A DNA stretch of 57,477 nt from an uncultured Gemmatimonadales bacterium (GCA_947259315.1 CAMYLR010000026.1:1-57477); one strand, 5' to 3'. Shown: positions 1-57,477, numbered from the stretch's first letter. Numbers and translations are program-made. The notes: a model not told the origin generated them from the letters alone.

Positions 1-1
1 A

Positions 2-484
2 GTTCTGATCGACGGTGAGGAGCTGTACGCTCGCGGCGATCGTGAGTTGTCGCGTTATCGCAACGAACGGATCGGTTTCGTGTTCCAGTCGTTTCACTTA
101 AACGGCGCTGAAACAGCGCTCGAGAACGTACTCGTGCCGTTCCTCTTTTCCCGTCGCTCGCCAGCGGATCCGGATACGCGCGGGCGAGAGGCGCTCGAAG
201 CGGTGGATCTCAGCGAACAGATCGATCAGCCAGCCGGTACGCTGTCGGCCGGACAGCGGCAGCGCGTCGCGATCGCCCGAGCGCTGGTCAATCGCCCCGA
301 TTTTGTGCTGGCCGACGAGCCAACGGGAAATCTCGATGAGGAAACCGGTGCCGACATCGTAGCTCAACTCGAAGCACTGGCGCGACAAAACGGGTTGGGG
401 GTCGTGATCGTGACCCACGATCCAGCGATTACGGCGATCGCCGATAGGGTCCTCCGATTGGAACTTGGACAGTTGGTCGAATGA
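2..484 (+). CDS. ABC transporter ATP-binding protein, LolD/MacB type (5'-truncated by window edge)
   Basis: Open frame from base 2; [10 protein letters not shown]-loop, [15 protein letters not shown] signature, [10 protein letters not shown] Walker B, VTHD H-loop. Confidence 0.93.
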
Positions 485-1679
485 GGACAGGCCAAGCGCT
501 AACGCGAGCTGTGCTCAACCTCAGACGCCACGGCGCGCGCAGCGCACTGCTGATTGGCGGCGTGGCGCTCGGCGTGGCGCTGCTCGTCTTCTTGCTGGCG
601 TTTGTGAGCGGCACGCGAAGAGCGCTTCTCGATCGGGTTGTGTCGTCGATTCCGATCACGCACATCGTCGTCGTGCCCAAGGCGTTTTCGCTTTCTGTCT
701 TGCGATTCGAGAGTCCGCTGTCGAACCTGGACGATCAAGCGGCCGAGCGGATCGCAGCGCTGGGCGGTGTCGAGCGCGTCATGCCGATGGCTGGCCTCAA
801 ACTCCCGGCTCAGATGCGAGCCAATTTCTTCGGCCGGGGGTTTGTCACCGACACGGGTGTGTTCGGAATCGAACCCGATCTGGTGGTCGATCAACTCGCG
901 GAGGACGCCGGGTTTGAGGCCGAGGTCTCGGGCGTGATTCCGGCGGTCATCTCGAGTGACTTGATCGACATGTACAACACTGGGTTTGCGAAACAACTTC
1001 CAGCGGTGTGCGCAGAGTGCCGATCAGGATCGTCGGTGTTAGCGATCGCGTGCCACTCGTTGGTGTCAGTCTGCCACTGTCGACCGTGAACCGTTGGAAC
1101 CGCGACCTCGCGGACGAGGAATCGCCCACCTACATCCAACTAAACGTCGTAGCCGAGCGTGCCCAGGACGTGGACGAGATCGCTGACCAGGTCGAGTCGC
1201 TTGGTTACACGGTCGCGACCGGTCGTGAGATCGCCAGCCGAGTTCGCACATTGACGAATATCCTGCAAGCAGCGTTTGGGTTGATCGGGGTGGTCGTCTT
1301 GGTCGTTGCCGGTATCGGGATCGCCAATGCGACAGCCCTGTCGATCATGGAGCGTCGCCATGAGATTGGCGTTTTCCGGTCAGTTGGCGCTAGCCGCAAC
1401 GATATTCGAGTGCTCTTCCTCTGCGAGGCGGCGCTGCTCGGATTGGTGGGGTCGGGGATCGGGGTCGTCGTTGCAATCATGGCGTCGCGGGTCGCGGATC
1501 AGGTGCTTGATCGAGCGCTCCCCGCACTGCCGCTGCTGCCCGAGACGTTCTTCTGGCTTTCGTGGCCGATCGTTATGGCTGGTCTTAGCTTGGGGTTTTT
1601 GGTGAGCGTCGTCGCAGCAGTTTCACCGGCCCTCCGGGCGGCGCGCATGGATCCCGCCCGAGTTCTGAGGACAACTTGA
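481..1679 (+). pseudogene. FtsX/MacB-type ABC permease split by a frameshift/deletion near 995
   Basis: N-half (481-~995) has TM1 and periplasmic domain; C-half in another frame has ERRHEIGVFRSVGA and PALRAARMDP FtsX motifs. Confidence 0.85.
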
Positions 1680-1694
1680 CTCTTTCGTACATGC

Positions 1695-2798
1695 ATGGTC
1701 TACACTCGCCGGTCGCGTAGCACAAAGGTCGCCAAGGCGGTGGCGTCCCGCTATCAGCGTGTCAAGGTGCGCACCGTGCCTCTCTCTCGGCTGGTCGAGT
1801 TCTTGACCGGGACGCCGGACCCGATGGACAAGCGTGGCCGCGACCAGCTGATCGGTCGACGCGAGTGGGAGTCGTACGACACCCGCAAGCGCAATCGAGC
1901 GGTTGGATTCGTCGAACGCACATCGCTCGTGGCGCGACATTCGCTCAAGCCGCCACTCTGCTTCAGCCGCACCCCGAAGAACGAGCTGTTTGACGCCGAT
2001 CACGCAAAAGCGATCAAGAGTCAGAAGCTCATGTTAAGAGCCAAGGATGCTCCGATAACTGTTTTGGTGCCGAAATACATGCTGCCGGTTGGTTCGCTGA
2101 TCGGCATGGTCCCGCGGCTCAAGACGACCCCGACCGAAGATCTAGCGGTCATACTCAACTCACGATTGTTCAATTTCTACTGGCGGTACTTCTATCCGCG
2201 CCAAGCTGGGAAGCCGGCCGTGCCTCCAGTCGAGCGTCTGACTGAGTTCAACGTACCGATGCTGACGAAGACAAACGGTGCTGCGTTCCGAAAGGTGCGG
2301 GACAAGATCCTCAAGCTCGGACGCGAGAACGCGACTCTGTTGGGGAGCGTAGACCAGGTTCAGAAGATCGCCGACGAGGCGGGAATCCAGGTGATCCCGA
2401 TCGGAGAGACCGAAGGTATGATTCGCGAGATCAACGTACCGCGTCCATTGGGTTCGGTGGCAAGCGTAAAGCGGCGCGGTCCGGTGGTGATATTCAGACG
2501 CGGGTCGACGATCGTCACCACGACCGAGGAGGCGGCGACATACTTGGAGTTCTGGCTCGAGCAACGGTTCGACCAACTCGATGGCATGACGCGTGAGGAT
2601 CTGGAGGAGTACGTCCGTATGCCGATGTCGACCGCCCACGTGGTCGAGGTCCTTCAACGCCAGGCTCGGATCGAGTCTCAAATCGAGACCATTCAAAAAC
2701 AGATCGACGAGCTGCAAGTCGAAGCCGACGACCATCTCTACGACTTGTATGCGCTCAACGATAACGAGCGCGCCTACCTGATCTCCGCTTTTCCGTAG
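1695..2798 (+). CDS. Hypothetical protein resembling the TaqI-like C-terminal specificity domain of restriction-modification methyltransferases
   Basis: ILNSRLFNFYWR...LTEFNVP and terminal IDELQVEADDHLYDLYALNDNE resemble type IIG/Eco57I C-termini; no FGG or NPPY motif. Confidence 0.6.
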   Translation: MVYTRRSRSTKVAKAVASRYQRVKVRTVPLSRLVEFLTGTPDPMDKRGRDQLIGRREWESYDTRKRNRAVGFVERTSLVARHSLKPPLCFSRTPKNELFDADHAKAIKSQKLMLRAKDAPITVLVPKYMLPVGSLIGMVPRLKTTPTEDLAVILNSRLFNFYWRYFYPRQAGKPAVPPVERLTEFNVPMLTKTNGAAFRKVRDKILKLGRENATLLGSVDQVQKIADEAGIQVIPIGETEGMIREINVPRPLGSVASVKRRGPVVIFRRGSTIVTTTEEAATYLEFWLEQRFDQLDGMTREDLEEYVRMPMSTAHVVEVLQRQARIESQIETIQKQIDELQVEADDHLYDLYALNDNERAYLISAFP

Positions 2799-2804
2799 TC
2801 CGTC

Positions 2805-3938
2805 ATGAAAGGTCCGCTCACCCTCGGGGTCGAGGAAGAGTATCAGATCTGCGACCCGTCAACTGGTGACCTCGTACCCGCCGTGGACCAGCTGCTCGAG
2901 GCGGCCCCGCGCGAGTTGCGCGATCAGTTGGGATACGAGCTGCTGCACACGGTTCTCGAAGGTGACATTCCCGTCGCGTTGGACGTCGACGAAGCGGTCG
3001 AGAGCGTGCGACAGCTGCGGTGCTCGACTATCGCTCTGGCCGAGGCACAGGGGGTTGCGATCGGTATCGGCGGCGCACACCCCTTCGCAGACTGGCGAGA
3101 TCAAGGATTCGTCGACACCCCGGGCTATCAGTGGGTCGGCCATCAACTCCGATATTTGGCGCTCCGCAACATGTCGTTCGGGCTTCACGTCCATGTCGGC
3201 GTGGAGGACGTCGAAGCGCGCGTGTACATCGCCAATCAACTCCGTCGCTGGTGCGCGCCACTGCTGGCCCTGTCGGCCAACGCGCCCTTCTTCGAGGGCG
3301 TCGATACCGGTTTTCAGACGATCCGCATGCACGTTTTTGGGTCCTTCCCGCGAACCGGTTTCCCGCCCCGGTTTCGAGACTGGGCGCACCACGTGGACGT
3401 GATCGAAGGGCTGGTCGCCTCGGGCGCGATCACCGCTCCGCGGCAAGTGTGGTGGAACGTTCGACCGCATATGACATACGGAACCGTCGAGTTACGGATG
3501 CTCGACATGCAGATCGATCTCGAGCGGGTACGCACGTTTATCGCGCTGTCCCAGGCATTGACAGCGGGTCTGTTGGCAGACTTCGAAGCCGGTCGACCAG
3601 AGTGGAAGCTGGAGCCGGCATACCTCGAGGACGGTTGGTTCAAAGCTCAACGCTTCGATTGGGACGCCGAGATCGCGCATCCCTTGAGTGGTGAAGTTGT
3701 CACCCTACGGCAAGAGATGGAGGCGCTCCGTGACGCCGCTGAGCCGTGGGCGGCGGAGCTCGGCACGACCGCTGCCGCGATCGAAGGCTTGGATCGCATC
3801 CTCGCTGAGGGCCCGGAGACCGATTGGCAGCGCGCCCGATGGGTCGAAGCCGATCATGACCTGCGCCACCTGCAGCGCGAGATCATCGAACGGGTCAAGG
3901 CCGAGGCTCGTTGCGAGCAGTCGGTCTCGCCATCGTGA
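2805..3938 (+). CDS. Carboxylate-amine ligase, YbdK/GCS2 glutamate-cysteine ligase family
   Basis: TLGVEEEYQI, GAHPF, FGLHVHVG, LALSANAPF, WWNVRP, GTVELR motifs. Confidence 0.92.
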   Translation: MKGPLTLGVEEEYQICDPSTGDLVPAVDQLLEAAPRELRDQLGYELLHTVLEGDIPVALDVDEAVESVRQLRCSTIALAEAQGVAIGIGGAHPFADWRDQGFVDTPGYQWVGHQLRYLALRNMSFGLHVHVGVEDVEARVYIANQLRRWCAPLLALSANAPFFEGVDTGFQTIRMHVFGSFPRTGFPPRFRDWAHHVDVIEGLVASGAITAPRQVWWNVRPHMTYGTVELRMLDMQIDLERVRTFIALSQALTAGLLADFEAGRPEWKLEPAYLEDGWFKAQRFDWDAEIAHPLSGEVVTLRQEMEALRDAAEPWAAELGTTAAAIEGLDRILAEGPETDWQRARWVEADHDLRHLQREIIERVKAEARCEQSVSPS

Positions 3939-5359
3939 CAGAGAGCGCCGGCTTTTTGTCGCTGGTTCCTCCGTTGCTGGCGATCACACTGGCGATCATC
4001 AGTCGGCAGGTCTATCCCGCGCTTCTGCTCGGTATCTGGAGCGGATGGCTGATCCTGAGCGCCAACCCGTTGACGGCGGCCGGCGACACGCTCGAGGCGA
4101 TCGCCGGCGTCGTCTCTGACGCCAGCAACGCCAAGCTTATTCTGTTCTCGCTGGCGATCGGGGCGGTCATCACCCTCACCCAGCGATCCGGAGGGGTAGA
4201 AGGGTTCGTGCAGGCGCTGCGGCGCATCGGTGTTGGCAAGACGCGCCGTTCGGCGGGCTTTATGGCGGCGATCGTCGGTACGGTGGTGTTCATCGAGTCG
4301 AACATCACGTCGCTGGTTACCGGCACGGTCGCGCGACCGCTGTTCGACCGGCTGAGGATATCGCGCGCCAAGCTGGCGTATATCTGCGATTCGACGTCGG
4401 CGCCGATCTGTATCCTGGTAGCCGCCAACGCCTGGGGTGCGTACGTGATCGGGCTCCTTGGCGCCCAAGAAGTGGAGAACCCGGTGGCGGCCTTCGTGGC
4501 CGGAATTCCGTTCAACTTCTACGCCATTCTCGCGCTGGCGCTGGTTTACGTCGTTGTGGCGCTCGATTGGAACGTCGGGCCGATGCGCACCGAGGAGGCA
4601 GAAACGGCGGCCTTTGGAAAGACCGCGTCTGAGGGGCCGTCGATGCCGGCCGAAGAGGATTCACTGCTCGATGTGCGGATGAAATCGGGAGCTCCGGCTC
4701 GAGCCATCAACATGATCGTGCCCGTCCTGACGCTGATCTCCATGATGGTGGCCGGTTTGCTCATTACCGGTGACGGCGATCCGCTCAAGGGTGACGGCAA
4801 CACCTCCGTCTTCTGGGCGATCTCGGCCACGATCCTGCTCATGATCGTGCTGTACCGGGCACAAGGAATCCTCTCCGTCGAAGAGGGGACTCGTTACGCG
4901 TTGCGAGGGTTCTCGGGTCTGGTACCGCTGGTCGTGGTGCTCGTGCTGGCGATTGCGCTCGGAGCGACGTGCAACGAATTGGGGACTGGGTTGTACGTGG
5001 CCAGCGTTGTCGAGCGCTTGTTGTCACCGGCACTGGTGCCGGCATTGTTGTTCCTGGCGGGTGCGTTGGTCTCGTTCTCGACCGGCACATCTTGGGGCAC
5101 CTTCGCGATCATGATCCCGATCGGTGTTCCAATGGTCGAGGTGATCGGGCTCCCGCTCCCGCTGGTCCTGGGTGCGGTCCTGTCCGGTGGAATCTTCGGC
5201 GATCACTGTTCGCCGATCTCAGACACGACGATCGTGGCATCGTTGGCGTCGGCGTGTGATCACATCACGCACGTTCGGACGCAGCTGCCGTACGCGTTGA
5301 TGGCGGGCAGTGGGGCGACGATATTGTTTCTCGTAAGTGGTTTCATATCAACTCGTTAG
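3935..5359 (+). CDS. NhaC-family Na+/H+ antiporter or amino-acid transporter
   Basis: SLVPPLLAI, KLAYICDSTSAP, FSTGTSWGTF, GDHCSPISDTT, HVRTQLPY; GTGA overlap with upstream stop. Confidence 0.9.
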   Translation: MTESAGFLSLVPPLLAITLAIISRQVYPALLLGIWSGWLILSANPLTAAGDTLEAIAGVVSDASNAKLILFSLAIGAVITLTQRSGGVEGFVQALRRIGVGKTRRSAGFMAAIVGTVVFIESNITSLVTGTVARPLFDRLRISRAKLAYICDSTSAPICILVAANAWGAYVIGLLGAQEVENPVAAFVAGIPFNFYAILALALVYVVVALDWNVGPMRTEEAETAAFGKTASEGPSMPAEEDSLLDVRMKSGAPARAINMIVPVLTLISMMVAGLLITGDGDPLKGDGNTSVFWAISATILLMIVLYRAQGILSVEEGTRYALRGFSGLVPLVVVLVLAIALGATCNELGTGLYVASVVERLLSPALVPALLFLAGALVSFSTGTSWGTFAIMIPIGVPMVEVIGLPLPLVLGAVLSGGIFGDHCSPISDTTIVASLASACDHITHVRTQLPYALMAGSGATILFLVSGFISTR

Positions 5360-5399
5360 CCCGATGGCTGTCACGCCCGTCGAGAAAACAACAAGCGGT

Positions 5400-5425
5400 G
5401 GAATAAACGCGACCGCGAGGCGGTT
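5400..5425 (+). promoter_or_regulatory. Putative ECF sigma promoter (GGAAT-N18-GTT)
   Basis: GGAAT 5400-5404, 18 nt, GTT 5423-5425, 9 nt before the anti-sigma GTG. Confidence 0.55.
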
Positions 5426-5434
5426 TTTATAAGT

Positions 5435-6139
5435 GTGAAGAATTGTTCTGAAATACGGGGTCTTTGCTACCCTTATCTCGATGGCGAGCTGCCGGTGGAG
5501 CAAGCCGAATGGGTCGAGGTGCACTTGGCGCAATGTCAGGCGTGTGCCGATCGATTTGGCGATGAGGAGCAGTTCTTGGAGCTGGTAGCTGAAGGCGGTC
5601 TGGAAACAGCTCCGGCCGAGTTCCGGGTGCGGATGGAAGCGTTGTTCGGCGCCGAGGAGCAGACCGTCGAGGTCCACCGACTGCGTCAACCGGTGCTCAA
5701 ACGACTGGCCGCGCCGCTGGCCGCTGCCGCGGTGCTGCTCCTGCTAGTGCTGCGACCCGGTGACCAAGTGTCGCCATTGCTGGCTGAGGGTTTCGTCGCG
5801 GATCACGTTCGCCATGCGTCGATCTGGCCGAGTATTGAACCGTTCCCGGCCGATGCTGAAGTCCCGACCGCACCGGCTATTTCGCACGGTCACCTCGAGG
5901 GGCTCAGTCGTTGCACGATCAAAGGCCGCACCTACGCACACTACGTCTACGATGTAGACGGCGGGACGATGTCTGCTTATCTGGCGCTCGATGCTTCGCC
6001 GGCGCCGAATATCGGTACCGCGTCGATCGGGCGCGTGTCGATCGTCACCATCGATACGCGGCCGGGCGAGCCCGCGGCGGTGTTGACGTCGGGCGACATG
6101 TCGGCAGACGAGTTGGTCCAAGCCTGGTCCGGCACCTAA
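5435..6139 (+). CDS. Transmembrane zinc-binding (zf-HC2/ZAS) anti-sigma factor
   Basis: YLDGEL...HLAQCQAC (HxxxCxxC), one TM segment, C-terminal extracytoplasmic domain. Confidence 0.85.
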   Translation: MKNCSEIRGLCYPYLDGELPVEQAEWVEVHLAQCQACADRFGDEEQFLELVAEGGLETAPAEFRVRMEALFGAEEQTVEVHRLRQPVLKRLAAPLAAAAVLLLLVLRPGDQVSPLLAEGFVADHVRHASIWPSIEPFPADAEVPTAPAISHGHLEGLSRCTIKGRTYAHYVYDVDGGTMSAYLALDASPAPNIGTASIGRVSIVTIDTRPGEPAAVLTSGDMSADELVQAWSGT

Positions 6140-8248
<2,109 letters not shown>

Positions 8249-8291
8249 AGGGGGGTACGCAGCCCTCCGAGCCGATCTTATATTGCGGTCC

Positions 8292-8915
8292 ATGGAAACC
8301 AAAGAACCCGCCGAGGAAACCCCCACCGAACCGGCAGAAGAAGCCGCGGCATCGGACGAAGAGACCGCGCCGCAGGCCACCGACAAGCAGGAGCTCACCT
8401 CCGTCCAGCTCCAGGACCTCAAGATGATGCAGGACCGGTTGCTGCGGCTGAGGGCGGAGTTCGACAACTACCGGAAACGCGAGTCGCGCGATAAGCGAGC
8501 TTCTTGGGAGCGCGCCAAGGGCGATCTTCTCAAGAAGCTGCTGCCCTCACTTGACGACCTCCACCGGGTGGCGACACTCAAGCCCGACGAGACAAAGAGC
8601 AACGCGGTCATCGACGGGGTCGTCCTGGTCGAGCGCAACATGCTTGGAGCATTGGGTCTCGACGGTTTGAAGGTAGTCGGCGAACCGGGTGAACCCTTCG
8701 ACCCAAACATCCACGAGGCGATTGGTATGTGGCCGGCGCCTAAACCCGAGCAACAAGGTACGATTGCCGCGGTGACGATGCGCGGTTACCAGTTTGGTCG
8801 TCAACTTCTGCGACCGGCTCAGGTTCAGGTGTACGAAGGGGGAGCCACCGAAGAGGATCTCCCCGACAGCCCGGCCACCGGAGCAGACGCGGCAGGCGCC
8901 GAGGCTACGACCTAA
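8292..8915 (+). CDS. grpE: Nucleotide exchange factor GrpE
   Basis: LRLRAEFDNYRKR, GEPFDPNIHEA, RGY...LLRPAQVQV. Confidence 0.95.
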   Translation: METKEPAEETPTEPAEEAAASDEETAPQATDKQELTSVQLQDLKMMQDRLLRLRAEFDNYRKRESRDKRASWERAKGDLLKKLLPSLDDLHRVATLKPDETKSNAVIDGVVLVERNMLGALGLDGLKVVGEPGEPFDPNIHEAIGMWPAPKPEQQGTIAAVTMRGYQFGRQLLRPAQVQVYEGGATEEDLPDSPATGADAAGAEATT

Positions 8916-8927
8916 AGGCCGGCCGTC

Positions 8928-10043
8928 TTGGCCGCCACCGACTACTACAAGGCGCTCGGCGTTCCCGAGGGAGCGAGCGCCGGCGACATCAAGAAGGCCT
9001 ACCGCAAGCTCGCTCGCCAATTCCATCCCGACGCGAATCCCGGCGACCCGGTTGCCGAGGATCGTTTCAAGGAGATCTCGGCCGCCTATCAGGTGTTGTC
9101 AGATCCTGAAAAACGGCGACAATACGATCAAATGCGGCGCTTCGGCACCGGCATGGGCGGTTTCGGTACCGGCGCGCCTGGCGGTCAGCCCGGTGGCTGG
9201 CAGCGGATCGACCTCGAGGACTTCGGGGGGTTGGGTGGCTTGGGCGGTCTCGGGGACCTGTTCGCGTCGATCTTCGGCGGCGGTGCCGCTCGAACCCGAG
9301 GTCCGGCGGCGAGCCAGCGCCGGAGTGGGCCGGATCGCCACGTCACGGTTGGAGTTTCCTTTCCGGTCGCGGCGCGCGGCGGACAGATCAGCGTCACGTT
9401 GCCACTGGAAGCGGAGTGCCCTGAGTGCAAGGGGAGCGGCGCCGAGCCCGGAACGTCTGCCGAGCCATGCCCGCAGTGCTCGGGTACCGGACAGATCTCG
9501 CTCGTGCAGGGCGGGTTTTCAGTTCAGCGACCCTGTCCGCGCTGTTACGGCCGCGGAGTACTGATCAAAAACCCGTGCCGGGAGTGCGGCGGTGATGGCT
9601 CCGTCACGCGCCGCCGCCGGGTCAAGGTCCGGATCCCAGCCGGTATCGAGGACGGCGAGAAGATCCGCCTGCGCGGGAAGGGGGAACCCGGCGTGTCGGG
9701 CGGTCCGCCAGGAGATCTGTACCTGTCAATCCAGATCAAGCCGGATCGCTTCTTCCGGCGCGACGGACTTGACATCCACTGCACCGTTCCGATCAGTGCG
9801 GTGCAGGCGATGTTGGGGACGCGCATCCGGGTGCGAACGGTGCACGACAAGAAAGTCGAGCTCGCCATCCCGGCTGGTACACAGGGTGGAACGCGCTTCA
9901 AGCTCAAAGGACAGGGTATCACCAAGAGCGGTAAGACCGGCGATCAGTTCGTCGAGATAACGATCACCGTGCCTGAGGAGCTGAGCGACGAGGAGCGGGC
10001 CATGGTCGAGGAGCTCGGCCAGCGATCCAGCTTCAAGGAATGA
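8928..10043 (+). CDS. dnaJ: Chaperone DnaJ
   Basis: J domain with HPD, G/F-rich linker, four CxxCxGxG repeats. Confidence 0.97.
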
Positions 10044-10120
10044 ACCGATCGACGATATCTGACGAGCCGAGCCCCATAGTCAGGCACGACTACCAGTGCG
10101 ACGTGTGATCACAAACGCAA

Positions 10121-10783
10121 CTAGTACTCGACGCCCAATGCATCGCACAAGAACCGCTGAAAGGGTCTGGCGGCGCGACAACGCGCGGTGAACTCCGGAA
10201 TCAGCTGGCGTCCGGTCACCGTGCGCTGGTTGAGCTTCGAAACGCCGATGAAGTCTTTGCGCCGCAGGTCCTCGATTAACGGATGATCAGGGTCGACTCC
10301 GACCGGCGCGCGTTTTAGAGAATCCCCCGACAATTCGTAGTGCTGGCGGAAGGTCTTGGCGCCCTTGGCGCGTTTCCAGCGCGTAGGCTCCCGATCGATC
10401 GCTGTTCGGATCTTTTTGAGCGACCCCGAGTCGGGACGCCAGATCCCGCACGCCATCCACGTTCCCTCGGTGTCGATGTGCAGGTAGAAGCCCGGACCGT
10501 GGACATCTTTCGACGTGACGTGCGGAAAGCGGATCCCAACGTACGTCTTGTACGGGCTCTTGTCTTTAGAAAACCGGACGTCGCGGTAGATCCGGAACAG
10601 CGACCCGCCGACCGGTCGCGCGTCAGCCTTGAAGTGCGGGCTGATCTTCTTCAAATGCGGCGCGACGTCGGCGATGAACTCGAGCGCGGGGGCCTTTACG
10701 TGCTCTTCGTAGCGGTCCTTGTTGGCTTTGAACCATTCACGCCGGTTGTTGAGGTCGAGCTCCCTGAGAAAGTCGAGCGTGCG
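10121..10783 (-). pseudogene. DUF2461 (TIGR02453) family protein lacking its start codon
   Basis: [44 protein letters not shown]; 5' end runs straight into sodA sequence. Confidence 0.85.
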
Positions 10784-11364
10784 ACCTCGTCCCAGTTGAC
10801 GACGTTCCACCATGCCGTGACGTAGTCCGGGCGACGATTCTGGTAGTTCAGATAGTAGGCGTGCTCCCACACGTCGACGCCGAGAATCGGTGTTCGGCCT
10901 TGCGACAGCGGCGAATCCTGATTGGGTGTGCCCTCGACGACGAGCTTGCCGCCATCGACCGAAAGCCACCCCCAGCCGCTTCCGAACTGTCCGACCGCAG
11001 CGGCGGACAGCTTTGACTTGAGATCGTCAAAGCTCCCAAATGCACCGGCGATCGCGTCGGCGAGACTGCCGCTGGGTGCACCGCCCCCGTCTGGTGACAT
11101 GATCGTCCAGAACAACGTGTGGTTCGCATGCCCGCCGCCGTTGTTGCGCACCGCTCCCCGGATGTCCTCTGGTACCGCGCTCAGGTCGGCGATCAGCTCC
11201 TCGACGCTCTTTGATTGTAGATCGGGGTGTTTTTCTAGCGCGGCGTTCAGGTTGCCGACGTAGGCGGCGTGGTGACGATCATGATGAATCTCCATCGTCT
11301 GGGCGTCGATGTGGGGCTCGAGCGCGTCAAACGGATACGAGAGAGCAGGAACCTCGTGCGCCAT
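10696..11364 (-). CDS. sodA: Mn/Fe superoxide dismutase; native stop lost, reads through ~28 aa
   Basis: [39 protein letters not shown] then non-homologous tail. Confidence 0.93.
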
Positions 11365-11466
11365 GAAAGTGTCCTCGTTTGTAGATGTGGACGAGTGATC
11401 GAATGCGATGTGAAACGGTGCGTCAACGTATCACGCACGCCCCGACCGGGCCAATTGCTGCGCTGG

Positions 11467-11496
11467 TTGACACCTGCGGGCGTCAGCCCGTACGTT
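11467..11496 (+). promoter_or_regulatory. sigma70-type promoter of tRNA-Glu
   Basis: TTGACA-N18-TACGTT. Confidence 0.65.
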
Positions 11497-11517
11497 TTTT
11501 CACCTACCGAGGCACGC

Positions 11518-11595
11518 GACCCCATCGTCTAGTCTGGTCTAGGACTCCACCCTTTCAAGGTGGCAACACGGGTTCGAATCCCGTTGGGGTCGCCA
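11518..11595 (+). tRNA. tRNA-Glu (TTC)
   Basis: Acceptor GACCCCA/TGGGGTC, anticodon arm CCACC-CTTTCAA-GGTGG, T arm ACGGG-TTCGAAT-CCCGT, encoded CCA. Confidence 0.97.
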
Positions 11596-11625
11596 TCAAT
11601 GCCAGGGACAAAGGAGGCAACTGCA

Positions 11626-11805
11626 ATGACACTACAGGTCAACTGCGGGAAGGTAAATCCGGAAAGCGGTTGCACGGTCATCGTGCAGGCCGAGACCGAG
11701 GAAGAGCTGATGCAGAAGGTCGCTGTGCACGCGAAAGATCACGGCATAACCGAGGTGACCCCGGAGCTCATGGCGCAAGTCAAAGGAGCGATCGAAGAGG
11801 TCTAG
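11626..11805 (+). CDS. DUF1059-like small metal-binding protein
   Basis: C...GC...AETEEELMQKVAVHAKDH; AAGGAGG RBS. Confidence 0.85.
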   Translation: MTLQVNCGKVNPESGCTVIVQAETEEELMQKVAVHAKDHGITEVTPELMAQVKGAIEEV

Positions 11806-11812
11806 TCCTTCA

Positions 11813-12052
11813 GTGAACGGTTACCCGTCGAGCGGCGGGTTTCGAGTCGATCAGATCGATCATGTCGAGTTGTTCGTACCCCGCCGCAGGGAGGCGGTTG
11901 ACTGGTACCGGCGTGTTTTGGGATTTGGTGTCGTTCCAGAGTACGAGCACTGGTCCCGTGATCCTCGCGGACCGTTGATGATCTCGAGTGATAACGGGAG
12001 CACCAAGCTCGCACTGTTCGAGGGTACGCCGCGGGGGCATCTATCTACGTGA
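11813..12052 (+). pseudogene. VOC/glyoxalase family protein, C-terminally truncated
   Basis: IDHVELFV...AVDWYRRVLG; only one beta-alpha-beta-beta-beta module in 79 aa. Confidence 0.7.
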
Positions 12053-12067
12053 GCGCCTGCTGTCGGG

Positions 12068-13267
12068 TTATTCTGCGCGAATCGCTTCGACGGGCTCGAG
12101 ACCGGCCGCGTTGCGGGCCGGCAACACGCCCGACACGAGTCCGATGACGATCGCCACGCCCTCGGCGACGAAAACAAACAACACCGGCGTGTGGACCGGG
12201 AGCGCGGGAACAAAGAAGTGCAATACACGCGAGATGCCGATCCCGATCAGCAGTCCGCCCAGTCCGCCCAGCGCGGCCAAAACCGTCGCCTCGCCGAGGA
12301 ACAGGCGAAGGATCTGGTCACGATCAGCACCGAGAGCGCGCAACAACCCGATCTCGCTTGTGCGCTCGTTGACGGCGATCGTCATGATCGTGAAGATCCC
12401 GACCGCGCCGACCAGTAGCGAGATGCCACCCAACGCGGCGACCGCAAAGGTCAACACGTTGAGCACTCTGCCAAGGACATCGAGCATCTGATCCTGTGTA
12501 CTGATGGTGACGTCTTCGCCACCGTGGCGGGCGACGAATAACCGCTCGATGCTGGCGACGAGCTCTTCCGTTGGAGCGTCTTCGTCGTACATGACATCGA
12601 TCTCGAGGAGGCCATCGCGCCTGAAGAGCTCGAGTCCGCGCGCGACCGGGATGTACACGGTATCGTCGAGGTCGAACCCAAGCATGTTCCCCTTCGATTC
12701 CATGACACCGATAACGATGTAACGGTCGCCACCGATCCGGATCCGTTCGCCGAGCGGGTTTTTGCTCCCGAAGAGCTCGTCCCGCATCTTGCTCCCGAGA
12801 ACGGCGAAGGCACGTGGAGCTCGGACGTCATCTTCCGGTAAGAACTCACCGATGGCGATGGGAAACTGAAAGGCGTCCGGGAAACCGGGTCCGGTGCCGT
12901 ACACCAGCGTCCGGCGTTGACGGTTAGCGCCTTCGACCGCCGCATTACCCCACACGAACGGGACCGCCTCCTGAACGTACGGCAGCCGAGTCAGCGCTTC
13001 GGCATCATCGAGCGACAGCGGGCGGACAGTGCCAAACACCCCGATCGAGGCGCCAAACGTGGTCGCCTTGCCGGGGTTGATAGCGATGATCGTCGTCCCG
13101 AATTGTGTGAACTCGTCGAGCACGAAGCGGTGGATGCCCTCGCCGATCGAGGTAAGCAGGACAACCGCCGATATGCCGATCGCGATCCCCAGTGCGGTGA
13201 GCAGGCTCCGCGCTCGGTGAGCCACGATCGATAGCGTCGTAAAGCGGAGGAAGTCGCGCCAACGCAC
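12068..13267 (-). CDS. MacB-type ABC permease
   Basis: RSLLTALGIAIG, ERTSEIGLLRALGA, PARNAAGLEPVEA. Confidence 0.93.
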   Translation of the reverse strand: MRWRDFLRFTTLSIVAHRARSLLTALGIAIGISAVVLLTSIGEGIHRFVLDEFTQFGTTIIAINPGKATTFGASIGVFGTVRPLSLDDAEALTRLPYVQEAVPFVWGNAAVEGANRQRRTLVYGTGPGFPDAFQFPIAIGEFLPEDDVRAPRAFAVLGSKMRDELFGSKNPLGERIRIGGDRYIVIGVMESKGNMLGFDLDDTVYIPVARGLELFRRDGLLEIDVMYDEDAPTEELVASIERLFVARHGGEDVTISTQDQMLDVLGRVLNVLTFAVAALGGISLLVGAVGIFTIMTIAVNERTSEIGLLRALGADRDQILRLFLGEATVLAALGGLGGLLIGIGISRVLHFFVPALPVHTPVLFVFVAEGVAIVIGLVSGVLPARNAAGLEPVEAIRAE

Positions 13268-13270
13268 GGA

Positions 13271-14479
13271 CTACCGGCCGGCCAACGCTTCGACCGGATC
13301 GAGAGCCGCCGCCCGGCGGGCCGGCAGGATCCCAAACACGACTCCGCTGGTCACGGCGATCGCCACCGCGGCGATCGGGGCCCATGCGGGGGGCCCCAGC
13401 GGGAGAACAGGATACAGCCGGCCGATCATCCAACTCCCCCCCTGGCCGACGAGAAGCCCAGCCATGGCCCCGATAAACGACAGCATGATCGCCTCGGCCA
13501 GGAACAGCGTCATGATCTGCCGCCGCGCCGCACCAAGCGCCTTGAGCAGCCCGATCTCCGCCGTTCGCTGGCTTACCGCGACTAGCATCACGTTCATGAT
13601 CAAGATGCCCGCGACCGCCAGGCTGATCGCCGCGATCCCGGCTAGCGCCAGCGTCAAGGCGCCAAAGATCCGATCGAACGTCGCCAATACGGCGTCCTGG
13701 GTCACCGCCGTGATGTCTTCCTCGCCCTGATGGCGTTCGGTGATCACCCGGCGGATCTCGTCGCGAGCCCGCTCCATATCCTCCCGGCTGTGTGTGGAGG
13801 TGATGATCCGAAACAACGATTCGGTGTTGAACAACTGCTGAGCCGAGGCGACAGGGATGATCGCGACGTCTTGGACGTCGATACCGATCGTTCGCCCCTC
13901 GGTGGCCAAGAGCCCGATCACGCGGAACCGACGGTCGCCGATCCTGATCCACTCGCCGATCGCTGGCGTATCCCCAAACAGCTCGGCCTTGAGCTTCATG
14001 CCGAGGACCGCCACGCTGGACGGCCGCTCGGGGTCGCCCGGGGGCAAGAATTGCCCACGCTCCATCGACCAGTTGCGGATCTCGAGAAACGAAGCGGTCG
14101 AGCCGAACACCGGCACCTCGCGTTCGAGGCCGCCCCACTGGACGCTGGCCGCGCCCAGCACGACTGGAGCGACCTTGTCGATGGCGGAGATTCGCTCCAG
14201 CGCGATCGCATCCCGTACCGTTAGGTCGCGGGGAGTCTGACCGGCCAGCAGCGTCAAGCCGCTGCCGCTCGTCTCACTGCGACCGGGGAGCACGATGATG
14301 AGGTTGGTGCCGAGCGAGGAGAACTCGGCAGTGACGTACCGTCGGGCGGCCTCACCAAGCGAGGTCAACATGACGACCGCCGCGACGCCGATAGCGGTGG
14401 CGAGTAGAAGCATCACCGTCCGGAGTCGTGTCCGGATCAGCGTCCCCCACGACAAACGGACCACGTCCCGCACCCTCAC
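13271..14479 (-). CDS. MacB-type ABC permease
   Basis: QRTAEIGLLKALGA, PARRAAALDPVEAL. Confidence 0.93.
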   Translation of the reverse strand: MRVRDVVRLSWGTLIRTRLRTVMLLLATAIGVAAVVMLTSLGEAARRYVTAEFSSLGTNLIIVLPGRSETSGSGLTLLAGQTPRDLTVRDAIALERISAIDKVAPVVLGAASVQWGGLEREVPVFGSTASFLEIRNWSMERGQFLPPGDPERPSSVAVLGMKLKAELFGDTPAIGEWIRIGDRRFRVIGLLATEGRTIGIDVQDVAIIPVASAQQLFNTESLFRIITSTHSREDMERARDEIRRVITERHQGEEDITAVTQDAVLATFDRIFGALTLALAGIAAISLAVAGILIMNVMLVAVSQRTAEIGLLKALGAARRQIMTLFLAEAIMLSFIGAMAGLLVGQGGSWMIGRLYPVLPLGPPAWAPIAAVAIAVTSGVVFGILPARRAAALDPVEALAGR

Positions 14480-15156
14480 GCCCGCCTCCGCACGTCCTCG
14501 ACGAGCCGCCCATCCATCATCGTCAACGATCGCTCCGCCCGTCCTCCGATCTGCGGGTCGTGGGTCACCACGATGACCGCCATCCCGGCGGTATGTAGCG
14601 CCTCGATGATCTGGACGACTTCCTTGCCGGTGGTGGTATCGAGGTTGCCGGTCGGCTCGTCGGCCAGCAGCACGCCGGGTCGCATCACGGTCGCGCGGGC
14701 GATCGCCACGCGTTGGCGCTCGCCACCCGACAGTTGGTCGGGGCGGTGGTGGGCGCGCTCGTTCAGCCCCATCTGGTCGATGGCGGTCTCGACCATCGGC
14801 CGGCGATCGACAGGTGCGCGGCCAGCCAGGACCAAGGGCAACTCGACGTTCTCGGCTGCAGTCAGCCGAGGTACGAGATGAAAGAACTGAAACACGAAGC
14901 CGATGTTCTCGCTGCGAGCACGAGCCTGCTCGTCGTCCGATAGCGTAGTGGTGTCACGACCGTTCAATCGGTACGTGCCTGCGGTCGGCCGGTCGAGCAA
15001 GCCGATGATGTTGAGCAACGTCGACTTACCCGATCCCGACGGCCCCATGAGCGATACGTACTCACCAGCCGCGATGGTCAGGTCGACACCGTCCAGCGCG
15101 TGAACTTCCTGGTCTCCCACTTGGAAGACGCGATGAACTTGTGCGAGCTCGATCAT
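14476..15156 (-). CDS. ABC transporter ATP-binding protein
   Basis: [27 protein letters not shown]. Confidence 0.95.
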   Translation of the reverse strand: MIELAQVHRVFQVGDQEVHALDGVDLTIAAGEYVSLMGPSGSGKSTLLNIIGLLDRPTAGTYRLNGRDTTTLSDDEQARARSENIGFVFQFFHLVPRLTAAENVELPLVLAGRAPVDRRPMVETAIDQMGLNERAHHRPDQLSGGERQRVAIARATVMRPGVLLADEPTGNLDTTTGKEVVQIIEALHTAGMAVIVVTHDPQIGGRAERSLTMMDGRLVEDVRRRA

Positions 15157-15163
15157 GTGGTCG

Positions 15164-16294
15164 TTACTCCGCCTCGGCCCGGGCTCCCGGCTCCACTCCG
15201 TCGCGGTCGACCGATACGATTACGACCTCGCCCTCCTCGAGCCCCGACACGACTTCGGTGTGCTGCCAGTTCGAGACCCCGATCTCGATCGTGCGCTCTT
15301 CGATTGTGTCATCGACGAGGATCAGGACGTGATCACCTTCGAGCACTGTCTGGCTTGGGATGCGCAACACTTCTTCGCGATTCGCCAGAATGACCTCGAC
15401 ATCGGCGCTGTAACCCGGCAAGAGGGCGGCGAGCGCCTCGGGGTCGTCTATCTCGGCCTCGATGTCCACCGTTCGGGCCTGTCTTTCGATGTCCAGCACG
15501 TAAGGCGCGACGCGGCGCACGGTGGCGGGGAAAGTGCGATCGGGGAAGGCGTCCATGCTGACCCGCGCTGGCATTCCGGCACGGATGGCGGGCGCATCGA
15601 CTTCATCGATCGGCGCCTTGATGAACAGACAGGAGTTGTCGATCAGGTCGACCGCCGGCGGGGTCGGGATACCGACCGGCGATGGCGTGAGAAACTCGCC
15701 CAGCTCGCCGTTGATCTCGGCCACGGTGCCGTCGAACGGCGCTCGCAGGACAGTGCGCTCGAGGGTTGCGCGGGCGACCGCGACGCGGGCGTCGGCGGCC
15801 TGGACGGTGTTGCGGGTCGCCTCGCAAGCGGCTGCGGTCGCGGTGGCCTCGCCAGTCGCGAGATCGAACTCGTCTTCTGATGCGGCATCGCGTTCTCTAA
15901 GCTGCGCCACACGCTCGGCACGCTTTGTCGCCACATCGGCCCGCGCGCACGCCTCCGCGGTCAGGCTGCGCGCAGCGTCCGCATCGCGCTCAGCCAAGCG
16001 AACATCGGCAGCCAGGTCTTCGTTCCACAACTCGAGCAAGATCTGGCCCGCCTCGACGTCATCGCCCTCGTGAACCGGGAGACGTGCGATCTGACCCCCC
16101 ACCTGCGGCGCCAGGCCAGCGCGTCGACAAGCGTCGACGGTGCCCGCGCGGGTGTTGGCGACCGTCTCCTCGACCAATCCGATCTCGACCGAGGCCACGG
16201 TCACGCTGACCGGATCGGGTCGGGTCGCACACCACCCCACCACGATGAGCACCGCGATGATGACGACTGCGATGGTGATTCGCTTTCTCGTCAT
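15164..16294 (-). CDS. Efflux periplasmic adaptor (MacA-like membrane fusion protein)
   Basis: N-terminal TM, lipoyl half-motifs GQIARLPVHEGDDVEAGQ and LRAPFDGTV; AAGGGAG RBS before ATG 16294. Confidence 0.92.
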   Translation of the reverse strand: MTRKRITIAVVIIAVLIVVGWCATRPDPVSVTVASVEIGLVEETVANTRAGTVDACRRAGLAPQVGGQIARLPVHEGDDVEAGQILLELWNEDLAADVRLAERDADAARSLTAEACARADVATKRAERVAQLRERDAASEDEFDLATGEATATAAACEATRNTVQAADARVAVARATLERTVLRAPFDGTVAEINGELGEFLTPSPVGIPTPPAVDLIDNSCLFIKAPIDEVDAPAIRAGMPARVSMDAFPDRTFPATVRRVAPYVLDIERQARTVDIEAEIDDPEALAALLPGYSADVEVILANREEVLRIPSQTVLEGDHVLILVDDTIEERTIEIGVSNWQHTEVVSGLEEGEVVIVSVDRDGVEPGARAEAE

Positions 16295-16404
16295 GGCTCC
16301 CTTTCTATTAGACGATTTCCGACCCGTCGCCTTCAAATGTGGTAGCCAGCGTCAATGTAACCCCCATTTGACGGTCCACCGACCGCGAGCTAGGGTGGGC
16401 AGCG

Positions 16405-17361
16405 ATGCGACGCTTGAAATCGATCTGCTCGGTTGCTCTGCTGTGTGTCGGACCGGCCTGCGGCGGCGCGGAGACCGAGCCCGAGACGACCACCGGCACG
16501 CCAGAAGCGGCTGAGGTTTCATCTATCGACGATCGAGGATACGCCCCCTCCGCCCGACTCGTGACGACCGAATGGGTCCAAGCGCACCTCGAAGATCCGA
16601 CCGTGCTGTTGATCGATCTTCGGTCACGGGAGGAGTACGATGCGGGGCACATTCCAGGTGCTGTACACCTGCCGGCCAAGGAGACGTTCCAGGCCGATGA
16701 TCCGCGTGGTGTTCCCGGTATGCTTCCGGGGGACGCGCACATCGCTCGAGCGCTGGGCGCGATTGGCGCCACGCCCGAAACGACGCTGGTGCTCTATGAC
16801 GACGAGAAGAGTCGCTGGTCGGCGCGGGCGATCTGGGTGTTATCGGTCTACAAGCACGCCGATGCTCGATTGATGGATGGAGCCTGGAAGCTGTGGAAGG
16901 TCGAGGGACGACCAGTGACCGACAACGTTCCTACGAAGAGTCCCACGGATTACGCGTTCAGCGGTCCACCCGACACATCGATCGTGGCCACGTGGAGTGA
17001 CGTGGTGGCATCGATTGACGACCCGGCAACGGTCGTCTGCGACGCTCGCTCAGCGGCTGAATACGAGGGTCAGAGCGTTCGCGCCGCACGCAGCGGTCAT
17101 GTTCCGGGGAGCGTCCTTGTGGAGTGGAGTCAAGCTGTGGGCGAAACGGGTGCGTTTTTGCCGGCAGACGATCTTCGCGCGCTCTACGAGACAGCCGGTG
17201 TGACGTCCGACCAGGTCACACTTGCGCTCTGTCAGAGCGGTGTTCGAGCAGCTCACACCTGGTTTGTGCTCAATGACCTGCTGGGCTACGAAAACGTGCG
17301 CGTGTACGACGGTTCGTGGGTCGAGTACGGAAACCGCGAGGACTCCCCGATCGCCAACTAG
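16405..17361 (+). CDS. Tandem-domain rhodanese/sulfurtransferase with probable lipoprotein signal
   Basis: GHIPGA, CQSGVRA active site, VYDGSWVEY; N-terminal signal ending VGPAC. Confidence 0.9.
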   Translation: MRRLKSICSVALLCVGPACGGAETEPETTTGTPEAAEVSSIDDRGYAPSARLVTTEWVQAHLEDPTVLLIDLRSREEYDAGHIPGAVHLPAKETFQADDPRGVPGMLPGDAHIARALGAIGATPETTLVLYDDEKSRWSARAIWVLSVYKHADARLMDGAWKLWKVEGRPVTDNVPTKSPTDYAFSGPPDTSIVATWSDVVASIDDPATVVCDARSAAEYEGQSVRAARSGHVPGSVLVEWSQAVGETGAFLPADDLRALYETAGVTSDQVTLALCQSGVRAAHTWFVLNDLLGYENVRVYDGSWVEYGNREDSPIAN

Positions 17362-17370
17362 TCGCTCGCG

Positions 17371-18660
17371 TTAGCCGCTGGGTGGTGGCGTTGCCGCGAG
17401 CACGCCGGCGACGATCAGAATCAGAATCATGAGAACCGTTTCCCATGCGACGCTGCGGGTCAGAGGCCCGGGCTTCGAGTCGAGATCGAGCCTGGGGAGT
17501 AATCGGTTTCGATTGAGAGCACCGAACAACACCAGCCCGATCAACCCCACCGTTTTCGCGGTGAGCAACGCCCCGTAACGCGTCCCCAGGAGATTGATCG
17601 GTGATCCAGCGATCAAAACGGACTGCGCAAAACCGGTCACGACGATCGCCGCCACGGCCCAAAGAGCCAATCTTGACGTTTGGTGGGCAGCGTGCTGAAA
17701 TCCGGTCACCTGTAGGCCACAAGCGGCGAGTGTGATCAGCCCGCCTAGCCAGAGAGCTATAGCGATCAGGTGAATCGCCTTGATCGGGATCGAAACCACG
17801 GGGTAGAACTCGACCGCGTGCCCGAGGGCGCCACCGATTGCGACCGCGACGATCGCCAGACCAGCCGCCAGCACCGTTTGTCGAAGAACTACGAGTGCCA
17901 CCCCGGCCACGATCGCGAGCGCCAGACGGAGCGCCAGGATTCGACCCGCGGTGGTACCGAGGGTCGCGGTGATCGTCGTGGTGTCGATCTTGCCCAACGG
18001 GGCGATCGACTGGACCCACGCGACGGCATGTGCGAAGAGTAGGAGCGGTGCCACCAACACCAACACCCCAGCCACCCGGCGAGTCCTCCCCGGATCATGC
18101 GCGCCAAGCAAGGTCATGTGTGTGAGCAGGCCCGCGAGGGCGAGTAACACACCTAGCGCCACGCCATTCAGCAGCCCGATCCCCACAGCGCTGCCGTTGG
18201 AAGATGGTGGTGAGGTCTCCTTTCGAGGCGCGATGCCAGCTGCAGTTGGTGTATCGATCGACACCTCTTCGCGCGCGACTGCAAAGGTCAACCGACCTTC
18301 GACCTTGTGGCCGTCAGCCGACACCGTGCTCCACTCGATGGTGTAGTTCCCGTTGGCGAGCCCAGGGAGTCGCGCGACTAGGATCCGACCCTCGTCTTCA
18401 CTTCCGGGATCGAATTCGAGTTGTGTGCCATCAGCTGTGACCAACCGAATCAAGCTCAGTGCTGGTTCGACCGGACCGCTGAAGACGAGCCGCACTTCCG
18501 GTGGGCTGGTGGTAAGCGAGTCGCCGTCCACCGGGTTGGATGAGATCAGCTCCGTATGGAGGGCGATGTTCGATCGGCCGTCGACCGACTCGGGAGCGGT
18601 GATCGATACCGCGACGGCGGCCAGGATGATCGCTGCCGTGCACTTGGCTCGTCCGGGCAT
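17371..18660 (-). CDS. CopC-CopD fusion copper resistance/uptake protein
   Basis: HTELISSNP, WSTVSADGH (CopC); ALGHA, IHLIAIALWLGGL, YGALLTAK (CopD). Confidence 0.9.
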   Translation of the reverse strand: MPGRAKCTAAIILAAVAVSITAPESVDGRSNIALHTELISSNPVDGDSLTTSPPEVRLVFSGPVEPALSLIRLVTADGTQLEFDPGSEDEGRILVARLPGLANGNYTIEWSTVSADGHKVEGRLTFAVAREEVSIDTPTAAGIAPRKETSPPSSNGSAVGIGLLNGVALGVLLALAGLLTHMTLLGAHDPGRTRRVAGVLVLVAPLLLFAHAVAWVQSIAPLGKIDTTTITATLGTTAGRILALRLALAIVAGVALVVLRQTVLAAGLAIVAVAIGGALGHAVEFYPVVSIPIKAIHLIAIALWLGGLITLAACGLQVTGFQHAAHQTSRLALWAVAAIVVTGFAQSVLIAGSPINLLGTRYGALLTAKTVGLIGLVLFGALNRNRLLPRLDLDSKPGPLTRSVAWETVLMILILIVAGVLAATPPPSG

Positions 18661-18752
18661 AGACCCTCTAACATGCTGGACTCAAGGATCGAAAAGGCGA
18701 CAACTTACCTTTCAATCCCTTGTTCCCGCGATGATGGAGGATTCTGAGACGG

Positions 18753-21044
18753 ATGAGGCGCAAAGACAGTCTCGCAGTCGGGTGCCTGCTGCTCCTTGTG
18801 GGGCTGACTTTTGCACCCTGGTGGGCCGGCGACCGTGTCTTCGCGCCGATGGATATCCTGCACGAGATGTACGAGCCCTGGGCCGAGGGCGATCAAGATG
18901 TCGAGGTTCACAACCACTTCACGTCGGATGCCATACGGGGCTTCCTCATACCTCGACAAGTCGCGGCGCGATCTTTCAGAGAAGACGGTTTTATCGGGTG
19001 GGACGATCTCGTTCACGGCGGTTATCCGGTCTACGCGGATACCATGTCGACGTTTGGTGATTGGACCGTCCAGCTCCACCGCTTTCTGGCTTTTTGGACC
19101 GCTTGGCACGTTGGTCTTGCTGCACAATTCCTCATCGCTGGTTTTGGCATGTTCGTTTTCTTGCGCTCGAGGAGAATCGGCCCTGCGATCGCCCTCGTTG
19201 GCGCGATCGCCTTTGCTGCAAATAGCCAGTTTGTTCTTTGGATCTATCATCGATTCCAGTTAGGTGGGTTCTGCTGGGCTCCTTGGATGCTCTGGGCGAT
19301 GTACGCCTACCGAGAGGGGAAGCGATGGGCATGGCCACTCGTTCCGTGCTTCACGGTCCTGGCGCTCCTCGGCGGGACGCTCCAAACCAACGTGTATGTT
19401 GTGCTTCTGCTTGGAGCCGTGTGGGTCGGTTGGGCGTGGGAGTTGAGGCGCGCCCGCGGACAGCTCTTGGAGGCCAGTTGGAGTTTAGGGTTGTGGGCGG
19501 TTTTTGGCTTGGGTTTAGCTGCGTTTCAAATCCTCCCCACCACCGCCGGGCTCTTTGAGAACACGGATACTGGTGCGAGCTCGCTCGGCTACAGAGAGGG
19601 TGTTTTCGAGCCGTTTCTCTCCGGAATTTTCTTCATCGGTCAAGTTTTTCCGTCCTTGTTCGGAAGCCCCCAATCGATTGATCTAAGCAAGGTGTTGGGT
19701 CGCGATCTCTTTGACATCGCCTTCTTTGGTTTCCTGCTGATGATCGTGGCGATCCGATCGTTATTCCTCAGGGAAGCACCGCCCGGGGCCCGATCCCTTA
19801 TTCTGTTTGGCGCGCTGATCCCGCTGACACCGTTGGTTGGCCCCCTCTATCATCGGGTCCAGTTGCTCTTTGTCATTGGCGGCATCTGGGCGTTCGCCTG
19901 GTACTGGGAGAACTATCGCGATGATCGGGAAGAGACGATCTATCGTTGGTTGTCATGGACGCTCGCCATTCTCGCGGGTGTTTGGCTTCTTCTGAGCATT
20001 GCGAGTTGGCTGTGGGAAGAGCAGCTCGTGGTCTTTGCTCAAAACGAACTGCTCATGCGAATAGCCCAAGGACAAGGGCAGTTCAGGGTATTTGAAGATT
20101 GGATGCTTCAGAGAGCTGAGCGCCTCCCCGGCGATCTGCGAGTTTGGCGCCCGGGACAGTACATCCCGCTCATGGCTGCATTTGCCGGTCTGTTTGCGAT
20201 CCGTCTGCGATTCGGTCGCCTTGCGCGCTATGCCGTTCCGATGGTCATAGCGGCAGTCATCGCCGAGTTGGCAGTCTTTGGGGTGAAATGGGTCAGCGTT
20301 TCCGATTTGAACGAGTATCCCTCCTATGAGGAGACCGCGGACATCTCAACGCTGCGTCGGTTGGTGGGGCCCGGGAGGGTGTATGTCTCCGAGCCTCCCG
20401 GTCGGCCAAGTCTGCTTCCTCTGTACACGTTGTCCATGTACGGCGTAGCGACGATCCAGCAGCGCGGAATTGTGCCGCCCACGATGTGGTGGAAGACAGG
20501 GTTCGATACCGATGCACGAACTCTGGGTCGGCTGGCGGTGACGCACGCCGTCACGTATGCCGACGCCCAGGTCGAGGGGGAGGGTTGGACACTCCAGCAC
20601 CGTGGCGATCATCTGAGCATCTGGGAGAATCGGCTTGCGATCCCGAAGTACTTGCCGCTCAGGGTCGGGGATGACGTCTGGAGCGACGGGTTCGGGCCAT
20701 CGCTGCCAACGGCGCGCACGGTTATGGCGACGCCAAACCGGCGCCTAGTAGAAGTGCCAGCCGGCACAGACGTGTTGAGAGTTGCCGAGAACTGGTCGGA
20801 AGGCTGGCAGTATCGAGTTGGCAATGGGGATTGGCGTTCCGTCGAGCGCGCCTCCGATCTGGGCATGATCATCGATCCGGGCGATCGGCTGACATCGAGT
20901 GCCGAGATTGAAATGCGATATCGATCCCAGCGGCGCATCGTTGGGTGGTGGTTATCGCTGGCGACACTAGCCGCCTTTCTGCTGTTCATCGGTCTCTTGT
21001 ACTCGGGACTTCTTCCTTCGCGGATTGTGCGAGTGGCTCAGTAA
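18753..21044 (+). CDS. YfhO-like polytopic membrane protein (putative GT-C glycosyltransferase)
   Basis: Many TM helices, W...GGYPVYAD loop, AENWSEGW motif and C-terminal TM. Confidence 0.7.
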   Translation: MRRKDSLAVGCLLLLVGLTFAPWWAGDRVFAPMDILHEMYEPWAEGDQDVEVHNHFTSDAIRGFLIPRQVAARSFREDGFIGWDDLVHGGYPVYADTMSTFGDWTVQLHRFLAFWTAWHVGLAAQFLIAGFGMFVFLRSRRIGPAIALVGAIAFAANSQFVLWIYHRFQLGGFCWAPWMLWAMYAYREGKRWAWPLVPCFTVLALLGGTLQTNVYVVLLLGAVWVGWAWELRRARGQLLEASWSLGLWAVFGLGLAAFQILPTTAGLFENTDTGASSLGYREGVFEPFLSGIFFIGQVFPSLFGSPQSIDLSKVLGRDLFDIAFFGFLLMIVAIRSLFLREAPPGARSLILFGALIPLTPLVGPLYHRVQLLFVIGGIWAFAWYWENYRDDREETIYRWLSWTLAILAGVWLLLSIASWLWEEQLVVFAQNELLMRIAQGQGQFRVFEDWMLQRAERLPGDLRVWRPGQYIPLMAAFAGLFAIRLRFGRLARYAVPMVIAAVIAELAVFGVKWVSVSDLNEYPSYEETADISTLRRLVGPGRVYVSEPPGRPSLLPLYTLSMYGVATIQQRGIVPPTMWWKTGFDTDARTLGRLAVTHAVTYADAQVEGEGWTLQHRGDHLSIWENRLAIPKYLPLRVGDDVWSDGFGPSLPTARTVMATPNRRLVEVPAGTDVLRVAENWSEGWQYRVGNGDWRSVERASDLGMIIDPGDRLTSSAEIEMRYRSQRRIVGWWLSLATLAAFLLFIGLLYSGLLPSRIVRVAQ

Positions 21045-21122
21045 CCCCGTTCACCCCTATCGATTGAATTGGCCCCGAATTTGCTCGGAGTGACGTACTG
21101 ACCAGCCGGGAAAGGGGGTAGT

Positions 21123-21614
21123 GTGACCAGCGATCCGGAGCAAGAAGTGGAATTGGCAGCGCTGCGCTGTCCCAACTGTGGCGGCGCAATCGAGAGCGGC
21201 TTTCTGTTGGGTCAGCACAGTCGCCTGCGTTGGTCTGCCGAAAACCCCGGCATCACGATCCTGCAGGGAGTCCCGCTGGCCGTCAGGCCGAAGCGCTTCT
21301 GGCTGTCGAAGGAGTTCCTGTTTCGCTCGCCCAACCTCCCAGCGGCGCGCTGCCCGAACTGCAAGATCGGCCTGTTTGCCTACACCAACGACGCGGCCGA
21401 GGTACCTGGGCGAGACACGTTCGTCGTGCACGCGCTTTTCGGGGTGTTGCTGACCTCGCTCGGGGCGTTCGCCCTCTCCGTACGCCAGCTTCTGATTCGC
21501 GGTGGAGACGCTGAGCCATCCTCGGTGCTGCTGTTCGTAGGCTTGGGGCTGATGCTCGCCGGCGTCGTCTTGGCGGTGCGCGGGATGCGCCGGAAACGCG
21601 GGCCGCTGGGCTAG
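21123..21614 (+). CDS. Zinc-ribbon protein (PF20097-like) with two C-terminal TM helices
   Basis: CPNCGGAIESG ... AARCPNCK. Confidence 0.65.
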   Translation: MTSDPEQEVELAALRCPNCGGAIESGFLLGQHSRLRWSAENPGITILQGVPLAVRPKRFWLSKEFLFRSPNLPAARCPNCKIGLFAYTNDAAEVPGRDTFVVHALFGVLLTSLGAFALSVRQLLIRGGDAEPSSVLLFVGLGLMLAGVVLAVRGMRRKRGPLG

Positions 21615-21760
21615 GCGCGCGGTCGTGGCCGGTGCCGCCGAACCGACACGTATCAATCGGTCGGGAACAAACCTCTCCATCACCTGTAGTATCGAATTAC
21701 CGCTCGAGTCAGTGACTCCCGGACGCCCGGGGGGCGGACCCCGATTTCTAGGAGGGATCG

Positions 21761-22078
21761 ATGATCTACAAGGATGAATACCGGCTCACCGTCGGACAGC
21801 GACTCCAGGGCATCCGCGGGGCCCGGGATCAGCGAACGTTCGCTGACGCGGTCGACTCGGTGCAACAGACGATCAGCAAGTATGAGCGCGGCGAGATCCC
21901 CCGCTCGTGGCTCTTTCTGGCCCGGCTCGGGGCTCAGGAAGGGGTCGACTTGAACGAGCTCCTGGCCGGTTTTTCGGTTGGGGAAGAGAGTGGGCAAGAA
22001 AGTGGCGGGAATGGTCACGTCGCCGAGGCACCGACCGAGGCGATCGGCAGACCCCTCTCAGCCGCGTTGAGCCGCTAA
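21761..22078 (+). CDS. XRE-family helix-turn-helix regulator
   Basis: VGQRLQGIR..QRTFA..QQTISKYERGE; AGGAGG RBS. Confidence 0.85.
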   Translation: MIYKDEYRLTVGQRLQGIRGARDQRTFADAVDSVQQTISKYERGEIPRSWLFLARLGAQEGVDLNELLAGFSVGEESGQESGGNGHVAEAPTEAIGRPLSAALSR

Positions 22079-22101
22079 ATAAAGCATACCCACTGACCCC
22101 G

Positions 22102-22144
22102 AGGGGTCCTGGACAGTTTCCGACGGAAGCTGACCGGGGCCCTT
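22102..22144 (+). terminator. Long RNA hairpin after the XRE gene (terminator-like)
   Basis: 20-bp stem with four G-U pairs, one mismatch, 3-nt loop; weak U-tail. Confidence 0.5.
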
Positions 22145-22219
22145 CCTCGTTTGGGCTTCCACTCTCGCGCCGCTCGGCGCTGCTTGACGAATGACGCCAT
22201 TTGGCAGAAACTGACCACC

Positions 22220-23533
22220 ATGGCCTTGGCCGCGGACCGCCTCGAGACCCTGCTCCCGGACCACAAACCGGCGTTGACCACCGCTCAGGCGAGGGCTGAA
22301 GCCGGACGCTGTCTCTTCTGCCATGATGCTCCTTGCATCGCGGCTTGTCCGACCGGAATCGACATCCCGCTGTTCATTAAACAGATCCATTCCAACAACG
22401 TCCTCGGCGCCGCACGAACGATCCTCGAGGCGAATGCGCTTGGGCACTCATGCGCGCGCGTGTGCCCGGTCGAAGTCCTGTGCGTGGGGGATTGCGTCTA
22501 CAATGTTAAAGGCGAGCCACCGATCATGATCGGCCGGCTTCAACGGTATGCCACGGATCCGGCCGTGCACGGTGGCATTCAGTTCTTTGAGGCCGGTTCG
22601 TCCACCGGTCGGTCGGTGGCGTGCGTCGGCGGGGGACCGGCATCGATCGCTTGTGCGCACGAGCTCGTCCGCATGGGGCACCGAGCGGTTGTATACGAGC
22701 GCAATCCGTGGCGCGGCGGGCTCAATACGGACGGCGTGGCGCCCTACAAGATGCAGGCGGAGGAAAGTCTGAAGGAGGTCGAGTACCTCTCGGCGATCGG
22801 GATCGAGTGGCGCTTGGATACGGCGGTCGGAGATGACGTGACGTGGGATGATCTCGAAGCCGAGTACGATGCGGTGTTTCTCGGCTTGGGTCTTGGTACC
22901 GACTCCGGGCTTGGCATCCCAGGTGAAGACCTTCCCGGGGTATGGGGCGCCACCCGCCTCATTCGGGCGATCAAGACCGGCGCCGGCTCGTTGCCCGATC
23001 CGGCGAGCCTGGGAGCGGCGGTAGTGGTCGGTGGCGGCAACACCGCCATCGATGCGGCTCGTGAGTTGTCATTGCTCGGTGTACCCGAGGTCATGGTCGC
23101 CTATCGCCGCGACCAGGATGCGATGCCGGCTTACTTGCACGAGCGCGGACACGCGGTCGAGGAGGGTGTGCGATTCGTCTTCCGGACACTGCCGCTGAGC
23201 TTCGAAGGCGATCGACGTGTCGAAGCGGTACGCCTGACGGCTCTCGATCACGACCTGGAGCCCACAGGCGAGCCCTACACCGTACCGGCGGACATAGTCG
23301 CCCTGGCGATCGGCCAGGCCCGTTTGATCGACTTGCTGGATCAGGTTGACAAACTCGACCACGACTGGGGCCGGGTGATCGTAGATCCCGATACTGGCCA
23401 GACGTCGAACCCCAAGTACTGGGCTGGTGGCGATCTCGCCAACGGTGGAGAAGAGGTCGTAAACGCGGCCGCTGAGGGGAAGCGCGCCGCATACGGGATC
23501 GATGGTTGGCTGCGGGAGAACGGAGGCAGATGA
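22220..23533 (+). CDS. preT: Dihydropyrimidine dehydrogenase, FAD/NAD(P)H subunit
   Basis: EAGRCLFCHDAPC..ACP, CARVCP..LC, GGGPA, GGGNTAID; adjacent to preA. Confidence 0.92.
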   Translation: MALAADRLETLLPDHKPALTTAQARAEAGRCLFCHDAPCIAACPTGIDIPLFIKQIHSNNVLGAARTILEANALGHSCARVCPVEVLCVGDCVYNVKGEPPIMIGRLQRYATDPAVHGGIQFFEAGSSTGRSVACVGGGPASIACAHELVRMGHRAVVYERNPWRGGLNTDGVAPYKMQAEESLKEVEYLSAIGIEWRLDTAVGDDVTWDDLEAEYDAVFLGLGLGTDSGLGIPGEDLPGVWGATRLIRAIKTGAGSLPDPASLGAAVVVGGGNTAIDAARELSLLGVPEVMVAYRRDQDAMPAYLHERGHAVEEGVRFVFRTLPLSFEGDRRVEAVRLTALDHDLEPTGEPYTVPADIVALAIGQARLIDLLDQVDKLDHDWGRVIVDPDTGQTSNPKYWAGGDLANGGEEVVNAAAEGKRAAYGIDGWLRENGGR

Positions 23534-24825
23534 TGATTCAGAGGAATGGCCGCACTGGCGAGCCGATCGATCTATCGATCGATTGCGCCGGGATCCGCTC
23601 GCCTAACCCGTTCTGGCTCGCCAGCGGACCACCGGCCAACAGTTCGGGGCAAGTAATGAGGGCGTTCGACATGGGTTGGGGCGGTGCGGTCTGGAAGACG
23701 CTCGGGGATCCGATCACGAACACGGCGTCTCGGTACGGCGCGATCCCGTACCAGGGTCGAAACGTGGCGGGATTGAACAATATCGAGCTGATTACTGATC
23801 GCCCGCTCGAGGTGAATCTCAAAGAGATCGCAGAGGTCAAGAAGAAGTACCCGAATCACGCGGTCGTCGTATCGCTGATGGTGGAAACCAAAGACGAGTG
23901 GCGAGACATCATTAAGCGCTGCGAGGACACCGGGTGTGACGGATTTGAGCTCAACTTTGGTTGCCCCCACGGGATGTGTGAGCGCGGCATGGGTTCGGCC
24001 GTGGGGCAGGAGCCCAAAGTGCTCGAGGAGATCGCCGGTTGGGTGATGGAATTCGCGTCGATTCCGGTGCTGGTAAAGCTGACGCCTAACATCACCGATG
24101 TCCTGTACCCGGCCATGGCCGCGCAGCGAGGCGGTGTCGACGGTGTCTCGCTCGTCAACACGTTCAAGAGCGTTATCGGGATCGACCACGACACGCTTAG
24201 CCCGATCCCGTCCGTCGGCGGAGAGGGAACGTCGGGTGGCTATTGCGGTCCGGCCATCAAGCCAATCGCTCTCCATATGGTAACGCGACTCGGAAAGGCG
24301 CCCGAGTTCCATCTGCCGATCTCGGGGGTCGGAGGCGTTCAGTCTTGGGAGGACGCACTCGACTTCCTGCTTCTTGGCGCGTCATCGATCCAGGTCTGCA
24401 CCGCGGCGATGCACTACGGCTTCAAGATTGTCGACGATATGATCTTGGGGCTCGAAGAGTGGATGCGCGAGAAGGGGTATTCGAGGATCGACGAGTTCGT
24501 CGGTAAGGCACTCCCGAACTACAAGGAGTGGGGCGACCTTAACCTGAACTTCAAGATCGTCGCGGAGATCGATCCCGGGACGTGCATCGAGTGCCAGCTG
24601 TGTTACGCGGCATGCGAGGACGGCGCCCATCAGTGCATCGAGCTGCCGAAGGGAACGCGTGTGCCACGAGTGATCGAAGAAGAGTGCGTCGGGTGCAACC
24701 TGTGTCAGATCGTTTGCCCCGTTGAAGGGTGTATCACGATGGTAGAGCGAGATACGGGTCTGCCGCGCGAGTCTTGGAACGAAAGGGTCGCGAAGGGGAC
24801 CGCCGGCGCGGGCTCTCTGCACTGA
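23530..24825 (+). CDS. preA: Dihydropyrimidine dehydrogenase, FMN subunit
   Basis: NPFWLAS, LNNIELI, ELNFGCPHGM, KLTPN, two C-terminal 4Fe-4S motifs. Confidence 0.95.
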   Translation: MMIQRNGRTGEPIDLSIDCAGIRSPNPFWLASGPPANSSGQVMRAFDMGWGGAVWKTLGDPITNTASRYGAIPYQGRNVAGLNNIELITDRPLEVNLKEIAEVKKKYPNHAVVVSLMVETKDEWRDIIKRCEDTGCDGFELNFGCPHGMCERGMGSAVGQEPKVLEEIAGWVMEFASIPVLVKLTPNITDVLYPAMAAQRGGVDGVSLVNTFKSVIGIDHDTLSPIPSVGGEGTSGGYCGPAIKPIALHMVTRLGKAPEFHLPISGVGGVQSWEDALDFLLLGASSIQVCTAAMHYGFKIVDDMILGLEEWMREKGYSRIDEFVGKALPNYKEWGDLNLNFKIVAEIDPGTCIECQLCYAACEDGAHQCIELPKGTRVPRVIEEECVGCNLCQIVCPVEGCITMVERDTGLPRESWNERVAKGTAGAGSLH

Positions 24826-25280
24826 CGGCGTCGTACCGCCACACACAAGTGGGTTGGGTGATCATCGGCGCGCTGGGTGGCGCCTTGATCCTAGCCTTGT
24901 GGTGGCTGGTCGCGACCAGAGAACAGTGGGTGCCAGGCGTCGTTTTCGTCGTGCCCGCAATGGTTGCGGCCATCCTTCTCCTCTCACTGTTCATTTTTCG
25001 AGTTATGACGATCGAGGTTGACTCGACCGAGCTTCGCTGGTGGTTCGGCGGGCGACTCTGGACGCACAGCGTTGCGATTGACGAGATCGAAGCGGTTGCG
25101 AGCGTTCAAACCCGGTTTTGGCACGGCTGGGGAATCCATCGGGTCAGCGGTGGTTGGCTTTACAACGTCTCGGGACGATCAGCAGTGGAGCTGCGTCTGC
25201 GCGGTGGCAAACTCTTGCGGTTGGGAACGGACGAGCCGGAACGGCTACTTAACGCAATACGGTTGGTCGCGCCGATCTGA
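24822..25280 (+). CDS. Hypothetical membrane protein, two TM helices plus PH-like domain (start uncertain)
   Basis: YRHTQVGW, two TM segments, GWGIH..WLYNVSG..LGTDEP. Confidence 0.65.
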   Translation: MTASYRHTQVGWVIIGALGGALILALWWLVATREQWVPGVVFVVPAMVAAILLLSLFIFRVMTIEVDSTELRWWFGGRLWTHSVAIDEIEAVASVQTRFWHGWGIHRVSGGWLYNVSGRSAVELRLRGGKLLRLGTDEPERLLNAIRLVAPI

Positions 25281-25289
25281 GACGCGCTA

Positions 25290-26312
25290 CTACGGGGTGA
25301 CCACCCAGCGAATCCCCTCGCCTTTGCGCATGCGATCAAAGCCGTCGTTGATCTCTGACAGCGGAACTGTACCGCTCACGATCGGATCGAGTTTTAGCCG
25401 CCCCGCGCGCACGAGATCGATGATCTCTGGGTAAAGACTGCCCCCGCAGCCCAGGCTACCGACGACCTCCAGCTCGTAAAACATGATCTTGGCCGCCGAG
25501 AGCGGGACGTCTTTGTGCGAGAAACCGATTACGCAAAGTCGACCGCCCCGACGCAGGAGATCAAAACCGAGCCGCATGGTGTCGGGTGTTCCGATCGCTT
25601 CAAAGGCGACATCGACTCCGCCGCCGGTCGCCTTCTTCACGTGTTTGTCGACGCGTTCCACACGATCGGGGTTGATCGTTTCCGCAGCGCCAAGAGTGCG
25701 CGCCAGTTCGAGTCGCTCATCGCTCAGGTCCACGGCGATCACATGCCCGCCAGCGAGCACCGCACACTGGACGACGTTCAGCCCGACGCCGCCGCAGCCG
25801 ACGACGGCTACCGTGTCACCGGGCCGCACCCGGCCACGATCCTTGACCGCATGATACGGTGTCGACACCGCATCCGCGATCACGCAAACGTGCTCCAACG
25901 AAAGCTCGTCAGGAACGGCGACGAGGTCGCTCGCCGGCAGCGCGATTCGCTCGGCGTACGCACCGTCGATGTGATTCCCCAGCATGACCATGCGGTCGCA
26001 GAGGCTTTCTCGTCCCTGACGACAGTACGAACACCGCCCACATGACAAGACCGCTGGGATCAAGACCCGGTCTCCGACCGCGAATTCAGTGACGTCTTCG
26101 CCTACGCCTGCAATCGTGCCGGCCGGTTCGTGGCCGAGAATGATCGGCGGCGACTTGAACGTTTTGACACCGTGATCGAGGTAATGGAGATCGGTGTGGC
26201 ACATGCCACAGCCAGCGACATCGACCAGCACCTCGCCCGAACCCGGTGATGGGTCGGGCACCTCGGTGATCTCGAGCGGCTGACCCGCTTTGTGGAAGAC
26301 GGCTGCCTTCAC
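25290..26312 (-). CDS. had: 6-hydroxycyclohex-1-ene-1-carbonyl-CoA dehydrogenase (zinc MDR family)
   Basis: GCGMCHTDLHY, GHE, CxxCxxC, VIADAVSTPY; last gene of the bcr operon. Confidence 0.85.
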   Translation of the reverse strand: MKAAVFHKAGQPLEITEVPDPSPGSGEVLVDVAGCGMCHTDLHYLDHGVKTFKSPPIILGHEPAGTIAGVGEDVTEFAVGDRVLIPAVLSCGRCSYCRQGRESLCDRMVMLGNHIDGAYAERIALPASDLVAVPDELSLEHVCVIADAVSTPYHAVKDRGRVRPGDTVAVVGCGGVGLNVVQCAVLAGGHVIAVDLSDERLELARTLGAAETINPDRVERVDKHVKKATGGGVDVAFEAIGTPDTMRLGFDLLRRGGRLCVIGFSHKDVPLSAAKIMFYELEVVGSLGCGGSLYPEIIDLVRAGRLKLDPIVSGTVPLSEINDGFDRMRKGEGIRWVVTP

Positions 26313-26317
26313 TTAGA

Positions 26318-26653
26318 TCACGGCTCCTTTCGGCGCTTGTCGCGCGTGTAGATCGTCACGAACTGACTCTCGGCAACGACCGCACAACCCTGGCAGTCGT
26401 CGAGCAGCTCTTCTGGCCTCACCGGGTCGGCACATACCTCGTACCCGAGCTCGCGGTAGAGCTCCAGCATTTCTTTGCTCCGAGCAGCATCGGTGATGAA
26501 TCGCCGCTCCCAGCCGGCGGCGATACGCTCCGGATCGGGCTCCAACTGAGCCTCGGACAGCATTCGGCGGGCCTCTCGTTCTACCAGCATCGATAGAGGC
26601 TTGATCGCGTCTTGCTGCTTGCCGGTAGTGCGGTCGGGGTTTGGATCGGACAT
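26318..26653 (-). CDS. Small hypothetical CxxC protein in the bcr operon
   Basis: 111 aa, GWERRF..ELYRELGYEV..CQGC..TIYTR; tightly spaced between bcrD and had. Confidence 0.75.
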   Translation of the reverse strand: MSDPNPDRTTGKQQDAIKPLSMLVEREARRMLSEAQLEPDPERIAAGWERRFITDAARSKEMLELYRELGYEVCADPVRPEELLDDCQGCAVVAESQFVTIYTRDKRRKEP

Positions 26654-26664
26654 CGTTGGTGCCT

Positions 26665-27498
26665 CTAGCTACCGGTCGCCTGGTACTCAGTCCCAGCGCC
26701 GGACGCGGCGAGTTTCTTGAGCCGCCGTTGGCCGAGCAACGCCGCGCCAAACGCGGATGTGAACTGCACGAGATCACCGGGCGGGACGTTCACGTCCGCG
26801 CCGAGCTTCTCGCTGATGACGTCGACCATGCGCCGGAAACGCAGTATGCCTCCGATCAGTGTGAACTCGGGCTCCATACGCACCCGCTTCATGAGCTGGA
26901 GTGACCTGTCGACCAGTGAAACGACAGCACCGTGCATGATATCCGCCGGGTCCATCCCCTCGGACAAGTGATTGATGACCTCCGATTCGGCAAAAACCGC
27001 GCACACGCCGGAGATCGGTACCGGCGTCTTGGATGTCTCCACTAATGGACCGATCTCCTGCGTTTCGTAGCCCATGTAACGGGCGGTTTTCTCCAAGAAA
27101 GCACCGGTTCCGGCGGCGCACTTGTCGTTCAAGCGGAACGACTTGACCTTCGCGCCGTCGCTCAAACGCGTGGCCTTCATCGTCTGGCCGCCGACATCGA
27201 GGATCGTCTGGGTTTCTGGGAACAGGAACGAGGCGCCTCGCGCAGCGGCCGTCAGGTCGGTCACATGGACGTCGCTGATTTGGGCCTGATGGCGTCCGAA
27301 CCCGGTCGCGATCACGTACGAAACGTCGGCCTTCTCGAGCCCCGCCTGATCGATGCTCTTCTCGTAAGCTCGCTCGGCGATCTCGGTGAGCTTGAATCCG
27401 GTTGGTTCCATCACGCGACCGACGATCTCGTTTACATCGTTCAAGATGACAGCCTTGGTGTACGTCGATCCGATATCGATGCCCGCCGTGTAGATCAT
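26665..27498 (-). CDS. bcrD: Benzoyl-CoA reductase ATP-binding subunit, BcrD-like
   Basis: [31 protein letters not shown]; fourth gene of C-B-A-D order. Confidence 0.8.
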
Positions 27499-28313
27499 GA
27501 CGTGTGCTCCATCGAGCTCGCAGGTGCTCGACTAGCCAAGATGTGATCGAGCGCGAAAAGCGCGGCCCCCATAGCTCCCATGAAATGCGACTCTTCGCTC
27601 ACGTTCACCGCGACACCCAACCTTTCGTTGAGCGTCTCGATCATCGCCACGTTGCGCGCCACCCCACCGGTAAATGTCACTTCGCTCTCGACCCCGACCC
27701 GACGCAGCAAGCCAGCCGAGCGCGCTCCGATCGACTCATGTACGCCTAGCAAGATGTCCTCGATCTTCTTGCCCTTTCCAAGCCACGAGAGGATCTCGGA
27801 CTCGGCGAACACGGTACACGTGGTGCTGATCTTCACCGCGCGTTGTCCGCGCAGCGCGGTGGGGCCCAGCTCGTCAAGCGGGATGTCGAGCGCAGCCGAG
27901 GCGGCGCCCAGAAACCGTCCGGTGCCGGCGGCGCATTTGTCGTTCATGCAGAAGTCCAGGATCTCGCCGGTCTCAGAGACCCGGATCGCCTTGGTATCCT
28001 GTCCTCCCATGTCAACGACGGTGCGAGTGCCCGGGAACATGTGAACCGCACCCCGGCCGTGGCAGCTGATTTCAGTCACTTGTGTGTTTCCAAACGTCAC
28101 CTTGTAGCGACCGTACCCCGTGCCAACGATGAACCCCACTTCCTCCTCGAGAAGGTCTGCATCGCGGAGCGCTTCCTGAAACGCGGTTTCGGCTGCTCGT
28201 GTGACGTTGGCGCCGGTATCCATCAGCGAGCGGCCGACGATGCGCCCAGCCTCGTCTATGATCACAGCCTTCGTCTGCGTGGAACCGACGTCAACTCCTG
28301 CTGCGTATGCCAT
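27495..28313 (-). CDS. bcrA: Benzoyl-CoA reductase ATP-binding subunit, short BcrA-like
   Basis: [43 protein letters not shown]. Confidence 0.8.
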
Positions 28314-28321
28314 CCAACCCT

Positions 28322-29641
28322 CTATTCTGGTTGAAGGGTTTCGCCCCGCTCGATGGACGCTCGCTTCTTGCGCGTCGCCAGGCCTTCAAAGAAGGCATCG
28401 ATCCGGTTCTTGAGCTGGGCCTCGGATACGACGCGTCGATCCATCATGTCCGATTCCAAAAACAGACTTGCCGTGTCCCGGCTTTCCATAAGCGCGCGCC
28501 GGTTGTCGGCCAGTCCCGTTGAGACCGTTCGGCAACTCTTGATCGGGTGGAATACGACCCCGTCTGCCTGGTAATCGTCGATCATCTCGCTCAGAACGAG
28601 GTCTTGGAAGAACATGCTGTCCATCGCGTTGCGGACGCTGATCAGCACCCCCTCCGCCAGACTGTCCAGTGGCCGCTCGAGGTCGTATTGGAAGCCGAGG
28701 TTCGAACCGCCGGACGCAAACCACAAATAGGTCGAATTGACGAACGTTCCACCCCACTCGGTGAACAGCTCGTTGAATCGCCGGAAGATCGGGTAACAAG
28801 GCACGCCCACAAACAGCAGTCGGTACTGTTCATCCGATAGCGTTCCGATTCCATTGGCGGCCTTGTACTCCATCTCCTCGGCCAGATCCGTGAAGTAGGT
28901 GGCGCCGGCCTCCGAACCGCGGAACCCGTTGGCGACACCGAGGTAGATCGTGCCTTCGGTGAGTGCGTTGAAAACGGCTGGGCAGGTCTGATTGAGCTCC
29001 AGGATGCGCTTCCACGATCGGTTCATCGTGTTGGCGTGACCCATCGTCTCGCGCAGTCGGTCGATGTCGAACGGGATTCCGGTCTGTTCCTCGCAGACGG
29101 TGATCAGCTCCTGGATCTGGTCGGCGACGTACCGGCGATCGTTCTCGAAGTCAGGGTCGCCCGGCCACGTCTGACCGCCGGCCGCCCGGGTGCCTGGGAT
29201 GTCCAGCGTGAAAACACGGGTGTCGTGCATTCGCTCCCAGATCTCGGCCCACTTGATGTAGGTGTTGCAGGCGTTGGTGCAAATCGCGATGGCAGGCTTG
29301 GGGATGCGTCCCATCGGATGTTCACCGCCGCGGAGTTGCACCGCGACGTCGGCTTTGACGTACCCGCAGATGTCGGGCGAGTAACCGTAGTCTTCGGCCT
29401 CGCTCAGGTACTCGTGGGCGACGCGCCGAACCGCTGTTTGAAGGGAGTTGATCTCGGGGAAGACGATCGGGAGATCAAACACTCTAAGCAGCTCCGTCAG
29501 GCTACCCATCACGAAGACATAAGCGGCGCCGGCGTCGTTCTCTGCAACCTGTCCCAGCTCTTCGAACCACTGGCGAAAGAGTTGCGCGCCATCTTGATTG
29601 CCGCGTCCTACGAGCGAGGTGTCGGTGGCCATCTGGGACAT
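28322..29641 (-). CDS. bcrB: Benzoyl-CoA reductase subunit B
   Basis: [36 protein letters not shown]; 2-hydroxyacyl-CoA dehydratase fold. Confidence 0.85.
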
Positions 29642-29653
29642 GATGATCCTCGG

Positions 29654-30835
29654 TTAGTCGAAGAGGAGGTTCTCTAGAAAGGTCTCGAGTTGGATCTCCA
29701 GGCTGTCAAAACTCGTCATGCTCTCCTCGAACTCGCTTACGAAGTACGGAATGTTCTCCTGATCCAGTGTCCGTATGTATGCGACCTGCTCCTCGAGGCC
29801 GGGTTCGCACATCTTGGCGGCCAGCACGATCGCCGCCTCGGCCTTCGCATCCTTGATGCGTCGCAACAACATCTTTTCCTTGGGTTTTCGCAGGTCATGC
29901 TGAACCGGGCTGTGGGAAGATTTCTCGATGTAGCAATCGGCCAGGCTCAACAGCGGATTGCCGTTCACAGGGACATCTTCGGTTAGCCACCGCAGGCCGA
30001 TTAGCAGATCATCGTCAACGACGTAGCATGATCTGCTGATCGTGCGGACCAGATCGATCGGTAGCTGTTCGCAGAATCCACCCTCTACGACGACCCGGAT
30101 GCGATCTCGGGGCTGGGCTTCGCGCTCCTCGATGAGCGGCAGCAATTTGTGTAGCAACGCATTGTGTTCTTCTCGCGGCAAGAGCCCACCCAGCGCGACG
30201 AGGACATAGGCTTCGTCTGCGGACAATAACCATGGCCGTTCGCGCTTCACCGCGTACAACGCCCGCAACAGCGCTCTGTTCTCGTTGAACACTTCGATCG
30301 AACGACACAGATCGTCGTCGGTGATCTCTCTGCCAGCGATGGCTTCGATCTCTCGCATGAGCCGGTCGTATTCCGCGCGCAGGTAGTCGACAGCATGGTT
30401 TGAATTGGCGTTCTGAGGGAGATAGAGAATCTGGCACGGGTACTCGAAGTTGCGGCCCCAGATCCCAGCCAGATTTCTGGCTGCGTCACAGATCGGATGG
30501 GTGACGAACATGTCGAGCTCGATGCGTTGACTCAGCGCCAACTCGAGCGAGGTTTTGATGATCGAGCACAAGTAGGAGCCAAACCGCGAGTCCGCCTGCG
30601 TCGGCTCGACCGGCGCGCCTCGCACCTTGAAGGGCAGCATTCCGGCGGCGTGGGCGATCTCCTCTGGGAAGTAAACCTGAAAGTGACCGATCACTTTTCC
30701 ACCGTTGTCACGCCACTTGTGCACGGTCGGAAAATCGGTGTCCTCGAGTAACTCCTCGCACGATCGCAGAATCTCTTCTAGAGGTTTGTCGTTCCAGTTC
30801 GGGAGCACCTTTGGCAGCACTTGTGAGCTCGTCAT
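29654..30835 (-). CDS. bcrC: Benzoyl-CoA reductase subunit C
   Basis: [39 protein letters not shown]; ATGA overlap with dch. Confidence 0.85.
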
Positions 30836-31596
30836 CGGTGGCTCCACGTGGGCTGGCGCTTCTCTTGAAACGCGCGCAGGCCTTCGATCGCGTCGGCTGT
30901 ATTCATGAGCTCCTCGACGTAGATAGCTCCCACGTCGCGGAACGCCGCCGCGCGGCGCTGCGTGCTGCCGTTCCGAAGGGCGCGCTTGGTGATCTCGAGT
31001 GCGGCTCGACTGTGTTGCGCGATCCGCTGCGCGGTGGCTGTGGCTTCATCCTCGAGCTCGCTGGGGGGCACGATCTTTCGGATTAGACCGTGCTCCAGGG
31101 CCTCGACCGCTTCGATCACGGCTCCCGACAGCACCAGGTCCGCGGCCAACCCGGAGTCGCAACGCTCGGGCAGCAGGACACACGCCGCTGGCGGGAAGAC
31201 GCCGAGCACGATTTCCGGTTGTCCGAACGACGCGTCCTCGGCGGCGATGACGATGTCGGCTGCTTGCACGACCTCGAAGCCCCCGCCTAGGCACTTGCCC
31301 TGAACCGCGGCCACGGTCGGGAGCGGGAACCCGTCGATGGCGGCGACCGTTTCGAGAAACTCGGGAATCATCTGGCGATAGAGCGGCGGTAAGTGCTCGC
31401 CAACGTCCGCACCGGCAGAGAAGTGCTTGCCGTGAGCTGACACGAGCAGCACCCGTACCGCCGAATTCGCTTCGAAGTCTCTAATTGCTGCGCGCACTTC
31501 GGCGAGCATGTCCTGAGTCAAGATGTTGAGCGGCGGATGGTTCAAGACGAGCCGGCCAAGACCGCCGTTGACACGGGTCTCGATGGTGGCAGCCAT
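30832..31596 (-). CDS. dch: Cyclohexa-1,5-diene-1-carbonyl-CoA hydratase
   Basis: Crotonase motifs [35 protein letters not shown]. Confidence 0.88.
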
Positions 31597-32678
31597 CACG
31601 CGGGTGCTCCGGTCTTTGAGAGCGCATTCCCGCAGACACCGCAGAACTCGTGCTCCGACGGGAGGTCCTTCGAGCCGCAAGCGTCGCACGTCCCGAGCGG
31701 CGGTCCCCACAGAGTCTCCGACGGACGGCCCTCGGCCGCCCGGCTGCGCAGGAGGTCGTAGCGAGAATCGCGCTTCTCGACAAAAGCGCGCATCCCCTCC
31801 AACGGCTCCCATGAGGCGTAGTGCAGCGCCAACCAATCCTGGGCGTGGCGGACGGTCGAGTGCCACGCGAGGTCCTTCCAGAAGTTGACCTGTTGTTTCG
31901 TATAGCGAGTGCACTCGGGGAACGACGCGAGGAGCTTCTTGGCTATCTCGTCTACGAAAGCGTCGAGTTTGCTCAGGTCGATCGCGTACCCGTCCTCGCC
32001 GCGTTGAGCTTTCTTGATTTCGCCCGGGCCCGCCTCGTCGATCCACTCGTCACCATGGCGCACGGACGGCACGACCCAGTTGACGAGACCCCAGTCACGC
32101 GCTTTCAAGGCTGGGATCGGTTCGTTCAGCATCAAGATCTCACGCGCGCGCTTATCACCGACCGTCAGCGGCAACCACTGCGTGGAACCCCCGCACGCCA
32201 CCGAGCCGACGTGCGTGCCTACTTGCTTGATAAACGTGTGTTGAGCCATGACCGTCAGGTCGCACGCGAGTTGACTCTCGTTGCCGCCACCGACGGCCAT
32301 CCCGTTGAGCCTCGCCACAACCGGCTTGCCGGTGTTGAGGATGCTCTCGATGTAGGCTCGGAAAAGCGCCATGTACTTCCAGTAGTCACGCGGCGTCGCG
32401 ATGTAGCTGGCGGCGTACTCCTTGACGTCGCCACCGGTGCAGAAAGCGCGATCGCCGGCGCCGGTATAGACGATGACGCCGACGCGATCATCGAAGCTGG
32501 CGTCCCGAAAGGCGGTCGCGATTTCCTCGAGCGTCAGCGTCGAGTACGCGTTGTAGTTCTTGGGCCGGTTTATCGTGATGCGCGCGATTCCGTCGTGTTT
32601 GCTGTACTCGGTTTCCTCGAAAGCGAACGAGTCGCTCTCGCGGGGCGAGAAGTGTCGTTTTACTTCTGTGGCTTGCAT
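31596..32678 (-). CDS. oah: 6-oxocyclohex-1-ene-1-carbonyl-CoA hydrolase with C-terminal zinc ribbon
   Basis: YNAYST, AFCTGGDVKEYA, NGMAVGGGNE, FPECTRYTK. Confidence 0.88.
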   Translation of the reverse strand: MQATEVKRHFSPRESDSFAFEETEYSKHDGIARITINRPKNYNAYSTLTLEEIATAFRDASFDDRVGVIVYTGAGDRAFCTGGDVKEYAASYIATPRDYWKYMALFRAYIESILNTGKPVVARLNGMAVGGGNESQLACDLTVMAQHTFIKQVGTHVGSVACGGSTQWLPLTVGDKRAREILMLNEPIPALKARDWGLVNWVVPSVRHGDEWIDEAGPGEIKKAQRGEDGYAIDLSKLDAFVDEIAKKLLASFPECTRYTKQQVNFWKDLAWHSTVRHAQDWLALHYASWEPLEGMRAFVEKRDSRYDLLRSRAAEGRPSETLWGPPLGTCDACGSKDLPSEHEFCGVCGNALSKTGAPA

Positions 32679-33319
32679 GTGAGGCCTCCCACCAGCAGGT
32701 CCGCGAACTCAGCTCCAAGCTCGGGCGTATGAACCCGGCCCTCCGGCCGGTACCAACGAGCGATCCAGTTGATCGCTCCGAGGATCCCGAACACGGCGAT
32801 TTTGGAGTTGACGACGCGGAACTCCCCGCTCTTGATGCCTTCGTTAATGATTCTGCGAATTCGTCGCTCGTACCGGTCACGAGCGGCGATGATCTTCTTC
32901 TGTCGCTCGGATGAAAGTGCGGTCACCTCGAACGCCAGCGGGGACGCCTCGAGGGTCTCGGTCATGACGCGAACGTGCTCGCGGATGATGTAGGCGAGTC
33001 GGTCGGCCGCGGTCGCATATCGCTGCCGCGCCTCTTTCGAAAAGCGCTCGACCTCGGCCAGCGAGTCGAGATGGCATTGGTAGAGGATCGATTCCTTGTC
33101 AGGGAAGTAGTGGTAGAGCGCCGTCTTCTGAACCCCCAGATGGTTGGCGATGTCGTCTAGCGTGGTGGCGTGATAGCCCTCTTCGCGGAACGCTCGGAGT
33201 GCGGCGTGGAGAATCTCCGTTCGGCGGCGATGCCGCTTCTCTCGGATGCGGGGCGACGGCGTGGGTGCGGTGCCGGTCGTGGGCACGCTGCGACCTTCCT
33301 GTAAAATTCTACTAGACAT
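32660..33319 (-). CDS. TetR-family regulator heading the bcr operon
   Basis: GYHATTLDDIA..LYHYFPDKE HTH; NWIARWYRPEG KstR2-like C-domain. Confidence 0.92.
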   Translation of the reverse strand: MSSRILQEGRSVPTTGTAPTPSPRIREKRHRRRTEILHAALRAFREEGYHATTLDDIANHLGVQKTALYHYFPDKESILYQCHLDSLAEVERFSKEARQRYATAADRLAYIIREHVRVMTETLEASPLAFEVTALSSERQKKIIAARDRYERRIRRIINEGIKSGEFRVVNSKIAVFGILGAINWIARWYRPEGRVHTPELGAEFADLLVGGLTCKPQK

Positions 33320-33352
33320 TCAAATTTTGAACGATACGTCAAATTTTGTCAA
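33319..33352 (-). promoter_or_regulatory. Promoter of the tetR-bcr operon with two candidate operators
   Basis: Minus strand TTGACA-N17-CAAAAT; palindrome TTCAAATTTTGAA 33319-33331 and repeat TCAAATTTTG 33339-33348. Confidence 0.65.
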
Positions 33353-33479
33353 GTCAGGAGAAACCCGTCTTCGACCACGGAGTGCGAAGCTTTTAACCAT
33401 ATATAGCCATTATTAACCTAGTAACTGCCGATCTCTGGTAAGATTGCGGATCGCCCCCTGTCGGGTTAGAACATCGGCC

Positions 33480-35243
33480 ATGGATCGCGCGACCCTGGCC
33501 GCCTCGCCCTATGCCAACGACGACCTGATCCCGACGACGCTCGACGAGCGGCGCTGGTCGCGCTGGAACATCGCTGCGCTGTGGATCGGGATGAGCGCCT
33601 GTGTCCCGACGTACATGCTGGGCTCGAGCCTGATCGCGAGCGGGATGACGTGGTGGCAGGCGCTGCTCACGATCGCCGCGGGCAATGCGGTCGTGCTCGT
33701 GCCGATGATCCTCAACGGCCACGCCGGGACGAAGTACGGCGTGCCGTTTCCGGTGCTCTTGCGAGCGCCTTTCGGCATCCTCGGGGCCAACGTCCCAGCC
33801 CTGCTTCGAGGGTTGGTCGCGTGTGGCTGGTTTGGCATCCAGACATGGATCGGTGGCCACGCACTGTACGCGCTGACCCGTGTCATCGTGCCGGCTATTG
33901 GCGATGCGCCAGCGATCGGCTGGCTGGGTCTCAATGTTTGGGAGCTGCTTGCCTTCCTTGCGTTCTGGGCGCTCAACGTGTGGATCGCTTGGTCGGGAAC
34001 CGAGCGCATCAAGTGGCTCGAGGCGTGGGGAGCACCGATGCTGTTGGCGATCGGGCTGGCGCTGTTGGCGTGGACGTTCACCTCACCCGGTGGACTGGGG
34101 AGCGCACTGTCGTTTAGCCGCCAGTTTTCACAACCGTCGTTGGTCGTCACGGACCGTGAGGTGCGGCTGACAAGCCTGGCGGACGATGACGAGCCACGAG
34201 CGAGCGAATTCCGAATGGCTGCAGCCGCCTCCGAGGACGAAGCGCGCGAAGCGGTTTCGCAGGCTGATTGGATGGTCTACACCGGAGAAAAGATGGCGCT
34301 CACCCCTGGCGCCTCTGGTGGCGTCGTGGCGGCACAGCTCCGGGACGCCGACGGCGTGGTGAGCCCGACGCTGACCGGTCAGGCCACTCCTGGAGGGAAC
34401 CGGCTGGGGTTCTGGCTCCTGTTCCTGCCTGGCCTGACCGCGATGGTCGGCTTCTGGGCGACCTTGTCGCTCAACATTCCCGATTTCACGCGCTACGCCA
34501 GGAGCCAAACCGACCAGGCGTGGGGTCAAATCCTCGGGTTGCCGACCACCATGACGCTGTTCGCGTTTATCGGCATCGCCGCCACGTGCGCAGCTGCGCT
34601 GCAGTTCAGCGATGTCCTGGTAGTCGAAGCGGCTCCGTGGGACCCGGTTGTCCTGCTGTCTCGTTTCGAAGCGCCCGTCGTAGTGATCGTGTCGATGGCC
34701 GCGCTGGCGATCGCGACATTGACGACCAACATCGCCGCCAACGTCGTCGCTCCGGCGATCGGGTTCAGCAACATCGCGCCGCGGTGGATCTCGTTCCGGG
34801 TCGGTGCGCTCATCACCGGGGTGATCGGGATCCTGATAATGCCGTGGAAGCTGATCGCCTCGACACAGGGGTACATCTTCACCTGGCTGATCGGGTACAG
34901 CGCGTTGCTCGGTCCGGTGGCCGGCATCATGATCGCCGACTACTGGCTTGTGCGTCGCCAGCGCCTGGACACCGAATCGTTGTTCTCGGAAGAAGGGATG
35001 TACTGGTATGGCGACGGTTGGCGCTGGACGACAGTGGCGATCCTGGCGCTCGCGGTAGCACCCAACGTGCCCGGTTTCCTGGCCGCCGCCGGCTGGATAT
35101 CGGCGGACAAGATCCCGCCGATCTTCCATTCGATCTACACCTATGCCTGGTTTGTCGGCTTCGGGGTCGCATTCGTGAGCTACGTTGGGCTCGGTTCCTC
35201 TGAGCGGCCCACTCTCGCAGCGGAGAAGGCGAATGGTGCTTGA
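33480..35243 (+). CDS. NCS1 nucleobase:cation symporter with inserted extracytoplasmic domain
   Basis: ALWIGM, GTKYGVPFPV, ACGWFGIQTWIG, WATLSLNIPDFTRYA, NIAANVVAP. Confidence 0.93.
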   Translation: MDRATLAASPYANDDLIPTTLDERRWSRWNIAALWIGMSACVPTYMLGSSLIASGMTWWQALLTIAAGNAVVLVPMILNGHAGTKYGVPFPVLLRAPFGILGANVPALLRGLVACGWFGIQTWIGGHALYALTRVIVPAIGDAPAIGWLGLNVWELLAFLAFWALNVWIAWSGTERIKWLEAWGAPMLLAIGLALLAWTFTSPGGLGSALSFSRQFSQPSLVVTDREVRLTSLADDDEPRASEFRMAAAASEDEAREAVSQADWMVYTGEKMALTPGASGGVVAAQLRDADGVVSPTLTGQATPGGNRLGFWLLFLPGLTAMVGFWATLSLNIPDFTRYARSQTDQAWGQILGLPTTMTLFAFIGIAATCAAALQFSDVLVVEAAPWDPVVLLSRFEAPVVVIVSMAALAIATLTTNIAANVVAPAIGFSNIAPRWISFRVGALITGVIGILIMPWKLIASTQGYIFTWLIGYSALLGPVAGIMIADYWLVRRQRLDTESLFSEEGMYWYGDGWRWTTVAILALAVAPNVPGFLAAAGWISADKIPPIFHSIYTYAWFVGFGVAFVSYVGLGSSERPTLAAEKANGA

Positions 35244-36423
35244 AGGCGTTCGAGTTGTGGATCTGACCCGCATTCTGGCGGGGCCCTACGCGACGATGAT
35301 TCTGGGGGACTTTGGCGCTGACATCGTCAAGATCGAGCGCCCCGACGGCGGCGACGAAACGCGCGGATGGGGTCCACCTTGGGTCGCCGGCGCGGGCGGT
35401 GCGAGCGCCTACTTCACCGCCGTCAACCGCAATAAACGGAGCTGCACGCTCGACCTGAAGAGCGATGGAGGCAAACGTGTTCTGTGGCGCATGCTCGAGC
35501 GCGCCGACGTCGTCATCTCAAACTTCCGCCCAGGTGTGCTCGACCGACTCGGTTTCCCGTACGATGCAGTCCGCGAACAGAATCCTGGGATCGTCTACGC
35601 CGTCATCAACGGGTATGGAGCGGAGGGTCCCGGCGCCGACAAACCGTCGTTTGACGTGATCGTGCAGGGCGAGTCGGGCGTTATGGACGTCACCGGTGAC
35701 CCGGCGGGTCCGCCGACTCGGGTCGGAATCTCGCTCGGTGACGAAACCGCGGGACTGCTCGTCGTCCAGGGGATCTTGGCGGCGCTGCTCGAGCGCGCCC
35801 GAACCGGGGAAGGGCAACACGTCGAGGTCGCTCTTCACGACGGATTGCTGTCGCTGTTGACGTATCACGCGCAGAACTGGTGGTCGGGCGGTGAAAAGCC
35901 GGTACGGCTTGGCAACGCTCACCCGTCGATCGTTCCGTACCAGACTTTCGGGGCCAGCGACGGATGGATCAACATCGGCGCCGGAAACGAGCGCCAGTGG
36001 GCGCGGCTGTGCAAGGTGATTGGCAAGCCCGAGTGGGTCGATGACCCGCGCTATGCTACCAACGGTCAACGCAACGTTCACCGAGACGAGCTCATCCCGA
36101 AGCTGGAGTCGATCTTCGGTTCCCGATCGACTGCGGAGTGGGTCGCAGCTCTGTCGGAGGCCGACATCCCGTGCGGCGAAATCCGGACCGTGCCCGCCGC
36201 GCTCGATTCGCCCGAGGCCAAAGCCCGCGAGATGATCGTCGAGGTTTCCGGCTCGGACGGTGAGCCGCTCCCTCTCGTCGGTGTGCCGATCAAGCTGTCG
36301 GCGTCGCCTTGCCAGGTGCGAACCCGCCCCCCCGATCTCGGTGAGCACACCGATGAGGTGCTGACCGAGCTCGGTTACGATGCCGACGAGATCGAGGCGC
36401 TACGACAAGACGGAGCTGTCTGA
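35233..36423 (+). CDS. Family III CoA-transferase (CaiB/BaiF)
   Basis: DLTRILAGP, GDETRGWGPP, NRNKRS, NFRPG, LGD catalytic Asp, LGEHTDEVL. Confidence 0.93.
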   Translation: MVLEGVRVVDLTRILAGPYATMILGDFGADIVKIERPDGGDETRGWGPPWVAGAGGASAYFTAVNRNKRSCTLDLKSDGGKRVLWRMLERADVVISNFRPGVLDRLGFPYDAVREQNPGIVYAVINGYGAEGPGADKPSFDVIVQGESGVMDVTGDPAGPPTRVGISLGDETAGLLVVQGILAALLERARTGEGQHVEVALHDGLLSLLTYHAQNWWSGGEKPVRLGNAHPSIVPYQTFGASDGWINIGAGNERQWARLCKVIGKPEWVDDPRYATNGQRNVHRDELIPKLESIFGSRSTAEWVAALSEADIPCGEIRTVPAALDSPEAKAREMIVEVSGSDGEPLPLVGVPIKLSASPCQVRTRPPDLGEHTDEVLTELGYDADEIEALRQDGAV

Positions 36424-37512
36424 CGCGCTGATCCCCCTAGGCGGGACGTTCGTGATCGTACCGGCATCAGTATTGTGCTCGATCGCGAAGAGTGCGATCG
36501 ATTCCCGCTTACCACGTAGTCGGACGTCACCGATGGCGGTGGCTTTCAGCTCTCCGGGGAGCTTCAGCCTGTCTAGGACCCACTGCGAGGCGAGGCAGTC
36601 AGCGCCCGTCTCCTTGCACAACGCTTCGATCCGAGAGGCAGCGTTGAGCGCGTCACCGTGGAACGTCAACTCTTTCTTGGCTTCACCGACCCATGTGGTA
36701 ACCACGTCACCACCATGGACTCCGCCGCGCAGTCGCGGCACTACTCCATATCGCTTCAAGTACTTGTCCGTCCGAGCTTCGAGCATCCCCACCATCTCGA
36801 AAAAGCATCGCAGGCAGGCGGCATCCTGGAAGCCGCGATCCTGACGCCACGTCACGATCACCCCGTCGCCTACGAACTGATATACGTCACCTCCCCAGGC
36901 CAGGATGGCTTCCGACGTGTCACCCAAGAACTCCCGCACGAGGCTGCTGTACGCTAGGTTGCCGAGCCGTTCCGCCAAGGCCGTTGATCCAACCATGTCA
37001 GCGAAGAGAAACAGCCTGACTTCCTCCTCGGGGTATCGATAGCGACCCGTGAGAAACCGCCATATCTCCCCGCGGTTGTGAAGGGTACGGATCTCCAAAG
37101 CGCTGGTCAGTACAACCGCCGTGACGAAGGCCATCATGAAATCGCGGGTGAGACGATCGTCGAAGAGGTACCGCCCAGCGCCTTCAAGGAGCCCGACCCG
37201 CGAACCAATGGCGATAGCGATGCCGTTGACTAGCACCAGAGCTAAGAGCATCACCGCGCTGTACAGCAGCACACGGAGAGCGTTCAGCGTGAAGAACCTG
37301 AACCTGCGGCTCCCCAGGGGGAGCAGAAACTGCTCGGTCACGCCCACTGCAACACCGATCAGGAGACCCACGAAGAGCCCTCGAATACTGCTCCAGAGCA
37401 GTATTCGTTGGTCGATCTGGCCGATGAGGAGACCGAGAAGGGAACCGCCCAGCATTCCGACCACCGCGAAGGTGACGACCGTCCGAACGCGCTTTCGTTG
37501 AACTGCGTTCAC
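36400..37512 (-). CDS. Membrane-bound class III adenylate/guanylate cyclase
   Basis: Four TM helices, FADMVGST, FVGDG, HGDALNAASRIE. Confidence 0.88.
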   Translation of the reverse strand: MNAVQRKRVRTVVTFAVVGMLGGSLLGLLIGQIDQRILLWSSIRGLFVGLLIGVAVGVTEQFLLPLGSRRFRFFTLNALRVLLYSAVMLLALVLVNGIAIAIGSRVGLLEGAGRYLFDDRLTRDFMMAFVTAVVLTSALEIRTLHNRGEIWRFLTGRYRYPEEEVRLFLFADMVGSTALAERLGNLAYSSLVREFLGDTSEAILAWGGDVYQFVGDGVIVTWRQDRGFQDAACLRCFFEMVGMLEARTDKYLKRYGVVPRLRGGVHGGDVVTTWVGEAKKELTFHGDALNAASRIEALCKETGADCLASQWVLDRLKLPGELKATAIGDVRLRGKRESIALFAIEHNTDAGTITNVPPRGISASDSSVLS

Positions 37513-37691
37513 CGAAGCAGGTCCTCCTTTCTGACCGAGAAGCTGAAACTAAGTGGTGCCTGGGCGCATGAAAGTGCCGGACGCGCTCCGCGTTCAGCGT
37601 GCCCGCCCGCCAACGCCGTCGGTCGCACGACGCGCAGGCGTCAGCTATGATTAAAGGCATACAACCGGCACGATACCCGCATGGAGGCATC

Positions 37692-38567
37692 ATGGCGAGA
37701 GTGGTGAAGGGTGGTCTGATCCAGGCGGCGATCCCTGACGGGGATGCCAGCCGACCGATCGACGAGATCAGACAATCGATGATCGACAAACACGTGGTCC
37801 TGCTGGCCGAGGCCGCCGAGCGGGGTGCGCAGGTCGTCTGTCTACAGGAGCTCTTCTATGGGCCGTACTTCTGCGCCGATCAGGACGCGAAGTGGTATCA
37901 GCTCACCGAACAGGTCCCTGACGGGCCGACGTGCCGACAGTTCGGAGACTTGGCACGCGAGCACGGTGTGGTACTTGTGCTCCCGGTCTATGAAGAGGAG
38001 ATCGCTGGGGTCTATTACAACACCGCGGCGGTGTATGACGCCGACGGGTCGTACTTGGGCAAGTACCGCAAACACCATATTCCGCACTGCGCGCCCGGAT
38101 TCTGGGAGAAGTTTTTCTTCAAGCCAGGGAACCTCGGATACCCGGTGTTCGAGACCGCATTCGGAAACGTCGGGGTGTACATCTGCTACGATCGCCACTT
38201 TCCCGAGGGCGCGCGGATCCTCGGTTTGAACGGTGCGGAGATCGTCTTCAACCCATCGGCTACGGTGGCCGGGCTCTCGGAGTACCTGTGGGAGCTCGAG
38301 CAGCCGGCCCACGCGGTGGCGAACGGCTACTTCATCGGCGCGATCAACCGCGTCGGCCACGAGAACCCCTGGGACATCGGTGAGTTCTATGGCAAGTCGT
38401 ACTTCGCCGATCCGCGCGGGGAGATCATCGCTCAGGCGCCGCGCGACCGTGACGCGGTGGTCGTCGCTGACCTCGACCTCGACATGATCGAGGAAGTCCG
38501 TCAGACGTGGCAGTTTTTCCGGGATCGGCGACCTGAAACGTACGACGAGATCGCCGCGCTGCTGTGA
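37692..38567 (+). CDS. Nitrilase-family beta-ureidopropionase
   Basis: QELFYGPYFC, YRKHHIP, ICYDRHFPE triad, WQFFRDRRP; pyrimidine cluster context. Confidence 0.88.
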   Translation: MARVVKGGLIQAAIPDGDASRPIDEIRQSMIDKHVVLLAEAAERGAQVVCLQELFYGPYFCADQDAKWYQLTEQVPDGPTCRQFGDLAREHGVVLVLPVYEEEIAGVYYNTAAVYDADGSYLGKYRKHHIPHCAPGFWEKFFFKPGNLGYPVFETAFGNVGVYICYDRHFPEGARILGLNGAEIVFNPSATVAGLSEYLWELEQPAHAVANGYFIGAINRVGHENPWDIGEFYGKSYFADPRGEIIAQAPRDRDAVVVADLDLDMIEEVRQTWQFFRDRRPETYDEIAALL

Positions 38568-38592
38568 CGATCGTCGACGAAAGCGAGCAGAG

Positions 38593-39915
38593 ATGACGGA
38601 TCCGAACAACGGCGGATCGATCGCGACCGCCAACCGGGCAGCCGAGATCAACGCTGGCCACGATCGCTATCTGTGGGACGCGGTCATGCGCTACTACGAA
38701 ACGCCGCTGCCGCTGGCTCGTGGGCGCGGCCAGCACTTGTACGACTACGACGGCAACGAGTATCTCGATTTCTTTGGCGGGATCTTGACCGTCCCGGTTG
38801 GGCACTGTCACCCCACCGTGACGCAGGCGATCCAGCAGCAGGCGGAAACGCTCGTTCATACGTCGACCCTCTACCCGACCGGGCCGATCGTAGAGCTGGC
38901 GGAGAAGATCGCTTCGCTCACCCCTGGGGATCTGTCCAAGACGTTCTTCACCAACAGCGGCACCGAGGCCGACGAGACGGCGATCATGCTGGCCAAGGCG
39001 GCGACCGGCAATCAAGCCGTGATCGCGCTGCGCCACGCCTACGCGGGGCGCTCGATGTTGGCGGTAACGCTGACCGCGCACGCGCCTTGGCGCAGCGTCG
39101 ACTACATCTCCGGCATCAAGCACGCGCTGGCCCCCTACTGCTATCGCTGTCCGCTCAAGCTCGAATACCCGTCGTGCGGGGTAGCGTGCGCCGAGGATCT
39201 GGAGGAGCTGATCAAGACCACCACGCCGGGGCGGGTCGCGTGCATGATCGCTGAGCCGATCATGGGTGTCGGTGGCTTTGTCACGCCGCCCACGGAGTAC
39301 TTTCAGATCGCGGCCGAGATCGTGCGCCGCCACGAAGGGCTGCTGATCGCGGACGAAGTCCAGACCGGTTGGGGCCGAACCGGCACCAAGATGTGGGGAA
39401 TCGAACAGTATGGCGTCACGCCGGACGTCATGACGATGGCTAAGGGCGTTGCCAACGGCATGCCGATGGGCGTGACCGTTACGACGCCCGACATCGCCGC
39501 CAAGTGGGAGGGCCTGACGCTGTCCACGTTTGGCGGCAACCCGCTGGCGTGCGCTGCGTCCCGTGCGACGATCCAGGTGATCGAAGAGGACAACCTGGCC
39601 GAGAACGCGGAGACTCAAGGTCGGCGGTTGCGAGACGGTTTGGAGAAGCTTCAGGAGAAGCATGCGTTGATCGGCGATGTGCGTGGCATGGGACTCATGC
39701 AGGGGATCGAGATGGTCGCTGATCGTCGGACCAAGGAACCGGCGGTGTCGGAGATCATGCAGCTCATGGAAGAGACGAAGAAACGCGGTCTCTTGATCGG
39801 CAAGGGTGGGCTCTACGGCAACGTTGTCCGGGTCGCGCCGTGTCTCAACATCGGTGCCGACGATGTTGATCGAGCGGTTGAGATCCTCGATGACAGCTTC
39901 GCGGCTATCGGGTAG
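38593..39915 (+). CDS. Class III PLP aminotransferase (beta-alanine/AGXT2-like)
   Basis: YLDFFGG, NSGTEA, DEVQTG, MAKG, STFGGNP. Confidence 0.88.
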   Translation: MTDPNNGGSIATANRAAEINAGHDRYLWDAVMRYYETPLPLARGRGQHLYDYDGNEYLDFFGGILTVPVGHCHPTVTQAIQQQAETLVHTSTLYPTGPIVELAEKIASLTPGDLSKTFFTNSGTEADETAIMLAKAATGNQAVIALRHAYAGRSMLAVTLTAHAPWRSVDYISGIKHALAPYCYRCPLKLEYPSCGVACAEDLEELIKTTTPGRVACMIAEPIMGVGGFVTPPTEYFQIAAEIVRRHEGLLIADEVQTGWGRTGTKMWGIEQYGVTPDVMTMAKGVANGMPMGVTVTTPDIAAKWEGLTLSTFGGNPLACAASRATIQVIEEDNLAENAETQGRRLRDGLEKLQEKHALIGDVRGMGLMQGIEMVADRRTKEPAVSEIMQLMEETKKRGLLIGKGGLYGNVVRVAPCLNIGADDVDRAVEILDDSFAAIG

Positions 39916-39928
39916 AAGGGAGACCGCA

Positions 39929-40297
39929 TTGAGCCCCCGGACGAGTGCGTTACTTCTGACGGTTCCAGTCTTCGCGTTGTACTTCTATCTGCTCGGCGAT
40001 TTCGAGCCACCGCTGCCGATCGCCGACCGCGTGGCGGCCTGGATGTTCTACGCGATCCTGGCGGTGATGTTGATCGGCATGTTGGCGGTCCGTCTAGAGC
40101 CCCGGGGGATGTCGTACGTGTTCATGTTGGCGGCGCTGCTGCAGACCTTTTCCATGTTCCTGATGCTCCTTCTCGAGTGGCAAGCGCTGGAGACGGTCGT
40201 CTATCTCAACGTGTTGCTCGTTCTGAGCCTGTTACTGGTCTCGTGGCGTTTCCGAAACGTCGCCAACTTCGAAGCTGGGGAGGCGGAGTCGTCATGA
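39929..40297 (+). CDS. Hypothetical four-TM membrane protein
   Basis: AAGGGAG RBS then TTG; hydrophobic segments; ATGA overlap with next gene. Confidence 0.65.
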   Translation: MSPRTSALLLTVPVFALYFYLLGDFEPPLPIADRVAAWMFYAILAVMLIGMLAVRLEPRGMSYVFMLAALLQTFSMFLMLLLEWQALETVVYLNVLLVLSLLLVSWRFRNVANFEAGEAESS

Positions 40298-41781
40298 GTA
40301 CGAGACGCCGGTACCGGAACTACATCGACGGTGAGTGGCAGGAAACCGAAACCGGTAACTGGGCCCCGAACATCAATCCTGCCAATACTAAAGATGTCAT
40401 CGGCGAGTTGCCGCTATCGTCGAAAGGTGAGACCGAAATGGCGATTACGGCAGCTGAGCGCGCGCTGCCGGGGTGGCGAGCTATACCCGCGCCGGAACGT
40501 GGTCGATTGATCTCGCGCGCCCACCGCTTGATGACCGAGCGGACCGATGAGCTGGCTCGGTCGCTGACTCGCGAAGAGGGCAAGATCCTGCCCGAGGCCA
40601 AAGGTGAGGTCCAGAAAACGCTCAACATCCTCGAGTTTATGGCTGGCGAGGGGATGCGGCTCGATGGCGATACGATGCCGTCGGAGTTGGCCAATACGTT
40701 TGCCTACACGGTACGTGAACCGATCGGCGTCGTCGGCGCGATCACGCCATGGAACTTTCCGGTTGCGATTCCGGGTTGGAAGATCGCCCCGGCGCTGGTG
40801 GCGGGGAACACGGTCGTTTTCAAGCCGGCCTCGTTGACGCCCGAGACGGCGGAGCTGGTGGTCGGAATGTTCGTCGAGGCTGGCTTGCCAAGAGGCGTAC
40901 TGAACCTGGTCTACGGCAGCGGCTCGATGGTGGGGCAGACGATCGTCGAGGATCCGCGCGTCAAGGCGCTTTCTTTTACCGGCTCCAACGAGATCGGTGC
41001 CGGGTTGTACGTCGACGGAGCGCACCGCTTGAAAAAGGTGCAGTGCGAGATGGGCGGGAAGAACCCGGTCCTGGTGCTCGAGGACGCCGATCTTGAGCTG
41101 GCGGTCGAAGGAACGGTCCAAGGTGCCTTTGGCTCGACCGGTCAGCGGTGTACAGCGACGTCGCGCGCGGTGGTAGTTGACGATATCGCTGACGATTTCG
41201 TCGGGCGCGTGGTCGAATACGCCTCGGGAATCGTTGTCGGCGACGGTTTGACTGCCGAGACCGGTATGGGTCCATCGGTCGATCAGTCCCAGTACGACAC
41301 CGTGCTCGAGTACATCGAGATCGGTAAGCAGGAGGGCGCCGAATGTTTGGCCGGCGGCGAACCTCTCACCGGTCCTGAGCACGCCGATGGATACTTCGTG
41401 CAGCCAACGGTGTTCGATCGGGTCGACCCCGACAGCAAGCTCGCACAAGAGGAGATCTTCGGGCCCGTTCTCGCGGTCATCCGCGTTCCCGACTTCGAAA
41501 CCGGTCTAGAGGTTTGCAATAACACTCGGTATGGTCTCACGTCGTCGATCTACACCGCCGACAACTCGCGCGCGTTCCGTTTTATCCGCGGTATCGAGAC
41601 CGGTATCACGCACGTGAACTCACCCACGATGGGCGGCGAAGCCCAGCTGCCTTTTGGTGGCACGAAAGCGACTGGCGTGGGAATGCGCGAGATGGGGAAG
41701 ACCGCGATCGACTTCTACAGCGAGTGGAAAACCGTGTACATCGACTACACGGGCGAGAAGCGCGAGAGCCTTTTCTACTGA
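40294..41781 (+). CDS. NAD(P)-dependent aldehyde dehydrogenase, non-CoA-acylating type
   Basis: TPWNFP, FTGS, CEMGGKNP, GQRCTA, EEIFGP. Confidence 0.92.
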   Translation: MSTRRRYRNYIDGEWQETETGNWAPNINPANTKDVIGELPLSSKGETEMAITAAERALPGWRAIPAPERGRLISRAHRLMTERTDELARSLTREEGKILPEAKGEVQKTLNILEFMAGEGMRLDGDTMPSELANTFAYTVREPIGVVGAITPWNFPVAIPGWKIAPALVAGNTVVFKPASLTPETAELVVGMFVEAGLPRGVLNLVYGSGSMVGQTIVEDPRVKALSFTGSNEIGAGLYVDGAHRLKKVQCEMGGKNPVLVLEDADLELAVEGTVQGAFGSTGQRCTATSRAVVVDDIADDFVGRVVEYASGIVVGDGLTAETGMGPSVDQSQYDTVLEYIEIGKQEGAECLAGGEPLTGPEHADGYFVQPTVFDRVDPDSKLAQEEIFGPVLAVIRVPDFETGLEVCNNTRYGLTSSIYTADNSRAFRFIRGIETGITHVNSPTMGGEAQLPFGGTKATGVGMREMGKTAIDFYSEWKTVYIDYTGEKRESLFY

Positions 41782-41782
41782 G

Positions 41783-42145
41783 ATGAACGTCAAGCGCGTC
41801 GCGGACGTTGTCTCACAGCCCGTGGACGCTGGCACCGGCACCCGCCGCCAGGTCCTTATCGGTCCCGACGAGGCACCAAATTTTGCGCTGCGCCGGTTTA
41901 TCATGGAGCCCGGCGGCGGGATGCCGAAGCACACCAACACCGTCGAGCACGAGCAATACGTGCTGGCCGGCCGGGCCCGAGTCGGTATCGGCGATGACGT
42001 CGTTGACGTTGAACCGGGAAGCGTGGTCTACATTCCGGCCGGAACGCCTCACTGGTACGCGGTGAAGGGAGACGAGCAGTTCGAGTTCTTGTGTGCTGTC
42101 CCGAATCGTCCCGACCATATCGAGATCATCGACGAAACCGCCTAG
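41783..42145 (+). CDS. Cupin domain protein
   Basis: PKHTNTVEHEQYVL..G, YIPAGTPHWY. Confidence 0.85.
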   Translation: MNVKRVADVVSQPVDAGTGTRRQVLIGPDEAPNFALRRFIMEPGGGMPKHTNTVEHEQYVLAGRARVGIGDDVVDVEPGSVVYIPAGTPHWYAVKGDEQFEFLCAVPNRPDHIEIIDETA

Positions 42146-42149
42146 TCGG

Positions 42150-43121
42150 TTGATCGCACTGAACGAGATCCGAGCGGCGGCCGACCGAATCGCCGGACGG
42201 ATACACCGCACGCCGATCGTGACCAGCACGACGCTCGATCAGCGGGTCGGCGTCCGGCTTCATCTCAAATGTGAGTCGTTTCAGAAGACCGGCTCGTTCA
42301 AGCCGCGGGGAGCGCTCAACAAGATCGAGTCGCTAGGCCCCGACGAGCGGAGTGCGGGCCTCATCACAACGTCGGCTGGCAACCACGCTCAAGGGGTCGC
42401 ATGGGCAGCGCGAGAGGTCGGTGCGCCTTGCACCGTGGTCATGCCTACCGACGCACCACAATCGAAGATCAATGCGGTGATCGAGTACGGCGCGGACGTG
42501 ATCCTCGAAGCCGATCGGACGATCCTCTTCGAGCGCGTCGAGGAGGAACGCCAGGCACGTGGCGCGACGTTTGTGCACCCGTTTGACGATCCGGTCGTGT
42601 TGGCCGGGGCGGGAACGACCGGACTCGAGATCGTCGAAGACGTCCCCGACGTCGACATGGTCGTCGTGCCGGTCGGCGGTGGAGGATTGCTCGGCGGTAT
42701 CGCCTCGGCGGTGAAGGCGATTCGACCTGAGGTGCGCGTAGTTGCGGTCGAGCTTGAGGCCGGGCCCGGCCTGGGGCCCGCGCTCGAGGCCGGGCGACCC
42801 GTGACTGTCCCACGGCCCCAGCCAACGTTGGCCGACGGCATGACGCCACCTTTCGTCGGCCAACTACCGCTCGAAATCGCGCAGCACGCGGTGGACGAGG
42901 TCGTCGTCGTGAACGAGGCCGAAATCGCCGCTGCGATGGAGCTCCTGTTGACGCGCTGCAAGTTGCTCGTCGAGGGGTCGGGTGCAGCGGCGACCGCGGC
43001 GATTCTAGCGGGTCGGATCGTGCTGCGTGACGGGGCCCGAGTCGTATCCGTAGTATCGGGTGGCAACGTGGACCTCGCGACTCTGGCCAAGACGCTTGAA
43101 AAGCGGGGGCAGCTGACATGA
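42150..43121 (+). CDS. PLP-dependent serine/threonine dehydratase family enzyme
   Basis: KCESFQKTGSFKPRGA, SAGNHAQG, PVGGGGL, SGGN; no ACT domain. Confidence 0.9.
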   Translation: MIALNEIRAAADRIAGRIHRTPIVTSTTLDQRVGVRLHLKCESFQKTGSFKPRGALNKIESLGPDERSAGLITTSAGNHAQGVAWAAREVGAPCTVVMPTDAPQSKINAVIEYGADVILEADRTILFERVEEERQARGATFVHPFDDPVVLAGAGTTGLEIVEDVPDVDMVVVPVGGGGLLGGIASAVKAIRPEVRVVAVELEAGPGLGPALEAGRPVTVPRPQPTLADGMTPPFVGQLPLEIAQHAVDEVVVVNEAEIAAAMELLLTRCKLLVEGSGAAATAAILAGRIVLRDGARVVSVVSGGNVDLATLAKTLEKRGQLT

Positions 43122-44101
43122 AGGTCCTGGCGCTAAGTGCAAGCGACGTCGAAGCGCTGCTCCCAATAGACGAGTGTATCGACGTCGTCGGCGACGCGTT
43201 GGCGGATCTGTCGCGAGAAGAGTCGATCAATCCGTTGCGCTCGATGGTCCGGTTTCCGAGCGGTGACGGGTTGCTGGGACTGATGCCAGCGGTGACGAAG
43301 TCACCACCGGTCAGCGGCATAAAGATCCTGACCGTGATGCCGGGCAACGAAGGGACCCCGTACGATTCGCACCAAGGGGTGGTCATGCTGTTCGAGATGG
43401 AGCACGGTCGGCCAGTGGCGATCGTCGATGCAAGCGCGATCACCGCCATTCGGACGGCGGCGGCGAGCGGTCTCGCGACCCGTCTCCTGGCGCGTGAAGA
43501 CGCGAGTCGGTTGGCGATCCTGGGCTCCGGTGTTCAGGCCCGTAGCCATCTCGACGCGATGCGAGCGGTCCGGCCGGTCACGACGGCAGTGGTTTGCAGT
43601 CGATCGGGCGACCGCGCTCGCGCGTTCGCCGAGCACCACTCCGAGCGCTGTGGCATCTCGATCGATGTCGCGGTGTCGGTTCAAGAGGCGATCGAAGGAG
43701 CAGACTTGATCTGTACGACGACCTCGGCACGGGAACCGATCGTCTGTGGCGATTGGTTGGAGCCTGGCACGCACATCAACGCCGTCGGCGCTTGCTTCCC
43801 GACCGTTCGCGAGTTTGACACCCGGGCCATCGTTAACTCCCGGCTGTTCGTCGACCGGCGCGAGTCGGCGCTGAACGAGTCCGGCGACTTTTTGATCCCC
43901 AAAGCCGAGGGAGCGATCGACGACGACCACATCGTGGGCGAGATCGGAGAACTCGTTTTGGGTCGCATCGAGGGTCGAACCGCTCCGGAGCAGATTACCC
44001 TGTTCAAGTCACTCGGTGTGGCGGTCGAGGATCTGGCCTCCGCCCATCACGTTTATCAAAAGGCGCTCGAAACTGGCCACGGGTGCGAGATCGATCTCTG
44101 A
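43118..44101 (+). CDS. Ornithine cyclodeaminase/mu-crystallin family (imine reductase-like)
   Basis: TAIRTAAAS, GSGVQARSH, HINAVGA, FKSLGVAVED. Confidence 0.9.
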   Translation: MKVLALSASDVEALLPIDECIDVVGDALADLSREESINPLRSMVRFPSGDGLLGLMPAVTKSPPVSGIKILTVMPGNEGTPYDSHQGVVMLFEMEHGRPVAIVDASAITAIRTAAASGLATRLLAREDASRLAILGSGVQARSHLDAMRAVRPVTTAVVCSRSGDRARAFAEHHSERCGISIDVAVSVQEAIEGADLICTTTSAREPIVCGDWLEPGTHINAVGACFPTVREFDTRAIVNSRLFVDRRESALNESGDFLIPKAEGAIDDDHIVGEIGELVLGRIEGRTAPEQITLFKSLGVAVEDLASAHHVYQKALETGHGCEIDL

Positions 44102-44157
44102 TATAATGGACTAGACGGCGCGAGAAGCGCGTCGCCGATCACGGACTCTGTTGGAGG

Positions 44158-45546
44158 ATGAATACCATGGCGATCCTGATACAGAACGCCGAAGTCGTCA
44201 GCGCTACCGAGACAAAACGCACCAATGTGCGAGTCGAGCACGAGAAGATCGCCGCCGTTGGCGAGGATGTGGTCGCCGAGTCCGGCGACGAGATCGTCGA
44301 CGGCTCTGATCAGCTACTCATACCGGGTGGAGTTGATCCACACGTTCATATGGCGTTGCCATTTATGGGTACGGTTTCGATCGACGACTTCGAGAGCGGC
44401 ACGATCGCCGGGATCATGGGCGGTACGACGAGTCTGATCGACTTCGCGATTCCTGCCAAAGGCGAGTCGCTTCTAGAGACACTCGATGTCTGGTACGAGA
44501 AGTCGGCCGGAAAAGCCGCTCACGACTACACGTTTCACATGGCGGTCGTCGATTGGGACGAGCGAATCGCCGAAGAGATTCCCAAGGTCGTCAGCGATCA
44601 CGGCATTACCTCGTTCAAGATCTTCATGGCTTATAAAGGCGTCTTCGACGTCAACGACGAACAGATCTTCCATATCCTCGAGGCGACCAAGGCGGCGGGT
44701 GGGTTCGTCAACGTGCACGCCGTGAACGGCGATATCCAGCTCATGCTGGCGGATCGGTTCGCCGAGCAGGGAAACACCGACACCCGTTATCACGCGCTCG
44801 CTCAACCTCCTCGGGCCGAGGGTGAAGCGACAGGTCGCGTGATCGACCTCGGCGCGATCGTCGAGCAGCAGGTCTACATCGTGCACGTCACGTGTGAGCC
44901 CGCCGTCGAGCGGATCGCGGCGGCACGTGCACGCGGCGAGCCGGTGTGGGGCGAGACGTGCCCCCAGTACTTGCTACTGGATGACTCGCTGTACGACCTC
45001 CCCGACTTTGAGGGTGCCAAGTACGTGTTGTCGCCGCCGCTGCGAAAGAAAAAGGACCAGGACGTGTTGTGGAGGGCGCTGGCCGACAACGAGATCTCGG
45101 TCATGGGCACCGACCACTGTGCGTTTACGTTTAGCGAGCAGAAGCAGATGGGCCGGGACGATTTTCGGTTGATACCGAACGGTTTCATGGGGCTCCAGGA
45201 GCGCTTGCCGCTGCTGTACACGCACGGCGTCACCAAAGGCAGGATCAGCGCCAATCGTTGGGTCGAGCTGTGCTCTACGAACCCGGCCAAGATCTTTGGT
45301 CTCTACCCACGCAAGGGGACGATCGAGGTTGGCTCAGACGCGGATCTCGTGCTGTGGGATCCAGCGGCGACCGACACGATCTCGGCAGAGACGCACTTCT
45401 CGCGCTGCGATTACAACGTGTACGAAGGGTTCGAAACGATGGGTGGTCCAACCAAGGTGTGGGTCCGCGGCGAGCTCGCAGCGTCGGAGGGCGAGTTCGT
45501 CGGCACCGTCGGCCGCGGCGAGTTCGTCAAGCGTCCGCCACGTTAG
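44158..45546 (+). CDS. hydA: Dihydropyrimidinase
   Basis: PGGVDPHVH, SFKIFMAYK, ETCPQY, TDHCAF, NPAKIFG; TATAAT at 44102 and GGAGG RBS. Confidence 0.95.
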   Translation: MNTMAILIQNAEVVSATETKRTNVRVEHEKIAAVGEDVVAESGDEIVDGSDQLLIPGGVDPHVHMALPFMGTVSIDDFESGTIAGIMGGTTSLIDFAIPAKGESLLETLDVWYEKSAGKAAHDYTFHMAVVDWDERIAEEIPKVVSDHGITSFKIFMAYKGVFDVNDEQIFHILEATKAAGGFVNVHAVNGDIQLMLADRFAEQGNTDTRYHALAQPPRAEGEATGRVIDLGAIVEQQVYIVHVTCEPAVERIAAARARGEPVWGETCPQYLLLDDSLYDLPDFEGAKYVLSPPLRKKKDQDVLWRALADNEISVMGTDHCAFTFSEQKQMGRDDFRLIPNGFMGLQERLPLLYTHGVTKGRISANRWVELCSTNPAKIFGLYPRKGTIEVGSDADLVLWDPAATDTISAETHFSRCDYNVYEGFETMGGPTKVWVRGELAASEGEFVGTVGRGEFVKRPPR

Positions 45547-45547
45547 G

Positions 45548-45829
45548 CTACTCGCCGATAAACTCGCCCTTCGGCGTGAGGATGAAGTCGTCTGTCAACG
45601 GCGCAAACGCCCTCCAGCCGCCGTCGTCGACGGCGCCGAGCACCCGCAGGTCACCACCTTTCTTGGAATCCCAGTAGACCTGGATCTCAATCTGGTAGGC
45701 GACGCCAGAGGCGGCTTTGACCTCGTGGGCGTCGACCTGTCCGATTAGCCCCGAGAGCTCCCCGTAGGAGCGTTTTCGGTACTGCGCCATCTCGTTCGAT
45801 AGCACCGCCAGCGCTTCGGTCTTATCCAT
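45548..45829 (-). CDS. Small hypothetical protein
   Basis: 93 aa globular-looking sequence, YQIEIQVYWD..VDDGG. Confidence 0.7.
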   Translation of the reverse strand: MDKTEALAVLSNEMAQYRKRSYGELSGLIGQVDAHEVKAASGVAYQIEIQVYWDSKKGGDLRVLGAVDDGGWRAFAPLTDDFILTPKGEFIGE

Positions 45830-45875
45830 GCTTCTTCGCCGGCTTTCTGGCGACAATCAATGCCCACCCCACGAT

Positions 45876-46655
45876 TCAACCGCCATTCGACCTGAGCTCG
45901 AAAGTCGGTCCGAGCCGGACCAGGTACTGCGTGAGGGCGTGAATCAACACCACGATACCGGCCAGCTCCAAGCCTTCTTCGAGGGTCGTGATCGCGACGT
46001 AACCGAGGTTGTCTGGACCAAACCGTTCAAAGTGGTGGCCACCCACGAGCTCGATACCGATCGCCCCCCCAACGTAGAGAAACCCCGCCCACAAGAGTCC
46101 TCGTCGCAGTGGCGCCGGTTGCGATCGGAAGAAGCGCCAGTAGACGAGCAGAAAAACGAGCAACAGGATCGATGCGGGTATGATCCACGCGAAGTACAGC
46201 CAACCTCCTAGCCCAAGCGCGAGGCGAACGGGTTCGATCGCGCGCTCGTGGAGCTGTAGCATCTCGTCGATCGACAGATACAGAAGCACGACGACGAGCC
46301 CATACCAATGGCGTTTCCACTTATCGCCTCGGGCGCGAACGACGCTCCCGATCCCGGCGGAGAGCAAGCCGGCCAGAACGAGCAGCAACGAGGTGAAGTA
46401 AGTCGGGAGATTCGTCTCCGAATCGAGGTCGAGCATCTGCACGATCCCGTGGGATCTCCCCGCGGGGAGAAGATGATCCCACACCTGGGTGACGATGCTC
46501 GCCACGACGAGGCTGATCGCAACCACCGCGAGCCCGCGCACGAGAAGCGCGGGCTCGATAGTGACGCGTGAGTTTTGGGGGACTCTAAGCAGCTGCTCGC
46601 GGTTTGTACACCATCGCTGCGACGATCCCGAGGATGATCGAGATAACCAGGCCAC
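45876..46655 (-). CDS. Hypothetical multi-TM protein (start uncertain, probably near 46570)
   Basis: LDSETNLPTYF, SIDEMLQLHE, LEEGLELAG; six to seven TM helices. Confidence 0.7.
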   Translation of the reverse strand: MAWLSRSSSGSSQRWCTNREQLLRVPQNSRVTIEPALLVRGLAVVAISLVVASIVTQVWDHLLPAGRSHGIVQMLDLDSETNLPTYFTSLLLVLAGLLSAGIGSVVRARGDKWKRHWYGLVVVLLYLSIDEMLQLHERAIEPVRLALGLGGWLYFAWIIPASILLLVFLLVYWRFFRSQPAPLRRGLLWAGFLYVGGAIGIELVGGHHFERFGPDNLGYVAITTLEEGLELAGIVVLIHALTQYLVRLGPTFELRSNGG

Positions 46656-47001
46656 TGAAGAGCCATTGCAGCACCAGGCTGTACGGGATCGGGTAGATCA
46701 CGTACGAGTCGTAGACCACGGGAAGCGTGTAGAACAACGTGATGATCACACCGAACCGGAACCCCTCGCCGACACCCCGGTTCTCGTAGCCGCGAGCGAA
46801 GATGTAGCAGAAGAAGAAGCAGAAGAACGCGCTGCTTACGTACATGACCCACATCTTGGACATCATCTCGGCTTCGGGCCGCCACACGGCCGACAGCGAT
46901 TGATAGGTGTCTGCGAGCCACACCTGGTGGATCAAGTACCCGAGGATCTGGTACACGATGTAAGTCGCCACAAAACTCATGAGCAAGCGTTTCGTGTTCA
47001 C
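46585..47001 (-). CDS. Hypothetical four-TM protein (DUF1761-like)
   Basis: GAGGAGG RBS, GTG start, hydrophobic helices. Confidence 0.75.
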   Translation of the reverse strand: MNTKRLLMSFVATYIVYQILGYLIHQVWLADTYQSLSAVWRPEAEMMSKMWVMYVSSAFFCFFFCYIFARGYENRGVGEGFRFGVIITLFYTLPVVYDSYVIYPIPYSLVLQWLFSGLVISIILGIVAAMVYKPRAAA

Positions 47002-47020
47002 CTTTTTTCCTCCTCTGCCG

Positions 47021-47404
47021 TTAGGATGCGGGCCTTCTTTTTGGTGCCAGGACGAGCAACAACACGCCGACCAGTGCCAGCGCAGGAACGTCGCCAAACA
47101 AGTGACCGCTATCGGCCTCGTCGCCAAGCGCCTGGAACGCCATGATCAACGCGTGGACGATGCTCGACCAGGCGGCGAAAAGGATCAGGCTGCGGTGCTC
47201 GGCGGGATTGCGCGACGCCAGCAACATGAAGACCCCGAGTGTCGCGTAGACGCCCATGATCATCCCTTCGTACTCGGGCTGATTCGGGACCCAACGCCAC
47301 CCCTCGGGCCAGATCCGGGTCATCGGATAGATGCCGACGATGAAGATCAAGCCAAACACGATGAGAGCCAGGCTGAGCGCTTTGTAACGATCGGTCTCGG
47401 CCAC
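47021..47404 (-). CDS. DUF6632-like membrane protein
   Basis: WPEGWRW, MIMGVYATLGVFMLLASRNP, WSSIVHA; GGAGG RBS. Confidence 0.75.
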   Translation of the reverse strand: MAETDRYKALSLALIVFGLIFIVGIYPMTRIWPEGWRWVPNQPEYEGMIMGVYATLGVFMLLASRNPAEHRSLILFAAWSSIVHALIMAFQALGDEADSGHLFGDVPALALVGVLLLVLAPKRRPAS

Positions 47405-47524
47405 GGGGAACCTCCAACCGGTGGTAATGAGGGTGGAGCGAGGAGCGATCGTGACCCCTAAGGTCGCTCTCCACAACAGAGGGAGTCAACCGGTGGGGTT
47501 TTCTGACGGGAAGAGAGGGCTCTT

Positions 47525-48379
47525 CTAGCTGCGGGTGACGATCCCAGAAGCGACCAGGATCAGCGCTCCACCGGCGACCGCGCCGCCAGTCAGCGATTCG
47601 CCGAGCAAGGCGATACCCGAGGCTGCGCCGACGACAGGCTCCAGATTGATGAACACCCCGGCGCGTCCGGCTTCCATCCGGCCGACGCCCCAGTTCCAGA
47701 GCAGAAACGGTGCCACAGTGCACGCGATCGCCAATGCGAACAGCGCGCCCCAGGCGTGGCCGGAAATGGCTGTCGACGGAAGCCCGGACCACCCGATCGT
47801 TATCGGTACCAACGTCAAGGTGCCGCCGATCAGGATGTAGGCGGTCGCCAGCGTGGCCGAGTAGCGGCGGATGAAGCGGAGGCTCAGCAAGACCCATAAC
47901 GGCACGAAGCACATCGAGAGGAATACCAACGCATCGCCGGTCCAGTCTCGGCCTGGGCCGGGCAATCCGACCATGATCCCGACCCCGAGGGTCGAGAGGA
48001 ATATCGCCGCCCAGCCCCACGCTCCGAGGCGTTCGCGATGGACCATAAACGCCGCCAAGGCGATAAGTGGTGGTCCCGCGCCGATGATCAGCGACGCGCT
48101 GGCGACGCTGGTTCGCTCGAGCCCGGCGAACTGAGTCAGCATGGTGAGCGGCACGCACAGAGTACCCGTCAGCAGCAGCAGCGGGACGTCGCACCGGCGA
48201 GGGAGCTTGCGCCTGTGCGCCGTGACCGCCGCTAGCACCGTCGAAGCGATCGCAAAACGGTATAGCACCAGGTGCGCGGGGTTGAGCTCAGCCAACGCGA
48301 CCTTCGCGAACAGAAACGCCAGGCCCCACAACACACAGGCGGTGGCAACCGCGATCACTGGACGTGAGGCGCGGCTCAC
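47525..48379 (-). CDS. EamA/DMT family exporter
   Basis: LWG..F, ten TM helices, WNWG..AG.FINLEPV. Confidence 0.92.
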   Translation of the reverse strand: MSRASRPVIAVATACVLWGLAFLFAKVALAELNPAHLVLYRFAIASTVLAAVTAHRRKLPRRCDVPLLLLTGTLCVPLTMLTQFAGLERTSVASASLIIGAGPPLIALAAFMVHRERLGAWGWAAIFLSTLGVGIMVGLPGPGRDWTGDALVFLSMCFVPLWVLLSLRFIRRYSATLATAYILIGGTLTLVPITIGWSGLPSTAISGHAWGALFALAIACTVAPFLLWNWGVGRMEAGRAGVFINLEPVVGAASGIALLGESLTGGAVAGGALILVASGIVTRS

Positions 48380-48600
48380 GCCGGTGGTGGGGGCAGGTAC
48401 GTGGATCGGGGCTCACTCTCGGCGTCGAGGATCGCTCGATGCGCCCCGTGGTTCTGGTGCCGCTCAACGGTTGGGAACAGCGGAAACCGCAAGTTGGCGA
48501 TCGCCAGAGAAGACCTACGTCGGCTCGGACGGGCGTAAGGGCCCGCCCCAGCGCCGTTTAGGCGGTTCTTTCCATTCGATATCCGAAGCCATCCGAGCAT
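48376..48600 (-). CDS. Small basic ORF coupled to the EamA gene
   Basis: AAAAGGAGGT RBS before ATG; stop overlaps EamA start (GTGA). Confidence 0.5.
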   Translation of the reverse strand: MLGWLRISNGKNRLNGAGAGPYARPSRRRSSLAIANLRFPLFPTVERHQNHGAHRAILDAESEPRSTYLPPPPA

Positions 48601-48639
48601 TCTGGGACCTCCTTTTCCTGCAGCCGGGGGCTTTGACTC

Positions 48640-48730
48640 TTGACGAAATCCCCCTAACCGGCTAAAATCATTTTGATGGTGATATTGTACACGATGGACA
48701 CTAACCTGTCAAGGCTTGTTTGATGGTTAG
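48640..48730 (+). promoter_or_regulatory. sigma70 promoter with two CTAACC-N18-GGT(T/G)A operator-like sites
   Basis: TTGACG-N17-TAAAAT (48640-48668); sites at 48654-48683 and 48701-48730. Confidence 0.7.
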
Positions 48731-49355
48731 CACAAAGGATTTCGAGCATCGCCCACAAGTCGGTAAGCGGCTCACCCTCGACTTCATCAACACCGAGGGC
48801 GAGGAGCGAAACGGACCGCCTGACTGGCTCGAGAGCTATTCAGATGTGGTCAGGTGGTGCGCAGCAGAGGGTTTGCTGACCGCCGACCAGACGGCCGACG
48901 TCTTGGCCGAGGCCTCAGAGAGACCTGGGGCGGCTGACGAGGTGTTCGACCGGGTGATCAAGCTCCGGGAGGGGTTGTTCCGGATTCTCCGGTCGCTTCG
49001 TCAGGGCAAGGCGCCTGTTGGCGAGGATTTGGCGATCCTCGATCGCGAGCTGTCAGCTGCGATGGCGAATCTCAAGTTCACACCAAGCGGTGACCGCTTT
49101 GAGTGGCGCTTTGGCGGTGGGGAACACGAACTCGATCGAGTGCTCTGGCCGATCGTCCGCGACGCCGCGGATCTCTTGAGCTCGGATGTGCTCGAGCGGG
49201 TCGAAGAGTGCGACGGCGACAACTGCACGTGGCTTTTTGTCGACACCAGCCGCAATCACAGCCGTCGCTGGTGCACGATGGGCGACTGTGGGAACCGAGC
49301 CAAAGCGCGGCGCTACTACCAACGACACAAACGTAGCGCCAGCACCACCCCGTAG
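48720..49355 (+). CDS. ABATE/CGNR zinc-finger transcriptional regulator
   Basis: LDFINT, ECDGDNCTWLFVDTSRNHSRRWCTMGDCGNRAK. Confidence 0.93.
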   Translation: MMVSTKDFEHRPQVGKRLTLDFINTEGEERNGPPDWLESYSDVVRWCAAEGLLTADQTADVLAEASERPGAADEVFDRVIKLREGLFRILRSLRQGKAPVGEDLAILDRELSAAMANLKFTPSGDRFEWRFGGGEHELDRVLWPIVRDAADLLSSDVLERVEECDGDNCTWLFVDTSRNHSRRWCTMGDCGNRAKARRYYQRHKRSASTTP

Positions 49356-49387
49356 CGTTCTCCAACGCGCGTTCGCTATCGTAGTGG

Positions 49388-51448
49388 GTGAACCTCTCCT
49401 TACTAAACGCGATTGGCCTCCCGGTTCAACTCGTCGTTCGGCGCCTTCGTACCCAGTTCGCCGGTAACGAAAACGCACTCTTCTTTATCGCCGTCTGTCT
49501 GGTTGGGCTCCTCGGAGGCCTCGCAGGGGCAGCGTTCCGCTGGTCACTCGACATGGCGGTTTGGTTGCTCTGGGGCCGGCCCGATGAGTTGATCGTCGCG
49601 GCGCTGGGAGCGCCACGTTTCTACCGGCTGGGGGTTCCGATCCTCGGGGCTGGGGCGGCGGCTGTGTTGGCGATGTTCTTCTCCCGCCTCCGGAGAGACA
49701 GGAAGGGGTTCCCCGAGATCCTCGAGGTCATTTCGATCGGCGGGCAGACGATTCAGCTGTCCGCGGCGCTTGAGCGAGCCTCTTCGTCACTGATGACACT
49801 GGCTTCCGGAGGCGCCGTTGGTCGCGAGGGGCCAATGGGTCAGATCGCCGCGGCGATCGGCTCCCGCGTTGGTCGCTCGTTCCGATTCTCAGAGGATCGC
49901 GTTCGCATCTTGATGGCCGCTGGTATCGCAGCCGGGTTCGCAGCTGCGTACAACACCCCGATCGGTGCCACGTTGTTCGTCATGGAAGTGATTATCGGTT
50001 CCTTCAACATGTTGTTCTTTGGTCCAGCGGTGATCGCGGCCGCGATCTCGACTTTGGTGACGCGTGTGTTTGTCGGCCCTGGGCCGATCTATCCGCCGGG
50101 ATCGGAGTACGTGATGGTGTCGGTCTGGGAGATCGTACCGTACTTGGTACTCGGTTTTCTGGCTGGGTTGGGTTCGGTCTTGTTCCAAATCGCGATGGAG
50201 CGCATGTACCGTCTGTGGGATCGCATCGAGCTTTCGCAATTGGCCCGGATGACGCTCGGGGGAGCGGTTATCGGATTGTTGGCAGCCGCCTGGCCATTCG
50301 TGTTGGGCAACGGCTACTTGCCCATAAACCTGGTTCTGGCGGGACAGTTGAGCCTCGCGCTCATGGCGACTTTGTTCTTCGTAAAAATGATCGCCACCTC
50401 GGCCACGCTCGCATCCGGTGGTTCGGGCGGCATCTTTACGCCGACGATGTTTCTAGGGGCCATGCTCGGCGGTGTGTTTGGTGGCGTACTGCACGCCTGG
50501 CTGCCGGATCAGACTGGATCTGCCGGCGCCTACGCACTGGCCGGGATGAGCGGTTTGGTCGCCGGGACGACACACGCACCCTTCCTCGCGATCATCATGA
50601 TCTTCGAGCTGACCCAGAACTACGCTATCGTCCTTCCACTCATGCTGACCGCGGTGATGGCGTTTTGGACTTCGCAGGCGCTGCGCCGAACCTCGATTTA
50701 TACCGCTGAGCTGCGACGCCGCGGCATGGAGTGGGAGGGAACACCGCAGGAACGACTGATGCGGTCGTTGTCGGTGAGCGACATCATGCTCCCCAACGTT
50801 GAACTTCATTCACAGAGTCTGTCACTCGAGAAGCTGGTCGAGATCTTCAATGAATCGCGTTGGCTGCAGCTTTACATCGGGGATGAGGACGGGCGGTTTG
50901 TCGGGATCGTCGAGCTGCACGAGGTCAAGCGATTCCTCAGCGAACAGGAGGCGGGTCCGCTGATCGCGGCAGATCTCGTTTCCGAGATCCCGGTCGTCAC
51001 GCCGGAGACGTCGCTCGTCGAAGTGAATGAAAAGCTATGGCTACGGGACTTGGGCCAGCTTCCCGTGATCGACAATGAGGTCGATCGGCGTTTCTTGGGA
51101 ATCGTGACGCGGCGCAGCGTGTTGGGCGCGTTCGATCGCGAGGTGCTGCGTCGCAACGCACTGTTGGCGAAGATGCGCACCGTCGAGGGAACCGGGTTTG
51201 ACTACTTCGAGCTGCCGGCAGAGTCGCAGATGGCGGAGGTGCCGGTACCGACCAGAATGGTGGGCAAGTCACTGCAGGAGTTACACTTGCGACAGGAGTT
51301 CGGCGTCAGCGTTATCGCTATACAGCGGATGGATGCGAGCGGACGCGAGCAGCGGATCGCACCGCATGCGGAAACCGTGCTCGAGCGCCGCGACGTGTTG
51401 GTAGTCATGGGGGAGGAGTCGAGCGTAGAGCGGCTGCGAGGTGAGTAG
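49388..51448 (+). CDS. CLC anion channel/transporter with CBS pair and TrkA-C domain
   Basis: GREGP, AAYNTP, GGIFTP, IFELT, CBS repeats, VGKSLQELHLRQEFGVSVIAIQR. Confidence 0.92.
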   Translation: MNLSLLNAIGLPVQLVVRRLRTQFAGNENALFFIAVCLVGLLGGLAGAAFRWSLDMAVWLLWGRPDELIVAALGAPRFYRLGVPILGAGAAAVLAMFFSRLRRDRKGFPEILEVISIGGQTIQLSAALERASSSLMTLASGGAVGREGPMGQIAAAIGSRVGRSFRFSEDRVRILMAAGIAAGFAAAYNTPIGATLFVMEVIIGSFNMLFFGPAVIAAAISTLVTRVFVGPGPIYPPGSEYVMVSVWEIVPYLVLGFLAGLGSVLFQIAMERMYRLWDRIELSQLARMTLGGAVIGLLAAAWPFVLGNGYLPINLVLAGQLSLALMATLFFVKMIATSATLASGGSGGIFTPTMFLGAMLGGVFGGVLHAWLPDQTGSAGAYALAGMSGLVAGTTHAPFLAIIMIFELTQNYAIVLPLMLTAVMAFWTSQALRRTSIYTAELRRRGMEWEGTPQERLMRSLSVSDIMLPNVELHSQSLSLEKLVEIFNESRWLQLYIGDEDGRFVGIVELHEVKRFLSEQEAGPLIAADLVSEIPVVTPETSLVEVNEKLWLRDLGQLPVIDNEVDRRFLGIVTRRSVLGAFDREVLRRNALLAKMRTVEGTGFDYFELPAESQMAEVPVPTRMVGKSLQELHLRQEFGVSVIAIQRMDASGREQRIAPHAETVLERRDVLVVMGEESSVERLRGE

Positions 51449-51460
51449 CGGGCCGGCGGC

Positions 51461-52768
51461 TTAGCCTTTCAGCATCCAGCTCCACAGCTGGCGCACTGTC
51501 GGGCGCTTGCCAGTGGCCAGAATCGACACACGATACACGCGGCTGCCGATCCACAGAAACGCGGCACAGGCAAAGGTCAAGAACAATATCGATGCCGCTA
51601 TCTCCAGTCCCGGCACGTTGACCATCGTCGCACGGATCGGCATTACGACCGGTGACGTAAATGGGATGAGCGATCCGGTGACCGACGTGGGCCCGTCCGG
51701 GTCGTTGAGGACGGCAAACGCCATGAAAAACCCCATCATGAGCGGCAGGATCAACGGGAATTGCATCTGCTGGACTTCCTGATCGGAAGTCGATGCAGCG
51801 CCTACCGCGGCGTACATACTGGCGTACAGGAAGAATCCCCCGGTGAAATAGAAGAGAAAGACCAGACCGATCCATAGCGGGACCTGCGGCAGCTCAAATC
51901 CGAGGCCCCCGAACTGCTGCAGAAATCCTCGGCCAAACGTCAACGCGATACCGGCAAAGACGGCCCACACTGTGACCTGGAGGATCCCCGCGGCGGCGAT
52001 ACCCAGCACTTTGCCTGTCATGAGGTTCTCCGGTCTGATCGAGCTCAGCAGAACCTCCACGATCCGGTCCTTCTTCTCCTCCTGAATACTCCGCGCCACC
52101 GCGTAGCCGTAGATGATCACCAGGAAGTAGATCACGAACCCCATCAACTGGCCGAGCACCACCAGCGGTCCGGTTGATCCACGGGCTGTGTCACCCGCTT
52201 TCTTGGCTTCGAAGCCGACCTGCTCAAAGGCTTCGCCGACCGCGTCGGGGTCGATGCCGGCGACCTCCAATCGAGTACGCTGCACGGCGCGCTGCACGGC
52301 AGCTCGGATCTCGCTCATCTCGCCAAAGTTCGTGGCGTTGCTGCCTTCGTATTGGGCCTTGGCGCCGTCGAGCAAGCCATTCGGCAGCCAGAGGTAACCA
52401 TCGATCATTCTCGCCTCGACGGATTGTTTCAGAGAGCCGAGAACCGAGCCGGGTCCGGCGAGCGCCAGACCTCGCGTACTGGCGGGCACTGAGAGGTCGA
52501 TGACCTGACTCGTATAAAGTGTCTTTGAGCGGGCGGTCCCCCCGGTACCGGGGTCCGAGAACAGTGCCTCGGATACGCGCTCTCCGATCCCGAGACCCGA
52601 AGCATCCACGATCGCGATCGTTCGCTCGGCGCCACTGCTCAAGAAGTAGATCGGCAACACGAAAAACACGCCGATCATGAGCGGACCAAACAGCGTGCCG
52701 ATCACGTACGCTTTGCTCTTTGCAAAGACCAGGAACTCACGCCGGACGATGGCCCAGGTTCTAGACAT
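51461..52768 (-). CDS. ABC-2 type permease (NatB-like)
   Basis: IVRREF, EEKKDRIVEVLLSS, GKVLG, IPFTSPVVMP. Confidence 0.9.
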   Translation of the reverse strand: MSRTWAIVRREFLVFAKSKAYVIGTLFGPLMIGVFFVLPIYFLSSGAERTIAIVDASGLGIGERVSEALFSDPGTGGTARSKTLYTSQVIDLSVPASTRGLALAGPGSVLGSLKQSVEARMIDGYLWLPNGLLDGAKAQYEGSNATNFGEMSEIRAAVQRAVQRTRLEVAGIDPDAVGEAFEQVGFEAKKAGDTARGSTGPLVVLGQLMGFVIYFLVIIYGYAVARSIQEEKKDRIVEVLLSSIRPENLMTGKVLGIAAAGILQVTVWAVFAGIALTFGRGFLQQFGGLGFELPQVPLWIGLVFLFYFTGGFFLYASMYAAVGAASTSDQEVQQMQFPLILPLMMGFFMAFAVLNDPDGPTSVTGSLIPFTSPVVMPIRATMVNVPGLEIAASILFLTFACAAFLWIGSRVYRVSILATGKRPTVRQLWSWMLKG

Positions 52769-53777
52769 CGGTCCGCGTGCCCGTCTGTGGGTTGACGCCA
52801 ACTCTTTCGACAAAGATCTGTTGCAGTGACGGTTCGACACGAGCGAAGCGCTGGAGTCGGATCCCGTTGGTGACTAATGAGGCGAGGAGACTGTCCGAGT
52901 CGGTGCCGTCCACGAGCGTCACACCCCGGACGGCGCCTTTGCTGACACGCACCTTAGCCACGGGCGCATCCGTGCTGATCTCCACACCGCGGCGCCGCGC
53001 CTCCTGCGCCATCGCTTCGGCGATCGCGCCCATGCCACCAACGGCGTGGCCCCAGGCGCCTTTATCACCGTTCACTTCCCCAAGCATGTGGTGCAACAGA
53101 ACATATGCAGTGCCCGGCGTGTATGGGCTCGCGAAGGTACCGACGATGGCATCGAAGGCGAAGACTGCCTTGACGGGGGCAGCCTCGAACCAGGCGTCGA
53201 GCACTTCGCCGGCGCTTCGCGTCAGGAGCTCGAGCATGTCCCGCCGGCTTTTCATCGAAAGACGGTGCAAGCGACGGCCCAGCTTCAAAGCGCGCAGCAT
53301 GTCGGCCACGCCGCCACCGACGTTGGGCGGCGTCTCCAACATGAGATTTCTTAGCGCATCGGCGACGCGCTCTAGCATTTGGTAGTAAGCAGGTAAGCGT
53401 TCGGCATCTCGCGGCGAGAAGCGCGCAAACTCCTTTTGCGTGATCTGAAGCTCGCTGGCGAGCTTCAGATAGTCGTTATCAGGAAGCGGGACAAAGTTGG
53501 CGAGCGGCCGAGCCAAGAAACTGAGCCCGTGTTCGCTAAGGTTCAGGTCACGGATGATCTTGGGATTTAACAGGCTGACCGCATAGCTAGCCACCGAATT
53601 GCGAAATCCCGGGTGAAACTCGTCGGTAACAGCGGCGCCACCCACCACTTCGCGGCGTTCGAGTATGCGAACCTTGAACCCGGCCGCGGCAAGATAGCAA
53701 GCACATACCAGGCCGTTGTGTCCAGCGCCGATGATGACGACATCGTAAACGCCCTTCTTAGGCATGCTAGGTATCAA
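52761..53777 (-). pseudogene. Chimeric ORF: N-terminal ~290 aa of a phytoene-dehydrogenase-like FAD oxidoreductase fused to the last ~45 aa of an ABC ATPase
   Basis: IIGAGHNGLVCA, GGAAVTDEF.PG, GGMGAI, GVTLVDG followed by RFARVEPSLQQIFVERVG (DUF4162-like tail). Confidence 0.85.
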
Positions 53778-54311
53778 TCAAACTGGTCGTGATAGCTAAG
53801 GAAGATACGCTAGTTGGGGGTTGTGGCCCAAACCGCCGATTATCTGCCGTAGTGGCCACGGCGAATCAAAAACATACAGCAAAGCTGTCCAAAAACTAAA
53901 GGCTTGCAGGAACAAGAATCCTCATGGTCAAAGGCGGGCTAGTCGTGCACCACTGTGCATTTATGCCTATTTCGCGTCGCAAAAATGGTGGCGCCAGGGA
54001 ACGAAATTGTTGCCGGGCTATCAATAACTTTCCGATTTCTGTTCGGGACGCCGCCGCTGATAACGCCATTTCGCACTTCCTTGTTCGGCCAACCTGCCGC
54101 GGATAACCAGTCTTTCTAACACCATGTCCCTCAAACACGGCGACGATAACAATGTCGATGCTGTTACAGGCAACAATGTTGTTTCAGTTTTCCAACGTCA
54201 ATTGTATTGTACGTCCGAAGGACATATGTCGTTGAACAATCAATGCTTCGTCCATCTGGCAGAGGGACGGTCGGGTGGGCATTCACAGGCCGGTCACATG
54301 ACAAATTCTTC

Positions 54312-54749
54312 TCATTCACCCCACATCTGAACGCTAACCGTTCTGTCACGCGGCCCGTCCAGTTCGTATAGCATGAGTGACTGATACTGACCGAGGCTCA
54401 GCTCGCCGTCGCACACTGGGATCACCTCGCAACTGCCGAGCAGCATGGCTGCCAGATGGGAATGGGCGTTCTCGGGTTCATCCGGTGGGCAGTCGCGCAG
54501 ATGTATATCATTGTGAAGATATGTGTCCGTCGGCGGGATCAGGCGTTTCAGAAAATTTTTGACATCCTCGATCAGGCGTTGCTCGTTTTCATTGATTACC
54601 AACGCCGTAGTCGTATGGCGGGAAGTGACTGCCACAAAACCATTGCGGATGCCGCTCTGACGCAGGCAGTCATTTAACTGCGGTGTGATATCGTGCAGCG
54701 AAATATCATCGCCGGTGGTCAATTTGAGTTGAAATGACTTTATCCCCAT
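54312..54749 (-). CDS. yjbQ: YjbQ/UPF0047 family protein
   Basis: HTTTALVINENE, YLHND, NAHSHL, LGQYQ..ELDGPRDR. Confidence 0.9.
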   Translation of the reverse strand: MGIKSFQLKLTTGDDISLHDITPQLNDCLRQSGIRNGFVAVTSRHTTTALVINENEQRLIEDVKNFLKRLIPPTDTYLHNDIHLRDCPPDEPENAHSHLAAMLLGSCEVIPVCDGELSLGQYQSLMLYELDGPRDRTVSVQMWGE

Positions 54750-55025
54750 GCACGCTATTTAACCTCACTTTGTGCATAGGGAACCAGAGCCCGGTCTGCC
54801 CGCGCCCGCCCAGCCGATGAGTACGATGGTTTCCCGCAAGGCAGTGCCAACCGGCGTGAGGGGTTTCACAAGCTGCGATTAGTCAGACGCGCGGATTCTC
54901 CTGGCGAAGAGCTGTTTTCCAGCCTGCAGAGGGAATTCGCTGGCCGGCGCTCGGCGCGCCAAATCATCTTCAGCCATCGAATGATGCGTATAATCCTAAC
55001 GAATAACACAATAAGGAGGAGGCCC

Positions 55026-56243
55026 ATGGCCCTTATCTACATGCGAGATCTGCTCCAGCACGCCTACCGAAACGGCTACGCGGTGGGCGCATTTGACCTG
55101 GTCAGTCTAGATTTCCTGCAGGCGATCATGGATGCAGCCGACAGCTGCGATTCACCGGTCATTCTCAGCCTTGCCGAGTCACATTTTGATTATTTCGATT
55201 TCGAGTTGATCATGCCAGCTGTGGAGGCCGCGGCCATGCGGGCCAGGGTGCCGGTTGCCATTCACCTGGATCATGGGGCCTCGCTGGCCTCCGCTCAGAC
55301 CGCCATTCGTCTTGGCTGCAACGGGGTCATGGTCGATAACTCTTCGGCGCCATTGGCGGAGAATATTTCCCGCACGCGTGAGATTGTTACCATGGCCCAT
55401 GCCTGCGATATCCCGGTCGAAGGTGAGCTCGGTTATGTCGCCGGCGTGGAGGGCGAAGACGCAGAACGTCATCCGGGCGAGGTCGTTTATACCTCCGTTG
55501 AAGAGGCCAGCGATTACGTCGAACGTACCGGTGTCGATTTTCTCGCCGTGTCGATCGGCACCGTTCATGGACGTTTGCAAGGCGAACCGCAGTTAGATTT
55601 TGATCGGCTTGGGCAAATCAATGCAGCGCTGCGCCTGCCCCTGGTCATTCACGGTGGCACCGGTCTCGGGGATGATCAGTTCCGGCGGCTTATCGCCAAC
55701 GGCGTCGCCAAGATCAACTACTACACGGCCCTGTCCGATGCCGCCGGCAGCCGGATTGCCGCAAACCAGCAGCAGGGCGCCAGGGGTTATACCGGGTTGG
55801 TCGAGAATGTCCAGCATGAAATCCGCACGGAAGTGGCACGCTGCATGCAACTGTGGGGATGCGCCGGACGCGCCGAGGAAGTCGCCGCAGACTGTCGCCC
55901 CTGGCAGAACGTCGAACACCTCATTTTCTATAACCTCACCTGTTCCGATTGGGACGCGGCGCAGCTCATCGCCGAAGGCGAACGCGTACTGGCCACTATC
56001 CCCGGCGTCAGGAAAATATTTGCCGGCAAGACAGTCGATGAATCAGACCGCTTCCATTACTGCTGGCGTGTGAAGTTTGCCAGTCCGGCTGTGATTGACA
56101 CATATCGCGAGCACCCCGTGCACGTGAAGTACGCCGACACCTGGTTCCGCCCCAATGCGGGTGATCGTGTGACCATCGATTTTGCACCGGCCATTTCCGT
56201 CAGCAGGGAAGCTTCCGGGCAACCGGCATCGAAAGCCTCCTGA
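55026..56243 (+). CDS. Class II fructose/ketose-bisphosphate aldolase with C-terminal Dabb domain
   Basis: YAVGAF, HLDHG, EGELG, IGTVHG, HGGTG, KIN; tail IPGV...YREHPVH; AGGAGG RBS. Confidence 0.88.
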   Translation: MALIYMRDLLQHAYRNGYAVGAFDLVSLDFLQAIMDAADSCDSPVILSLAESHFDYFDFELIMPAVEAAAMRARVPVAIHLDHGASLASAQTAIRLGCNGVMVDNSSAPLAENISRTREIVTMAHACDIPVEGELGYVAGVEGEDAERHPGEVVYTSVEEASDYVERTGVDFLAVSIGTVHGRLQGEPQLDFDRLGQINAALRLPLVIHGGTGLGDDQFRRLIANGVAKINYYTALSDAAGSRIAANQQQGARGYTGLVENVQHEIRTEVARCMQLWGCAGRAEEVAADCRPWQNVEHLIFYNLTCSDWDAAQLIAEGERVLATIPGVRKIFAGKTVDESDRFHYCWRVKFASPAVIDTYREHPVHVKYADTWFRPNAGDRVTIDFAPAISVSREASGQPASKAS

Positions 56244-56344
56244 CACTGAGTCATGGGTTGCCGGCGCCTCATCCACGAGCACGGCGGCGCTTTCAGACCG
56301 GAGATAAACGGAAAAGCGCGCTGGTGCTAGCTTGATTCCCCGGT

Positions 56345-56651
56345 TTGTGGAAAGTGGATCAACCCGCAGTCACGGCGAAAGATGTTTGGACGGTCTATCA
56401 GGACTTGGAGGCACCCAAGCTTAGACGGATTCAAGGATTGCTCAGAAAACGTCGCCACCGATCCGGCAAAAGACGGGTTCGACCAATGCTGCTATTCTCG
56501 CCGACGGTGGGGAACTTATCGGCTTCGGTAGAGCCTCTTAGATTGGGCGGAAGATATTGGTCCGCTTAGGACTATCCTTGTCGACGCCGCAGCAGGTGAT
56601 TTTTACAGATTGGTGTTTGATGTCCAACTGAAACTGCCGGAGGTCAGATAA
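56345..56651 (+). pseudogene. Degraded GNAT acetyltransferase remnant
   Basis: Fragments in different frames: ADGGELIGFGRA-stop and RTILV..GDFYRLVF. Confidence 0.45.
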
Positions 56652-56655
56652 CATT

Positions 56656-57477
56656 TTGGCTAGAGAGACGCCGGTTCCGATACATAGGGCGAGCCGTTTA
56701 CTGCAGCTCGGTCGACTTACCGGGCGCATCGCCGGGGGGATGCTCAGTGAGGGTGCGAGGACTTTAGCCGCCGGGAAACCACTGAGGGCAGCCGATTTGT
56801 TGCTGACGCCGGCCAATGCCAGGCGTGTGGCGGATCGGCTTTCGGAAATGCGTGGTGCGGCGATGAAGGTCGGCCAATTGATTTCGATGGAGGCCGGCGA
56901 TTATCTGCCCCCCGAGCTAACCCAGATTCTGGCCACCCTGCGTGAGAACGCCCGCCCAATGCCGCTGGGTCAGGTAGCGGACGTGCTGGAAGGAGCCTGG
57001 GGAAAGGGGTGGGAACACGCATTTAAACGGTTTTCTTTCACGCCTCTTGCTGCCGCTTCCATCGGGCAGGTGCATGAAGCTACCACCAAGGATGCCCGGC
57101 ATCTCGCGATCAAGGTGCAGTATCCCGGCGTGCGAAAAAGCATCGACAGCGACGTCGACAACGTTTCAGCCCTGTTCAAACTGTTGCGCCTGGTTCCAAG
57201 CGACTACGACATTTCGACGCTGCTCGAGGAAGCCAAGCGGCAACTCCACCGGGAAGCGGATTATTGCGCCGAAGCACAAAGTATTACTGAATTCAGTACC
57301 TTCATCGGCGACGATTCCGACTTCGACCTCCCGACTGTGGATACGACACGGACCACCGCTGACGTGCTCACAATGTCCTTCGTTTCCGGTGCACCCATCG
57401 AATCCGTCGTCGATGCGCCACGCCGCGTCGGGAATCGGGTTGCGACAAGGTTGCTGGCCCTGGTCTTGAAGGAGGTG
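56656..57477 (+). CDS. ABC1/AarF/UbiB atypical kinase, COQ8-like (3'-truncated by window edge)
   Basis: Frame +1 open to the end, absent from ORF track: MRGAAMKVGQ, AAASIGQVH, AIKVQYPG, SIDSDVDN; GGAGG then TTG. Confidence 0.92.
   Translation, partial: MARETPVPIHRASRLLQLGRLTGRIAGGMLSEGARTLAAGKPLRAADLLLTPANARRVADRLSEMRGAAMKVGQLISMEAGDYLPPELTQILATLRENARPMPLGQVADVLEGAWGKGWEHAFKRFSFTPLAAASIGQVHEATTKDARHLAIKVQYPGVRKSIDSDVDNVSALFKLLRLVPSDYDISTLLEEAKRQLHREADYCAEAQSITEFSTFIGDDSDFDLPTVDTTRTTADVLTMSFVSGAPIESVVDAPRRVGNRVATRLLALVLKEV

Follow-up and report, generated by a model that had tools for sequence, protein, structure and literature searches.

A benzoyl-CoA reductase cassette nested within a reductive pyrimidine operon in a genus of Gemmatimonadota

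Two sets of genes, which probably constitute two independent units, were identified between positions 22,220 and 45,546 of the window (the whole stretch of 57,477 nucleotides analyzed here, from an uncultured Gemmatimonadales bacterium, GCA_947259315.1 CAMYLR010000026.1:1-57477). The first is a conserved, co-directional reductive pyrimidine/beta-alanine operon (preT-preA-NCS1-CoA-transferase-amidase-aminotransferase-ALDH-...-hydA); the second, encoded on the other strand, is a self-contained cassette of nine genes (tetR-oah-dch-bcrCBAD-X-had). In the ancestor of one genus of Gemmatimonadota, the cassette would have entered the older operon at the variable gap that separates preA from NCS1, and the adjacency of the two units would have no meaning in terms of pathways. 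The observed basis of this reading consists of the gene content, the synteny, an operator which travels with the cassette and the derived nature of the nesting.

Gene content and layout of the span

Searches with Pfam and NCBIfam profiles placed preTA and the NCS1...hydA genes on the plus strand, with the nine-gene minus-strand operon between them (Table 1). All the genes named in an earlier note on this DNA were found in these searches; the gene coordinates agree with its description of an opposite-strand operon with preTA on the left and NCS1...hydA on the right, and the 160-bp gap it reported between tetR (ATG at 33319) and NCS1 (ATG at 33480) is correct. Five genes of the span were absent from that note: those encoding the family III CoA-transferase, the cyclase-like protein, the ALDH, the PLP dehydratase-like protein and the OCD-family protein. 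The start of preT is uncertain (22151 here, 22220 previously).

Table 1. Features identified in the span and at its borders, with the matches on which their assignment is based
Feature	Coordinates	Strand	Assignment	Evidence
preT	22151-23533	+	GltD-like NAD(P)-binding Fe-S flavoprotein subunit of dihydropyrimidine dehydrogenase	Pfam Fer4_20 ("DPD domain II") and Pyr_redox_2
preA	23506-24825	+	NAD-dependent dihydropyrimidine dehydrogenase subunit	NF006183, 631 bits (cut-off 335)
Left-border ORF	24852-25280	+	Small ORF, about 142 aa, hydrophobic N-terminus	No Pfam family
had	25290-26312	-	Zn-ADH-type 6-hydroxycyclohex-1-ene-1-carbonyl-CoA dehydrogenase-like; last cassette gene	TIGR03201, 257 bits (below cut-off 339)
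X	26318-26653	-	111-aa protein with invariant CxxC motif	No known family
bcrD	26665-27498	-	Putative ATPase (electron-activating) subunit	PF01869, 181 bits; TIGR02261, 140 bits (below cut-off 313)
bcrA	27495-28313	-	Putative ATPase (electron-activating) subunit	PF01869, 206 bits; TIGR02259, 209 bits (below cut-off 578)
bcrB	28322-29641	-	Putative catalytic subunit, MbdO-like	PDB 9g87_A (MbdO), 515 bits; TIGR02260, 195 bits (below cut-off 487)
bcrC	29654-30847	-	Second HGD-D subunit, MbdN-like	PDB 9g87_B (MbdN), 546 bits; TIGR02263, 257 bits (below cut-off 421)
dch	30832-31596	-	Dienoyl-CoA hydratase-like crotonase	TIGR03189, 201 bits (below cut-off 292.5)
oah	31596-32678	-	6-Oxocyclohex-1-ene-1-carbonyl-CoA hydrolase-like crotonase	TIGR03200, 211 bits (below cut-off 464)
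tetR	32660-33319	-	Acyl-CoA-sensor-type TetR repressor; first cassette gene	TetR_N and TetR_C_24
Cassette promoter and predicted operator	33319-33352	-		-35 TTGACA, 17-nt spacer, -10 box
NCS1	33480-35243	+	NCS1-family nucleobase/hydantoin-type transporter	PF02133, 363 bits
CoA-transferase	35185-36423	+	Family III CoA-transferase	PF02515, 452 bits
Cyclase-like gene	36400-37512	-		Pfam search
Amidase	37599-38567	+	Nitrilase-superfamily amidase, beta-ureidopropionase candidate	PF00795, 217 bits; under NCBIfam cut-offs
Aminotransferase	38593-39915	+	Class III aminotransferase, candidate for beta-alanine transamination	PF00202, 347 bits
ALDH	40177-41781	+	Aldehyde dehydrogenase	PF00171, 558 bits
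PLP dehydratase-like gene	42093-43121	+ or - (listed jointly)		Pfam search
OCD-family gene	43118-44101	+ or - (listed jointly)		Pfam search
hydA	44158-45546	+	Dihydropyrimidinase	TIGR02033, 576 bits (cut-off 393)

The cassette runs in the order tetR-oah-dch-bcrC-bcrB-bcrA-bcrD-X-had from 33319 to 25290 and is tightly packed: neighboring genes either overlap or are separated by 12 nt at most, and the ATG of dch and the stop codon of oah have one base in common. Gene X follows bcrD in 56 of 80 loci. The AF2 model of its product (pLDDT 70) gave no fold match in a structure search. The longest ORF at this place (26313-26777) was rejected as X because its translation is Arg/Ala-rich nonsense.

The plus-strand genes make up a reductive pyrimidine catabolic cluster in which preA and hydA are identified at the equivalog level, and the PreT-like, amidase and aminotransferase partners from their Pfam domains only. 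The preT product, which scored below every NCBIfam cut-off, is encoded 5' of preA in all the relatives, and NCS1 comes right after preA in these genomes, a small ORF aside. The family III CoA-transferase gene follows NCS1 in five of the six cassette-free relatives (the sixth contig stops within NCS1), and belongs to the conserved gene set of the pyrimidine operon, not to the cassette. The best matches of the ALDH are non-acylating types, at scores below the cut-offs (NF042993, 588 bits against 770; MMSDH TIGR01722, 358 bits against 448.5).

Origin and borders of the nested arrangement

The nesting is a derived state, limited to one genus. In all six same-family loci fetched, preT-preA is followed on the same strand by NCS1 and the cassette is absent, the order being preT-preA-NCS1-CoA-transferase-amidase-aminotransferase. 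The slot between preA and NCS1 varies in content, with a DUF1905 gene in two of these loci and unrelated ORFs in g7. The tree built with a careful search from the concatenated PreT, PreA, NCS1, amidase and aminotransferase sequences (2212 columns) has the topology (g7,(g5,(g10,g1))), with support values of 100/100 for g10 plus g1 and 88/90 for the next node, and its root, placed on G060, rests on one long branch leading to the outgroup (2.2 changes per column). Since the genus is nested among cassette-free relatives on this tree, a single gain suffices where the alternative would take three precise losses or more. If the root were moved to the stem of the genus, parsimony would no longer separate gain from loss.

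On a quick BcrB tree, the genus falls within a 45-row, mostly Gemmatimonadota clade, apart from the copies carried by G014 and G029, which belong to the same family. As an AU test nevertheless did not reject a tree keeping all the BcrB copies of the family together (p 0.153), the cassette may either have been acquired laterally or have moved within the lineage. The same test result and the presence of a cassette in G014 and G029 would also fit a history in which the nested arrangement is ancestral to the family and the cassette was lost or moved in the other genera. We consider this quite improbable: with the genus lying inside cassette-free genera, at least three clean losses would be needed, the outgroup G060 likewise has the two sets unlinked, and the BcrB proteins of G014 and G029 are just 64-66% identical and encoded elsewhere.

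An assembly artefact does not account for the junctions: two other genomes of the genus have contigs showing both borders, and three further ones show the right border, which contigs from two public runs (records 30 and 23) also bridge. The window is part of a metagenome-assembled genome, and no contig bridging the left border was present among the run contigs listed, so that DNA of two organisms might have been joined at about 25,285 and 33,400 by chimeric assembly or binning; the recurrence of the junctions in five other genomes, the bridging of the right border in two runs and the equal GC and GC3 values across the borders make this extremely unlikely.

Composition is alike inside and outside the cassette (GC 0.613 and 0.630; GC3 0.762 and 0.771). 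Searches for direct or inverted repeats in the cassette flanks yielded only chance-length matches, no tRNA was found closer than 11518, and neither an integrase nor a transposase was detected, in agreement with the earlier report of borders free of integrase, IS and att repeats; the cassette thus lacks these marks of a genomic island or mobile element. The left-border ORF was not matched by tblastn at any of the loci fetched and varies within the genus: in G005, the ends of the preA and had HSPs are just 13 nt apart.

The old insertion which the earlier note had offered as one of two explanations is supported by the cassette-free junction in the six relatives, the nested tree, the equal composition and the genus-wide junctions. 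Its description of a lineage not classically linked to benzoyl-CoA reductases is right for cultured organisms, but not for the public MAGs of Gemmatimonadota, Acidobacteriota and Chloroflexota, in which the cassette is common.

Promoter, operator and relations between the two units

The -10 box of the cassette promoter lies inside a 13-bp palindrome, TTCAAAWTTTGAA, which abuts the ATG of tetR. With two mismatches at most, this palindrome was found 6-15 nt upstream of the predicted tetR start at 17 of 23 non-redundant tetR loci, versus 34 of 4600 random 180-nt windows, and it is present in a single copy in the window and in the 2.4-Mb genome. The predicted operator travels with the cassette and belongs to it. 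The TetR protein matches a Thermus TetR (PDB 3vpr, 112 bits), the fatty-acid regulator FadR (8sv6, 66 bits), KstR2 (4w1u, 63 bits) and, weakly, MbdR (4uds, 38 bits). The cassette would be transcribed from its own sigma-70-like promoter, which the acyl-CoA-sensing TetR may repress at the palindromic operator overlapping the -10 box, and the expression of NCS1 would be independent of the cassette.

The second explanation given in the earlier note was that of a co-selected ring-reduction island for aromatic and N-heterocyclic substrates. On this view, the cassette and the pyrimidine genes would act jointly on such acids, NCS1 importing and the CoA-transferase activating a substrate for the reductase, with the 160-bp region coordinating both operons. 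The arrangement is indeed retained in every genome of the genus in which the region is assembled, tetR and NCS1 diverge from this single region, and the CoA-transferase gene comes after NCS1. However, NCS1 and the CoA-transferase are fixed in the pyrimidine operon of cassette-free relatives, where preTA lies beside NCS1 and bcr is elsewhere or absent, as in the refuting case that the earlier note had set out; the pyrimidine neighbors (preA, NCS1, CoA-transferase, amidase, aminotransferase, hydA) occur in the flanks of 3-21 kb at none of the 78 BcrB loci outside the genus; G029 and G060 own both gene sets, unlinked, on different contigs; and the operator is cassette-borne, with no second copy in the window or the genome. 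This explanation was therefore not upheld, and we regard it as quite improbable. It is very improbable, too, that the inserted cassette was subsequently co-opted, the X-bearing MBR-like reductase acting on an acid, either heteroaromatic or aromatic and substituted, which NCS1 takes up and the adjoining family III CoA-transferase activates, and the 160-bp region coupling aryl-CoA sensing by TetR to the expression of NCS1-hydA, the part of the pyrimidine operon cut off by the insertion.

Unlinked genes would supply the cassette enzymes with aryl-CoA substrate and reduced ferredoxin. The genome encodes elsewhere an aryl-CoA ligase (507 bits with TIGR02262, cut-off 375), a 2-oxoacid:acceptor oxidoreductase alpha subunit (533 bits, cut-off 483) and a clade II NosZ (875 bits, cut-off 625). 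This ligase, the only one to exceed the cut-off, is encoded in a tryptophan/anthranilate-type cluster and is at most a tentative candidate for the supply of benzoyl-CoA. The role of the cassette would be the self-regulated, oxygen-free breakdown of benzene-ring CoA esters.

Reductase class and comparison with known systems

Class I reductases, of the BCR/HAD radical enzyme family, use reduced ferredoxin for the ATP-coupled, two-electron dearomatization of an aryl-CoA. The four adjacent bcr genes comprise the subunit set of this class, PF06050 being detected in two of them (204 and 210 bits) and PF01869 in the other two. The benzoyl-CoA reductase call made previously holds, and judging from the subunit domains and the matches to MbdO and MbdN, the enzyme is of the MBR type of class I: the scores obtained with these two chains far exceed those obtained with BzdO and BzdN, and the Thauera-type profiles remain below threshold, the boundary of the subclass being set here by these comparisons. 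A Thauera/Rhodopseudomonas-type BcrCBAD equivalog was ruled out by the scores of all four subunits (Table 1).

In the class I family, six Cys residues of the second large subunit serve a double-cubane [8Fe-9S] cluster. When BcrC is compared with MbdN in the printed alignment, six of its Cys fall opposite Cys, the positions being matched to MbdN Cys and not to numbered cluster ligands. Residues C92, C125 and C370 of BcrB are invariant in 12 relatives and all face Cys of MbdO in the alignments, the last two also facing Cys of BzdO; they would provide the three Cys ligands of the [4Fe-4S] cluster expected of a catalytic subunit. In BzdO, these ligands are Cys95/128/380, according to PMC11971306.

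The Dch, Had and Oah proteins have TIGR03189, TIGR03201 and TIGR03200 as their best matches, yet do not reach the equivalog level. Since none of the proteins encoded by bcr, dch, had and oah reaches its equivalog cut-off, we infer substrate and activities from family membership: the cassette would encode an ATP-driven aryl-CoA (benzoyl-CoA-type) reductase along with three enzymes which, working like those of benzoyl-CoA ring opening, may hydrate, oxidize and hydrolytically open the reduced ring.

The nearest solved relative of both large subunits is the 3-methylbenzoyl-CoA reductase MbdO/MbdN (PDB 9g87, 9gai, 9gal, 9gba), the matches extending across residues 8-427 of BcrB and 13-397 of BcrC at roughly 60-65% identity, as estimated by eye from the printed alignments; three Cys of the catalytic subunit and six of the partner subunit are aligned with Cys of the Mbd chains. 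MbdR, a TetR-family regulator, accompanies the mbd genes, and a TetR-family regulator is likewise present next to the cassette genes here. The present proteins differ from the Mbd system in forming a separate clade, occurring in Gemmatimonadota, Acidobacteriota and Chloroflexota and known from sequence alone, and in having the conserved fifth gene X.

The subunit order C-B-A-D is identical to that of the Thauera aromatica BcrCBAD/Rhodopseudomonas palustris BadDEFG pathway, whose Dch, Had and Oah families are also the best matches here, whereas all the scores against its equivalogs (NCBIfam TIGR02259-02263, TIGR03189, TIGR03201, TIGR03200) are below the cut-off, and no ferredoxin gene is present within the cassette. 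The BZD-type class I reductase BzdNOPQ (PDB 8s02; PMC11971306) belongs to the same enzyme superfamily, and the Cys-Cys-Cys pattern by which its catalytic [4Fe-4S] cluster is ligated is retained, but BzdO and BzdN give only 90 and 94 bits, and the position of BzdO His131 is occupied in the printed alignments by Tyr in BcrB and by Phe in MbdO. The BCR and MBR types are permanent tetramers and the BZD type is not, according to the same paper (Fuchs et al., 2025).

As regards reductive pyrimidine catabolism (PreTA, dihydropyrimidinase, beta-ureidopropionase, beta-alanine aminotransferase), PreA and HydA exceed their equivalog cut-offs, and the amidase, aminotransferase and aldehyde dehydrogenase candidates would complete the known route. 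The operon of this family differs in having an extra family III CoA-transferase and, in this genus, in being broken in two by the cassette.

Gene content and borders of the cassette

The window comes from a metagenome-assembled genome of 2.4 Mb in 33 contigs. Pfam and NCBIfam scans of the window bore out the gene list drawn up in the earlier note. The nine genes of the cassette form a continuous run in which each junction consists of an overlap or of a gap of no more than 12 nt, and the dch ATG and the oah stop codon have one base in common. The divergent region of 160 bp reported between tetR and NCS1 is exact (33320-33479). X was confirmed to be a real gene, but the longest ORF present at this place is in the wrong frame, the true one being 26318-26653: the longest ORF (26313-26777) was ruled out since it is Arg/Ala-rich and out of frame.

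Features of the cassette and of the surrounding pyrimidine operon
Feature	Coordinates	Strand	Remarks
preT	22151-23533	+	Pfam/NCBIfam scans
preA	23506-24825	+	NF006183, 631 bits (cut-off 335)
had	25290-26312	-	cassette
X	26318-26653	-	cassette, 111 aa
bcrD	26665-27498	-	cassette
bcrA	27495-28313	-	cassette
bcrB	28322-29641	-	cassette
bcrC	29654-30847	-	cassette
dch	30832-31596	-	cassette
oah	31596-32678	-	cassette
tetR	32660-33319	-	cassette
NCS1	33480-35243	+	pyrimidine operon, right half
family III CoA-transferase	35185-36423	+	after NCS1
cyclase-domain gene	36400-37512	-	PF00211, 38 bits; between CoA-transferase and amidase
nitrilase-type amidase		+	right of cyclase-like gene
class III aminotransferase		+	follows the amidase
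aldehyde dehydrogenase (ALDH)	40177-41781	+	best scores with non-acylating types
PLP dehydratase-like gene		+	between ALDH and hydA
OCD-family gene		+	follows the PLP dehydratase-like gene, before hydA
hydA	44158-45546	+	TIGR02033, 576 bits (cut-off 393)

The left border is filled by an ORF of 142 aa (24852-25280, + strand) with a hydrophobic N-terminus, which belongs to no family and gave no match in any of the loci fetched. In G005, a genome of the same genus, the ends of the preA and had HSPs are just 13 nt apart. None of the Logan contigs listed for public runs spans this border. A 35-nt stretch is common to bcrD and bcrA with 89% identity (27104-27138 and 27919-27953), and loose contig ends were found at 27947/27948 in all four runs examined; the conserved ATPase motif common to the two genes (27908-27948 area) seems to break metagenome assemblies. 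The cyclase-domain gene is another small insertion in the pyrimidine operon: a gap of its size occurs at the same place in three genomes of the genus (G003, G004, and G005) and is absent from a fourth (G006) and from most relatives.

Probable insertion of the cassette into a variable slot

The order preTA-[cassette]-NCS1-CoA-transferase-amidase-aminotransferase was found again in G006 and G005, and the right junction in G003, G004, and G007, the contigs of which stop inside bcrA. BcrB is present in six of the seven other genomes of the genus, with no match in G001 (87% complete). In all six same-family loci fetched outside the genus (G029, G013, G028, G011, G030, and G021), preT-preA is followed by NCS1 on the same strand, the cassette is absent, and the CoA-transferase, amidase, aminotransferase, ALDH, and hydA genes come next where the contig continues. 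The gap between preA and NCS1 in these cassette-free relatives amounts to about 280-1000 nt, and since its contents differ (DUF1905 in G021 and G011, unrelated ORFs in genus g7), the junction can be regarded as a variable slot.

A tree was obtained by a careful search on the concatenated PreT, PreA, NCS1, amidase, and aminotransferase sequences (2212 columns) and rooted on G060, a genome of another family. Its topology is (g7,(g5,(g10,g1))), the handles denoting genera, with support values of 100/100 for g10 plus g1 and 88/90 for the next node. A single putative insertion, on the branch leading to the genus, explains the pattern; the alternative, nesting as the ancestral state, would require a minimum of three clean losses. 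The argument is weakest at the root, because the outgroup branch is long. The cassette-free relatives and the nesting of the genus on this tree support the old insertion which the earlier note had offered as one of two readings, and the comparison of gene order shows that the slot, itself variable, simply received the cassette.

The other reading, that of a co-selected island of ring-reduction genes, does not pass the test which the earlier note had proposed for it, since the relatives examined hold preTA-NCS1 with bcr absent or unlinked and linkage was found at none of 78 cassette loci outside the genus. These loci were searched by tblastn (E 1e-15) with flanks of 3-21 kb among the best 80 of 577 loci, two of which belong to the genus and 78 lie outside it. 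At this threshold, preA, NCS1, CoA-transferase, amidase, aminotransferase, and hydA were detected in none of the 78; the only matches to the pyrimidine queries were those of PreT to other GltD-like genes (30-33%, six loci), along with one ALDH (33%) and one PLP-enzyme match (31%). The cassette and the pyrimidine cluster lie on different contigs in both G029 and G060. The exact order tetR-oah-dch-bcrCBAD-had recurs in 9 of the 78 loci. Pfam annotation of all long frames around three distant cassette loci (L016, L017, and L018) yielded peptidases, a TonB-dependent receptor, FeoB, MatE, and beta-oxidation genes; neither a ligase nor a transporter recurred. The case calls for caution in annotation: genes lying next to a catabolic operon, even when they have a divergent intergenic region in common with it, do not necessarily belong to a joint pathway.

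The GC and GC3 values of the cassette (0.613 and 0.762) are similar to those of the pyrimidine genes (0.630 and 0.771), and no repeats, mobility genes, or nearby tRNA were detected at its borders. A BcrB tree of 90 rows, obtained by a quick search, places the genus as a clade with 100% support within a mostly Gemmatimonadota clade of 45 rows, and the same-family copies of G014 and G029 are basal. The separation of the genus from these two copies suggests that the cassette may have been acquired from another Gemmatimonadota lineage. In an AU test on 39 rows, with a group defined after inspection of the tree, the tree placing all the BcrB copies of the family in one clade was not rejected (lnL difference 29.3, p 0.153, not significant).

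Regulation and metabolic context

A sigma-70-like promoter (TTGACA, 17-nt spacer, CAAAAT) is present ahead of tetR, its -10 box overlapping a 13-bp palindrome, TTCAAAWTTTGAA, which abuts the tetR ATG. Among 23 non-redundant loci (6 from the genus), 17 have the palindrome, with two mismatches at most, 6-15 nt before the predicted tetR start, as against 34 of a control set of 4600 random windows of 180 nt drawn from these loci; TTGAC was found some 21 nt upstream of it in 17 of the 23. Cassettes of other lineages show the same layout. In the window, the palindrome is present as a single copy, and likewise in the whole genome when one mismatch is allowed. TetR has a C-terminal domain of a type known from acyl-CoA-binding regulators; in the PDB, the protein is matched best by a Thermus TetR, FadR, KstR2, and DarR, and weakly by MbdR. 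The cassette would thus be autoregulated by TetR, repression presumably being released by an acyl-CoA. Conservation of the rest of the 160-bp region is limited to the genus, and this part may act as a new promoter for the severed half (NCS1-hydA) of the pyrimidine operon. An AT-rich, partly palindromic element (33393-33420), likewise conserved in the genus alone, is situated between the TetR operator and NCS1 and is a candidate for the new NCS1 promoter or for a regulator site.

The family III CoA-transferase is fixed in the pyrimidine operon of the family, being present in five of six relatives (L024-L029), the sixth contig stopping earlier. This fixation and the best scores of the ALDH with non-acylating types suggest that malonate semialdehyde may be converted into malonate and then malonyl-CoA, in place of the route involving a CoA-acylating dehydrogenase.

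Only one aryl-CoA ligase in the genome scores above the TIGR02262 cut-off (507 bits). Its neighbors (L117, G000:C4:6390-16092) encode a tryptophan 2,3-dioxygenase, an enoyl-CoA hydratase, an acyl-CoA dehydrogenase, and a flavoenzyme of the salicylyl-CoA 5-hydroxylase/oxidoreductase type (NF006101, 1147 bits, cut-off 1078). In view of this gene cluster, which resembles an aerobic hybrid pathway of the anthranilate/aryl-CoA kind, the ligase may serve anthranilate-type acids, and the cassette could give the pathway an oxygen-free branch. The genome also encodes the alpha subunit of a 2-oxoacid:acceptor oxidoreductase (533 bits), which could reduce ferredoxin, and a clade II NosZ (875 bits), which would provide an anoxic electron sink; no NarG was found above the cut-off. 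Near-identical contigs were present in X2, a public run labeled as a sediment metagenome (16 pieces at 99% identity or more); among the public runs listed as containing the sequence, none was of RNA. Judging from these gene families, the organism fits a facultative anaerobe using an ATP-driven reductase.

Protein X and the type of reductase

Protein X has an invariant CxxC motif along with invariant residues G47, W48, R51, E61, Y66, E72, and Y102. Of the best 80 of the 577 loci, 56, from several phyla, have X next after bcrD, and no match was obtained in the Pyrinomonadaceae/Blastocatellia-type loci, long flanks notwithstanding. Its AlphaFold2 model (27-row alignment) has a mean pLDDT of 70 and showed no match at E 0.001 or better in a Foldseek search against the PDB; X belongs to no Pfam family, and the ESM Atlas gave only "hypothetical protein" clusters. 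Possible roles of X are those of a fifth component of the MBR-like reductase clade or of a factor for its maturation.

In five Gemmatimonadota loci (L036, L039, L040, L041, and L055), the main bcrCBAD genes are immediately preceded by another BCR/HAD-like gene set, which is only very distantly related. Identities to the window proteins amount to 26-29% for BcrC, 24% for BcrB (without any match in L055), and 37-44% for the two ATPases, and a GltD/PreT-like gene (30-33%) goes with this set.

The two PF06050 and two PF01869 proteins encoded by the bcr genes correspond to the class I architecture (Pfam). The NCBIfam equivalogs based on Thauera and Rhodopseudomonas are the best-matching families for all four, although the scores are far below the cut-offs, and Dch, Had, and Oah likewise match their best families with scores well under the equivalog cut-offs. 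BcrB carries, in the alignment, the three cysteines holding the catalytic [4Fe-4S] cluster (C92, C125, and C370), which are invariant in 12 relatives, and six cysteines of BcrC are aligned opposite those of MbdN. Our literature search found no paper on the MbdO/MbdN structures or on the substrate range of MBR enzymes.

Among the candidates searched, 3977 proteins are related to BcrB at E 0.001 or better; the best 120 of them show 76-100% identity, and several have sources named Gemmatimonadales or Anaerolineae. With one genome searched per species, 577 stretches encode a BcrB relative, and the best 80 belong to Gemmatimonadota, Acidobacteriota, and Chloroflexota, apart from one record each from Acidimicrobiia, Planctomycetota, and Kiloniellaceae.

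In a PDB search, the large subunits matched those of 3-methylbenzoyl-CoA reductase, MbdO (515 bits) and MbdN (546 bits), whereas the matches to BzdO and BzdN of the BZD type were much weaker (90 and 94 bits). Class I enzymes are split into BCR, MBR, and BZD types in the scheme of Fuchs et al. (2025; PMC11971306), under which the reductase is classified as MBR-type. By sequence, the cassette is a further member of a known, widespread MBR-like branch of the class I benzoyl-CoA reductases. This branch of ATP-driven ring reductases appears to be widespread in uncultured soil and sediment Gemmatimonadota, Acidobacteriota, and Chloroflexota, a picture to which the present case adds, and it would possess a repressor and an operator of its own, together with a small, conserved partner protein of the CxxC kind.
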